A DNA stretch of 63,603 bases, the filler included, from Reclinomonas americana ATCC 50394 (lineage: Eukaryota), in assembly GCA_048213135.1 (NCBI GenBank). It is 12 parts of 9 records of this genome, joined end to end, with 100 filler letters (N's around TTAATTAATTAA, not from the genome) between each part and the next. Parts side by side here need not be neighbours in the genome. Positions count along the whole stretch, not along the records: positions 1 to 24,191 come from PS016033.1; positions 24,292 to 39,275 come from PS016038.1; positions 39,376 to 40,423 come from AFZH01016515.1; positions 40,524 to 43,060 come from PS016040.1; positions 43,161 to 44,492 come from PS016040.1; positions 44,593 to 50,870 come from AFZH01016519.1; positions 50,971 to 53,940 come from PS016042.1; positions 54,041 to 56,469 come from PS016042.1; 4 more parts are not named here. The stretch is one strand, 5' to 3'. Shown in pieces: positions 1-63,603 of the stretch. Made by a program: the position numbers and the translations under genes. Position 1 is the stretch's first letter; every line of letters starts with the position of its first letter. Under the pieces are notes generated by a model that saw nothing but the letters and a program-made list of their open reading frames with translations, was not told where the DNA came from and made no database searches.

Positions 1-295
1 TCATCGACTGGAGGGGAAGGAGGAGGGACCACTCTTTGCCTCTCTACTCCTCCTCTCTCTCTCCCTCCCCGTTTGTCTGCTTATCTCCAGCCCTCTCTCT
101 TCCCTCCCTCTCCTCCTTCCTTCCCTCTTGCGAGCTTGCGGCTCTCTGTGTTTTTCTCTTCTTCGCCGTCTTCCTCTCTTTGTCTCTCGCCCTCTCATTC
201 GCTGCCTTTGTCACTCTCTCCCTCCACCTATTGTCTGCTTCCCTCCCTCCCTCCCTCTGCGTTTCGCTCAAAGCTCCCTCTCCCCCCGCTCCCTC

Positions 296-540
296 CTCTC
301 TCTCTCTCTCGCCTTCCCGCTTTCGAGCCTGCGCCTCTCTCTTGCCTTTCTTCTCTCCCTGTGTCTCTCGCCCTCTCTCTCGTCTCTGAGTCACCCACTC
401 TACCTTCGCCAATTGTCTCTCTCTCTCTCTCGCCTTCCCGCTTTCGAGCCTGCGCCTCTCTCTTGCCTTTCTTCTCTCCCTGTGTCTCTCGCCCTCTCTC
501 TCGTTCTCTGAGTCACCCACTCTTCCTTCGCCGATTGTCT
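296..540. repeat. CT-rich tandem duplication, ~121-bp period, 2 near-identical copies plus degenerate flanks
   Basis: gccttcccgctttcgagcctgcgcctctctcttgcctttcttctctccctgtgtctctcgccc...gagtcacccactc starts at 311 and again at 432. Region 1-620 is almost entirely C/T. Confidence 0.9.
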
Positions 541-655
541 GCCTCCGTCCATCTCTCTCCTTTTCTCTCTTTGCTCTTCCACTCCCTCCTTCCCCCTCTC
601 CTCCCTCCCCTCCCTTGCACACCTCGCACTGTCTCCAACACACTCTCCCTCTGGC

Positions 656-1130
656 CTACCCCTCCAAAACCGCAAACAGCGGACTTTTGCGCAGCACGAC
701 CTCCGCCTCCTCCACCATAAAACACCGCAGCACCATCTCCGGCAGGCACCGCGAATCCACTCCACCCTCACCCCCCGCCACCGCCGCCTCTTGCACAGCC
801 CGCATGGCCAGGCGGGCGGCGTCGAGCTCTTGCCGCGCCAGCCCGCGCGGCGTGCACCACACCCGCACCGTCTTGTCCCCACCTCCACTCACGATGCGCT
901 CGCCGTCGGGAGTGACGGCGACAGCATACACCGACCCAGCAGCGTGCCCCTCCAGCCGTCGCACCTCCACGCCACTCACCAGCGACCACACGCGCACGGT
1001 GTTGTCGTAACTCCCACTCACTACGTGCAGACCGTCGGGGGTGAGAGCGACACACCGGATGCCGTCCGTGTGCCCATCCAACCGCCACACCTCTTCGCCA
1101 CTCGCCAGCGACCACACGCGCACTGTCTTG
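656..1130 (-). CDS. WD40-repeat cassette (copy 3; begins mid-repeat, possibly a 5'-truncated fragment) with conserved C-terminal helical module
   Basis: GHTDGIRCVALTPDGLHVVSGSYDNTVRVW and GHAAGSVYAVAVTPDGERIVSGGGDKTVRVW, then LARQELDAARLAMRAVQE...CLPEMVLRCFMVEEAEVVL. No in-frame ATG at the 5' junction. Confidence 0.8.
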
Positions 1131-1182
1131 ACCCTTGACCTTGACCATGACCTTGCCCTCTCCCTCTCTTCGACTCACCGAC

Positions 1183-1710
1183 TCAGCACCGGAAAAGGAC
1201 GACCTCGGCATCCTCCACGATGAAGCAGCGCAGAACCAGCTCGGGAAGGCATCGTGAATTTTCCTTCTCCTCCAGCATCTCCTGCACAGCCCGCATGGCC
1301 AAGCGCGCGGCGTCGAGTTCGAAGAGAGCAAGGCCACGCAGAGACGACCACACTCGCACCGTCTCGTCGTAGCCACCCGCACTCACAATGTGGAGACCAT
1401 CGGGAGAGACGGCCACAGACGATACCCATTCTGTGTGTCCCTCAAAGCGTCGCACTTCCTCACCACTCGCCAAAGACCACATCCGCACGGTGCTGTCCTC
1501 GCTCCCGCTCACGATATGTTGGCCGTCGGGAGTGACGGTGACAGACGACACCCAGTCAGTGTGTCCCTCCAGCCGTCGCACCTCCTCGCCACTCACCAGC
1601 GACCACACTCGCACTGTCTTGTCCTCGCACCCACCAACAATGTGTTTGCCATCGGGAGTGACGGTGACGGATCCCACTACTGCGGGACTCTGAATGATCT
1701 GAGCCGAACG
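1183..1710 (-). CDS. WD40-repeat cassette (copy 2; three repeats) with the same C-terminal module; preceded by a splice acceptor
   Basis: LEGHTDWVSSVTVTPDGQHIVSGSEDSTVRMW-type repeats and CLPELVLRCFIVEDAEVVL. Branch/acceptor tctcaccgccag ends at 1711; the upstream exon is uncertain. Confidence 0.85.
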   Translation of the reverse strand, partial: RSAQIIQSPAVVGSVTVTPDGKHIVGGCEDKTVRVWSLVSGEEVRRLEGHTDWVSSVTVTPDGQHIVSGSEDSTVRMWSLASGEEVRRFEGHTEWVSSVAVSPDGLHIVSAGGYDETVRVWSSLRGLALFELDAARLAMRAVQEMLEEKENSRCLPELVLRCFIVEDAEVVLFRC

Positions 1711-1866
1711 CTGGCGGTGAGACACACGCACACACACATCATCGGAAGACACTCACACACACAGCAACGCAAATAGCAACCGCACACACGCAGAAGCACA
1801 CGAATGCACGCACAGACACCAATCACGCAAAGTGCGCACAAATTCACACCTTTGTTGCCATTCTCC

Positions 1867-1902
<36 letters not shown>

Positions 1903-2235
1903 GTGCGTGTGTGTGCGTGCGTGCGTGCGTGTGTGTGTGTGTGTGTGTGTGAAGCACTCAGATTCATCTGACGGAATTTCAACATCGACTCTCTCTCTCT
2001 CGCGTGTGTGCGTGCGCCTCGTGGTGCTGTCTGTGTCTCATTACCCCCTGTCTCTCTGCGTCCACGTCGTAGAGCTCCATTCCCAACAAGCGACGTGAGC
2101 GAGATGTTGCGGCATTGAACGTGCATGCATGCATGCACGCCATGAGCATCAACTCGCTCCGAGTCACGCATGTGAGTCGGGGGTGGAGAGGCAAGAAAAC
2201 ACAATTCAGAAAGAGAGCAACGAGGCAGCGCGTGT

Positions 2236-2742
2236 CTATTCATCCATGGCCTCAACCACCCAAGCACACCACGTGCACGCACTCGGCATACTTTTGTTGC
2301 AATCCCACTGTAGTGTGCTGCATCTGCTTTCCGGTTCCCTCCACCTGGCAAGGCGGCAAGGAGGTACGTTGAGCATGCCCGTCCAGCACCATTCAGGCGC
2401 ATGGCGTTCAATCACCTCTGCATCCTCCAGCACAAAACAACGCAGCACAACGTCGACCATGGCCAGGATCCAGTCACAGCCATCTTCTTCGGCAAGCAGC
2501 TCGTTGACAGCCAACACGGCTGATTGTGCGGCCGCAAGCTCTTGCCGCGCCAGCCCACGCGGAGTGGACCACACTCGGATCGTCTTGTCTTCGCTCCCAG
2601 TGACAATGTGCTGCAGCTGACCATCAGGAGTGACCGCGACGGACCACACCCAGTCAGTGTGCCCTTCCAGTCGCCGTACGTCGCCGCTCGCCAGTGACCA
2701 CATCCGCACTGTGTTGTCCGAACTGCCACTGATCATGATCAT
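2236..2742 (-). CDS. WD40-repeat cassette (copy 1; ~1.5 repeats) with the same C-terminal module
   Basis: ISGSSDNTVRMWSLASGDVRRLEGHTDWVWSVAVTPDGQLQHIVTGSEDKTIRVWSTPRGLARQELAAA...VVLRCFVLEDAEVI. Confidence 0.75.
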   Translation of the reverse strand: MIMISGSSDNTVRMWSLASGDVRRLEGHTDWVWSVAVTPDGQLQHIVTGSEDKTIRVWSTPRGLARQELAAAQSAVLAVNELLAEEDGCDWILAMVDVVLRCFVLEDAEVIERHAPEWCWTGMLNVPPCRLARWREPESRCSTLQWDCNKSMPSACTWCAWVVEAMDE

Positions 2743-2820
2743 GTATGGTGGCCGTCGAGCGACAGTGCTCGCGCATCGAGACTCGACCCCCCCCCCAAGT
2801 GATCGGATCCTCGGCGCGCG

Positions 2821-5800
2821 ATGTACGCAGGAATAAGCCTGCTGCGTGTAGCGCTCCTGTTTGTACTGGCTGTGGCATGCTGGCAGTGTGCCCTCTGCGT
2901 TTCCACCGAGTCGCCGCCAGAGCACTTCCATGGTGAGCAAGATTTTATTGGGTTCGAGATCGAGTTTCCACCACCACGCATGCGCGCTGCGCACACACGT
3001 TTGTCATGATCACTCCTCTGTGTTCTATTCCCTCATGTTTCACTGTGTGCTGGCTATTACTTATCGACACTCTAACCGCTTGAGCATTGTGCACGTGTGT
3101 GTGTGTGTGTGAATGTGCGTGAATTAATGTGTGATCACGAGCTTAATTTTTTGTTTTCCGCGCAGCCCGTCTCGTGTTAAGTCCCACCGCACCTGTATAC
3201 ACGCCACCATCAGCACGTGGGGAAGTAATCGGCTTGCTGCAACTCGACGTCGACACGAATGCGAGTGTGGGTTCCATGGCCATTTCTCGCGCAATCAACT
3301 CTTGCGTCACGGTGAACGACGAGAGCGGCAGAGACTCGCACCTCTTTACAGTGCGCGCAAGTGTGCATGAGCATGAGCTTGTCATGTACGAGAGTGGAGT
3401 ACGTGGTTCGCCACTGACAGTCACCGTGAGCTGTATGGTCGATAACTTTAAGGCGGACAACGGTCGTCGTGGCCGCCGGCGCCAAGTTAACGTTCAGTCC
3501 ACATTCGTAATCGCCGAAGGTAAACACACACACTCTCTGTGTTGAAACGTTTCCGTTGACCTGCTCTGCTGTACGCGTGACGCAGCAAATGTCGCTCCAT
3601 CGGACATTGAGTTTCAACCGAATCTCGAACTCGCGGCCGATGTTATGACGACGTCACGCGCCGGTGCATGCGCAGTCTTTCTCGGTACCCTCCGCGCCGT
3701 CGACGCCAACCGTCACCAGCGACACTCGTTCTCCATTGTCCACGACGGCTCTGCTTCGTCTCTACATGCCCTGAGCGTCGTCAATGACGTTGAATTGTGG
3801 TGGACGCCGACAACGTCGACGACGGCAGCACAGTTGTCATGTCCTCCGCGCGTACATATTCGTGCGACGGAAGTACACGCCGCTGACCCCGTTGACATCG
3901 ACGATACTGCTGAGCGTGCATGGCTGATGGCGCCGAGTTCGCCGCTCTCCGTGGAGAGGATCATTCAACTGTCGGCGCCATGCCCCAGCACTAGTTGTCA
4001 ACAGCCGGCTGTGCACACGCAAGTCTTCAGTTTCGTTGCTAAAGTTGGCAGAGTAGCGTTCGCATATATTGCAAGAGTGGCAGAGCAAAACTCTCAAGTA
4101 GTCATCTCAAATCTTCAATTCCTCATGCTCGTGTTTTTTCGCTCTGCCGAGTTGTCTCACGGGTTCCTTCGCGCTCTCTCTGTTCCTGTCTTGCTGCAGC
4201 AACGTCGGCTGTCACCACTGAGGCGTCGTCTGTTTCCTCGACCACTGCCACTCTGAATGGGTTCGTTTCCAATTTCTCCGCCGGCACCATGCCCAGCAAC
4301 AACTACTTTGAGTTGGCTGGCAATCCCGCCGACTTCGACAGGGTATCCACGCTATCCACTTATGCTGGGAACTATCTGTCATTCGGTGCGAGCAACGGAT
4401 TTCGTTTGCAGGCGACATTTGGAAACTTTCTTGCTGTTGAGCTGTGCTGAAGAAGAAAGTTGTCATCGACGTCTCTCTCTGCGATGGACTCATTTTCTCC
4501 GTCTTCTCTTCTTCGTGTTCAGGGGTTGGCTGTGGACGTGCGGGGACACATGTTTGTCGCGGAGTTTGGTCATTCGCTTGTTCATCATGCATGATGCTCG
4601 GTTACTTCGTTGCTGACATGCATGTTGGTGGGATATGCACAGCGGCAGCAATAAGTGCATTCGACGCATCGATTCGAAGTCTGGAATGGTGTCAACGTTT
4701 ACTGGCTCCTGTGGCCAAGGGGGATACGTCAACGGCGATGCAAATTCCACTCGTTTTAATTCGTCAGTCGTATCGCTTTCTCTGTTTATGAAGCTTGTTG
4801 TTACAACGATACTGACGAGGCGTCCTTGTTCGCAGTCCTGCCGGCCTTGATGTGGACCGGCGGACGTCAGTTCTCTACGTGGCTGATGTGCGTCAGCATC
4901 TTCTTCGTCTTCTGTGTGATCTACTTCTCACGTTCCGCGTGCGTACATGCACACAGGCCGACAACAATGCCGTGCGTCGCGTGTCCACCACCGGCGACAC
5001 CACTACCGTGTTGGACAACAGCAACACGACGCCAGTTATGTCCAGTGTGTACAATCTCGTCGTAGACGATGTCGCGCAGGTTGTGTATGTTGCCGTGCGC
5101 TACACGCACACTATTCGGTATGTGAATAATTTTATCTCGTTACCTGCTCAATTCACGTGCGCATCCTCACGACATTCGCAGACGGGTGAACACGGACGGA
5201 ACTGGCAAGACAGTCCTGTGCGGCCAGCATGCGAGTTCTGGGAGCACGGACGGTGCATGCTCGCCGACAGCCACGTTTAGCCAGCCAACCAGTATTGCCA
5301 TTGATCGAGTGCGGAATGTGCTCTACGTTGGATCTGCAGCGACGGGCACAATTCGACAGATTGACTTGGCAACCAGTCTGGTGACCACGATTGCCGGAAC
5401 TGGAGTGAGTGGATCGGCAGATGGTCCGGCGTTGAGTGCGACATTTGCCGACACTTGGATGCTGTGTCTGGATGAGAATCGGCGTGCGCTGTACATTTCC
5501 GAGATCAACCGTAGCAACATCCGACAACTCGATCTGACAAGCATGCGCGTAACGACTGTCACCGCGACCGGGTCGACTTACAAAAATGGACCGCTCTCGA
5601 ATGCTCGTGTCGAAACTCCGGTGTGTTGAACTTCCTTCCGAGTCATTCTTGTGTGCTTTCGTCTCATGTTTCACTTACGCAGTTCGCCATGGCACTGAAC
5701 GGCAACCGCTTGTTTGTGGCAGGTGACAATTACCTTCGTCGTGCAGCTCTCGTGCACGTAATCGCGCCTCATATATCTATACATTGTCGTTCAGATTCGG

Positions 5801-8800
5801 CGATGGCCATCATCCGCGTCATCACGTTCCAACCATCGACCGTGCACATCTCTGCCTCTCCATCAACTACCGCGGCATCGGGAGGTAGTGCTGTGATCTC
5901 GCACACTGCCGCGCAACTCACATCGGCAACCAAGTATTACTTTCGAGCGGTAACTGTGCTTGCCGACTTATCCGCGGTTACTGGAGCGACGCTATCCTTC
6001 ACGAGTGAGTTGCTTTCGCAGCCACCACGTACCACGTGCACTCACTGTCTGATTGATGTCGTGATTTATCTGTGCACACCAGCTGCGGGTGCGGTGGTCA
6101 TCGATTTTTCTCCCGTGGCAATCGCGGAGGCGACAAGCAATGTGCAGATTGTGGTGACGGGCGTGAATCTGATGAGTGGCGATGTGGTCAAGGTGGAGGC
6201 AGGAACGGTGTGCACCACAGGCGGTGGAGTGGCAATGACACACGTGTCAGTGGCAAATGATGGAACAAGCAAAACGGTGAAAACGCCTGACACGCCACTT
6301 GCAAGTGGGTTCTACTCCGTGTGGTCTGTATGTACGTGCATGTTGTTGCACGACTGGATGCAGTTATCCTCATACTGCTTCTGTTTTTCTCTTTCTCTAT
6401 GTTGTACTGTGTTGCACATTCAGCTATCTCTTTGGCAGCACTGGTTCAGTGGTGCGTGTAGGTAGCACATCGTTGGTTGTGGGTAACGGTGAGGAATGCG
6501 GTGTGTCATAATCATGTATTGACTTGATCTCACGCGAAGCATACTCTGTGTGTGTGTGTGTGTGTGCGTGCGTGTGTGTGTATTTGTGTGCTCTTGTACG
6601 CAGCTGCACTAGTGTCGAGCTGTGCGGCCACCAGCGTGTCGTACTTCACGACGACTTTGAATGGATCGATCTCCAACAACTCGGGTGCAATTGCAACGAG
6701 CAGCAATTACTTCGAGTTGGCGCGGGCGAGCAGTGACTTCGACACCGAGTCGACTGTGACGACGTTTGCGGGAGTTGCAGGAGACTACAGTATAGTTGAC
6801 GGGCCACGCTTGGCTGCGCGGTTCGTTGAACCTCGAGTTGCGCACGCATGCGTTGTGATTCGATGTTGCCAGGTGTACTAGTACTCTTCGGCGCTCATCG
6901 CTGTTGGCTCAGGGTATTGTTGGTGACGCACTGGATAATCTGTTCATCACTGAAATGACGTTGCGTGAGGGCATCAAGTATGTGCAATACAAGCTGTTTG
7001 CTTATTCCACGTGGTGATTAGGAAGCACTGCATTCGGCGCATCGACGGTACAACAGGCGATGTGTCGACATATGTTGGCGTGTGTGGTGCCACTGCTGCG
7101 TTGGTGGACGGTGATGCTATGACGGCACGATTCAGTGGGTGAGTTGGACGGGGTGCTGGCAGCACGTGTATTGATGCAATTTTGATCTCTCTGTTGTGCT
7201 TGTTGCGCGCAGTCCTCGTGGTCTCGGCATCGATCGGTTAACATCGACGCTGTATGTTGCCGATGTGCGTATATATCTATAGATCTATATCTATCGTCTT
7301 CTCTTTTCTGCTTGCTGCGTCGCGTTGGTTGTGGTGATTAATTGTTGTTGGTGAAGGTCGACAACAACGCCGTACGTCGAGTCTCGTCAACGCGCAGAAC
7401 AACAACCGTGGTCAGCAGCAGCAGTGCGACGCCGACACCAAATTCCGTGTACGATGTATATTACGACCGCTCTGGACCTTACTTGTACTTTTCCGAGATC
7501 AACAAGCACACTGTGCGGTAAGTAGTGGTTGCTTGTATGGGCATTCGAATGAGATTGCCTGTATGTGCCTGACTCCAATCGTGGGCAGTCGTGCAAATAT
7601 TGACGGCACAGGCGTTACGCTATTGTGTGGTCAGTATGGTACTTGGGGTGGTGCCAACGGCGATTGCGCGACCGCAGGACCTTTGTTTAACGAGCCGTCT
7701 GGTTTGGCGCTGGATCGGACTCTCAACAAGCTGTACGTTGGACAATATTCGGGACGTAAAGTTCGAGCGTTGGACTTGGGAACGAACCAACTTAGCACGT
7801 TAGCGGGAACAGATGCTCTCGGGTACACTGTGGGTCAAGCAGCCAGTGCACAGTTCACAACTCCGCGCATGCTATTCCTGGACGAAGTGCGACGCATCCT
7901 CTATATTGGTGACTCCTCGGTGGGGATCAAACAACTGGATCTCAGCACAATGATGGTTACAGCGTTGACGCTGGCGGCAGTCGGTGCGCCGGCAACCGAC
8001 GGACCGTTGACGTCAGCCGTCGTAATAATGCCGGTAAGTTTGGGTTTGCATGTTGCGTCGAGTCACCCGTTCTCTAGTGCATACACGTATGTCTTGTCTT
8101 TGCAGTTCGGCATGCATATTGTGCAAGGAAATCGAATGTTTGTCACCGGTGAGAGGGTGACAAGAATTTATCACTGTTCGCAGATGCTATTTCTCTCAGT
8201 CAGTCGCTTGTGCCGCTGCAGAGTACAATTCATCTGGTAACGAAGGATCAATGATACGGCTAATCACGCTGCAACCGTCAAAGAATCGAACTCCTGCATT
8301 ATCTGCCACGACTGCATCAGGAGCGACAGTGTCTATCAGCGCTGACCTGACGCAGTTGACGTCGAGTTCGATCAACTACTTTCGTGTGGTAACGGTGATG
8401 TCAGACTCAACAACAGTTAACGGACCGACGCTCTCGTTCACCACCAGCTGCGTAGGGCGACGGATTGAGTGGGGTTGAGAAGAACTCGATCTCACGGTGC
8501 TATTTGCAGTCGCGTCACCATCGACAGCAAGTTTCCTGCCAACCACGATCAGCGCTGAGACGAGCGGAGTGCAAATTGTGGTTGTGGGCTCGGCGTTGAG
8601 TGTGCTGGATGTGGTGCGAGTACAACTCGGTGCGGACTGCACTGGCGGCGGCACCGTACTGTCAAGCGTGTCAGTGGGTAGTGGTGGAACGACCAAGACA
8701 GTGCAAACGAGCGACACATCGTTGGCAGCAGGATCGTACTGTGTGTGGTGAGCGTTTGACATATTCCCCATACTGAGAATGACTTTCTCGATGTTCCGTC

Positions 8801-11800
8801 GGTCTGATTCACTTCTATTCTCCTCTGCACAGCATCCAAGTTCGCGGTCATGGAGTGTGGGGCACCGTTCCTGGAACGCTTTCGATTGGTCAGTCAGTGC
8901 AGTCATTCCTTGGGGTCGAGTGCCACTTACTTAAGTGCGCGACTGTGCAGCACCGACTGTCGACTCGCTCACGCCGTCCAGTATCCTGACGGCGACGACC
9001 GGGGAGGCGTTAACGACGGTAGGCCGTGGATTGACCATGAGCGATGTTGTGCGACTGTACCTGGGTGCAGCTTGTACAGGATCTCTATCATACACCATGA
9101 CTTCTGGAACGCTTGGCGGTTCGGCCGGTATGCGGACTCTACAAGTCTCTACTGGAGACACCAACCTCATCATAGCTGGGTTATTTTCAGTATGGTGAGT
9201 CTACTGAAAGTTATATGTGTGTACATGTATGTGTGCGTTATAGAGTGTTTGTGAGGGTGTGTGAGTGCGTGCCTGAGTACCTTGAGTGAGTACTGTGGAT
9301 ATTTGCAGTCCCTGAGCTCGCCTAACATGTGTATATGCCTGTGTGTAAAGCCTCCTACCTGGCGGAACGGGAACACCATTCAAAGTAGGAACAGTCCATG
9401 TGCTCCCCAGTTGCGCGAGACTGCAAAGCAACTCGTCAGTGTGATGATTGCTTACTCTGTGCGGTAGCGGTGCGCATGTTCTCGCCGACGACGATCAATG
9501 CGGAGACCGGTGGCGTGCAGGTCACTGTGTCAGGCACGGCGTTGAGCAGTGGGGACGTTGTGCAAGTGCAGTCGAATGGCGGCTGCACTGGCGCTGGCAC
9601 TCTGCTGTCAGCGGTGTTGGTGGCAGCCAATGCGTCGACCGAGACCGTGCAAACGAATGACTCGTCTCTTGCAGCTGGAGCGTACTCTGTATGGTGAGTG
9701 GGAAAGGAGGAAGAGAGTGGTGGGGTGGAGCGAGGTGCGCTGCGTCGAAGTTAGAGAGAGGAGGCGACGTTCCCAGTGGGTGCTTGATTATCGTGGCTTC
9801 ATCACGCGGCTGACATGTATGTCTCTGCAGTATTCAGTTCGGGGGTTCCGGCTCGTGGTATACCGTGCCTGGCGTGTTGTCGATTGGTCTGTCTCAGACA
9901 GCGCAGTGATATTGGGTTCTTTGGTGAATGTGAGTTTCACTACGTTCCGTGACTGTACAGTGGCCACGGCGGACTCGTTCACTCCCTTCAGCATACTGGT
10001 GGCGACTGCAGGTCAGCAGGTGGCTGTGACTGGTCATGGACTGGTGGCAAGCGATGCTGTGCGACTGGTATCCGGTGGCTCTTGCACGGGTGGCGCAACG
10101 ACAACGTACAACATGAACACTAGTATGCTTGCGGGCACTGCCGGAGCGCGCTTGTTGACAGTATCGACCAGCAACACGAGCCTGACGGCTGGCATCTACC
10201 TTGTGTGGTGCGTGCGGGAAGAGTGATGCTGTTTGTTTTGCATCTGTACAGCACTCGCCATATTGATTTTCAATCCTGACTGGCACCCTCACTGCGCAGC
10301 TACATATTTGGCAACACTGGAACACCGGTGCAAGTTGGAGCCGTTTCGCTTGCGGTGGGTCGAGCTGACGATTTTTCGCCAAAGGTGCTTGCCGGCGCGT
10401 CCTTGATGCCCATCACACTGATTGGTGCGTTGCTTACCGTCGCTCTGGAGTTCGCGGTTGAGTGAGGTAGTCGGTGGTTAGAGAGTGGGGTATTGGCCAA
10501 CGTATGTGAGAGAAGGTGGGAATGGGGGAGATAGAGAGAGACAGAGAGACTGAGAGAAAGGGAGTGCACGCAAGCGACGTTGTGGAAGGAGGGAGTGCGA
10601 CAGGGCGTGAGTAGATGGATGAGTGCTTGGCAAAAACGAGTTATTCAGTGCATGTTATATATGCGAATGCGTTGGGCATCACAGTATACTCTACGCCTGT
10701 TAATTACGTGCGCATTGCTGCAGGCATGGGACTGACCAGCAGCAGCATCGACCAAGTCATATTTACCCCCACACCCTCATGTGCTGCGTTGACTCCTCTT
10801 CCTGCGGGGTCTGTGGTCGTACTTGGTGCGCGAGTGACGAATCCAGGTGGAGTGGTCGACGGCAGTGTCGCCCTGGTACCACTCAACATGGACGGTAACG
10901 ATGGAATTCCCGCCGGCGTCTTTTGCGTCTGTGTGAAATGGACAGCAGCAGCTCCAGACGGAGCGCCAACGCAAGTCTCCTCGCGCCGCCTCTTTGTCGG
11001 TTTGTGTTGCCGTCTTGTGAGTCTTCCCCGTCAAGCACTCCTTACCCACGTGCACGTTGTGACAGCCATCGCCACCCTGATGCAACCAGTGACTGTGCTG
11101 CCAAACGCAATATCCTCTGTCGTCACACTCACCGGCTTCGCCATGGATCCTGTGGGCGCCCTGCGGAGTGTGGCCCTGCAACGCGGCGCCTCGTGCACGC
11201 TTCCGTCGCCAGTCACTTCCGTCACTCCCTCTGCGCTGACTGCCAATGCGAGCTTTACCAGTCTCCAAGTTCTCTTTGCCGCCGGTGTGCCTGCTGGTCG
11301 CTGGACGGTGTGCGTTGAGCTCGTCTCCGACTCACCCACCACTGCACTGCAAAAGTGGCCGGAGCAACTGCCGACTGTGTCGCCGTTTGTGCGTGAGCTT
11401 TATGTTCCGCACATTGTCGGTGTTGCTCCGCTGCTGTTCTTCCGACGAGATGCAACCGCGCGCTTCACGATCTCGGGTGACGGATTGCGTGCGAATGTGA
11501 GTGTGCGGAGTGTGCGGTTTGAGGCGTCGACCATGTGTGCTGTGGCTGGCAACAGTCCAGCAGCGGGCACAGTGTCAATGCCGTTCCTCTTTGGCGCCGT
11601 GGCGGACGACACTGATGGCACGCAAGTTGTTATTCAAGCGGGCGCGCTGCCCCTTGAGACGTACGTCGTGTGTGTCGATCTGTCGGCGTACTCGCAGCCG
11701 CTCTTTGCGCAGTATGGCAGTGCTGCCATCGGTGAGTGGCGACAGAAAGAGGGAGGGAGGGGAGGAGAAAAGGAAGGGAGTGAGACAGTGATGCGTGAGA

Positions 11801-14800
11801 ACGAAGAGGTGCCTGTCGACGTCCTCAGTCAAGAGACAGTCGCTCAATGCCTTTGAGAGTTGTGAGTGGGACACCTGGAAGAGTTGGCGTCTTGCTTTGC
11901 ACGCAGTCAATGCCTATCTTGCGCTGACCAGCCTTTCTCCTTCATCCTGTCCCACTTAAAGGTGGTCTGCTGACTCTGCGTCGCATTCGCAGCCTCCGTG
12001 GCCTCCTTCACACCGGTGACGGTTCTCGAGAACGTGCCGAATTCCATCTTTACCGTCAGTGGCGTCGCTTTGCAGCCGCAGTTGCTGCTGCGTCGAGTCC
12101 GCTTTGAGCGTGAGGTCACAGTGTGTACGGTCCTGCCGGCGGCCAGTGGTGTCAGCGGCTCGTTGACCATTGACAGCTCCGACACGGTGTCGCTGCAGTC
12201 GACAAATGGTGACACTCGCATGCTCATCACGGTGGCTAGTGGACTGCAAGCCGGCCTATACTCGCTGTGTTTCGACGCCGCCGCAGCCGACCCAAATGGC
12301 GCCTTCTTCAATGTCAAGGAGGCGGTGTACATCTTCGTCGGTCTGTAATGCTCCCACTTCTTTATGAATCTACTGGCAAGAGTCTCACCTGTGCACCCCC
12401 GCCTGACTGCAGCACGAGTGGAGACAATTTATCCGCTCGTTCTTGCAGCGAACGATCCCACCGCACGACTCACTCTTCGCGGTCTGGGACTGGAGCCGCG
12501 GACCTCGCTGCGGGCGGTGCGACTGGAGCCCGTCGACGATGTCGGCATGCCATGGGCGATGTCCTGCGTGGCGCCGTTGTTGGGTCCGACACGCAACGGC
12601 ACGCTGACAGTCGATTTGGCGACTGCACAGCAGAGCACCGCGTCTGTGGATGCGAGTCACGAAGTTGTACTGAGCGGCTTCCGCTTGAATCGATTCAAAT
12701 CCTGGTATGCTGTCTGCGTCGACTACACTGCTGCGCCGTCCGAGGGAGCATTTCACCGGGCAAGCAGCTACTCGCTGGGTATCGGTCTGTGGTCACCCAA
12801 AAATGTTTCCTGTCAGTTGCTGCGCCAGTGCCTCACTGATTGTGCGAATGCGTCGCCCCAAACTGCAGAGACGAGCATTGCCGACCAGTTGGCTGTGGTG
12901 GACTTATTGCGCCACCCAGAAAATGTAACACTTGTCATGCGACGCACATTTTCGACACTGCCACGCAGTGTGCGATCGTCAGCATCGTCAACGTGGCATG
13001 AGCGCACCACCGGCGAAAGAGTGCAGGTGTTTGTCAGCGGAGTGCTCTGGCTGTCGACTGTGCCGAATCCGTGCCCGTGGCCGACGACATACACCGACAC
13101 CGTGGTGTGTACGGCCACCGGGCTGCAACCGAACACGAACTACACGTTGAGTGTGGCGCTGGCCAATGACGACGATTTTGGGCGTCAGCAGGTGGTCTTG
13201 GGTGCGTGCATATGTGCTGTCCTCTTCTATTCGAATCGCAGCGTGCTGATGCGGGCTCTGCAGGGAAAACTCTCCTTGTGCACACGGCAGCGATGCGGAA
13301 TGCAGGCAATCCGACTTACACGACGGCTCCAGTGTTGCGTACGGTGGATAGAAGAATGAGGGAGCGAGGACACTGAGGGCGACAGAGAAACCGTGTTTCT
13401 ACGAATTTCTCAGTTTCTCTTTCCATTGCTGATAGTCGTGCCCGTATTGCAGGTTTGTACAAGCCAGCGGCCCACCCAATGCAGCAGAAGGGTGAGCCTC
13501 CTGCTCTAGTAATTCTGTTGCCGGTGCGCTGACTGCCTCTCTGATCAGACCCAATCCACGTTTTCAAGTAATTCAGAAGCGCGCATCTAGCGGGCGAACG
13601 CGTCTCATCGATTGGCATCCCACGACATCGCCATGCTTGTGGCTAGTCACCGTTTGCTTGCCAGCTCTCTTCAGCGCTCATTCATTCACCCGTGATTTGC
13701 ACTCCACAGGACCTCGGCAACTCCGGTGTTGTGCACTCTTGCCGGCCTCGAGGCAGCCACCGGCTACTCCGATCTCTTCGTGTTTGTCGTCACTGACGCG
13801 AACTCGGGAGACTTGACGCCAGCGGCGGAAACTATTGTCACTCGTTGCGTACCGCGTTCTGTGTGTACCTGCCATCTTGTCGCACTCATTTTGTGTTATG
13901 CTTCGTCACCCGCGCGCACAGAGTTCCATGACTTGGAGCTGTCTTTGACCGCCATGGGGCCGGCGGTTGGTGTTGGTGGACCAGTGACTGTGCAGGCCAC
14001 GATGGTGGATGTTGACCGGACTCGGTCGCTGGTGCGAGACGTGCCGGTGGTGTTCACGTGGACATGCTCGTTCGGGGGCGCACCCTGTGGGGCATCTGTC
14101 GTTTCGACGGAGCGATCTGCGGTGCTGACCATTGCTGCTGGCTTCAGCACACCGGGCATGTTGCGTGGAGGCGCTACTCAGAGTGGCTAACAAAGAGGGA
14201 TGTGGACTTCTCATGCGTCTTCCTACAGCTATTCCTTTGGATGCACAGTGACTCGAGGAACTCGCAACCGACACGCGTCCGCAGACGTGACAGTCCACGG
14301 AGGACAATCTGTCGCGTTCAGAGTGGTTTGCCGACGTTTACTTGCTTGGGTACGTAACGGTGTTGTTATTCATCATGGTGTTGCGTGCACAGGTCTCCGA
14401 GTCGCCCTTGGCTGTTGGTGCTTCAACTGCACGGCTGAACCCCCTGCGCTCGATTTCAATCACCGCCACTGCATTCGGCACTCCCGCAAACACTAGCTTC
14501 TCATGGCGAGCGTACGAGCAAGGTATCAGCGATTTAGCGAGACGTGTACGCAGTCGTGTAACTGACTACACCAAATCATATCTGTGTGCGGAATGCAGGG
14601 TCGACGCAGGATCTGGTGCTCGGTTTTCCTGATTTCGATTTTCTTCCTTCGGCTCCCGGACAGCCGCCTGCTGTGCGCATCAAGGAGGGCGTCTTTGAGG
14701 GCAACAAGAAGTACGTGTTTGAGTTGTTGGCACTGCCCGCGCTGAGCACTCCAGGTACGTCCGTGTCTTGCTATGCTGTACCGTGCTGTAATAGATGTGC

Positions 14801-17800
14801 CTGACGACGTGCCTCGCGCACCGCTAGTTATTCCCTCCATCACACTCGACATCAATGATTTGCCGACTGCCGGCACTCTCGCCATCACACCGCTGAGTGG
14901 CGTGGCTCGAATCACCGCCTTTACCTTCACAATGACCGACTTTGTGGACAAGGATCAACCTCGTGCGTCGCCTGTTGTTCTCGTGCTCATCAAATGGAAC
15001 CGTATCTCACCTGCTTTTGTGTCTGCGCGCACGCGTTCAGTGTCCTACCTCCCGTTCTACGTGCACCCGTCGCTTGGCACCAAGGTCGGTTGCGAAAAGG
15101 ACCACCCAAATGCTCTACTGCTTTCACGCTGACCTCCCTTCCCTTTTCTCATTCACAGGTCTTTATCACGGCCAGTACGATTTCCGTTATCAGGGGCGTT
15201 GTCTTCCCTCTGGCTGGGAGCGCCTCCACCGGCAATCAACTGCAAGTCGGTGTCACGGTTCGCGATGTATGCGGCGCGTCTGTCGATGTCTACTCCACGA
15301 TTGTGGTTCTCGAGTCGACCGCACCGTCCACAACCGCGAGCAATGGAGCCTTTCTCCGCGGCAGCTTTGGCCGAGCGCAGCAGCTTGACCTTACCGACTT
15401 TACTGACAGTGAGGTGGCGGATGCGATGGGCTCGCTGAGTGCCGGCGTGTCGGCACTGACTGTGGGTGACCAGTCTGCGCTGCTCGACGGTGAGACATCC
15501 TATTACATGTGGAGCGTTATTTGATTCTCACACATAGGGCCCTATCGACGATGCAGTTGCTTCCAATCGAGCAGCCGTTCGTGATGCCTCCATGTTGTTG
15601 TCGGCGACCGCTTCGAAAATCGACTTGTCACTCTCTCCCGAAACCACCACCACCATGTTGTTTGTGGCTGGAGATCTGGCCAGGTGATCTCGACTCCATC
15701 TTTTTGCAGCGTGCTTTCACCCGTCTACTCACTGGCGCATTCGCGCGTCAGCTCACTGCGTGGTATGGCCAAGAGCGGTGACTCTGCGGCCGTTGCCACA
15801 ACCGCGAGTTCCCTGATGCAAACAGCTGTGCACATGGCGACAATTGGCAGCTACCTTCCAGCGTCCTCCGTGCAGGTGAGAGAGATGGAGAAGCCGGGGG
15901 TAGGGGAAGGGAGAAGGGCGAGAGGGAGAGAGAGGAGGTGAAGGAGAAGGAGGGAGAGGAGGGGGAAAGAGGGGGAGAAAGATGAAGGAGTAGACCCGCC
16001 GCTCACTTGCGTGTCACTCACCGATTGCTTGCATGTCGGCGGCGAGGGAGAGAGCGTGAGGAGAAGGAAGAAGGAGAGAGATGTAGGAAGGAAGGGGAAA
16101 CGGAGAGAGGTAGATACACCTCTCACTTGCGTCTTTCTCAAAGCACACTCACCGATCGCTGCATCTTGGTGGCGAGGCAGATAGAGAGGGAGGAGAAGGA
16201 AGAAGGAGAGACGGAGACAGAGTAGACTCGTCTCTCACTTGCGTCTTTCTCTATCACACTCGGCGATGCTGCATGTCAGTGTGGTGAGGGTGAGAGAGAG
16301 AGGAGGAGGATAAAGGAAGGGAGAGGCACCCCTCCTACTTGCTTGGTTCTCAAAGCACACTCGCCGATTGCTGTATTTCGGTGGCGAGGGAGAGAGCGTG
16401 AGGAGAAAGAAGAAGGAGAGACGGAGACAGAGTAGACAACCCTCTTACATGCTTCTTCTCTATGCGCTCTCACCGATTTCTTGCATCTCTGTGGCAAGGG
16501 AGAGAGCGGGAGGAGAAGGAAGAAGAAAGGGCAAGGAATAGACACACCTCTCACTTGCTTCCTCTCAAAGCACACTCACCGACTGCTTGCATGTCGGTGG
16601 CGAGATTCCTGATGGAGAAAGCGGAAGTTTGAAGAGAGGACAAGAAGTGCAGATTGTTGTCAGGGGAAATTTTAGTTGTACGTTGTGAGCAGCTACGTGT
16701 GCTCAATCCCTGGCTCACTGTGCAGCTGCTGGTGTCGACGGTGGATTCGGTGTTTGGAGCCACGCGGGGCACAGTGCTGGACGGACAGATGGCGAGTAAT
16801 GGTATCACGGCGCTGTCTACTGTCGGCTTCCATGCTGTCAACACGAAGACCGCCGGCGATCCTGCAATTGCCATCATTGGCACCAACATACAGCTGGTGT
16901 CTGCGTACCTTTCGCCATCGGCGACGGCGCCTGGCATCCAGGTCTGTGCTGCCCGGGCAGCCTGCCCACGTCACTCAGAAACTGCCTACAAAAGACCTGT
17001 TAATGTTGCGCACACAGTTCTCCAACAGCTCCACCTTCACCGTGCCTCCGACGGATGATGCTGCCTCCTCCCTGGTCACGCAGTACCAGTTCCCATTGGG
17101 CGTTACTGAGCGACTGCAAGGTGTCTATCCGATCATCACCTCGACGCTTATCGACAATGGTTGGTCACCTGGTGTATTGCTTGCTGTAATTTGCTTTCTC
17201 ATCATTGTGCATGGTTGTCACAGGTCTGCTGCCCTACGCGGACAGTCGCAACTCCACCACCGTCTACCTGAGTCCTGTCCAGCGAGTGTCTCTGCAAACG
17301 GCAAATGGAGTGCCCATCGTTCTGAATGCCACTGCGGGTGAATCGTTCACATTCGAGATTGCTCGTCAAGATAGCGCGCTCCTTGCCGCCGTTGCGCCGC
17401 AGCTGGTACGTCCTATTTGTATGCCTACTTGCCTGCGAATGTGTCGTGCCTTATACCTGCTGGCGAAGCGAGATGTGTTGGAGTACATTGCTGGATGTGG
17501 AGTGCGTGGCTTGCAGTCACCCGAGGCAGCTGACGATGGCGACACGACGCTGGTGGCCCTAGACGACAGTCGTTGCGCTTTGCATTGCAATTATGTGTGC
17601 CAGCTGACGAATAGGCGCATGTGCTTACGAGTCTGCACAGATTGCAACCGGACCGTGTACCGCAGTGACAATCGTGCGTGCGAACGATGGCATTCGCGCG
17701 AGGCGAGGGTTGTTCACGGCGTTTTCTGTTGTTTGTTTGTTTCTACAGCGACTGCTGCCGATTTCGGCAAGCTGTGTGTGTTCTGGAATGAGACCAGGCA

Positions 17801-20800
17801 GCAGTGGATTGCTGACGGATGCAAAACGTTACGACGCCGCACGGCGCATTGCGCAGTTCCTTTGTACTCTGTCCTGACGAATGCACTCACGCGACAGATT
17901 TGTGCGAGTGACGCGTGGTACTCACGACGTGCAGTCGTTTGTGTGTCGTTGTAATCACATGACGGATTTTAGCGTGAATTGTGCGTCCTTTGGGTGGAGA
18001 ATTATGTCTGGATGTTCTATCGTGCTGATTCGCCTTGCGCTCTCTCTCTCTTTCTGCAGTGCACGATATCTTCAACATTCACTTTACCTTTGTCTCGTTG
18101 CGTCTGTACTCGGCGGTGTTGTCGAATGGCAAGTGAGCTAATGTGGTGATTATCAGTCCTGCCGACCTGCTGTCACTCTTCACGGGCCAGCTGCTGAGGA
18201 GCTCGACATTTTCGATTGTCATTGGTAAGCACTCGCCGACCTGCTGTCACCGCGAGTCTGCTCACCACTCACCACCACCCTGCGCGCACCAGTGATTCAA
18301 GTCATCTATCTCATCCAGCTGTACATTGGCTACAAGATGGACCAGGCGAGCGACAAGCAGCTCGTCCGATGTGTCACCATGTTGAAAATGCCGTTGCGGC
18401 AAGCTGATCTGGCTGGCGTCAAGTTTGCCGGGTTCGTATTGCGTTGGGCGATTTTATTGATTTGTTCCTGAAAGTGAGCGTGTGTGATTGATTGTGCACA
18501 GCGTCTTCTCCACCGCCGACCTGCGCGACCGTGGTCTGCAGGCAGAAGATACAGGTGTGTATGACTATCGCAGGATCCTTGTGGCATCACACTGCTCACC
18601 CATGTCGTTCGTTTGGACAGACTCACTTCGGGCACTAGAAAGGCATTTCGTGGCTGTTTCACGATTCCGACGTTTGGTGGCCATTGTTCTTGCGAGTCTC
18701 TTGCATTTCTACGCTCGTTTGTAACTGGAATGCACACAGAGGTCGTGCGCTCGGTGATACGCATCAATCGCGGCCGCAGTTGGTTGATGAGACGCGCCGT
18801 GGCTGTGTGGACGGCTGTGAGAGGTGTGTGCATGCTGCTTGATTAGTGCGGCCTGTGCACTTCTGAGTGGAGGCTGCGTGCAGATGACCACTCGTGGGTG
18901 TCGACGATTATGTGCCCGAATGCAGATCGCTTTCGTCGAACGCAGCGTGTGACGGTGCGGGAAAGGGGAAAGGGGGAGGGGAAGGGAGGGAAGGGATGGA
19001 AGGGGGGAAGAGAAACGGCTCATGCACTGATAGTAGGCACACAGTTGTCTTGTCAAACTGAGAGAGGAGAAGAGAAAGGAGTGTGGGAGATGGAGAAGTT
19101 TAGCACAGAAGTAACCGTGTGCTGAGAGGGATGGGGCGAGAAGAAAGGGCTGCAAAGTGCGCAGTGGCTGTGTGCAGGGTGTAGGAGAGAGGGAGGAGAC
19201 AGGGAGACACGGACANNNNNNNNNNNNNNNNNNNNNNNNNNNNNNNNNNNNNNNNNNNNNNNNNNNNNNNNNNNNNNNNNNNNNNNNNNNNNNNNNNNNN
19301 NNNNNNNNNNNNNNNNNNNNNNNNNNNNNNNNNNNNNNNNNNNNNNNNNNNNNNNNNNNNNNNNNNNNNNNNNNNNNNNNNNNNNNNNNNNNNNNNNNNN
19401 NNNNNNNNNNNNNNNNNNNNNNNNNNNNNNNNNNNNNNNNNNNNNNNNNNNNNNNNNNNNNNNNNNNNNNNNNNNNNNNNNNNNNNNNNNNNNNNNNNNN
19501 NNNNNNNNNNNNNNNNNNNNNNNNNNNNNNNNNNNNNNNNNNNNNNNNNNNNNNNNNNNNNNNNNNNNNNNNNNNNNNNNNNNNNNNNNNNNNNNNNNNN
19601 NNNNNNNNNNNNNNNNNNNNNNNNNNNNNNNNNNNNNNNNNNNNNNNNNNNNNNNNNNNNNNNNNNNNNNNNNNNNNNNNNNNNNNNNNNNNNNNNNNNN
19701 NNNNNNNNNNNNNNNNNNNNNNNNNNNNNNNNNNNNNNNNNNNNNNNNNNNNNNNNNNNNNNNNNNNNNNNNNNNNNNNNNNNNNNNNNNNNNNNNNNNN
19801 NNNNNNNNNNNNNNNNNNNNNNNNNNNNNNNNNNNNNNNNNNNNNNNNNNNNNNNNNNNNNNNNNNNNNNNNNNNNNNNNNNNNNNNNNNNNNNNNNNNN
19901 NNNNNNNNNNNNNNNNNNNNNNNNNNNNNNNNNNNNNNNNNNNNNNNNNNNNNNNNNNNNNNNNNNGTCTGCCACACGTACTGTCGCTGTGCTGTACCAT
20001 ATTTTGATCGATATCGTGTGCTACTTTAATCTTGAGCACCCTCTCTATCTTCTCTCCGCAAGCGGCTTGAATTCAGCCGAACTATGCGGACACTCACACC
20101 GTCTCTCTGTCTCTTTCTTCACTTTCCATTCTTTGATAACCTGCTCACTCCACAATTCCTTCAGGTTCTGTGGTTTGCCGTGTGCCTGGCTTTGTACACC
20201 AATGCCGTGTTTGCCGAGCAAGCCACCGTCACGGGTGGTGGTTCCGCCTTCCTTCGCGAAATGCTGATTGGCATCATCTCTGGTATCGTGTAACTCAGAT
20301 CTATTCACCGTGTTGCCGTTGTGGTGTTCCTCACGCTTGTCTGCAGGCGTGATCATGGCACCGGTGGTGTGGGTTGTGTCGCAGATATTCATCCGCACGC
20401 CGCGTATGGCAATGCAGCTGCGTTCCGCTCACGAGACAACAATGGGCAAGCGTTTCACGGAGCGGGTAGAGGTGACATCCATTGACTTGCCCGCCGACGA
20501 TGCAAGCGACTTGGAGTGCGCAGAGTCGGCTCGCAAGGTGATTTTCATGTGGAGTGGGAGGATGTAGCGTGCAATCAAGTTCGCGATGTAACAGCAATGG
20601 GTTTCTTAACACGCGCGCAGAGCCAGCACACCATGATACACGTGGTGTCTGCTCGGGGGCAACCACCACCACCGCCTCCGCCTCCGCGCGTTGCTCGACT
20701 GCGAGTGCGAGGCGAGTCCAGCACACACTTGCTCACTGCCGTGTCTCAACTGCGAAGGAATGATGTTTTTGGCGCGCTTTTGCACTACGCACAACACGGC

Positions 20801-23800
20801 CGAGAGAGAGCAGTTGCGTCGATGTGGGAGGAGGGATAGGAGGGGGCAATGAGAGAAGAGGAGAGGAGAGGAAAGAGAAATGGAAGAACAGGGTGAGGGA
20901 AAGAGGAGTGCGGATGGTGGTGAAAAGGGCTCGATTCCGGGGAGGAAAGACGGGAGTGAGGGGAAAGGGTTGAGGAACTAGCTTGATGTGAGAAGAGGAA
21001 GGAGGTGAAAATGGATGAGGTGATAGGGTCAAGCTGTTGATGGAGGAAAGAAGTTGATGCGCGAGGAGTGAGAAAAAGAGGTTGGCAACTGCCTCGATAA
21101 GAGAAGAAAGAAACGATGGCAGTGAGAAATGGTGAGGTCAGAGTGAGAGACAGAGGTCAGCAGGTGGCTGCTGTGGGAGAGGAGGACAGGAGGGGCGCGA
21201 GTTCGAAGGTATCTGCGGAGATGAAGTGGATCCATGGAAGAGGGACGAACGCAATGCGAGAAGAATCGGGAGAAGGCGAGGGTGGACCGAGGGAAAGGTT
21301 GAATGAGGGGAAACTGAGATGATCGAGAAGGAACGAGCTCGATGGGAAGAAGGCGAAGTGAGGCGGTGAAGATGGAGGATTGAGTAGTTGGACGAGGAGA
21401 AGGAACGATGCGAGGCTTGCGGTTTGGATGGTGACTAAAGTGAGGTGAGATTTGGCACACGTGATGCATCGATGGGTTGCAGTTGGATGCGGAGTGTGCT
21501 TGTTGTTTTTTAGGACGCAGTTCTTGTATTCAACTCGGAGTATGCCAGAGTGGTGCTTCTAGATGTCCTTCTTGCTCACAGACACTGCTTTCTCTACCTC
21601 GTATCCGTGAACAAATGGCGCTCAAGTCGCCAGCACCCTGCCAAACCTGTCTCATGACTGATCGATCCATCAGGTCCCCGTTGGCTTCTCGCTGGCGGCG
21701 CTGCAACGCGAGTTCTTCGAGTGGGTGAATTGCGCCGACATGGAAAAGGAGGGTTTGGCACCGGAGATGTCCGCCGACGAGTTCCAGCGTCTGTGGCTTG
21801 CACAATACGCCATGGAGGGTGCCAGAGCCGATGGCCCCGGTAACGACCTGCTGAATTCGCGCGCTCGCCTGTTGTCGTTTGTGTCAGATAAAGAGTTGGT
21901 TGGCGACGTGAGTGCGCCACCGTCGGTCGGCAGTGGACTTGCGTCCGTGCGCATGGGTCGTGGTGCGGTGACACACTTGTGAGTCAACTGTTGTTGGGTG
22001 CCCTTTTTTCTAGATCTCCGAGTCCGTGCTCACTCGCTGGACTACAGCAACAAGAGCGGTGGCTCGAATCTGTGGCACTCGGTGATGCCGCCGTCACCAC
22101 ATTTCGTGGTGAGTGAGGTGACGACTGCGCATGCACACGAACTGGTGGACGACAATGAGGGCTCGTCGGTAAGTGGAATTGATGCGGCGTTTTCATGCAG
22201 GAAGGCGTCGTTGACCTGTGAATCCAGGCACGCAATGTCGATCTCCACCGTGTGCGAGTGCTTGCCATGTTGAGGAAGCAGGATGTCGTCGGTGCTTGGA
22301 TGTACTTTATGACTAGCGTTCGACAGCAGCAGTACTCCTTGTCGGTGAGCGTGTGTTGGCGTGCCGTCGTTCTTGCTGCTGTGCCAGCTCTCACTTTTTT
22401 CTTCGCAGGTCACGCAGTCAACGACAGTCTCTGCACTATTCCGCGATTTCCTTGCCTGGCTGCGTTCTGTACTTGCGCGTGGTGATAGTGATTTTGTGCT
22501 CTCCGAGGAGGAGTTTGTGCGGCTGTGGCGCCAGAAGAAGGCAAAAGTTAGCGACGACGAACAAGCTGCATCGTTGGCCGCATTCTTGACTGCAAATCGC
22601 ATCGTGGACGACGTGGGCCAGCGCAGCGAGGATGACGCTGATGGGTGAGCTCAGTGGCGTATATTCTTGCGGGTCGCATACGCTCACTCACATTCTACAA
22701 CAGGCTTGCTAATCGCACCACATTGTTGAGGTCAGCAGTTTTCCGTCAGCCCTCTCTAATCAATGTGTATTCCAGTTGTTCACCATCTTTCCTGCTTCAC
22801 CCCAGGTCTCCGGTACCACCCCCGCCAACGTCGTCGTCTCCGTTTGTTCCAGTAATGGTGAATGACCACTGTCAGTGGGCAATCAAGCATACCAATACGC
22901 TCACACGCATTCTTCATGCCCAGCAAACTGCGCTGTGGCACCGAGTACGCGGAATAGCTGTCGATCAGCAGCAGCAGGCTGAAGATGGTGAACACGCCAG
23001 CGGCAATGAGTCGATGCTGGCGATTGGACCATCGGCTCGCCGCGTCTCTCTGAGCGGAGCCGATGCAAGTGGGTGAGTAAGTCGATGCTGCGTGCATTAG
23101 CATACATGGTGGTGAGATCGACAGTGCCTCACGTTCGCGAATGCGCAGAGTGCACCGTTCAGTAGCCGTACCAGCTGGCCGGTTCGTGAAGGAGAGTGAG
23201 AGTGCTTGACTACTGCTCATTGATGTTGACTCACTGTGCGCACGTCGCTGTTAGGTCACCTGTGGATTGGAGTCATCGTCAAGGGGGCCATCGCGAAGCA
23301 CCAGCTCTGACCGTGCCTTTGGTATCCGCCTCCACTCCGCCACCTTCCGTGATGGTGAGCGGACGATGATCTGCAGTGGAAGTGATGTAGCTGCTACACA
23401 CGAAAAAAGAGAAGCACACGCACACACACGTGCACGCAGTTAGTAGCCACACATGCAGTTTGTAGCCACACACGCGCACTTACGCCGTCGCCTTGCGCAC
23501 AGCACTCTGCCATGTGGCAACGAGTTCGCGCTCTGTTGGCTGATCAACAACGGGCTCGCGACAACATGCCCATGCTGGAGCCGCCGGAGGGTGATTTCAA
23601 GCTAAAGCAGGTGAGCGAGTGGGCAGAGAGCAATGTCCTCAGAGGTTTCTTTCATTCGTCGATCATGACTTCTATGTGATCTGCGAGAGTTGATGGCGGG
23701 AGGGGCATGGGAATCGGCCCTCGTACTAACGTGCACCCGCAGATTGATGGAATCCGGTATCCCGTTCCCAGCATCACTGTGGGGGATCGAAGTGGGCGCC

Positions 23801-23833
23801 CTCGCCGTCTATCTGCCGCGGAGTCTTCTGTTG
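2821..23833 (+). CDS. Giant multi-exon polycystin-1-like (REJ-GPS/GAIN) surface receptor; spans the gap at ~19.2-20.0 kb, 3' end missing
   Basis: Signal peptide MYAGISLLRVALLFVLAVACWQCALC. Cadherin-like NVAPSDI...GTLRAVDANRHQRHSFSIV. Two NHL propellers (FSQPTSIAIDRVRNVLYV; FNEPSGLALDRTLNKLYV). IPT-like and FN3 repeats. REJ motifs FTWTC and NDLPTAGTLAITPLSGVARITAFTFTMTDFVDKDQPLSY. GPS motif CVFWNETRQQWIADGC...CRCNHMTDFS (~17770-17975). TM segments at ~18205-18330 and ~20165-20395 (FSRTMR...VLWFAVCLALYTNAVF). Over 50 introns inferred by phase-compatible joins. Confidence 0.85.
15990..16606. repeat. Intronic minisatellite, ~110-bp unit x6, diverged
   Basis: Core ctcacttgc...(aaagc)acactcaccgat..tgcat..ggtggcgag followed by a GA-rich tract recurs at ~16000, 16120, 16235, 16335, 16440 and 16550. 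Confidence 0.85.
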
Positions 23834-24307
23834 GTGAGAGGGGGAGGGAAAGGGAGGGATAAGGGAAGGAAAGGGAGGGGATGAGGAAAGGGATGGGAGA
23901 AGGGAAGCGAAAGGGAGGGGAGAAGGAAAGGGAAAGGGAAAGGGAAAGGGGGAAGAGGGAGAGGAGGGAAAGGGAGGATGAATGAGAGGAAAGGACAAGT
24001 GAGTGGTTTGATGTATTGAGAGGTATGTGAGAAGAAGCAACAGAAGAGAACGAGGGAGGCAAGAGAGACAGCGGAGGAAAGGACAGCAGACGCGAAAGAG
24101 AGAGAGAGAGAGCTAAAGGTACAGAGAACCAAGTGTGGAAGGGAGAGAGCAACGAGGAAGGGCAAGTGAAAGCACAGAGAGAGAGAGAGAGNNNNNNNNN
24201 NNNNNNNNNNNNNNNNNNNNNNNNNNNNNNNNNNNTTAATTAATTAANNNNNNNNNNNNNNNNNNNNNNNNNNNNNNNNNNNNNNNNNNNNGCTGCTGCC
24301 TCAAGAT

Positions 24308-24563
24308 CACAGGAAATCAGATTTGGCTTATTTCGCGTTTTTCCAAAATTTTCGTCAGTCACACGGGGACTTGTCTCTCACGCTGTGACATGAGGACCGA
24401 TCTTCTGCCCTCCAAACTTCGTCTGCCCCTCCCTCAACATGTCTCCTCTGACCCTGCGGTGCGAAAAATGTATAAAGCTTCTGTGAAATAATGTGTCGAT
24501 TCTGCGCACCACCTGCTGTCGATTTTTTTCAATGGCTCAGTTCCTGGTGATTTTTTTCACCAG
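24308..24563. repeat. Left TIR and subterminal GATTTTTTTC motifs
   Basis: TIR 24308-24319; GATTTTTTTCA at 24521 and 24549, the latter inside the hairpin CTGGTGA...TCACCAG. Confidence 0.85.
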
Positions 24564-25051
24564 TGGTCCGCTGGTCGAACGGACGACACAGATAACAGCC
24601 CACGCGCCCGCTGCGCGCCGTAGCAGAGAGCCAGTCATCGAGAAGGCCAAGGGATTGTCTGCAGCTGGCAACGCCGACGTAGGTACGCAGCGTCTCTTCA
24701 TTTCTTGTACGCACGACACGTCGTGTGTATGCTGGCGTGTGTGTGGCAAGAGAGAGAGAGAGAGAGAGAGATCACCGTGGAGCTCACGCGTGCACATGAA
24801 TGTGAGGCGTCCAGCTGCATGCGCAGCGTGTTTTTGAGGATGTGCGTGTGTGTGTGTGTGTGTGTGCGTGCGTTTGTGTGCACGTGTGTGTGTGTGTGTG
24901 TAGTAAATGAGTGTGCGATTGTGGGCGTCGTGGTTGCTTGCACACAGTTGAATGCACTTGCGTGGTTAACGTTGCTGGAGAGAGCGACAGGGATCCGAGG
25001 CTGCCTCTCACGTCCTTGTGGTCGCTGTGCGCAGTTTGAGGAGCCCCAGTT

Positions 25052-27164
25052 ATGTTTGACGATGAGCTGCCATACCCGATCGACGTGCCATCCGCAGTCG
25101 TCGCAGATCTAGAAGTAGTCGAAGGAGTCGAGACGGCAAAGCTAGTGTGCCCCTTGTGCCAGAATCGTTTCCACGATGGCAAGCGAGGTGGACTGCGCAA
25201 TCATATGCGTGTCTGTGCAGACTCGCACGAATGCTTGGATCGGATCCTGTCGCAAGACGAGATGTGGCTCGAGTGTCCACACGTGGCCCACCGAGACGGC
25301 GATGCTGGCCGTGCTGCTGGTAGGGTTGTCTGTGTTCGCAATCGCCGCCACTCGTGTCACGTGGCCGAGTTTCCTCACACTTTTTCTGAGCAGGAGACGA
25401 ATCGATATTTGCAAACAACGACGCCGGTCGCGAGGCATTCTTTTATCACTGGATTCAACGACACGTGAGAAGGGATCGCAATCGCGTGCTTGCGCTGCCG
25501 GCCCGACGTGGAGGAAGAAAGCGCAAGAGCTCGCCAGCTGCCGATGGCAACCTTGCTGGCGAGCAGGAGCCCGCTCTCGCCTATGTCGGTGAAATTGAGC
25601 CTGGTGCGTTCGCGTTTGGCGATGCTCATGTCAGTATTCGGTGGTGCACTGCTGCGTCCTATGCACGCGACTTCGCCGCACCTACTGACGATAATGCTGC
25701 AGCTCTGCACGATGCCGCTGTGGATCCACTGCAACCGCCTGCAGATCACGGTTTCGACATCGTCGATGCCATGGGCGGTGGTGAGGGCTCGGATGCTGAG
25801 GTTGGCGACGCCGACAATGGTGGACAACTTGTGCCCTTCGAGGATGACGACGATGACGCACCGGACGAAGAGCTGATCGCTATGGTTGAGGCTCTTGGAA
25901 AGCCAGCCGACGCGGAGCAACCCGACGGTGACTCGGATCTTGACATGGATTCCGATGCGAGCGGCGACGAAGATGACGCTGGTGACAGTGGTAGTGACGA
26001 CAGCGACTCGCGTGGCGAACAGGATGATGATGCAGCAGGTACGTTGAACGCCATACACATGCGCACGCACGCACTCGCACGAGTCGCATTCGTGTGTGCG
26101 CGACTGGGATGTGAATTCTCTTGTTCCCCTTTATGGACACGCGAATGTGTGTGTGTGTGTATATATGTGTGTGTGTATGTGTGTGTGTGTGTGTGTGTGT
26201 GTTTGTGTGTGTGTGCGTGCTTGTGTGTGTGTGTGTTATTATGAGAGAGACGAGAGAGACCACGACTGCGTTTGCTCTCTGTGTCTGTACATCTATGATT
26301 TATTTTTGGTACTTTGCTGGCGTCCTCCAGACGACATGGCCGACGCTGCGGTTGAGCACCTCGTCGCTGTTGCTGCACAAGCGCACCCGGATCCGGCCTT
26401 CCACTCAGTGTGGTCAGGTCGGCACCGGCATGCTCGCCTGTTCAAGAAATTGCAGCGCCACTCTGGCGACCCAAGACGACTAGACGCGTTCAACATACCT
26501 GTTGGCGTGCGTCGCATTTTCTCGTTGTTTGTGGCCTTCGTGACCGCTCATCAGTGCTGCATGCTGTCCCTTTTGTTCACGGACAGATCTTTGATCCGAC
26601 TATGATACCCAAGCTACGACGGCACCCAGAGCTGATATTCAACGGTGAAGTGCTCTCCAATGCCACCGACCACTACGTTTCGTGTTGCAAAAGATTGTCT
26701 ACGTATAGGTCTTATCATGCGATCTGTGCTCACTGTACGCCGTGTGCCGGTACAGACTACATTCTCCGGGTATCGCGACTATGTCAACCAACATTTGCAA
26801 GTCAACAAATTGGTCGGTGTCAGACAGCTCTACACAGACGCTATGCTCACCAGAGAGCGAAAGCTGTTGCCGTTGTCCCTGCAGACGCTTCACAGACGAT
26901 TCGAGAAACTGCTCGGCAGTTACTTACTGGTTATGTGCTCCTGCCGTTCGCCACTCGGCGAGTGCTCGTCAACTGACGACATAACTCGTGTGCCTGACGA
27001 CAGGTTCGGGACGTCCGACCTGTCGGTGCTCCCGCTGGACCACCAATACCATGGGCAAGCCTCGTCGCTTGGATTCGATCGGTGATGGCGTCAGAAGAGT
27101 TGTCCGCCTGCGTCTTGCAGAGTGCGTGGAGATCCTGCTCCATTTGTGTTTGTGTATGTGTGCG

Positions 27165-27261
<97 letters not shown>

Positions 27262-29337
27262 CGATCTACTCACACGCGTGTCTCGACCTGTACTCGCAGA
27301 GCAAGCATATCGGCAACGTCCGCCAGCTGTCGGTGGACACGGGCATGATTGCTTCTCTGGTCCCGAGACCGGCCGATGTTGGTACGAATGCATCCGTTAT
27401 CTGCAGTCGCGCAAGAATGTGGACATTGATGGTGATACTCCGTCGCACGCTGCCTGTTGCACGCTTCCTAGCTCAAAGCATGCGTGCTCCGCAGACCCAA
27501 ATATCGTTATTCTGCATGTGCGGTGCCATTCAGACGGATTCGAAACGCGCCTGAAGCGCGATGGCTCCTACGAGTTCGCCTACACACTTGAAGAGTTCGA
27601 GTCGTCATATCGGTCTGACAGCCGAGTGTGCACCATCCACATTGCCAGTATAGTGCGCTCCGTCGACATCGATCATGTTGCGATTGGTGTCGATTGTCTC
27701 TTCGCCGCGCAGAATGTTGACCTTGAGGAACTCAGTAATGGTCAGTGCATGATGTGCTTGAGGTGGGCATGGGTGTGGCGCGCTCATCACGTTCACTGCG
27801 TGCAACCTGTAGGTGTGGACATGTACGTCGCCGCTGTCGATGGCACTCGCACTGTGTACGCTGTCTTCCATGCGTACTCCGGCGACATGGTGGCGATAAA
27901 TCAGACAGGCGGACTAAAGCCGCCGGGCTCATTCACTGACAAGTTCTGCTCGGCGTGCGTAGCGAGGAATGATGACTGCATGTCGTTCTTGCTGGATAAC
28001 AAGTCGGCGCAAAATGTCGTTGGTAATGTTGATGAGCTGCGAGAAAACAGGTTCGCCCAAGAATGGGCGTTCGTGAATGCGATCGAGCACGCTCCGCCGG
28101 ATGCGAGTCGCGAGTTTGGTTACAATCGACGATCTGGTGAGTGTGTCTTTGTAAATTCTCCCTCTCTTACGCGCGCACATGTGCACACACACACACACAT
28201 CACGAGTGAGTAGTTGATGCAGAGAAGATGCAGAGAAGGGCGTATACAGCTAGCTTTGCGTCTGACTCACGGTGCTGAATGCCAGCTCTTTGGTATGCTC
28301 CGGGCATCAGCGACGCTGAACGGGCACTCACTCCAAACCTGGTCGTCGACCTAATGGTATGTGGATGCCGTGCGCGACGTGCTCGTCTGCCATGAAATGT
28401 ACATCGAGCGTGCCGTGCTCACCGTCGTGCTGTCTGTGTACGTACAGCATCAACAATTCTCTGGAGATGCCGCCGATCATTTCAGTCGATTTTTGACGCT
28501 ACTGGATCGTGCGTACGGTCCCGGCTTCTTCACTCCCGGACTTTCGGGTCGATTACACTCGTACCGCAATTTGCCCTGTGTTGTCGACCGGGACTCCATA
28601 CCCAAGCTGCTGGATAGTGCCGCTGCCATGACCCGCACGCAGTTTCGTGTCCGTCGTCAATGAGTGTCGCCACACTTTATTCTCTCTCAGTCACGCACAT
28701 GCGTATCTGTCTGATCTGGGTGCACAGCATAACTACCAGCCAGAAGATGACACTAATGCTGGCATCGCTTGCTGTTCTTGGTCCGCTTGTTGAACGTGCA
28801 AGGGAGCGACTGCGGAACAAGGGCATGCAGGACCAGTTAGGCCAACTCAATCGAGCGGTCAGCGGGTGGATTGCGCATGTCCGCATGCTTCGACTGTTGT
28901 TGCGGCGGTCGATAACTGATGCCCAGCGTCGTAAGGTGAGCGCATTTCTTCCTGGGAGTCGCCTGAGACTGCAATGGTTTTCGCTGAGAGCCAGTGTGCG
29001 CTCCACCAGATTCAACTGCTGGCGTGCTTGTCTGCGCAGTGTCAATATGAGGTGTACGGTGCCAACCGGAATCATTCGACTTTCTTCACTCCCAAGTCTC
29101 ACATGTCTTCCCACTACGGATACTTCATTGAGCGATTCGGCGCCCTGAGGTCAGCACCAAACACTGCGTGCGTGCGCACACGTCTCGCTCGCCTCACATG
29201 CTGCTGCTGCTGTATCACCGACAGGAATTACATGTGCTACCCTTTCGAATCGACCATCAAGCGCCTGAAGAAGCTTGTGCGATGCAACACCAACGGCAAG
29301 AACACAGTGAGTACGACAGTACTTGCGTGCTACTGTT

Positions 29338-29368
<31 letters not shown>

Positions 29369-30404
29369 CTCGACAGATAGCTAGCTAACTCACATTGCGT
29401 GTCTTGGCCCCGCGCGCCATGTTGCAGGCTATGTTGGTGGTGCGGTTCTACCTTCTCAGACGCTTGGTCTCTCAGTTTTCTCTCTCGAAAGCCGTCACGC
29501 TCCCGAGTCAAATCGCCCCCCTCCCTCCTGTGAGTAACCTGATTGTTCCAGCTTGTGTCGACACGTCGCGCATGTACGACGCCAACTCCCTTGATCTCTC
29601 CCACCAGAGCGCCAAGAATCCACACACTGTATTCCAGCAACGGCCTGATGTGCTTGCTGTTGATGCCGACGGTCCAGCGCGGTCGGTGCTCTACGCCGGT
29701 ACACTCGACAGTGGATGGTCACAGCTTGAGGACCTCGCTGGAAATGTGGAGATCGTGACCGAGTTCAAGGAGCGAGTGAGCGGAGGTCAGGGGCATGGCC
29801 TTGGTCTACGTGTGCTTAGCTTGCGACTGTTTCCGCGTTGCACCGTGTGCTTCCGAAAGGTATGCGCCACAGCTGTCAGTTGTTGTCGAGAAGCAGCTGC
29901 ATGCACGCTGGTGAGAAGCTCATCACAATTTCGTGCCAGATTCAACCAGGTCATTGTGTGGCGTTTACTGACGTGCACCGTATCAACCTGCGTGGTGGGA
30001 AGGATGACATGGGCGGCTTCCCAGTTGGTATTGTGTGTACGTTTGTTGAGGTCTCCCCGCGTAACCTGTCAGCGGACTCTGTGGCGCGGCGATATTCGTC
30101 TCTCCGTCCGAGCGATCTGCAGGGCTGCCTCTACGTAATGGTTGACGCCCTTGAGCCGATTATCACACCCGCCGATCCGCCGCAGCTGCCCGGCTGCATC
30201 TTCGATCCAGTTTGCGCGGGGATCCTGTATCGGAAGACGGGGCGGCGGACTTTGGTTGCAGTTGCTGACGTTGGGGGAGTCGTTGAGCTGACGCCTCCGT
30301 GGACCTCCTTTGCAAAGGATTTTCGTGCGCGCGAGGCCGACGCCAGGTTGCCGGAAGGTTCACTGAGTGCAGATAATGTGCTTGTGTTTTCGCGCATGCT
30401 TTAG
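25052..30404 (+). CDS. CMC/CACTA-type DDE transposase (~16-17 introns) with N-terminal zinc-finger-like motifs and an acidic linker
   Basis: Spliced translation gives CPLC..HMRVC; FSGPETGRCWYE; LHVRCHSDGFE (first D); AYSGDMVAINQTGGLK..FCSAC (second D plus CxxC); VDLM/HQQFSG; PKSHMSSHYGYFIERFGALR/NYMCYPFESTIKRLKK (E). No frameshift is needed. Confidence 0.9.
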
Positions 30405-30470
30405 TGAAAGAATGAATCGTGTTTATTCGTGATCAAGTAGTCGAGCATGCCATCCAGCCCCTCGATGTAT

Positions 30471-33400
30471 TTAGCTCCTCGCAGCATTGCTCCTCAACGT
30501 CTTCGACCGCTTCTTCGGCGGAGACACGGAGCTGCTGCCGCCAACTGCAGGAGCCTCGCCCCCGCCTGATCCAGCGGCGTCGACTTCGACTGCGGTTACC
30601 GACCGTTGGCGTTTCTTCCCTTCCGCACCGTGAGGCGGCCCTAAGACGGGGTGACGATTCGCGGCGACGCTCGTGTCGTGAATGAGGCGCCAAGTGTTCT
30701 TGAGCGTGGTCATTGTTGTCGCGGCCGAACCAAACGGTACTACCGTTTGGTGGTGTGCCTTGCCCGAACCGGCGGTGGTGGCCAACTCTGCCAAGACTTG
30801 GCGAAAGCCAAGTGGCAGCCCGTGCATGTGATGTCGCTCTCCGAGGGCCTCGTCAGTGGCTGCGTCGCAAAAGAAAGCGGGCACTGTCAGGTGCGATCCG
30901 TCGGGCAGTCGCATGTCCTTCGTCTCGTCGGCGTTCTTCACCGAGGCAGCAAACAATGGGTAGAGGTCGCCCGTGATCCAATCAGTTTGGTTAACGTCAT
31001 TGAGCGGCCACCCGTGGTTGGACGTCAGCACCTCGTAAATGGCATCACGGAGCGCTAGTGCAGCGCTGGCACTCTTCTTCTTCTGTTTGCTGCTGCCAGC
31101 GAGCGTCACTTGACTCGCCATCAGCTTGTCGACCATGCTGCACAAGTCGAGAGAAGCAAACACACGTCCGCAGGTAAGAAATCGCCATGCAACTCTTTGA
31201 GTTGGATCCACGCGCAACACACGCAACTACTGTAGCAGCCCTTCCAAAACAAGTGTGCGGATCATCAATGGCACGTCGAGAGCAGAGCCAGGAATCGAGT
31301 TCCTCGACTGCAGCTTGTGGTGCTCCTCGAGGGCTTTGTCGTCACGGCCCAGCGCGGCTGAATTGATGCCGCCTCTGCGAAGAATGCAGCATACAGATGG
31401 CGAGTATACCGCGACCAGAGACACACAAGCAGAGAGGGAAATGCACTTGACATGAGGTCGCAGACGGCGAAAACACGCACAACATGAAACAAAGGCCCAC
31501 CGCCACAGGTATTCACGTACCGGGTATTCTCGGCACACCAGCGAAGACCGACGACCACTGACGAAAGCAGGCACTCTTTCGCCACACCGGTGGAGACGAA
31601 TGGAGGCGGTCTGTTGCTTGCGGGCACCTTGATGCCGGTGGCGCCTGACTTAGCATTCTTGAATGGCTCTTGTCGAATACCGAGACGGCTCCACTCTACA
31701 GCTGGCACAGTGTCGCCGGCCAATGTCGACATGCCACTCAAAGCGCTCGTCGTCTTCTCACCCGCTGGCAAGGCTTTCGCTACGCAATATCAATCGCATC
31801 AAGGAATGACGATCAGAACTCACGAAAACTATGGTACACACATGTGCACAAGAGAGAGAGAGAGAGAGGCGAGCGAAATCAAACCATCTGTGTGGGCCAA
31901 TACTTGCATGACTTCTAAATTGTGTCGGACGTGGTCAGCCACCGCCGCAGCTGCAGCAGCAGAAGGCGCGCCACCTTGTCCACCACCGCGACCACCGCGT
32001 CCACGTGTTCCAGCACCTCGAGCTCCACGCGCACGACCGCCGCGACCGCCGCGTCCACCACGTGCTTCAGCAGCCCCAGCAGCATCGGCATCGGCCCCAG
32101 CGGAGCTAGCGGCGGCCGTGGCCCGGGGAGCGCGGCCAAATACAGCCGAGAAGCGATCGGCAAAGAACAACGGCAGGAAGTTGAGAATAATGTGAATGAG
32201 AGCGGTAGATGCAAAGAACCGCCACAGCAACGCGTTCAGTGAAACGTTGAACATTCTGTGCAAGACAATAAAACTGAGGACGACTTGCATGACCTTGACG
32301 AATTCGACAGACAATCGTGCGCGCCACACATACCGATGCACGTACATGAATGCGAGAGCGGCGACTGGTGGATGCGAGAGGTATTCAAATGTGACGCCGT
32401 GTGGAATGTGGGCAAACGCCTGTGCGATGTCATCCGGACTGATCTCGCGGTTCGGCTCCGAACACAGATTCGCCACCGGTCCCTCTACGCGGTTACATGC
32501 ATGAGTGCAATCGACGACTGTGAGTACAAAAAATGTGTCGTCACTCGTAATGCGTACCGATTAGTGCTCGGGTGACAGCGGCGGTCTGATTCACGACCTG
32601 CCTGTATGCAGCGGCCGTGTCGACTGGCGGAGCGCCCGCAGCATTGCGCGTACTGATGAGTGATAACGCACGTTGCTGCGGTGCTTGTGTCCCGAGACCA
32701 CGCAGACAAACGGCAGCAGCAGCGACTGCTCCATCGCCGTTAGTGGTGATTGATCTGAGCACGAGATGGGCGCAATGTCGCGCGCAGGAGGAGGAATGAG
32801 CAACGCGTTAACGGCACCGTAGCGCGCTCGAACGTGGGTGCGTGCGCGACGAAAGCAACAGAAGCACGCAACAGCCGACTCTGGCCCTCCAAGTTGGTCT
32901 GTTGAAGCCGACCCTCGGGTGAAAACTCTTGCAGCAGACCAGATGGAAGGAGTGTGACAGCTCCAGCGCTCTCGGCCGACTGTCACGAGAGAGTCCGTGT
33001 CAAGAAGTACAATCGTCGCAGGTGGTTCAATTACACACAACACAGAAAGTTGTGACCACGAGCACAACACAGAACGTACCGCAGACTCAAGTTGGGCGTC
33101 AGTAAAAAATTGAGCTGCACGTGAGCCATCTTTTTCGGCAGCCTCCAGTGCTCGTTGCTCAGCAGCGAGAGTAGACGGGTTAGCCGGACGCAGACCGGTG
33201 CGCGTCTGCTTGCTTGACTTGGGCGCTCGCACGCCGCTCTGTACAGTAGCACAAAATATGAGCACATGCAGCATAGATGAACAGCCGCAGAAAGGCGGTC
33301 CCGCCACACCTTTGAATCGTCATCGCTTCCGCGCATCGCGTTCAAGTCTTCAATCAGCGCGCCAACCAGCTCGTCTTCGCATTCATCTTCGCTGAAGGAA

Positions 33401-34795
33401 TCCCTCGCAGCCGGTGCATGCACGGGTGGTGGTGGGGGCGGCGGTGGTGGTGGAGGCGGCGGTGAGGGCATCGGTGGAGACGGGCTCGAAGCACGAAGTA
33501 CCGGCGCCGGCTGCAGCACCGCCGCAGCTGCGGGTGTCGGTGTCGTTGTCGTCGTCGTTGTTGTCGTCGCCGTCATCGTATTTGTTGTCTTCTTCGCATG
33601 AGTCCGACCGGCCGTACGTCTCTTGCGCTCGGTAGCGGCTGTGAGCGGTGGGCGGCCGCGGTTGGGATCCGTTTCCAGTGCTTGCGCCTGTGCCTCCGGA
33701 TCCGAGTCGCTCTCCAGCAAGGCGGCAGCGTCGGCATACACTTCAGCCCTATGCATTGCTGTTCGCCCGCGAATCTCGATATGATTCTCCGCCTTTGCGA
33801 TCGCGGCGAACGATCCACGGTTCAGGTTGCTGACGACCTCGTGCACGGATGATTCGCACCGGTTTTCGGTAAGTGCGTTGAGCACAGTTTCGACAAGTGG
33901 AAATTCCACATGCGGAAGTGCGACGTAAAGGCGAGAGCCTGGTGACAAGCATGACAGTGTCGAGTGAGAAGAAAATTGGAAGCAGCACGTGTTCGTGCAC
34001 GATTCGGCGACGAAGGCAGCTAGGTAGAGACGTACCAGTGGTAACAATCTCTTTCTTGATCGCCCTCGCCTGCTTCTTCGCCTCCTTTTCGTTGGTGGGT
34101 GGTGGCAAGTCGAGCGCAGATCCGCCAGCGCGAAAGATGCGGGCCCCGTCCATCACATGGGCGCGCAAGTTCGCTCTGTAAGAAGCAGAATTTGAACGAG
34201 TCGTGTGGTCTTTCCAGAACAGGTCGGCAGCGTTGATAGCCACGCTCTGGCGGCCCGCGATCGGAAGTGCATGTACATGTGCATGAGACAGCACACACAC
34301 ACATACACACACACACAGAGAGAGAGAGAGAGGAGGAGAGGAGAGAGAGGAGGAGGAGGAGGAGGAGGAGGAGGAGGAGAAGCGTTGCTGGTGAGAACAT
34401 CAACAGAGGTCGATCATCGATTGCACAACGCTCACCTCAGTAGCAACAAGCTGTTCGAGCTCCTCGTTCGCGAGCTCCTCGAGCTCGTCAACTGTTGCAA
34501 CGTTGGACCGGCGGCCGTGCACAGCTGAACCTGCGGCTGTGGTCGACTTGCCATGGTGGCTGGCGCTGCTGTTGCTGTCCACGTGGACTGTGACGCTGCT
34601 GGCACTGTCCAAGCACATGCCGCCGCCGCCACCGCCCGCGGCGTCATCACCGGCCGCGGCACTGGTGCCGGCGCCGTGGCTACCAAACGACTCCGACTGC
34701 GATGAGGCGGTGCACGTGCCGACCATGGCCGTCAGTGAGCCATGAATGTTGGCGTGCACGGGACCAGTGCCAACGTCGTCCTCCGTGTTATGAAT

Positions 34796-34838
<43 letters not shown>

Positions 34839-35351
34839 GCGTTGTCGTCGTCGTCGTCGGCGTTGTCGTCGTCGTCGTCGTCGTCGTCGTTGCTCTGAGA
34901 TAAACGACGGCGGTGGTGGTGGTGGTGTTGGTCGACGGCGCCGGCGCGCGTGTTACTGGCACCGGTGGCGCTGACCGGTGGTCCACGTGGCGGAGCGAGA
35001 GGCAAGTTCATTGACCCAGCCTGCGACGACACTGGCGCTGACACCACTTGCTTGGGAGGCGTCTTCGGCGACTGTGTCGCCTCATGCGCCGCCGCCAGCA
35101 GCTGCAGTTGCTTCATTTTCTTCTTGTGCTTTTTCTTCTTCTCCTTTTCCTTCGCAAGGAAGGTGAAGAGCAGCTTTTCAAGCTTCTTCTCCGGGCAACG
35201 AAAGGGCGAAGAGACCAGTGCACAAGTGAGCAGAACGTTTTTCACCACCATATATATATGCATCATGTACATGAATCAGGAAATAACTGACCGACGATCG
35301 CGAGGAGCTGCCAGAGGACCCTGATGAGGATGAGTCGTCCTCGTCTTCCAT
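30471..35351 (-). CDS. Transposon-encoded orphan protein (~12 introns), convergent with the transposase
   Basis: Phase-compatible exons from MEDEDDSSSS (35351) to ...PPKKRSKTLRSNAARS*. Contains Lys-rich, poly-Asp, poly-Thr/Pro and RGG tracts. No recognisable domain. Confidence 0.75.
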
Positions 35352-36288
35352 CTCAACCCTTGACCTTGGCACGCGCAAGGAACAGAAAGAGAGCGCGACG
35401 ACAAATTTATAGGATATCCGAGGAGTATTCGTGCTCGCGATTCATCGAAATATTTATCGAACAGTGCATCGTCATCATGTGTTCAAATCGTCTCATTTAC
35501 CTCACACAATACTTTGCTCCCCGCAGATGCACACGTTGCGTTGATGCCCTGAGATCCGTGACGACGTTGTGCATTGCACACGAGTTTTTTATTATCCATG
35601 CACAGCGGCCGGTGGCAAGCGGGGCAGCTGTTGCGTTGTTATCATTTTCTATCGTTACCCATGTGCGTGCAAACTCTCATTTTGTGTGGCGCATACACAC
35701 AGTACATGTGAGTGTACGTGAGAGCGCGCGTCGCAACAACGTTGACATCAATATTAATGAGGAGTGGTGCACCGGTGAGTCGTGCGTTCGCGCAGCGTCT
35801 TGTCGTCGTCTATTTTTTGCAACCCGTGTCCTCACTTCATTATATTATCGTTTGGACAACGCACAGCTGCAGCACAGGAGCAGCTGCCCACAATGCTCAT
35901 CATGAAGCCGGCGAGTCTCGGTGAGTGCACGACGTCGAGTACGTGGAGCCACTTTGTGCGCAGCAGTTGCTGACTTTGTGTTCCATGCAGACGTGCTGAC
36001 ATATGCATTGCTAGCGCTCAGAAGCGCGCACACCGACATATTCGCCGGCACCCGCGAGGGCTCGTGACACTCGGCTCCCAAGAATTCGAATGCCGGCGCC
36101 TGTGTGTTCCTTGGCCACTGCTTACAAGTACTTTCACGTGCACACGGTGGACGGCTGAGCGCCGATCGCGACCTGCAGCTGCCGGTGCTGCATGCACGTG
36201 TGTGCGTGTGCGAGCGGGGTCACGGCACCGCGTGCGCACGCGGTATCGGGCGGCGCCGGCCGCGGTACCGGCCCTGGCAGCCAGCTGC

Positions 36289-36483
36289 TGGTGAAAAAAA
36301 TCGCCACATAAGTGGTGAAAAAAATCGCCACATAAGTGACCAAAGAAACAGCCAGGGAGATGAATGAAAGTGACGATTTTTTTCAACAGTTGAGGTGTAG
36401 AAAAGAGACCGGGGTTGCAAATTATTTTCATCATGACGATTTTTTTCGACATTCGTGAATCAATGGAAAATTGATTTCCTGTG
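36289..36483. repeat. Right subterminal repeats and TIR
   Basis: 24-bp direct repeat TGGTGAAAAAAATCGCCACATAAG x2 (36289-36336); TGACGATTTTTTTC at 36371 and 36434; TIR 36472-36483. Confidence 0.88.
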
Positions 36484-37259
36484 GATTGGTGTCTGTGTTG
36501 ATGTTTTGGATACGGTTGAACTTGGTCATCAAGACAGCTGTTGCTTGTTTGTTGGTGAATGAATTGTTGTTGTTAGAAATGATATGGGAGAAAGGGGAAG
36601 AAAGGAAGCACGAACGGGCGGTGAGCGGTGGAAATCGAAGCAATCCGGCATGGCGCCGAATGAAATGCAGCCGAGAAATCCGGCAGGGGGATGGATGGAA
36701 GGTGTGAGTGAGATGAATTGCACGATGGAGTCGATGGAGAGAGTGGAGAAGATGCACAGCATGGGAAACACTCACGCACAGACGCATGCAGCAAGCAACG
36801 GTGCGGATTCAGCTGAAATGATGGCCATTGATGGAATAACAGGGCGGGAATGAGGTCAGATTTGGAAACAAAGGATGGGATCACATGGGGAGAGAGGGGA
36901 AGAAGGATTCTGCCAGAGGGAATGCGGAATGCAGATGCTGGCGAGGAGCTGCAATTGATTGACTGATGCAATTCCGATGGAAGATTGAGAAAATTGTGGA
37001 GGGTGGAGGAGAGGTGGAGCAGGTCATTTGATGCAAGCATCATGTACAAGGAGAGGCGAGGAAGGGTGCTACGGTGGGGAATCAAGAATTGAGATACTGG
37101 TGGGGAGATACGAGGAGAGACATTTGATTGGTCACTTTCGAATTCACATAAATCGCAGAGAGAGGGTGAAAGGAGAGGTCAAATCGATCAGTGATTGATG
37201 GAGGAGTGGGGATGGAGAGGTGCGAGAGTGTATTCTTGGAGTGGAATGAGGAAAATAAG

Positions 37260-38450
37260 AAAGGCACGGGTGAGAATTGGGGAATGGAATTGGGGAAAGG
37301 AGATGGAAGGGCGAGAATTGGGGAAAGGAGATGGAAGGGCACAAGGGCGAGAATTGGGGGAAGGAGATGGGGAGAGAATAGAATGTGGAACCATATTCTT
37401 GAAGTGAAAGGAAGAATTTCGGCAATGCAAGAGGGGAATGGTGATATCGATGCAATGACGGAAATAGCTTNNNNNNNNNNNNNNNNNNNNNNNNNNNNNN
37501 NNNNNNNNNNNNNNNNNNNNNNNNNNNNNNNNNNNNNNNNNNNNNNNNNNNNNNNNNNNNNNNNNNNNNNNNNNNNNNNNNNNNNNNNNNNNNNNNNNNN
37601 NNNNNNNNNNNNNNNNNNNNNNNNNNNNNNNNNNNNNNNNNNNNNNNNNNNNNNNNNNNNNNNNNNNNNNNNNNNNNNNNNNNNNNNNNNNNNNNNNNNN
37701 NNNNNNNNNNNNNNNNNNNNNNNNNNNNNNNNNNNNNNNNNNNNNNNNNNNNNNNNNNNNNNNNNNNNNNNNNNNNNNNNNNNNNNNNNNNNNNNNNNNN
37801 NNNNNNNNNNNNNNNNNNNNNNNNNNNNNNNNNNNNNNNNNNNNNNNNNNNNNNNNNNNNNNNNNNNNNNNNNNNNNNNNNNNNNNNNNNNNNNNNNNNN
37901 NNNNNNNNNNNNNNNNNNNNNNNNNNNNNNNNNNNNNNNNNNNNNNNNNNNNNNNNNNNNNNNNNNNNNNNNNNNNNNNNNNNNNNNNNNNNNNNNNNNN
38001 NNNNNNNNNNNNNNNNNNNNNNNNNNNNNNNNNNNNNNNNNNNNNNNNNNNNNNNNNNNNNNNNNNNNNNNNNNNNNNNNNNNNNNNNNNNNNNNNNNNN
38101 NNNNNNNNNNNNNNNNNNNNNNNNNNNNNNNGGTGAAATCGATGCAATGACGGAAGTAGCTTCATTGTAGAAGGCACAAGGGCGGGGTATTTTGAATACA
38201 AGAGAAAGAGATGGGGAGAGAATAGAATGTGAAAACACATTCTTGAAGTGAGAGGGAGAATTTGGGCAATGCAAGAGGGGAATGGTGAAATCGATGCAAT
38301 GAGGGAAATAGCTTCACTGAGAGAGAAAGAAAATGGGAATAAAAGGCACAAGGGCGGGTATTTTGAATACAAGAGACGTGTGAATGAATAGGTGGTGTGT
38401 TTTAAAAGGGGTTGTATTTGAAAGAATCTGGGCAATTCAAGAGGGGAGTG
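37260..38450. repeat. Purine-rich satellite (~150-170-bp unit) flanking an N gap
   Basis: aaggcacaagggcg...gagatggggagagaatagaatgtg...ttcttgaagtga...ggcaatgcaagaggggaatggtga.atcgatgcaatga occurs on both sides of the gap (~37335-37470, ~38170-38315, partial ~38342-38447). Confidence 0.8.
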
Positions 38451-38727
38451 GCCTATCGAGCACACTTGTCTCCCTTCAAAAGCCACATGACCCCCTCTTT
38501 CTGCATCATCTTTCAAAAACAAATAATAGATTACCTGCAGAAATCAAGTGACATTACTCTTCTGATAAGGGGTTGGGGTATTCTGATGAAAGGAAAGGGC
38601 TCTATTCATGAAACACTGCCCAGTGAGCGCACTTTACACACACAAAACGAGCCACTGGACGCCCTATTTTTCAATCATTGTTTCGAAGGGAAAGAGAAGG
38701 AGCGAAGCAACATCCTTTTTCTTTTTC

Positions 38728-38876
38728 CTTTCTTTTTTGAATTGAGAAGAGAGGAGCCGAAGGCGACTCTCTTCTCTTTGAAGGAGAGAGAGTCACATGA
38801 AGGAGAAGGGACTTTCTTTTTCTTTCTTTTGAATTGAGAAGAGAGGAGCCGGAGGCGACTCTCTTCTCTTTGAAGG
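38728..38876. repeat. Duplicated hairpin unit (92-bp period)
   Basis: GAGAAGAGAG-GA-GCC-G(A/G)A-GGC-GA-CTCTCTTCTC at 38744-38776 and 38836-38868. Confidence 0.85.
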
Positions 38877-39376
38877 TGTGAGAGAGACTTCCTTACTCTT
38901 TCTGAAGAAAGAGAAGAAAGAAAATCAGTCTCTCTCCTCACTCCTCAAGAAAGAGAAGAAAGAAAATCAGTCTCTCTCTCTCACTCATCAAGAAAGAGAA
39001 GAAAGTTTCTCTCTCAAAGAAAGCCCATGAGAGATGAAAGAAAAGAAAAAGAAGAATTGAGTCAGGAACCAGAGGAGAGAAGAGAAGAGATGAATCATTC
39101 TCATCTGTGAGAGAGTGTGAGTGAGAGAGAAAATGGAGAGAGAGAAAATAAATGACCGCCTCTCTTTTGAATCATCCTACAAAACAAATGATAGATCACC
39201 GTGGCAAATCAAAGGGCATTACTCTGCTGACCAGGGATGTGGGCATTCTGATGAGAGTGGGAGGCGCTATTCATGNNNNNNNNNNNNNNNNNNNNNNNNN
39301 NNNNNNNNNNNNNNNNNNNTTAATTAATTAANNNNNNNNNNNNNNNNNNNNNNNNNNNNNNNNNNNNNNNNNNNNA

Positions 39377-40145
39377 CATCGTCGTTGGAGTCGACCCACA
39401 CGTTCTGGATCGAGGCGAAACGAGCCACCGTATCCTTGTTGCCGTCGGCGAGCGAGCAGAGACCCGTTCCGGCGTACTTGACAGCCGTGGAGGTGCCGCT
39501 TCCATTGTCGGTGAACGAGTTCACTTGGCACTGCGGGCGCGATGTGTGTGTGAGTGGCACAGGAATCGGGGGAAGAGGGAGATGGTGCGAGAGGGCGGCA
39601 CTCACCAATCCAGTGCTGCGACCGACCAGAATCCTCTTGTCGCTCAACACGCCCAAACCAGCAGGGTAGTAGCTGGAGGGAGCGAGAGAGAGAGAGAGGA
39701 GAGAATGTCAGATCAACAGGCAACCTTACTCGCTTCACGGGCAAGCACAATAGCACACACCTGTCGGCGCTGAAATCAGCAATGGTCGAGACTTGACCAT
39801 TGCGGATACGACGCAGGCGACGGCCGCTGCCTTCTGCCACAATCACATCTGATCCATCAAAAGCAATCCACTGCGGACTCGACATAGCATGCGCCTCCAG
39901 TGAGCACAGAGAGAGAAAGGGGAGCAAAAAGAGAAGAGGAGGAGGAGGAGAACTCACGTTGCCGCTGCACCATCGGTGCCACCCGAGGTGCCGGGGACAC
40001 CAGCAAAGATACCGGTGCCGGCGACCATCGAGGCAGTCGAGGTGCCAATGACGCACTGTGTCTGCGCGCTCCACGCCACGTGGGCGCATACAGCCAGCAG
40101 CGCCAGCACCACAATCAACAGAGTAGCGCGGCGACTCTCGCTCAT
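39377..40145 (-). CDS. 5' part of a secreted/surface NHL-repeat protein (partial)
   Basis: Signal peptide MSESRRATLLIVVLALLAVCAHVAWSA; VAGTGIFAG..GTDG; SSPQWIAFDGSDVIVAEGSGRRLRRIRNGQVSTIA; YAGTGLCSLADG..ARF. Confidence 0.8.
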
Positions 40146-40524
40146 GGTGCGTGTTCTTTTCAGTCTTCTTCTTGTCGTTGAAGTTGTTGTACTTGTCGTT
40201 GTTGTTGTTGTTGTTCTTGTCTCCTCCTTCGCCAGTCCCTGCTGCTCAGGGTTGGACAAAGTCTGCACGCACACGCACACACACAAAGCGTCAACACGAC
40301 CTCGCCTTTTCTCAATCCAACCTCTAATTCCCCAAAATGACCGTTACGGTCATGTGTATGAACGAGTGTGTGTGCGTGATCAACTCTCATGAAGGTGACC
40401 TGCAGTTCTCAAACGGACTTTTCNNNNNNNNNNNNNNNNNNNNNNNNNNNNNNNNNNNNNNNNNNNNTTAATTAATTAANNNNNNNNNNNNNNNNNNNNN
40501 NNNNNNNNNNNNNNNNNNNNNNNC

Positions 40525-43024
40525 GTGCAGATTGTGCTGGCTGGCAACAACTTTGCCACGCAGGAGGTGACGACGACGCCCGCGGTTTGCGCGTGGACGT
40601 CGGCTGCGCCGATTGCTTGCACGATCAACGGTCTGACGGGATCGACTGGCTACCAGTTCCAGGCTCGCTTCACCTCGACCGAGGCAGTGGGTGCCACCGC
40701 CTCGACCGCCACGACCATGGCTTACACACTGCTTGCCGAGACTGTGACGACCGCCACCACGGCCAACCCCACTGGCTCGACCATGACGATTTCGGTGACG
40801 CCGAGTGCGGCCCCGCCAGCAACGTTTACGAACCCGCGTTTCGAGTTTGTGGTGCAAGGCGGCAACCCGGACACGGCTGGTCAGTTGTTGACCACCTCGG
40901 CTCTGTGCGCCTGGACGTCGGCATCGCCGGTCACGTGCACTCTGACGAACCTGACTGGCGGCACCGCGTACCGCTTCCAGGCTCGTCTGGCCACTGATCA
41001 GGCCAAGGGTGCCTTGTCGACCGCCACCACTCAGTTGTTCACTCTGTTCAACTTGGTCGTGTCGAGCATTACGGCTAGCACCCCGACCTTCACGGATCGC
41101 ATTGTGCTCACCATCACCCCGAGCGGTGCGCCCTCGCCCTCTCTGACCAACACCGCCGTGCAGATTATCCGCAACGGTGGCAGCCCGACGGTGACCACCG
41201 ACGTGCAGACGACCAGCGCCCCGTGCCTGTGGTCGTCGGCCTCGCCGATGGTCTGCACCATTACCAACCTGCAGCCGGCCACTGGCTACCAGTTCCAGGC
41301 GCGCCTCGTGTCTGACCAGACCACTGGCACTCTGTCGACTGCCAGCGCCATGGCGTACACGATGCTGGCGAACACGGTGACTGCCATTAGCGCGGCCAAC
41401 CCGGCATCGAACACGGTGGAGATTACGGTGACGCCGTCGGCGGCCGCTCCTGCCTCGCTGACCAACCCGCGCTTCGAGTTTGTCATCAACGGTGGCAACC
41501 CCGACACGGTTACCGATCGCTTGACCACCAGCGCTGCTTGCACGTGGTCGGGCACCGCCGCCCGCACGTGCACGGTGACGGCGCTGCCGGACGGCAAGCT
41601 GCTCAGCTTCCAGGCACGTCTGCGCTCCGATGAGACCATGGGTGCCATTTCGACCCCCACCACTGGTCTGTACACGCGCTTTGCGGCGACCGTCAACACA
41701 GCCATGTTGGCGACTCAGAACCCGACGACGACGTCGCTCGAGATCAAGCTGCAGGCCAGCGCCGCGCCGCCGTCTACGGGCCACACCAACCCGCGATTCG
41801 ACATTGTGCTGCAGGGTGCCAACTTTGGCGCCAGTGCGTTGCTGACTACGGCCCCGGCTTGCACCTGGGTCGACACCTCGGTGACCACTTGCACCATTAC
41901 CAACCTCACGCCAGCCACCGGCTACAAGTTTGAAGTGCGCGTGTCGACGGACCAGACAAATGGTTCGCGCTCGGCGGCCTCCACCGCCCTGCTGTACACC
42001 ATGTTCACGCAGACTATTACCGCGTTGGCGGCATCGAACCCGACTCCGAATACGGTGCGCGTGCTGGTCACTCCGAATCAGTCGCCGCCGGCCGGCAGCT
42101 ACACCAACACTCGTTTCGAGTTTGCTCTCCGCAACGGCAACCCCAACAACGCCGCCGAGGTCATTGCCACCTCGCCGCCGTGCTTGTGGACTGACGCTGG
42201 TGCGGTGACGTGCACGCTGACCAACCTGCGCTCGGGCGCCTCGCAGCAGTTTATTGCTCGCGTGCGCAGTGACGAGACCTATGGCGCGCTCTCTAGCGCC
42301 ACCTCGGCCATTTCGACCCTGTTGTCGGCCACCGCCACTGGTGTGGTGTCGGGCAACGACGGCTCCTCGCTCGGCATCACTCTGACCCCGTCGGCTGTGG
42401 CCGACACGGCCGCCAATGGTGTCAACCCGATTATTGAGGTGAGTCGTGCACCAACAAGCGTCCATGTCTCTCTCTTTTTTATCATTTTTCCACTCACTGA
42501 TTCTTTTTCCTTCTTTCCTCAACACACACAGGTGTTTGCCGCCTCTGACTTGAGCACTCCGCTGACGCCGGCCAACCCGAACCCGTGCCCGTGGTCGACC
42601 AGCCTGCTGTCGCCCATGTCATGCACGTTTGCCTACACTGGCACCTCGACCTCGTTCAAGGCCCGCCTGCGCACCAACAGCAACGTCGGCGACTACGGCC
42701 CACTGTTCTCCTCGTTCATGACCTCCGGCTTCAGCCCGTCGCAGATCCGCGCCGGTGTCGACCTCAGCAACGAGATCACCATCAACGGTCTCAACCTCAC
42801 TGCCAACGATCAGCTGCGCGTCATTGGCTCGGCGGACTCGTGCCAGGGTACGGACGTTGCCAACCACTCGTCCGTCACCAGCATTGTGGCCACGGCGACT
42901 TCGTCGACTGTCAAGCGCTACTTGGTGACGATGAACGCTGCTGGCGAGTTCAAGATGTGCATCCGCTTCAACGGCATGGGCACCTTCACCGACGTGTTTG
43001 GTGGCAAGCTGACTGCCGCTGTCC
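40525..43024 (+). CDS. Thr/Ala-rich surface protein fragment with ~6 tandem ~105-aa FN3-like repeats and an IPT-like domain (partial)
   Basis: Repeated NPT..ITVTPS.APP..TNPRFE....C.W.....CT.TNL..GTxYxFQARL in a 1.9-kb exon, with one intron (~42439-42531). Confidence 0.85.
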
Positions 43025-43160
43025 GTTGCGTCTTGCAATGCATGCATTTTTTTCACTCCCNNNNNNNNNNNNNNNNNNNNNNNNNNNNNNNNNNNNNNNN
43101 NNNNTTAATTAATTAANNNNNNNNNNNNNNNNNNNNNNNNNNNNNNNNNNNNNNNNNNNN

Positions 43161-44461
43161 CGCGGTCGGAGCCGACGAACCAGTAGTCACCGTGCCAGCG
43201 TACGCGGCCGGAGTGGCGATGCGCACCGCGCCGACCCAAGCGTACACCTTGATGTTGCTGTAGGCCGTCTGCGGCAGCAGACCAGTGAAGACGTACGCGG
43301 TGTTGGTGCCAATCACGTCAGGGGTGATGACAATGGTGGTGCCGGCCGTGTTGTCCGGCATCTCCACCGAGTAGCCCGTAATGGCGTTGGCATTGGCTGC
43401 CGGCGGCTGCCACGACACCGTGAAACCGTTGGCCGTGACCGACGTGGCGTTGACGACCACAGTGGCGGCGCCAACAGTCGGCGGCTGCATGAAGGTCACC
43501 AGGCTGTTCGGGACCATGGTCCAGCTGGAGCTGCCGACTTGCAGGCAGAGGCGAATCTGCTCGGCGGCCTGAGTCACAATCGAGGCCACCAGGATGCTGC
43601 CGTCAGCGGCAGCCTGCAGCGAGTTGACAGTGGCCTTCGGGCTGCCGCCAGACTCGCACGTGGCAGTGGAGCCACCAGCAATCACACGGACCGTGAACGA
43701 CGAGCGCAGGCCCGAACCGGAAATCGTAATCGGGTTCACGTAGCCAACGGCGCCAGTCGACGGCGAGATACCAGACAGCGTCGCTGTGTGTGCACAAGGA
43801 AGAAAAAGTCAGTTATCACAAGAAAAACTGCAGGGAGAATGGAGACATGTGAGCCAGCAAGACGCAACGAGACACGGTGAGCACGGTGGCGGGGCCAGCC
43901 GGAGTGGCCGCGATAATGCCCGAGAACTGGACGCACAGACCAAAAGTGCCCGACGACGAGCCAGTAATGCTCAGCAACACCTGCGACGAGGTGCTCGTCG
44001 GGGAGCGAGTAATGGTGAAGCCGTCGGCCGGAGTGCTGCACGAGCCGCCGCTGGCAATCAGCGTGTACTTGTCGAGATCCGACAGAGCGTAACCGGCGAC
44101 CGTGACCACAGCAGTGTCGCCAGCCTTGGTCATCACCGGCGTGGCGCCAGTAATGATGCCTTGGAAGACAAACGTGCCGTTCGGAATGGCCGTGAACAGG
44201 GTGCGTCCAGCGTAGCGCACGCACACAAAGAAGCGACCGCCGAGAGCCGAGGCCACCGTGAACTGCAGCTGAGTGAAGTTGGACGAGGTCAGGTTGGACA
44301 CGGAGACCGCCGGCGCCGGAGCAGTGCAGTCAGCCGACGTGGCAATGCGCACAGTGTCGTTGGCCGACAAGCCGGTACCAGTGATCGTGACCTGCATCGG
44401 AATGAGCGCATCGGCAGACGAGCTGCTGATGGCCGACGTGGGCGCCACCGACGAAGTAGCC
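43161..44461 (-). CDS. Surface protein fragment with IPT/TIG-like and FN3 domains (partial)
   Basis: VTITGTGLS; PTLSGISPSTGAVGYVNPITISGSGL; VTANGFTVSWQPP..ITGYSV..YVFTGLLPQTAY. Confidence 0.82.
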
Positions 44462-44592
44462 GCTGTTGGAGGAGACAAGATGAGAATACAACNNNNNNNN
44501 NNNNNNNNNNNNNNNNNNNNNNNNNNNNNNNNNNNNTTAATTAATTAANNNNNNNNNNNNNNNNNNNNNNNNNNNNNNNNNNNNNNNNNNNN

Positions 44593-46074
44593 GAAACGGT
44601 CCTCGAGATTGATCGACTCGGAGGTGAAATCACACAAAACTGTGGCCACCAATCAGCTTCCTAGGAGGGGGAGGAGGGGGAGGAGGAGGGAAAAAGGGAT
44701 TACGCAACTCCACGGGAACACGGGGTACTGATTGAGGTCGTTGTACGTGCGGCCGGAGAACGTGTTCAAATGCATCAGGTACTCGAAGTTGGAAATCTGT
44801 CGCTTCTGCCACATTTGTGTGAGGCGGCTCTTCTTCAGCGCCTCCTCCGGCGACGCCAGTGCGCTCTCCTTTGGCATGTTGGGAGGCTGCGCGCGAACAA
44901 TCGCCTTGTACACCTGCGCGTCATTAAAAGCGCGTGAGTATCATCAAATGCACGCACACACACACTCCATGTCAGCGCACGTCTGTACGCTTGCTGTACG
45001 GGAAGTCGAACAAGTGGTTGCTGCGGTCGTGCAAAAAGATCTCCAGCGCGCTTCGCCGCAAGCAGTACCTCCGCAAATGAACCTGGTACGAGTGCACACA
45101 AATATGAGCGACATCAAGTCGGTCACACAACGAATCGTATCGTCCGCGAAACCGTCCGCACCTGCGCCACCAGCGCCAGTGGCCACTCGTAGTCCTTCAG
45201 TGTGGTTTCACTCATCAGCGCGGCCGCCTCCCGATCGCACGTGAAGCTAATGCTGCGCGTCGACACGCGGAAGGTGCCAGGCACGGTGTGCAGCGGGCAC
45301 ACGAGCTCGCACTTGGCTTGCAAGCTGCCGACAAAGACACAACATTGTGAGTGAACAACGAATGCCGCACAAGGCACTCCACCCCCCAAATCGTCTCACA
45401 CGCACAGAACACGTTCTTCCGCCGGAGCGCCACCAGCCGCACCAGCCGACGGTGAAATGGCAGCAGCAGCTGCCGCTCCACCACTGGGCGACAGCGCAGA
45501 ACTTCCGTCGCCGCTCTTGGACTCTGCCGCCGACAACATGGCTCCAAGCAAGTCTGCCTCCTCCGCACGCTGCAACTCCTCCAACGTCTCCGCCATGCTC
45601 GTGGCGGCCATGGATTCACCAGCAAGGCGCGCCAACAAGTGCAAATCCGCATTTTCTGTGGACGACACACACCCGTCAGCATCATCGCCTATGAAGGAAG
45701 GAAAAATGAGACACGACGCAACGTCGCGAAAGCGGTTCCGACTGCCGCGCTACGGCCGCCGCCTCCGCATCCTCGCCATACGAGTTGTTTGCCTCCGCGT
45801 GCGTGGAGCCGCCAAAGTACCGCTTCAGGCAGCGTCGTCGGCGACTCGAGTCCTCGCGCATGGCAAGCTTCCAGAACACTGACGGCGAGAATCGATGAAT
45901 ACGCATGCACTTGCCACATAAGTACGACAGCAGTCGAGACACGCAACGCTGATCTTCGGGTACCGGCTCGCCCCACGGTCCGCGCTCGTTCGACGTTTCA
46001 CGCAGAATGCCACGCCAGTGTCGCTGCGCGGTGCAAGAGACACACCAACATCAGCCAAAAGAAGCTCGACATGC

Positions 46075-46110
<36 letters not shown>

Positions 46111-49100
46111 AAACTGACCGCTGCCACGCGCTCCTCCTCTCGCATGCGCATCGTGCGGTCCAGCAGGCGGGCATTTTCCGACTGCACCACATCGGCCACG
46201 TGCTGGAGACGGCAAACGACAATGAGTCAACATCTTCCCCTCCTCCACACACTCAATGTAACACAGCAGCACTTTTGACGCAACAGCACGTACTTCGTTG
46301 GCATACTCGGTGGCACGATAAGCGCCGTCGTCAGTTAGTCTCTGCATGCGGCCCTCCAGAATTTGCAGGTGCTCCAGACGACGACGTGAAATCTGCGGCA
46401 GCAACGCGTCCTCTCGTGAAGCCTGCACGTTAAGAGGATTGATTGTTCAGCGCCAGTGCGCGCACACACGTCGGTCAACACACAACGTCGCACGAACCAC
46501 ATCGTCGAGAATCGTAAACAAGTTGCGGTCTGCTTCCACCTCCCAGTCTGGCTGCTCAAACGTCTGCACAGCAGCCTCGACTGTCGGCGGCCTCTCCGAC
46601 AATAGCGGTGACGTGCGTGAGAGCAGCAGAGAAACGGGTGGCAGGTTCGATTGCAACACCTGCGGCCAATACACGGTTAGACGTCGCAAGGCGAAGACAG
46701 GCAGAGTGCAGCACGCACCTTGAGGCGCTGCCGTGCGATGCTCCGCAGAATGTGCAGTGCGTTTCCGGCGGCCTCGGTTTCGTCCGTGGCCATGTAGACG
46801 CTGTTGGCGAAGAAAAAACAAACACAAACATCAAGTGAGCGGCGCAGGATACTACACGATCGGTGCAAACGTGCGCCAACGCAACCGGAAGGCCTTGAGA
46901 ACAAAGGCGAAAATGTGGAGCACACGAAGCGCAAACTCAGTGTTCTCCAACATGTCACCCAACACCATCCACAGCTGATTGAAGCGCTCGCGCTCGCGCT
47001 CCGCTTCAATGTCGCGCGACAAAATCTACCAATCGGTGCGCTAGTCAGCGGCCCACTTAGTTTGCCACGCAACAACAACAGACTCACCAGCATGAGCCGT
47101 TCTCCACACGATCGGAAGAGCGTCGGATCCTCCAGGATGCAGTAGCAAATCAAACGCAGCGATATCCTGAGCGTGCCGCCAGCTTGCAGGAACTGACGAA
47201 TCGAGCGAGAGCGAGTGAGCGACCGCAGGAGCTCTTCTCTCGAGGATCGAAGGGAAGGAATGCTCACCGGACTGTCCGACTGGACGCCCTTGGCCTTCAG
47301 CAGCTGGAAATCGGTGACAGCCAGCAGTTTCCACTCGTCGAATAATCTGAGCACCTGTGACGCGCGCCGACGTACTTTTTCAGTACAACTTCATGAGACA
47401 CGTGCGCGCGGCATGTATTTTTCGCAGACCTTTTCCGCAATGGGCAGATCGAGCCATTCTCCTTCCGCATTTCTGTACATGGAGACTTTCCACAAAAATC
47501 GATCGCCATTCTGTCATTGTCGTTGCGCGAATGTCAGCCACATATATAAAGAAGAATAGCGCAAAACAATCAATCGCGGGCAACGCACGTCTGCTGCAAT
47601 TTCGGCGTCCGTGAGCACCTCAAACTCCGAGCTCGAGCGCACCGGTGGTGAGCCCTCCAGCGACTCGTCGTCCACATCATGAGCCGTCTGCGCACAACAA
47701 AAGACAAGTGAGCATTCTTGCTGATCGAAAAACAGCAGCAACGATGAAACGGGGTCAGACGAAACGCCAGTGTCGTCCAGCGGGACCCTGGTGTGGAAGA
47801 TGAACTGCTCGACAAGAGTCACCATGTGCACAAAGTTGTCGAGGATGTGCCCGTTGCGTGCGGCATCCAGATTCTTGAGCGGTGACTGTGCGTCTTCCAA
47901 TTCCGCAAAGTAGGCGTCAAGGAGGCCGATAAACAACTCGCGCAAAAAGTGCACGTCGTTGATGAGATTCTGCGGCAGCCAGAGTGAGGATGACTGTAGA
48001 TATGCTCCACATCCAATCCCTCTGTGCTACGCACTTCCTCGGCAAAGAGCAGGGCATGGCTGACGGTATCCTCGACGTACGTCCACCCGTCACGCACGTG
48101 CGTGAGGCAGTAGAAGAGAACACGGCGGAAAATGGTCATCACAAAGTCGTGCAGCACAGCGCCATCTCCATCTGTGTCACCACGTAAGTCAAACACGTCA
48201 GCGCAAAAATGAAAAAAGTGAGACACGGCATGAACGCACTTGGCATCGTCTCTGGCGGACAGTCGGCAGCAATTAGCGACAACAGCCATCGCTGCCAGCC
48301 AAGTTGTTGTGCCAGTGTTTCGCAGTTGCGGTCACTGTTTGCACACACACACGCACGCCAATAGTGGTGAGGGGAAAATGCACAATGGTGCCACCTGCGA
48401 CACCAGCGTTCTGCGAAACTTGGCGGCGAGCAGTAATCTGGTGTCTTGGGCCAACTTGACACGCAAATCGACGGCTGCGGGCAGGTGATGTCCAGTGGCC
48501 ACGTCTTCGCTCGGCAACAAGCCACCATGCACCAACAGTGAGCTGGGTGCCGCCGCCGACGACGCAGCCTCGCTGGACACGACGGAGGCATCGAGCAGAC
48601 GAGACGACGTTGGCGAGCCGAGCGCAAACGATGAACGCTCCATGTGCTCTTGATTCCGCTGGTGCACGCTGTGGATGACCAAGTGGAAGAGCACTCGCAA
48701 CACACCTGCGCCGAGAAACACAAACAATCTAAGCCGCACACGTGCATGCACGTGGGGTGACACCCCATGCATCCACGGCGTCACGCACCGCACAAGTGGA
48801 ACGTGTACTGCATGTCGCCCTCGTCCACCCGGCCAATGCGCGCCGACACGTCCTTCAACACCACACACCACACACCCTCGTAGAGACCCTCCGTGAGCGT
48901 GTGCTGCTTCATCAGCGTCTCCAACTGCGCCGCAGGAAACACGATGAGTTTGCCGTCATCCCACACAACGCACGCGTCAGCATGCACGAACCCAAGCACA
49001 ACCGGCCACTGTCTCCAGTCCACATCGGCTGGACGCCGTTGGCACGAGGTTCAAGTAGAGCGCCAGTACTCGCAAGCTCAGAATGCGGACCTGGTACACA

Positions 49101-50870
49101 CGACCATCAGGGGGAGGAAGGGAGACAGCACAACACAACAACGACACGGACAACCACAAACCACTTCGTTGGGCGTCTGCAGCAAGTGCAAAAGCACCTT
49201 GCCGGCATTAACGCGGTCCATGAACGCTGCACTGTCGCTCGCTGATCAAGAACCACAAACCATTCGTCAGTTCCCCATGTCAAAAACCCCTCAGATACCG
49301 ACAGCGACACTCACCAGTGGCTCCCGTCAGCAGCGACATGAGGAAACTGAGCAAGTCCTCCAACTGGCCAATGTCATTGCAGTGGGCCAACGTGTCGCTG
49401 TTCACGAAGAAAAAAGGAATCATCAGTGTCAATCTGTGCAGCAAACGCACGCGCCACACGCACATGATGACTTTGACGTCGTCTGCTCGGAATTTGCTGG
49501 TGGCCAGCTTCTGGCAGAATCCAAACAGGTAGCGGCGGACCTTCTTCACAAACTCAATGGACGGCCGCTCAGCGTATACCACCTACAACGTAAGGTTAGT
49601 CCACACAATCTCAATCCAGACGGGTGAGAGAGAGCGAGAAAGTGACGAAACTCCGGTCGACGGGTGCTTGAGTGCCGGTGTCACAATGGAGACATGCTCC
49701 TCTTTGAAGTAGTAGAACAGGCGAAGCTTGTCTAGAATGTCGGCCAGTGATGTCATCTCCGTCAGAGTCTGCACCAGCAACGTGAGTGCACCACACACGC
49801 AACAGCGGCTGCGAAAGTCTGCACACGCAACTCGTCGGCACAGAATGCCTCCTTGTGGTGATTCGCGCGACACGGCCAGCAGTGCCAGCAAGCGGGAGAG
49901 CACATGCTCTTGTGCCTCGGTGCATGTGTACACCCACAGACGGAAGTCAAGGAACAGCGTGCGCAGTGCCTCGGCGCGCAGCGTGTCTGTGTATCAGCGT
50001 TAAGCATCTTCGCTGTGAGATGGGAGACAAACAGGTAGGTACCCGCCACCACGCACCATTGCCGACGCAGCACAACAAAAGTGCATCGAGTTGCATGGCA
50101 GTCTGCTTGGTCACGCAGCTCGGAGACATCTGATTTGGGGGAGCGGGAGAACGTCAGCTGAAAGGCTCTCTCTCTCTCTCCCACCGCCAACCACCGCACC
50201 ACTTCTCCTCACCTTTTTCAGCAGCCAACCCAACACTTCGAATCCGTGACAGCGGATCATGTCGTCCTGGTTGTCGCGGTGGTTCCGAAGCTGCGTGCGC
50301 GTACAACAAGATTAACAAGCTGTCGGAACCCGCCCGGCAAGACTCACTCGCACACATACCATCTCCGTAATCAACGACAACAACGACGTGACGAGGTAGC
50401 TCGTGTCATTGGCCGCCGTCCGCCGACTCTCCAGCGGCAAGAAGAGCGGGAAGAAGATCTACCGACACGATCGAACACGGACGCACAGGAACACACGAGT
50501 TGGCGCCGCGAAAAATGTGATTTGGTACAGCAAAGAAAAACCGCACCTGAATGCCACCCATGCACCCAATCACATCCTTCATGTCGTACGTGGAGCACAG
50601 ATGCGTGTTGGGCATAATGTGCGCATCCACAGCACGAGTGCGACCCGAGTTCTCGTAGGCATTGTCGGCGCACATGTTGTGCTCGGTGTAGGCCTGCGCA
50701 CACCGCCCACATTTTTCAGTGTGCGCGCATCAAACGACAAGATGATGGAGACAACGCACCCGCGGATTGTACGCCATCACCAACTTGCTGGCGAGTGAGC
50801 CGTCAAAGAGTTGCACAGTAGGCGCCGACGTGGCCCAGCTCACTCTGCGCGGCAATTGAACGTCAGAACT
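44593..50870 (-). CDS. Neurobeachin/LRBA/NBEAL-like BEACH-domain protein (internal fragment, multi-exon)
   Basis: [46 protein letters not shown] (BEACH start); [15 protein letters not shown] (BEACH-type PH); [27 protein letters not shown] upstream. Confidence 0.93.
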
Positions 50871-50970
50871 NNNNNNNNNNNNNNNNNNNNNNNNNNNNNN
50901 NNNNNNNNNNNNNNTTAATTAATTAANNNNNNNNNNNNNNNNNNNNNNNNNNNNNNNNNNNNNNNNNNNN

Positions 50971-51196
50971 CGCAGTCCATCGAAAAAGATTGGCAGGTAG
51001 TGGTGGTAGTCGAGCTTCTCACAGTCGACCTTCCAGCCCACATTGTTGCCCGACGCCGTGTGCTCCACGCAAATCGGCAAGTCGCATCGGTCGTAGAAGC
51101 GGCGGAACTCTGACGGAGGAATCACACGCTTCTTGAAGGCACCAGACACCGGCTTGGCCACAGGCTGCATGGATTGACAAAGGGCGGTCAGCACGA

Positions 51197-51243
<47 letters not shown>

Positions 51244-52358
51244 TAGGCCAAACTTACTCCTTCCAACGCTCACGACTGCTTCAAACGCTCACCACTCCGT
51301 CTTCAAACGCTCACCCCGTCTTCAAACGCTCACCACTCCGTCTTCAAACGCTCACCACTCACTGCTTCAAACGCTCACCACTCACTGCTTCAAACGCTCA
51401 CCACTCACTGCTTCAAACGCTCACCACTCCGTCTTCAAACGCTCACCACTCCTTCAAACGCTCACCACTGCCTTCAAACGCTCACCACTGCCTTCAAACG
51501 CTCACCACTGCCTTCAAACGCTCACCACTGCCTTCAAACGCTCACCACTGCTTCAAACGCTCACCACTGCTTCAAACGCTCACCACTCCCTCGAGCACCC
51601 GCACCCTCCACATGCTCGCCATTCCTTCTCTCTCCCCTTCTCCTTCTCTCTATCTCTCTCCCTTCCCCCTTCCCTCCCCCCCTTCTCACCTTATCCGCCG
51701 GCTTGGCACCCCTCTTCAACGAGCTGGTGAGCCCACCAGTGCCCGTGTGCTTGTGCAAGAAGGCCGTGCCGGAGATTCCGCGCGGTGGCGAGCTCGACCC
51801 GGCCGCCGCCGACGACGAGCTTCCACCCGCCGCCGCAGTTGTCGACGACTTGCCCTTGTACTCGGCCGGGAAGTCACCGAAACACGACTCCGACGCCTTG
51901 GGCAGCAAATGCGCGTCCTTCTTCTTGCTGCGCGTGCGTGACATGGGTGGTGAGCGCGGGCGCGTGCTTCACTCACACACATACACACAGAGTGATGAGA
52001 CCGCACCTTCCGGGCTGCTTGCCGTCCCACGACAAGTGCGTCTTCACGTAATCTGTGAGTGCGTGGAGGAGGAGGGAAACACAGCAACAGGGGGAGGCAT
52101 GATGCAAATGAGTGAAACCGTTGATCATGGCAGTTGTTCGAGTGAGTCATCACAAAGAGAGTCGCGATCACGCACCTTCAATGAGCAGCGATTGCGCCTG
52201 TGCACAGAGAGACGCACACACGGAGACAGAGAGCAACAGAGAGCGCGCGTGTGTGTGAGCAAAACGGCAATGTCGCACAAGGAAAAACACCCCTCTCACT
52301 CACTCAGACAGACAAAGCACACACACACACTCACCGCAGACTTGTTTGCCATCGCCAT
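50971..52358 (-). CDS. PACRG: Parkin co-regulated gene protein (axonemal inner-junction protein), 5' part
   Basis: [18 protein letters not shown]...[21 protein letters not shown]. Upstream exons [37 protein letters not shown].. join in phase. Confidence 0.92.
51260..51588. repeat. Intronic minisatellite, 16 x 19-23 bp (core CTTCAAACGCTCACCACT)
   Basis: Counted directly. The variable tails are only 1-5 bp, and the array lies in PACRG intron 51165-51689. Confidence 0.95.
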
Positions 52359-52547
52359 GGTGAATGATGCAACGGAGTAAACCACACACTAACACTACTA
52401 AATCACAGAACACAAACAGACAGCAAACAAGCGAGCCCTTCTCTTCCCGCGAATGAAACGCTTGCAATGCGTGACGTCACATTGTCACCCCGTGTCGTGG
52501 GGGAAATTTCGAGTGTACGTTGGGCATTTTGTGGCACGCCGGGGGAA
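52359..52547. promoter_or_regulatory. Putative bidirectional promoter with CRE-like palindrome
   Basis: 189 bp between divergent ATGs; GTGACGTCAC at 52471-52480; E2F-like CTTCCCGCG at 52443-52451. Confidence 0.5.
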
Positions 52548-55500
52548 ATGTCTGACTTGCGCGATATCACACCCGGGCGATCTCGCGTCGGTCTCTCAGA
52601 GGTACTACTCACACACAGGGGGCGCGTCTTCAGTCTCTCTTGTTGCTGACTGCGTGCGTTGTGCAGTCGGTTGGCTTGAATCGCGGACCGCGCGGACCCT
52701 CTGCTGAGCCCATTAGGCGACATCAGCCTCAGCAGCAGCAGCATCAGCATCAGCAGCAAGAGGCGCCTGTGTCTCACGTGCCAGTGTCGTCCACACATGA
52801 GCGAGAGACACGCGCGTCGCGACTGCAGGCGTTCATCTCTGGCTCGCCTTATGCCTACCACGTGCGCACTTCGACGACGCCTTCATCGCCACTGCGTCGC
52901 AGTCAGCTCGATAGCGGGCCTCCTCCTTCGCAGCCCGCTGCTGGTGGGCGACCTCCATCGATGCCAGTGGAGCCTGTGCGTGTGCAGCAGCAGCATAGGC
53001 GACGGCATAGCATGGAGACTGCGGCGTCGGCGGCAGCTGCGGCTGCGGCCTTGTCAGCCACCGAGGAGGTGATCTTCTCTGCGGCACCGCATCTGCGGGC
53101 GGTGGAGTCGCCGCGGCATCCGATCAAGTATGCGTTGAAGGAGCGGGAAGAGTTTTACCAGTTGCAGGATCGATTGCGGTCGCGGTCGCCTCCGTTATAC
53201 CTGAAACGTGGCTTGGTGACGGCGACGACTGCCGCTGCGCCGTCGATGTTGGATCGCATGGCGGGATCGCCGGAGATTCGTCGCGTGTTTGATATGGAGC
53301 GGTCGCGCATGGCCGCGCAGAGGGATCTCGCTCCGCCCGCGTTTGACTTGTCGTCGGCGTCGGCGAATGGATTCAACAGACCGCCATCCGGTGCCGGTGC
53401 TGGTGGCGCCTTCTCCACGCATCCGTACCAGTACAATGGCGCCACACCGTCGCCGGCTGTCGGCTACAATGCGCCTCCTGGATGGCAGCAGCAGACCACC
53501 AGTGGTCCGCAGCGAGGTGGCCGCCCGTCGACGGTCGGTGGACCCGGTGGTGGCAGTGGCGCTAGTGGTGTGAATGGCGATGGTCGACCGCCGTCACGAG
53601 GCCGTGGTCGTGATCGCGCCTCACCGGCACCGCCGTCGCCCACGCGTGGTCGGCGCGGCAGCAATGGGTCGCTGAGCGGCGACCGCACACCCAGCAAGGA
53701 GGAGATCTCGCAGTTGAAGGCCGAACAGGCGCGCTTATTGGCCGAGATCGACCAGCTGCGCCACACAGAGATGCTGGTCAACGAGCACTTGGATAACAAT
53801 CGGAACGATGTGGCCACGCTGCTGGCGCACCGGTTCCCCTACATGGTTTGTGTGTTGGGAGAGAGAGAGATTTCGGTCGACTATGTATGCTGACATTCTG
53901 TGGATGCGCGCAGGGTGAACCGCCGGTGGTGACGAGCAACNNNNNNNNNNNNNNNNNNNNNNNNNNNNNNNNNNNNNNNNNNNNTTAATTAATTAANNNN
54001 NNNNNNNNNNNNNNNNNNNNNNNNNNNNNNNNNNNNNNNNCGAATATCATCGCCAACGCAAGGCACAGGCCGAGGCCGAGCTGACTCATATCAAGGAGGT
54101 GGAGTCTCGAGTACGGTGCGTAACACGAGCCCCTCCTCGCTACTCTCACTCTCGCTCTCTCTTATCTCTCTCTCATCCACCGGTTGCAGGTTGGAGCCAC
54201 CGGCGTCGATTGTCGCCGCAGCCAATGTGCCGCCGTTGGTACCTGTACAGACCGACATGCGACCGATGCACGCTGCTCCGGCAGCAGCAGCAGCAGCGCC
54301 ACCGCCATCATCGGTTTCATCGCAGCAACGCAGTCCATACGCGCCCTATTCACGGGCGGTAGCCACCGCCCCGACGGACCACGGTGCATACCCGCCGTCG
54401 TCGTACTACACGCCGACAGCAACAGCAGCGGCTCCGGCGGCTCCGGCCACCATCGAGGCTTCGCCCTACGCACAGCCCGACTATGGGTCGGGTTTCGAAT
54501 CGCTTGACCAGGTGTGTATGTGTGTGTCTGCATCTGTGCTCAACGTGATTTGTTTGGTTTCTGACTTGACCGCAGGTGGTCGCACGTCTGCGCATGGAGC
54601 GCGAGCGACGCGAACGCAGTGCGAAGGAGCGTGAGGAGCGAGGATCGGGTCTGCAGTCGGCGCCGGCACCGGCAGCACAACCTATCCGTGCCCCGGCAAT
54701 CACCACGACAACAGCGACGGCCACCAGTCCCGTGGGGGGCAGTGGCCGCTCGTTGCCGACATATGGACGTGGTGAGCACCACCTGCTCAGACGTGTGCAC
54801 GGGGTCGAACACGCACTCAATTCGTCTCCTATCACTCCCACGAACACCACCAACGTCACCTCCACGCGCTATCCGCTCGATGAGTTTGACCTGTAGTTCC
54901 TTTCCCTTTAAACCTGTACCTTTTTTCGTTTAGTTTTGAGTGTAGCATCTTCTTTTATTGTTCACCATTCGCCCTCGCCTATCACCCTCTTCTGATCGCT
55001 GACACCGTCTGCGTTTGTGTGTGTGTTTCGCAGCGCGTCCCGTCTCCACCGTCTCCACGGCCACCAACACATCCGTGAGCACACCGCAGACCATGAACCG
55101 CGCCACCTCGCCACCCTCGATCTTGTCGCTGCCGCTGGCCAGCGTGCAGGCACAATTGGGCGCTCCACAGCAACTGCGAGTGCCACTGTCGCCAAAGGAG
55201 AGGCAGCTTCTGGCGGACGTGCCGCCGCTGTCGGTGAGCAGTTGTCGGTTTTTTTCTGCACGCAAAAGAATGCGTGCCTCAACCCGTCGATGTGAACTGC
55301 AGTATGAGCTTCATCGGCAGTTGGAGGAGCGGCTGGACCGCCTGAGTGCACGCAACGAGTCCGGAGGACGACCCATGATCAGCGACATTCACGAGGCCGA
55401 CGCCACCGACGATTCCGCACAAAACCTCTCCGTCTCTGGCGACATGCTGATTGTCGAGGAAGGTCCCACGCCCACCGGATCGCACTCACGCAGCCACCAC

Positions 55501-55738
55501 CACGCTGCGCACCCGCAGCACTCGATGCACGGTCGCATGCCGTACGGTACGTGTCAACTGCCCGACCTGCGTTTCCAACTCTCCATGTTGCATTCAACGC
55601 CTGTTCGTAACAGCCAACCTCTCCACCGACGACTACACACTATGGTCCGCGCACAGCGACGACGACGAGGCATCCTCAGTCCACTTGTCACAGCTGGACG
55701 CAAGTCAGCGACGTGGCGGCGGAGGTGGTCGCTGGTGA
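52548..55738 (+). CDS. Hypothetical low-complexity protein with coiled-coil segments (probably spans the spacer gap)
   Basis: MSDLRDITPGRSRVGLSE spliced to a 1.2-kb exon; heptad segment EEISQLKAEQARLLAEIDQL; further phase-compatible exons to a stop at 55738. Confidence 0.65.
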
Positions 55739-56126
55739 ACAACGCCAAGGCCGACAGACCGCAGGCAACGCAAGAATAGAGCGTCTCGCAGTAAGCAGAG
55801 GCGAAGGATGGGCAAAGGAAAAGGAGGGTTTTTATGAAGGGTTTTCGGAAGTTCTTGTCCCACAGTTCCCAACGATCACGCTTTCACTCTCACACAGCAC
55901 GCGCTCTCTCTGTGCTTTGTGTGTGTGTGCGTGTGTGTGTAATGAGCACACCCAGTGTGGAGCCACCGGTGAGAGAGTGATACAAGTGTCACTTGACCAA
56001 AGTGTGTGTGTGCTCACTTTCATCTCTGTCTCTGTGTGTCTCTCTCTGTGGGGGAAAAAGGCACAGGGTTCGCGCTCAGGCACTCACCAACGCACTCGCT
56101 TTCAAGTCGGTGTCGGAAGCGGTTCA

Positions 56127-59100
56127 ATGGAGGATACCAGTGCGGATGATCCATCGCCATTGACACCGGCCTCACAAGCTGCACTGGTGCACACATACAC
56201 ACTGAGAGAGAGAAGAAGAAGAAGAAGAAGAAGAGAGACTTACATTGTGTGTGTATGTGATCATCATCATTCATCAGGCAATGCCGGTTCGGTCAATGGC
56301 CTCATTGCAAGCAATGGCTCCGATGATTCAAGGCTCCCTGTTGAAACAAGAGAGCAGTGTGTTTCGCGGGCGTTTGTGGAAGGAACGGTGGTTTGCTGTG
56401 GTCGCCTCTCACTTTTGCAAGTATCGGAACAAGGGGGTGTGTCTTGTCTGTCTTGTCTGTCTGCCTCCANNNNNNNNNNNNNNNNNNNNNNNNNNNNNNN
56501 NNNNNNNNNNNNNTTAATTAATTAANNNNNNNNNNNNNNNNNNNNNNNNNNNNNNNNNNNNNNNNNNNNTTCCGTCCACTTGTCACTCGTCGACGGTCGT
56601 CGTCTCTACTCTCTCTCCTCCCTCCCTCCTCTCTCTCTCTCTCTCTCTCGCACACACACTCTTTCTCTCTCTCACCTGTGCACACTCACTTGCTGTTTCT
56701 CGTTCTCTCTCTCTCTCACTCACTCTCTCTCCCTCCCTGCCTCCCTCCCTCACTCTCTCCCTCTCTCGCTTTCGCCACATGACCAGCAACTCGTACGTGC
56801 TGGCGGCGACCAACGCCGGCGAGGTGGAGCAGTGGATCAGTGCCATCAAGCAGGCCAAGGTGGAGCATGCGGGCGAGCAGTCGTTTGCCGCCCTCACCGA
56901 GTGGTTCAACGCGTGCGGTGGCGACGAGCAAGTGTTTCTGCGCGGTGTGGTGCAGTCGATTGAGAAGATTGTGCCGAGCTACAACCACTCGCTGCAAAAG
57001 ATCCGCACCGATCTCTCCACTGTGTGTGGTCGGCTGATTCGAGAGGTTCATTGTTTTTTGCGACGACGCGAGCGTCCCCACTCTCCTCTCCCTCTCTATG
57101 TGTCACGTTCGTCTGACTGTGTGTGGTGGTCTCCGAGGCACAGAGCTCGCACCACAGCCCCACTCCGAGCATGCAGCTGCCGGACTCGCCCGACGTGTCG
57201 TGCCTGCTTCGACCAGAAGATTTGCAGTTTGGTTCCAAAATCGCCGACGGTTTCTACGGCGAGGTGTACCGCGGCCGTCTGTGGGGCAAAGATGTGGCCA
57301 TCAAGCGCCTCAAGCGCGACATTACGCAAGACGTGGTCGACGACCTCAAGAAGGAGGTCCGCGTGCTGAGGTATGTGTGGGAGGAGCTGGCACTTCACCA
57401 CCTTCGCATCTCACTTCTTGCTCGCGTTAGTGCTCTGCGACACCCGAATGTGATCCTGTTCATGGGTTTCTGCGACCAACTGCCGACACCGAGTGTGGTG
57501 TTTGAGATGGCACCGAAGGGTAATCTGTACAACGCCATGCGCAACGAGCCCATCACCGACGACATGCTGTGGCGCATGGTGATGGAGATCTGCGATGGCA
57601 TGAACTACCTGCATCATCGCGGATGCTTGCATCTCGACCTGAAGCCTGTCAACCTGCTGGTTCGTGCATGTATGCTTGTGAGGGTGACTGGCTGTTGCTC
57701 ACCGGTCGACTGCTGGCCGTGCAGGTCGACGACGACTATCACATCAAGGTCTCCGATTTTGGTCTCTCGAAGATTCTCGAGCCCAAGTCGAAGCGCGTGT
57801 CGCGACCACGTTGAGTCTCATTTGTTCTCGCTTCGACCACTAACCACGTGCTCACCTTCATTTTGTGCGTGCAGGGTACGGCACCACCATTTTGTATCAG
57901 GCTCCGGAAATCTATCTTCATCCGGAGCGCGAGTATGGACTGGCAGGTGCGTTTCCCCTCATTCACTCTCTTTCTCCCACAACGCGTTGACCGTCGTTTG
58001 TTTGCCGTGATGCAGCCGATGTGTTCAGCTTCGGCATGGTGCTCTTTGAGATTTTCTTTGTTCGTGAGCACCCGGATTGCGATTTCAAGGAAGAAGGTTT
58101 GGTCCTCGCGCTTGCCCTCTTCATGCGTGCGCCTGGTGTGTGCTCACCCTGTCCTTGCCGACACAGAGGACTACATTTTCCGCATTTTGCGTGAACCGTT
58201 GGAGCGAGGTCAGGCACCTCTCATTCCGCCATGGTGGCCGCCGTATGTGCAGAATGTGATTCTGGCGTGCTTGAACAACCGACCGGAGCACAGACCATCG
58301 TTCGAGCAAGTGTTGCAGGCGTTGCGCCCTGTTGGTGTGTATCCACCGTTGCACGGCACTGCGTGTTGTGTGTGGGTGTTGGCGACTGACGGTGCGCGTA
58401 CACGCAGATTCGTCGGAGTCGTGGTTCCTGTTCCGCTACTCGGCGCAGTTCATGTTTGATTTGGCCAAGCAAGGTACACAATCGTGTGATTCTGCTTGTT
58501 GTGCTCCCCTGTTCTGTGCTCACTGCCCCGTTGCGTGCAGATATTTACGGCTTCAAGAAGCTGGAGGAGTTGAGACCGCACGAGTCGCTGGCGTTCATGA
58601 TGGAGTGCCCAGATCGTTTGGTATCACACCTGGTGGCCTCGGCTGTGGTGCTGGCCGAGTCGGCGGAGAATCTGGAGACCGCCATCAACATACTCAAGCG
58701 CAACGCCGGCTCCCGTGCGTCGACAGTCTGTGCGGTGAACAGAGTCTGCCTGCGGTGTGTGACTCACACAGTTGTCGTGCAGAGGAATCCTTGGACTATG
58801 TGCTGTTCGAGGCACCGCTGGACGCCGTGTTTGCTCTGCTCACCAACAATGCACCGAAACTCGCACTGGAGGGCCTGGAGATCGTGACCCTCTTCCTGCG
58901 CGTGTATGCCACGGGCGAGCAGGCGTGCCGCCGGTTGCAGGAGATCAACTTGGCCGCGTACCTCGAGCGCTGTGCGCGCATGCACGAGGCGCACGTGTGT
59001 GGTCCAGTGCTCACGCTGCTCGGCCGCATCTTGGAGGTCGGCAATACTGGTGCGTGCTCCTGCGTGTGGCCATAGTCCCACTCTCTAGGATGTTGTGTCT

Positions 59101-60919
59101 GAGCTGGCACGCATGCACAGCGGGCCTGGCGTTTTGCAGCGGGTCACCGATTTTCGAGTTGCTCATCGAATGGGGCAGCCGCACCAACGAGGCCGATCGT
59201 CCGCTGGCCGCCGCTGCGCTGCAGGTGCTGGTGAGCATGGTAGTGGCGGACGAGAGTGTGGCACAGCGTGTGGAGAAGCACGGCCTGCATCCGATGCAAC
59301 TCGCCGCTCGCTGCATGACCTCCGCGCATGTCACTCATGTGCGACGTCAATCGATGCGACGCGGACCCCCGGCTGGCAGCGGTGCGTGGCGTGACGCATT
59401 GCTTGTGTGCACCCCTCTCTGACCGCGCAATCACAGCGGCCGCCGATGTACCGTCCAGTCTTCCGCTCAAGTTCCTGCAGGCCAAGGGCAAAATGGAGAT
59501 GCTGTCTGAGTCCGCCGACGATCGCTCGTCGTTGAATCCTCTCGATTTCCGGGAGTTCAAGGAGAAGCAAGGTTTGGATTGCTCTCTCTCTCTCTCNNNN
59601 NNNNNNNNNNNNNNNNNNNNNNNNNNNNNNNNNNNNNNNNTTAATTAATTAANNNNNNNNNNNNNNNNNNNNNNNNNNNNNNNNNNNNNNNNNNNNGGCA
59701 TCGTTGGTGTCGTCTCCCCCTCCTCCTCCGCCTCCTCCTCCGCCTCAACCGCCGCGCTCGCGTGCGTTTGTGGTGGTGCCAGAGTCGCCAGTGGCCAGTG
59801 AGCAGGATGTGTCGCGATCGCCTTCACCGATCATGTCGCGCTCGTTGAGCCCGCCTCTGCATCGTATTGTTGTCAACGATGATGATGAGCAGGAGGAGGA
59901 GGAAGAGGAGGCCGCGAGAAGAGGCTTCTCTGATGACGACGAAGGGCGATGGGAGACGGGCAGTCTGAACGCGCACACGGTGTATCTGTTGCCGTCGTCG
60001 CGCACGGGGCAGTACTTGCGACGCATGCCGAGTCCGCGTGGAGTGCTGGCGTTGCCGGATCGGCATGAGGTCGAGCTGCGATCGCTTACTGGATCGCCGG
60101 CGGCAGCTACTGCCGCCAGTGCTTCGCCGCCACCACCGCTCTCGCGATCGCCGGTGGGTGCTCATCCTCCTCCTTCTTCTCCTCCTCTCTCATGCTCATC
60201 GCGTTGTGTCGTTAGAGTCGATCGCCGGGAGGTGGGTCGCCACGACGAATGGCGGCTGCGCCCTTGTCGCCCGACGCGATGGTGCAGTACGTGCCGCTGA
60301 CACCGTACTCGCCGGCGGCCTCGGAGGTCAGTCTGCCGGGCTTGTCGCCGATGGCGCGATTCGTGGAGCCACCAGGTGCGTGTGTGCTTGCTTTCGTTTG
60401 GTGCGCTCCCGATGCTCACCATCAGAGTGCAGCACTGTCTCCTCCGGGACCAACCATGTCGGCTCTCGCTGCCGCCGATCCCGTGGCCTTTCTGGAGGCG
60501 GTGCCGGCGCCCGAGACCCGTCAGAGCATGCAGACGCGGCACGAGAAGAGTCTGCAGGTCAGTGTGCACTGAACACTCGAGACAGAGAGAGAGTGTGTGT
60601 GATACACATTGTGTGTCTGCGTGCAGGATCTGCGCGCCTACTACGAGGCCGAGTTGCAACGCATGGAGGAGGAAAAGGTGAGTGCGCTTCTGTGTGTGTG
60701 TGCGCGCTTGTTGCTGCGCGCGACGACTGATCGCAAGTCGTGCAGCTGGAGAACGAGCGGACCATGCGTGAGGAGATCATGCGCGAGCTGCGCCGTGCCA
60801 AGGCCGACAAGGAGGGCATTGAGGATCGGTACTCGAGTGAGATTGATGAGCTGCAGCGCGCGTTGCACGAGCAGCGCAAGAAGGCCGAGGTCTGTAACCG
60901 CATACAAGGCCAGGCCGTT
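56127..60919 (+). CDS. PH-domain + tyrosine-kinase-like (TKL) protein kinase with ARM-like helical region and C-terminal coiled coil (partial, spans gaps)
   Basis: PH: IQGSLLKQ..WKERWFAV..YVLAATNAGEVEQWISAI. Kinase: IADGFYGEVYRG..VAIK, LRHPNVILFMG, HLDLKPVNLL, KVSDFGLS, YQAPE, DVFSFGMVL, CL..PEHRPSF. Confidence 0.88.
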
Positions 60920-61019
60920 NNNNNNNNNNNNNNNNNNNNNNNNNNNNNNNNNNNNNNNNNNNNTTAATTAATTAANNNNNNNNNNNNNNNNNNNNNNNNN
61001 NNNNNNNNNNNNNNNNNNN

Positions 61020-62177
61020 GCGTGTGTGTGTGTGTGTGTGTGTGTTCTTGGTTCTTGCAATGCCTTCGGAGCAGTGCCTCGACACATTTACTTGCTGCAA
61101 AATCATTGAGGCACACACTCGTATCAAACAGCAAGATGTGCACGTGGCACAGCAAGCACAGCACGATCAGCCACATAGCTGAACGCAACCCGTTGGCGCC
61201 AGCATCGCAAACACCCGTCGTGTCACACGGCGCGATGAATACCACCGCTGGTGTGTGGAGTGCCGAAATCCGCGAACATTGGATGTCGCGTCTCTGGTCG
61301 CTGCCAAGTCGACCATGATGGCGGTCTCCGCTCACACACCGGGCGCAACTGCAACACTTGCACGGAGCAGGCATGTCGTAGACGCAAACTGCAGTCGTCG
61401 ACAGCTGCTCCGTGTTGCAGTTGCTCACGCAGGGCCAGTCGTGGCAACAGTCGTGGTGAATACGGTGAGCTGCCACCCACACTGCTGGATGGCTGTAAGC
61501 CGAACCTGCCATCGGCTGCGCTAGTGAAACCTTGTTGCAGCGGTGGTACATATCCGTTATTGTGTGGAAACGTGATGACAGCACCGATCAGTCCGTCGTC
61601 AACACCACCAGCAAGAATGCTGGGAGCATGCGCCAGGCGGCCAGAGCACCATCGACAGTGTCGGCCGACGCTCCCGTCCACGCATTCTTCACCAGAGTTC
61701 GACATCCACATTGCCGTCGGTGGCCGACCACGCACTGCACTGACACCACGACGTCGTCGCGATCGTCAGCAACGCGCATCGGGTGGGCAGTCGATTGTCA
61801 GCGCCACGCGCACTATGCCGACAGTGTCTTGGCGAAGCCGTGTAGCACTCACACTCAACATCATCCCAAGAAGAAAGTCGAGCACAGAAGGCAGCGATTG
61901 ACCAAGCCGATCCAGCAGTCTCCACAATCCACCAGCAGCTGACTTGTGTGATGCGGAATGCGGCAAGGGAGACAGCCTCACCAGCGACGATGCGGAGTGA
62001 ATGTGGGTAAGTTGATGCTAGTGCAAGGCTGACGTGGTATGGGTGCTACGCCTCGAGAGCTGTGCTATACGGAGGGTCAACATCGACTCGCAAGCGAGAG
62101 CACGCTGATCTGCAGGCGACATACCATCGAGACTGGCACAGCACCGCAGTGCACAGAAACAGCGCTAGCGTAGTCAT
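61020..62177 (-). CDS. Possible secreted protein 5' fragment, perhaps CUB-like; exon structure unresolved
   Basis: Hydrophobic start MTTLALFLCTAVLC and exon-like CWWIVETAGSAWSIAAF and IGAVITF segments bounded by GT/AG sites. I could not build a confident continuous frame. Confidence 0.3.
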
Positions 62178-62290
62178 GCTGTTGCTCCGCACCCGTTCCT
62201 CATTCTGCTGGCACCAACGCCACGATGCCCTGCGCATGCCATTGTCGCAACTAACATGCATCATGTCGTTGCAGTGACGCTGACGGTCAA

Positions 62291-62339
<49 letters not shown>

Positions 62340-62512
62340 AGAGAAGCAGCGATTGAGTCGATAAGCAGAGTCAGTCGCACACACACGCACACACGCACAC
62401 ACGCACATACGCNNNNNNNNNNNNNNNNNNNNNNNNNNNNNNNNNNNNNNNNNNNNTTAATTAATTAANNNNNNNNNNNNNNNNNNNNNNNNNNNNNNNN
62501 NNNNNNNNNNNN

Positions 62513-63192
62513 CGCTTGCGCCAGGCTCTTGATCTGCGACGGCGACAGTGGATCCGGGCTGAAGCATCTCCACACCGTGGTGTGGATCAGCACCTGCACC
62601 TGCTTGGGCGGCGCATCGGGGAACTCCAAACGAATGCGCGCACGCAGCGAATCAAGTGCCTGATCGCCGCCATCCGGCTCCGGCGACACATCATTCATGA
62701 GCAGCACGAGTGCACCCGAGTCCGTCACCGTCAACGCAATCGGCTCAAACACCAACGGCTGCGCATACGCACTCGACACAATGCTCAACAGCGCATCGTG
62801 TTCATCCACCAACTCCTCCGGCGCCAGCGTCGTCGGCTGCTCCGGCCGTCCCGTGTGGAACACCGTAATGTGCATGGTCTCTGGCGGATTCGTGTACACG
62901 TAGCCCGGCTCACGCCACGACTGCGGCAACGACGCACGTCGCAAGATACGCTGCCCCGCCTGCACCACCCGCCGTGCCACCGCCTGCGGCACCGGCAGTA
63001 CCACCAAACGTACTACAAACAGGAAAGTCAAATGACGGTGAAGGTGAGGAGAGAAATGAAGGGAGAGAGAGAGAGAGACCTCCAGGGTATTCGCACGGAT
63101 ACGGCGACGGCATGATCTTATCGCCGCCAATGCCCTCGAATCCGGAATCCATGCCCGAGTAGCGCGCATCCTCTTTGATCCGGAATACCTCT
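62513..63192 (-). CDS. 2H phosphoesterase superfamily protein (partial)
   Basis: Two HxT motifs, MHITVF and LIHTTVW, ~90 aa apart; upstream exon EDARYSGMDSGFEG..YPCEYP. Confidence 0.7.
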
Positions 63193-63444
63193 GCGAAATG
63201 CAAGAAATGCCACAGTGAGCAAAAGGAGAGAGGAGAGAGGAGAGAGCAGGAAGAAGTGAAGGACGCGCGCTTCCCATGAAATCGATGTGAATGATCAATG
63301 CCAACTCAGTGTACCAGTGTGTGCTCTGAAGGGAGAGAGGAGAGAGAGAGAGAAGAAGAAAGAGAAGAGAATGAGAGAAAGAAGCGCCTGTTCTTTCTCA
63401 TGATATCAATGATCACAACTCAACGCCCAGACAGAGAAACAGAG

Positions 63445-63489
<45 letters not shown>

Positions 63490-63603
63490 AAGAGAAGAGA
63501 AGAGAAGAGAAAGCGCGCGGATAGGTGACGACTCAGGTGCGCCTAGGCGCCGTCGTGAGTGATCAATCACAACTCAATGCACCAGTGTGCGATCAAAGTG
63601 CAA

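Follow-up and report, generated by a model that had tools for sequence, protein, structure and literature searches.

A frequent class of 5' splice sites in a stretch of Reclinomonas americana DNA, with the conserved G-T displaced by one base into the intron

The stretch of DNA analysed here (the window; 63,603 nucleotides joined from parts of Reclinomonas americana ATCC 50394 assembly GCA_048213135.1) carries genes with BEACH, NHL, TIG-like, GPS-type and protein kinase sequences, whose introns we modelled with a gene finder built for the window, run once with donor information limited to GT (the donor-blind run) and a second time on the same window with a donor model learned from the calls. 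All introns discussed are ab initio predictions from models whose training data were the window itself, and gene models are visibly wrong at, for example, 6821, 9145/9195 and 17774. We find that shifted donors form a genuine class, a variant of a phenomenon known to be rare and here unusually frequent, with the consensus N|GTT(G/T)CGT, in which T at +3 is obligatory and the conserved G-T sits one base deeper into the intron, displaced from +5/+6 to +6/+7 (Table 1). The existence of the class, its frequency, its composition and the exact junctions at several of its sites are direct observations on the window. Under a length filter of 45-130 nt, which applies to all class counts, it makes up 19 of 149 introns (12.8%) with the learned donor model and 14 of 132 in the donor-blind run; usage in the window is roughly 11-13% of introns, or about one in eight, spread over 6 of the 14 contig segments and at least four genes. 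In total 37 of the 149 donors have T at +3, and a GTT(C/T)GT subclass of 12-13 sites in the canonical register keeps G+5, with -1 G in 10 of 12.

Table 1. Introns with class donors in the window, their donor sequences and the basis of each call
Feature	Coordinates	Strand	Donor	Length (nt)	Basis
Class-type donor	4030..4199	+	GTTTCGTT	170	both runs
Class intron	4436..4522	+	GTTGAGCT	87	both runs
Class intron	6837..6912	+	GTTGCGCA	76	paralogous NHL modules
Class intron	6960..7021	+	GTTGCGTG	62	paralogous repeat
Class intron	9410..9467	+	GTTGCGCG	58	TIG-like repeats
Candidate class intron, ambiguous	13334..13435	+	GTTGCGTA	102	learned-donor run only
Candidate class intron	13844..13921	+	GTTGCGTA	78	learned-donor run only
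Class intron	14160..14228	+	GTTGCGTG	69	both runs
Class intron	17572..17640	+	GTTGCGCT	69	both runs
Class intron	17828..17897	+	GTTACGAC	70	GPS-type motif; chosen by donor-blind run
Candidate class intron	18097..18156	+	GTTGCGTC	60	learned-donor run only
Class intron	26677..26755	+	GTTTCGTG	79	both runs
Class intron	28642..28727	+	GTTTCGTG	86	both runs
Class intron	43784..43868	-	GTTGCGTC	85	both runs
Class intron	44640..44708	-	GTTGCGTA	69	BEACH motif; chosen by donor-blind run
Class intron	45656..45722	-	GTTGCGTC	67	both runs and ordinary-only model
Class intron, ambiguous	46203..46284	-	GTTGCGTC	82	both runs
Candidate class intron	46801..46885	-	GTTGCGTT	85	learned-donor run only
Class intron	47688..47765	-	GTTTCGTC	78	both runs
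Class intron	49583..49651	-	GTTTCGTC	69	both runs and ordinary-only model
Candidate class intron	49769..49831	-	GTTGCGTG	63	learned-donor run only
Class intron, kinase gene	57810..57874	+	GTTGAGTC	65	both runs
Candidate class intron	61813..61859	-	GTTGAGTG	47	learned-donor run only

Exact junctions are fixed independently at 44708, 49651, 6837, 6960, 9410 and 17828. On the sequence evidence 44708 is the best anchored of the class, as splicing there gives a continuous BEACH stretch (21 protein letters), in 47 metagenome BEACH loci W runs straight into [VI][LI]x[DN][YF], free of insertions and deletions, and the alternative GT five bases downstream leads into a non-BEACH frame. At 6837 the junction RFVEPR|GIVGD has the spacing of the paralogous NHL modules RFNSPAGLDVD and RFS.PRGLGID, and the donors that the finder took nearby (6825 and 6821) both break the NHL motif. 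The junction FITEMT|KHCIRRID at 6960 equals its paralog FVADGSNKCIRRID in length; taking the in-frame GTATGTG at 6978 instead would shorten the intron to 44 nt and add 6 residues. A small exon at 9410 was missed by the finder; the exon CLLPGGTGTPFKVGTVHVLP and the following one, VRMFSPTTINAE, match paralogous TIG-like repeats, and 9410 is the sole GT in the correct phase for the acceptor. At 17828, likewise the sole in-phase GT for its acceptor, ...WIADGCKT is joined to FVRV...FVCRCNHMTDFSVN in a GPS-type motif. At 49651 the junction KHPSTG|VVYAERP is ungapped in two of the four homologous loci that span it (L072 and L063). An earlier note on this DNA had taken the BEACH (44708), NHL (6837) and GPS (17828) motifs to fix the joins at these sites, and we were able to reproduce all three.

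Among the remaining sites, the join at 57810 falls in the activation loop, connecting DFGLSK...VSRP with RYGTTILYQAPE, and its flanking exons cover Pkinase profile positions 132-153 and 186-209. The intron at 4436 lies at the same position as its paralog at 6837, so these two cases are not independent, and the 170-nt intron at 4030 exceeds the length filter and does not enter the class counts. Three of the 19 class introns are a multiple of 3 without an in-frame stop and so could be coding: that at 17572, a call which consequently rests on its signals (CTGAC, CACAG) and coding score; that at 47765, which a model trained on ordinary donors alone reads as coding; and that at 49831, with a second GTTGCGTGTG inside it at 49803. 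Plausible ordinary donors lie near two class sites, namely 6978, given above, and 46293, an in-frame GTACGTGC 9 nt upstream of 46284. Five of the 19 class calls emerge only after the donor model has learned the class. The donor-blind run chose GTACGG at 13339 with a different acceptor (13452) near 13334, GTTCTGTG at 13856 near 13844, and 46855 near 46885; for 18097, GTACTCGG is available in frame 9 nt further downstream. The earlier note had listed 22 class donors, and every one of these positions carries the motif given for it on the strand given. As donors, 14 are supported without any donor preference, by donor-blind choice, homology or paralogy (4030, 4436, 6837, 6960, 9410, 14160, 17572, 17828, 26677, 28642, 43868, 44708, 45722 and 57810), five stand in part, being called by the learned model only and having frame-compatible alternatives (13334, 13844, 18097, 31227 and 46885), and three are unsupported: an exon search at the locus found no exon downstream of 20813, the finder prefers the twin site 49831 to 49803, and 26930 is read as coding by both runs. 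Five class sites were called beyond that list (46284, 47765, 49651, 49831 and 61859), and its estimate of about 11 class introns among the first ~52 agrees with the finder's 7 of 53 in 3451-19215, which become 11 with 4030, 6837, 9410 and 17828.

The enrichment of G+6/T+7 that had been predicted for GTT donors was found within the window, in 13 of 31 donor-blind donors with T at +3 compared with 62 of 799 background GTT sites (non-donor sites on the same strands as the donors; OR 8.6, p=5e-7), and donors of that run with A, C or G at +3 were not enriched (2/17, 0/24 and 2/60, respectively). The heptamer GTTGCGT occurs 27 times in the window against 12.4 expected, and within genes 20 copies are sense and 3 antisense (two-sided binomial p about 5e-4), with 11 of the 20 sense copies called as donors. 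It had also been claimed that most class donors lack G at -1, which proved correct: -1 G is found in 1/19 compared with 66/96 donors with G+5 (learned model; p about 2e-7), and in 0/14 compared with 50/70 in the donor-blind run. Since the donor model is unable to link -1 with +3, this loss was not created by the model. Background GTT sites have -1 G in 25/137, and the class is indistinguishable from them in its -1 composition, so that the -1 G preference is missing with no new preference in its place. Aligned with -1 to +6 of ordinary sites (G G T G C G T), positions +1 to +7 of the class (G T T G C G T) agree in six bases out of seven, the aligned G being present at class +4 in 15/19 against ordinary +3 in 60/83, and the aligned T at class +7 in 17/19 against ordinary +6 in 62/83; this match to G|GTGCGT fits a register in which sites are read with a one-base displacement. 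C, however, occupies class +5 in 16/19 and the corresponding ordinary +4 in 30/83 (p=2e-4), which a plain shift does not predict, and the class is under tighter constraint than a plain shift expects. In other respects class introns are ordinary, with a CTNAY branch-like motif in 17/19 (17/34 in introns of unclassified donors), acceptor scores equal to those of ordinary introns (p=0.44) and a mean length of 73.8 nt (ordinary, 74.8 nt).

On balance we lean towards reading these sites as a second, frequent 5' splice-site class of major-type GT-AG introns that is read one base downstream. Cleavage would stay at GT, and the recognition signal would lie one base deeper in the intron than it does at ordinary sites, such that a reader of -1G, +2U, +3G, +5G and +6U in ordinary G|GTGCGT would read +1G, +3U, +4G, +6G and +7U in the class. 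Such shifted reading of |GTTGCGT would tolerate one mismatch, opposite +2U. We presume that the shift reflects snRNA pairing, with U1 and then U6, and the register would correspond to the 'shifted register' of rare human GUUAAGU-type sites. Nearest-neighbour energies from RNAduplex, which leave out U1C, pseudouridines and protein contacts, gave mean pairing to the standard U1 5' end of -1.3 kcal/mol for the class, -2.6 for background GT sites (n=3918) and -6.0 for ordinary donors, with minimum-energy duplexes in the shifted register at 7/19 class sites. Predicted pairing of the class with the standard U1 5' end is thus poor in any register, and among alterations of U1 positions 5-6 no change rescued it (best AUC 0.71). 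Both the weak pairing and the C+5 excess count against the plain idea of a standard U1 that reads in a shifted register. The proposal in the earlier note that the shifted register is in routine use fares well as to the sequence pattern, which is as predicted in 14/132 to 19/149 introns, and less well as to standard U1 pairing and C+5. As possible causes the note had put forward a variant U1/U6 snRNA or an altered U1C/Prp8; the window holds no snRNA genes.

Roca and Krainer reportedly described shifted-register atypical 5' splice sites of the GUUAAGU type in mammals in 2009, and Roca et al. are said to have described one-nucleotide bulge registers at 5' splice sites in 2012. As far as the GUUAAGU sites are described, the class resembles them in having U at +3, G/U at +6/+7 and cleavage at GU, and in not relying on -1 G (18/19 class sites), but unlike these sites, rare in humans, it makes up 11-13% of window introns. 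The class body is (G/T)CG compared with AAG in the mammalian sites, and the class is predicted to pair with the standard U1 5' end no better than background. Shifted reading of splice sites, a rare exception in humans, looks routine in the window.

We regard as unlikely, though deserving of weight, a bulged-U register in which U1/U6 would pair with +1G/+2U, one U of +2/+3 would bulge, and pairing would resume at +4 to +7. This would leave +1G/+2U where they normally sit for catalysis and, like the shifted register, would set G+6/T+7 against the same snRNA bases, and with adjacent Us the bulge is possible at either position. In Tan et al. (2016, PMC4856993) the bulge +2/+3 register is among the validated human registers, all validated noncanonical registers amount to 1.5% of 201,541 human 5' splice sites, and curated predicted bulge sites number 54 at +2/+3 and 36 at +3 among the same 201,541. 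So far as described there, human +2/+3 or +3 bulge sites share with the class an extra U after GU, with pairing resuming downstream, and an importance of positions up to +7 or +8. However, a bulge leaves U1 C9 free for -1 G, so this model predicts that the -1 G preference should persist, and the class lacks it. Moreover, any base could bulge and the signal is confined to T at +3, and RNAduplex returned the bulged duplex for 0/19 class sites. That the inserted base is always T fits a paired base of the shifted register better than it fits a bulge of any base.

Less probable still is that each class has a separate reader, the shifted donors being served by a dedicated variant U1 or other snRNA with complementarity to GUUKCGU at its 5' end. 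Predicted pairing with the standard U1 5' end is worse for the class than for background sites (AUC 0.34), and the class consensus, with seven nearly fixed bases including C+5, is tighter than the ordinary one, as expected of sites with their own matched RNA; the energies behind this reading nevertheless ignore the same U1C, pseudouridine and protein contributions. A hypothetical U1 with A for C at position 8 separates class from background with an AUC of 0.83-0.92 and loses ordinary sites, a fit that follows from the construction itself and counts as a prediction rather than as evidence. The U1 5' end is highly conserved across eukaryotes, which counts against a dedicated second RNA.

Entamoeba has a lineage-specific 5' splice-site consensus, GUUUGU, with U at +3, and T at +3 is likewise common among the window's donors; the Entamoeba-type consensus, however, keeps G at +5, whereas the class carries its G at +6 and lacks -1 G. 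In Physarum expanded U12-type introns form a second intron class, and the window similarly has two donor consensus types at appreciable frequency in one genome. Unlike that second class, the window class has no U12-type donor or branch motif, and its introns share ordinary 3' signals and lengths.

That the class is a gene-model artefact, the true donors being other nearby GTs such as the GT at +6 of GTTGC|GT, we consider very unlikely. In-frame or alternative donors do exist at several sites (6978, 13339, 13856, 18106 and 46293), and a donor model that learns from its own calls can be self-reinforcing (GTTGCGT calls went up from 5 to 11 from one run to a later one), but the G+6/T+7 enrichment is already present in the donor-blind run, GTTGCGT shows the strand bias given above, 47 homologs pin 44708 down to the exact base with its +6 GT out of frame, and the branch-like motif is more frequent in the class than with unclassified donors. 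When class sites were rechecked with the ordinary-only donor model, which penalises class donors, the substitutes were mostly poor donors (e.g. GTGCTGAA, GTGGATAG, GTCTCTCG and GTCAATCG), and four slots were left without an intron: the coding path broke at 14160 and 44708, and 47765 and 49831 were read through as coding.

Some other special population is hardly credible: the tight 7-base consensus is reminiscent of U12-type introns or repeated elements, and homopolymer errors typically put an additional T next to an existing one (GT to GTT), but 0/19 donors resemble RTATCCT and the branch motifs are ordinary CTNAY, no pair of class introns reached E < 1e-3 as an introner or transposon family might (all-against-all blastn of the 149 introns), and errors common enough to affect 13% of donors at a single position would also disrupt the exons, which stay open, and would neither remove -1 G nor enrich C+5. 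The top blastn scores among the 149 introns came from (GT)n repeats in non-class introns.

In the donor-blind run, in which a gene finder scored donors for GT alone and thus could not favour any donor type, 132 introns of 45-130 nt were predicted, and of the 31 donors with T at +3, 13 carried G+6/T+7 and 10 carried G+5. Of 799 GTT sites that lie on these strands but are not donors, 62 had the same G+6/T+7 pair (odds ratio 8.6, p=5e-7), and this enrichment, which had been proposed beforehand as a test of a displaced donor class, was therefore borne out at the scale of the window. It was confined to T at +3: G+5 was enriched and G+6/T+7 was not among donors with +3=A (9/17 and 2/17, respectively) and +3=G (41/60 and 2/60), and with +3=C it was G+5 followed by T+6 that was enriched (G+5 in 10/24, G+6/T+7 in 0/24). 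The finder, a dynamic programming scheme, scores coding sequence with a three-periodic model, acceptors with a matrix and intron lengths with a prior, and keeps the frame across introns; it was trained iteratively on the window itself, so that all introns discussed here are ab initio predictions. Strand was set region by region from coding scores (branch motif and YAG alone gave no separation of strands), and 30451-39299, which was unassignable, is excluded from every count.

A second run with a learned first-order donor model, taken from the donor-blind run, yielded 170 introns in assigned regions, 149 of them of 45-130 nt (150 with a slightly different filter). Introns with T+3 and G+6 and lacking G+5, which we term the T3G6 class (consensus N/GTT(G/T)CGT), made up 19/149 (12.8%) of these and 14/132 in the donor-blind run, and were spread over more than one gene (see table). 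Among donor heptamers GTTGCGT ranked second, with 11 cases to 15 for GTGCGTG; it occurs 27 times in the window vs 12.4 expected from trinucleotide content, and in assigned genes 20 times in sense vs 3 in antisense, with 11 of the 20 sense copies called as donors. All 22 donor positions listed in the earlier note do carry the motif ascribed to them; for one (20813) no downstream exon was identifiable, and two more (49803 and 26930) were not chosen by the finder. A GA-rich tract at 20840-21020, 3' of the possible donor 20813, fits no gene model.

Within the class (n=19), +4 is G in 15 and T in 4, +5 is C in 16 and A in 3, and +7 is T in 17; every intron starts with GT and ends with YAG, position -3 being C in 15 and T in 4. 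The earlier note's observation that most such sites have no exonic -1 G also holds, since G at -1 was found in 1/19 class donors (donor-blind 0/14) vs 66/96 donors with G+5 (50/70; p ~2e-7) and in 10/12 GTT donors with G+5. Because +1 and +2 are invariant, the donor model has no means of relating -1 to +3, and this contrast is thus not model-made; the -1 composition of the class is similar to that of background GTT sites (G in 25/137). Class and ordinary introns had mean lengths of 73.8 vs 74.8 nt and equal acceptor scores (p=0.44), and 17/19 class introns had a CTNAY branch-like motif at 8-45 nt from their 3' end, compared with 66% of the 96 with G+5. Judged by their ends, branch-like motif and restored frame, the class introns are predicted to be of the major (U2-type) GT-AG spliceosomal type. 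C at +5 is nearly fixed (16/19) vs C at +4 in ordinary donors (30/83, p=2e-4). The ordinary donors are themselves unusual, in that T+3 occurs in 37/149 of all donors, C, A and T share +4 almost evenly, with G there in 2/83, and G+7 is present in 40/83.

Five class junctions are fixed by homology or paralogy, and removal of these introns (44708, 6837, 6960, 9410 and 17828) restores the homologous frame; the rest of the class is placed by frame and coding score only. The exon before the 44708 intron finishes in ...CCG TGG A, the intron starts GTTGCGTAAT, and its closing CCACAG is followed by TT TTG TGT GAT TTC of the next exon. As homologs we used 80 BEACH loci from metagenomes (best 57-62% identity over 68 aa, no close relative among them). 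In the 47 loci that have the motif spanning the junction, the W is directly followed by [VI][LI]x[DN][YF]xS..[LI][DN]L and the length is constant, which supports the 44708 junction. By our reading of the sequence, a GT five bases downstream would lead into a non-BEACH frame, and the upstream TAG acceptor would meet a stop. The junction at 49651 aligned ungapped to two of the four homologs spanning it; other junctions of this gene lie in poorly conserved stretches, and homology is uninformative there. The intron at 6837 is fixed by RFVEPR/GIVGD, from paralogous NHL modules with matching intron places, and that at 6960 by FITEMT/KHCIRRID of a paralogous NHL module, where splicing at the competing GTATGTG at 6978 would make the product six residues longer. 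The junction at 17828 is set by the GPS motif, and paralogy between TIG-like repeats fixes 9410, at which the finder had skipped a 59-nt exon. The intron 5' of that small exon (9351-9409), 9195-9350, apparently ends in AAG, not YAG, going by paralogy of the next exon. Additional copies of GTTGCGT lie within introns at 8052 (+), 47073 (-) and 49803 (-), 18, 14 and 28 nt 3' of the called donors 8034 (GTAAGTT), 47087 (GTGAGTC) and 49831 (GTTGCGT), perhaps as tandem or alternative donors; the paralogous NHL module backs the upstream donor at 8034.

Visible errors of the finder occur at 6821, 9145/9195 and 17774, five class calls were found only with the learned donor model, and credible ordinary donors lie near two class introns, at 6978 and 46293. 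The introns at 4436 and 6837 are paralogous and hence not independent cases. Those at 17572, 47765 and 49831 are of length 3n with no in-frame stop and therefore could be coding; predicted introns of this kind, whose retention would keep the frame open, are 17572-17640, 17674-17748, 47688-47765 and 49769-49831. With a donor matrix from 80 ordinary donors, which we judged too harsh for a fair test, 2/19 class introns were unchanged and the replacements were mostly poor donors; four slots were left with no intron, namely 14160 and 44708, at which the coding path was broken, and 47765 and 49831, which were read through as coding.

How such donors might be recognized is suggested by their alignment with ordinary ones. 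Class positions +1 to +7 (G T T G C G T) and ordinary positions -1 to +6 (G G T G C G T) are identical at 6/7, and the aligned base frequencies agree. The class shows the traits of a shifted register, namely U+3 and a consensus G/U moved to +6/+7, with +3=T only. In such a register the 5' end of U1 would pair one base further downstream, the class +1 G would replace the -1 G opposite C9 of U1, and cleavage would be unchanged, at GU. A bulged-U register, with the U at +2/+3 looped out, would also accommodate an extra base, the -1 G, +1 G and +2 U pairing canonically beside the bulge. However, it should keep the preference for -1 G that the class has lost, and RNAduplex gave no bulged minimum-energy duplex among the 19 sites. 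The lost -1 G, together with an extra base that is always T, leads us to favour the shift over the bulge as a reading of the sequence pattern.

Pairing of the class to a standard U1 5' end is predicted to be weak. Using RNAduplex and the U1 5' end 11-mer from Tan et al. 2016, mean energies were -6.0 kcal/mol for the 83 donors with G+5 and no T at +3, -5.0 kcal/mol for 13 GTT donors with G+5 and -1.3 kcal/mol for the 19 class donors, vs -2.6 kcal/mol for 3918 background GT sites. The earlier note's interpretation is partly supported, the sequence pattern (T+3, G+6/T+7, lost -1 G) being the one expected of a shifted register. Minimum-energy duplexes were shifted in 7/19 class sites and canonical in 0/19, counts obtained with a standard U1 that may differ from the host's own. 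Altering U1 positions 5-6 did not repair the weak class pairing, and a hypothetical U1 position-8 variant separated class from background with an AUC of 0.83-0.92, a fit that is true by construction. It may be that protein contacts and U6 carry the class sites, that the host U1 differs from the standard, or that a second snRNA variant serves the class. The last option, extended to a major spliceosome with two donor codes in which a second snRNA reads about one in eight introns, strikes us as improbable. Its simplest form would be a U1 paralog with the 5' end altered opposite +2 and complementary to GUU(G/U)CGU, and U6 or Prp8 would accommodate the extra base. If true, two codes would explain standard U1 pairing below background, the near-fixed C+5 and the dispensable -1 G, and the second U1 would parallel in nature the suppressor U1s made in the laboratory.

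Three other explanations were rejected. U12-type introns have a 5' splice site RTATCCTT and a branch site TCCTTAAC; 0/19 class donors are similar to RTATCCTT, and scans of the window for RTATCCT and TCCTTRAC turned up few sites, all of them away from class donors. All-against-all blastn of the 149 introns gave no class-class pair at E<1e-3, and class introns share no extended similarity, which rules out a recently spread element of introner or transposon origin; the top-scoring intron-intron matches came from (GT)n/(TG)n microsatellites, which lie inside predicted introns at 6540-6590, ~24850-25050 and 27176-27300. Homopolymer sequencing error would give no account of the -1 and +5 correlations, and a 13% rate at one position is incompatible with intact exons.

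Noncanonical 5' splice-site registers have been studied mostly mutant by mutant. According to Tan et al. (2016, PMC4856993), the validated noncanonical registers together account for 1.5% of 201,541 human 5' splice sites, the +2/+3 and +3 bulges for 54 and 36 predicted sites after curation, and the shifted register is summarized as described for rare human sites. In the window, by contrast, one displaced class makes up 11-13% of predicted introns, and on the sequence evidence we regard the T3G6 class as a real, high-frequency variant of a known rarity. A 2026 tunicate paper mentions the shifted register as a possibility, and a literature search by literal words, covering papers outside subscription and liable to miss a differently worded report, returned no lineage with such a donor class. 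A genome in which a displaced donor forms a regular class, at more than 10% of introns, would offer a natural system for studying how cleavage-site choice is uncoupled from U1 binding, would show how U6/Prp8 cope with one base more between GU and the +5/+6 pair, and would allow the co-evolution of snRNA variants with donor classes to be tested. Gene finders with a single donor matrix will mis-splice such genes; the ordinary-only model left 2/19 class introns unchanged.

The window (G+C ~55%) is densely split by short introns, mostly of 60-90 nt. It is a chain of separate contigs linked by 11 joints and two long N runs, so neighbouring segments need not adjoin in the genome; in each joint TTAATTAATTAA, which has stops in all six frames, is flanked on either side by 44 N. 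Hints of lineage from the Atlas were vague and pointed to Euglenozoa and Haptophyta. Genes were assigned by Pfam on single exons. The giant gene, whose long exons had no Pfam match, looks polycystin- or fibrocystin-like; 3' of its NHL modules are many TIG/IPT-like repeats, each ending ...SL.AG.Y.V/C..FG..G. The BEACH domain of the neurobeachin-like gene is broken off by the contig joint at 44593.

Features of the window, with class introns over all introns for each segment
Feature	Position	Strand	Detail
Segment	3451-19215		7/53
Segment	24292-30450		2/18
Segment	43161-44492		1/1
Segment	44593-50870		7/28
Segment	56570-59596		1/11
Segment	61020-62412		1/6
Remaining eight segments combined			0/32
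Giant multi-exon gene	~3546-30400	+	repeated parts: NHL-type modules, TIG/IPT-like repeats, GPS-type motif
Paralogous NHL-type modules, giant gene	~4200-6490 and ~6604-8740	+	intron positions common to both
GPS-type motif, giant gene	~17898-17980	+	CRCNHMTDF
Neurobeachin-like gene	44.6-50.9 kb	-	DUF4704, DUF1088, PH_BEACH, start of BEACH
Fibronectin type III ORF	40480-43060 (Pfam listing 40.5-43.1 kb)	+	uninterrupted, ~860 aa up to joint
Kinase gene	57-58.4 kb		
WD40 exons	0.6-2.9 kb	-	
Long N runs	19216-19966 and 37471-38131		
100-base joints	24192-24291, 39276-39375, 40424-40523, 43061-43160, 44493-44592, 50871-50970, 53941-54040, 56470-56569, 59597-59696, 60920-61019, 62413-62512		

An exhaustive representative protein search with a 413-aa exon gave 10 matches, the best at only 37% identity, so that this protein library offers no outside gene model; longer homologous proteins sought for that purpose were likewise not found. 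An Rfam scan of the window gave 0 matches at the gathering threshold and, at E<=1, seven weak miRNA/snoRNA/sRNA look-alikes and no snRNA. The stretch 36001-40000 is AT-rich and purine-skewed (GC 0.40, GC skew +0.26, AT skew +0.19) and fits no gene model. The strand opposite the fibronectin type III ORF (40480-43060) is also open, for 716 aa.
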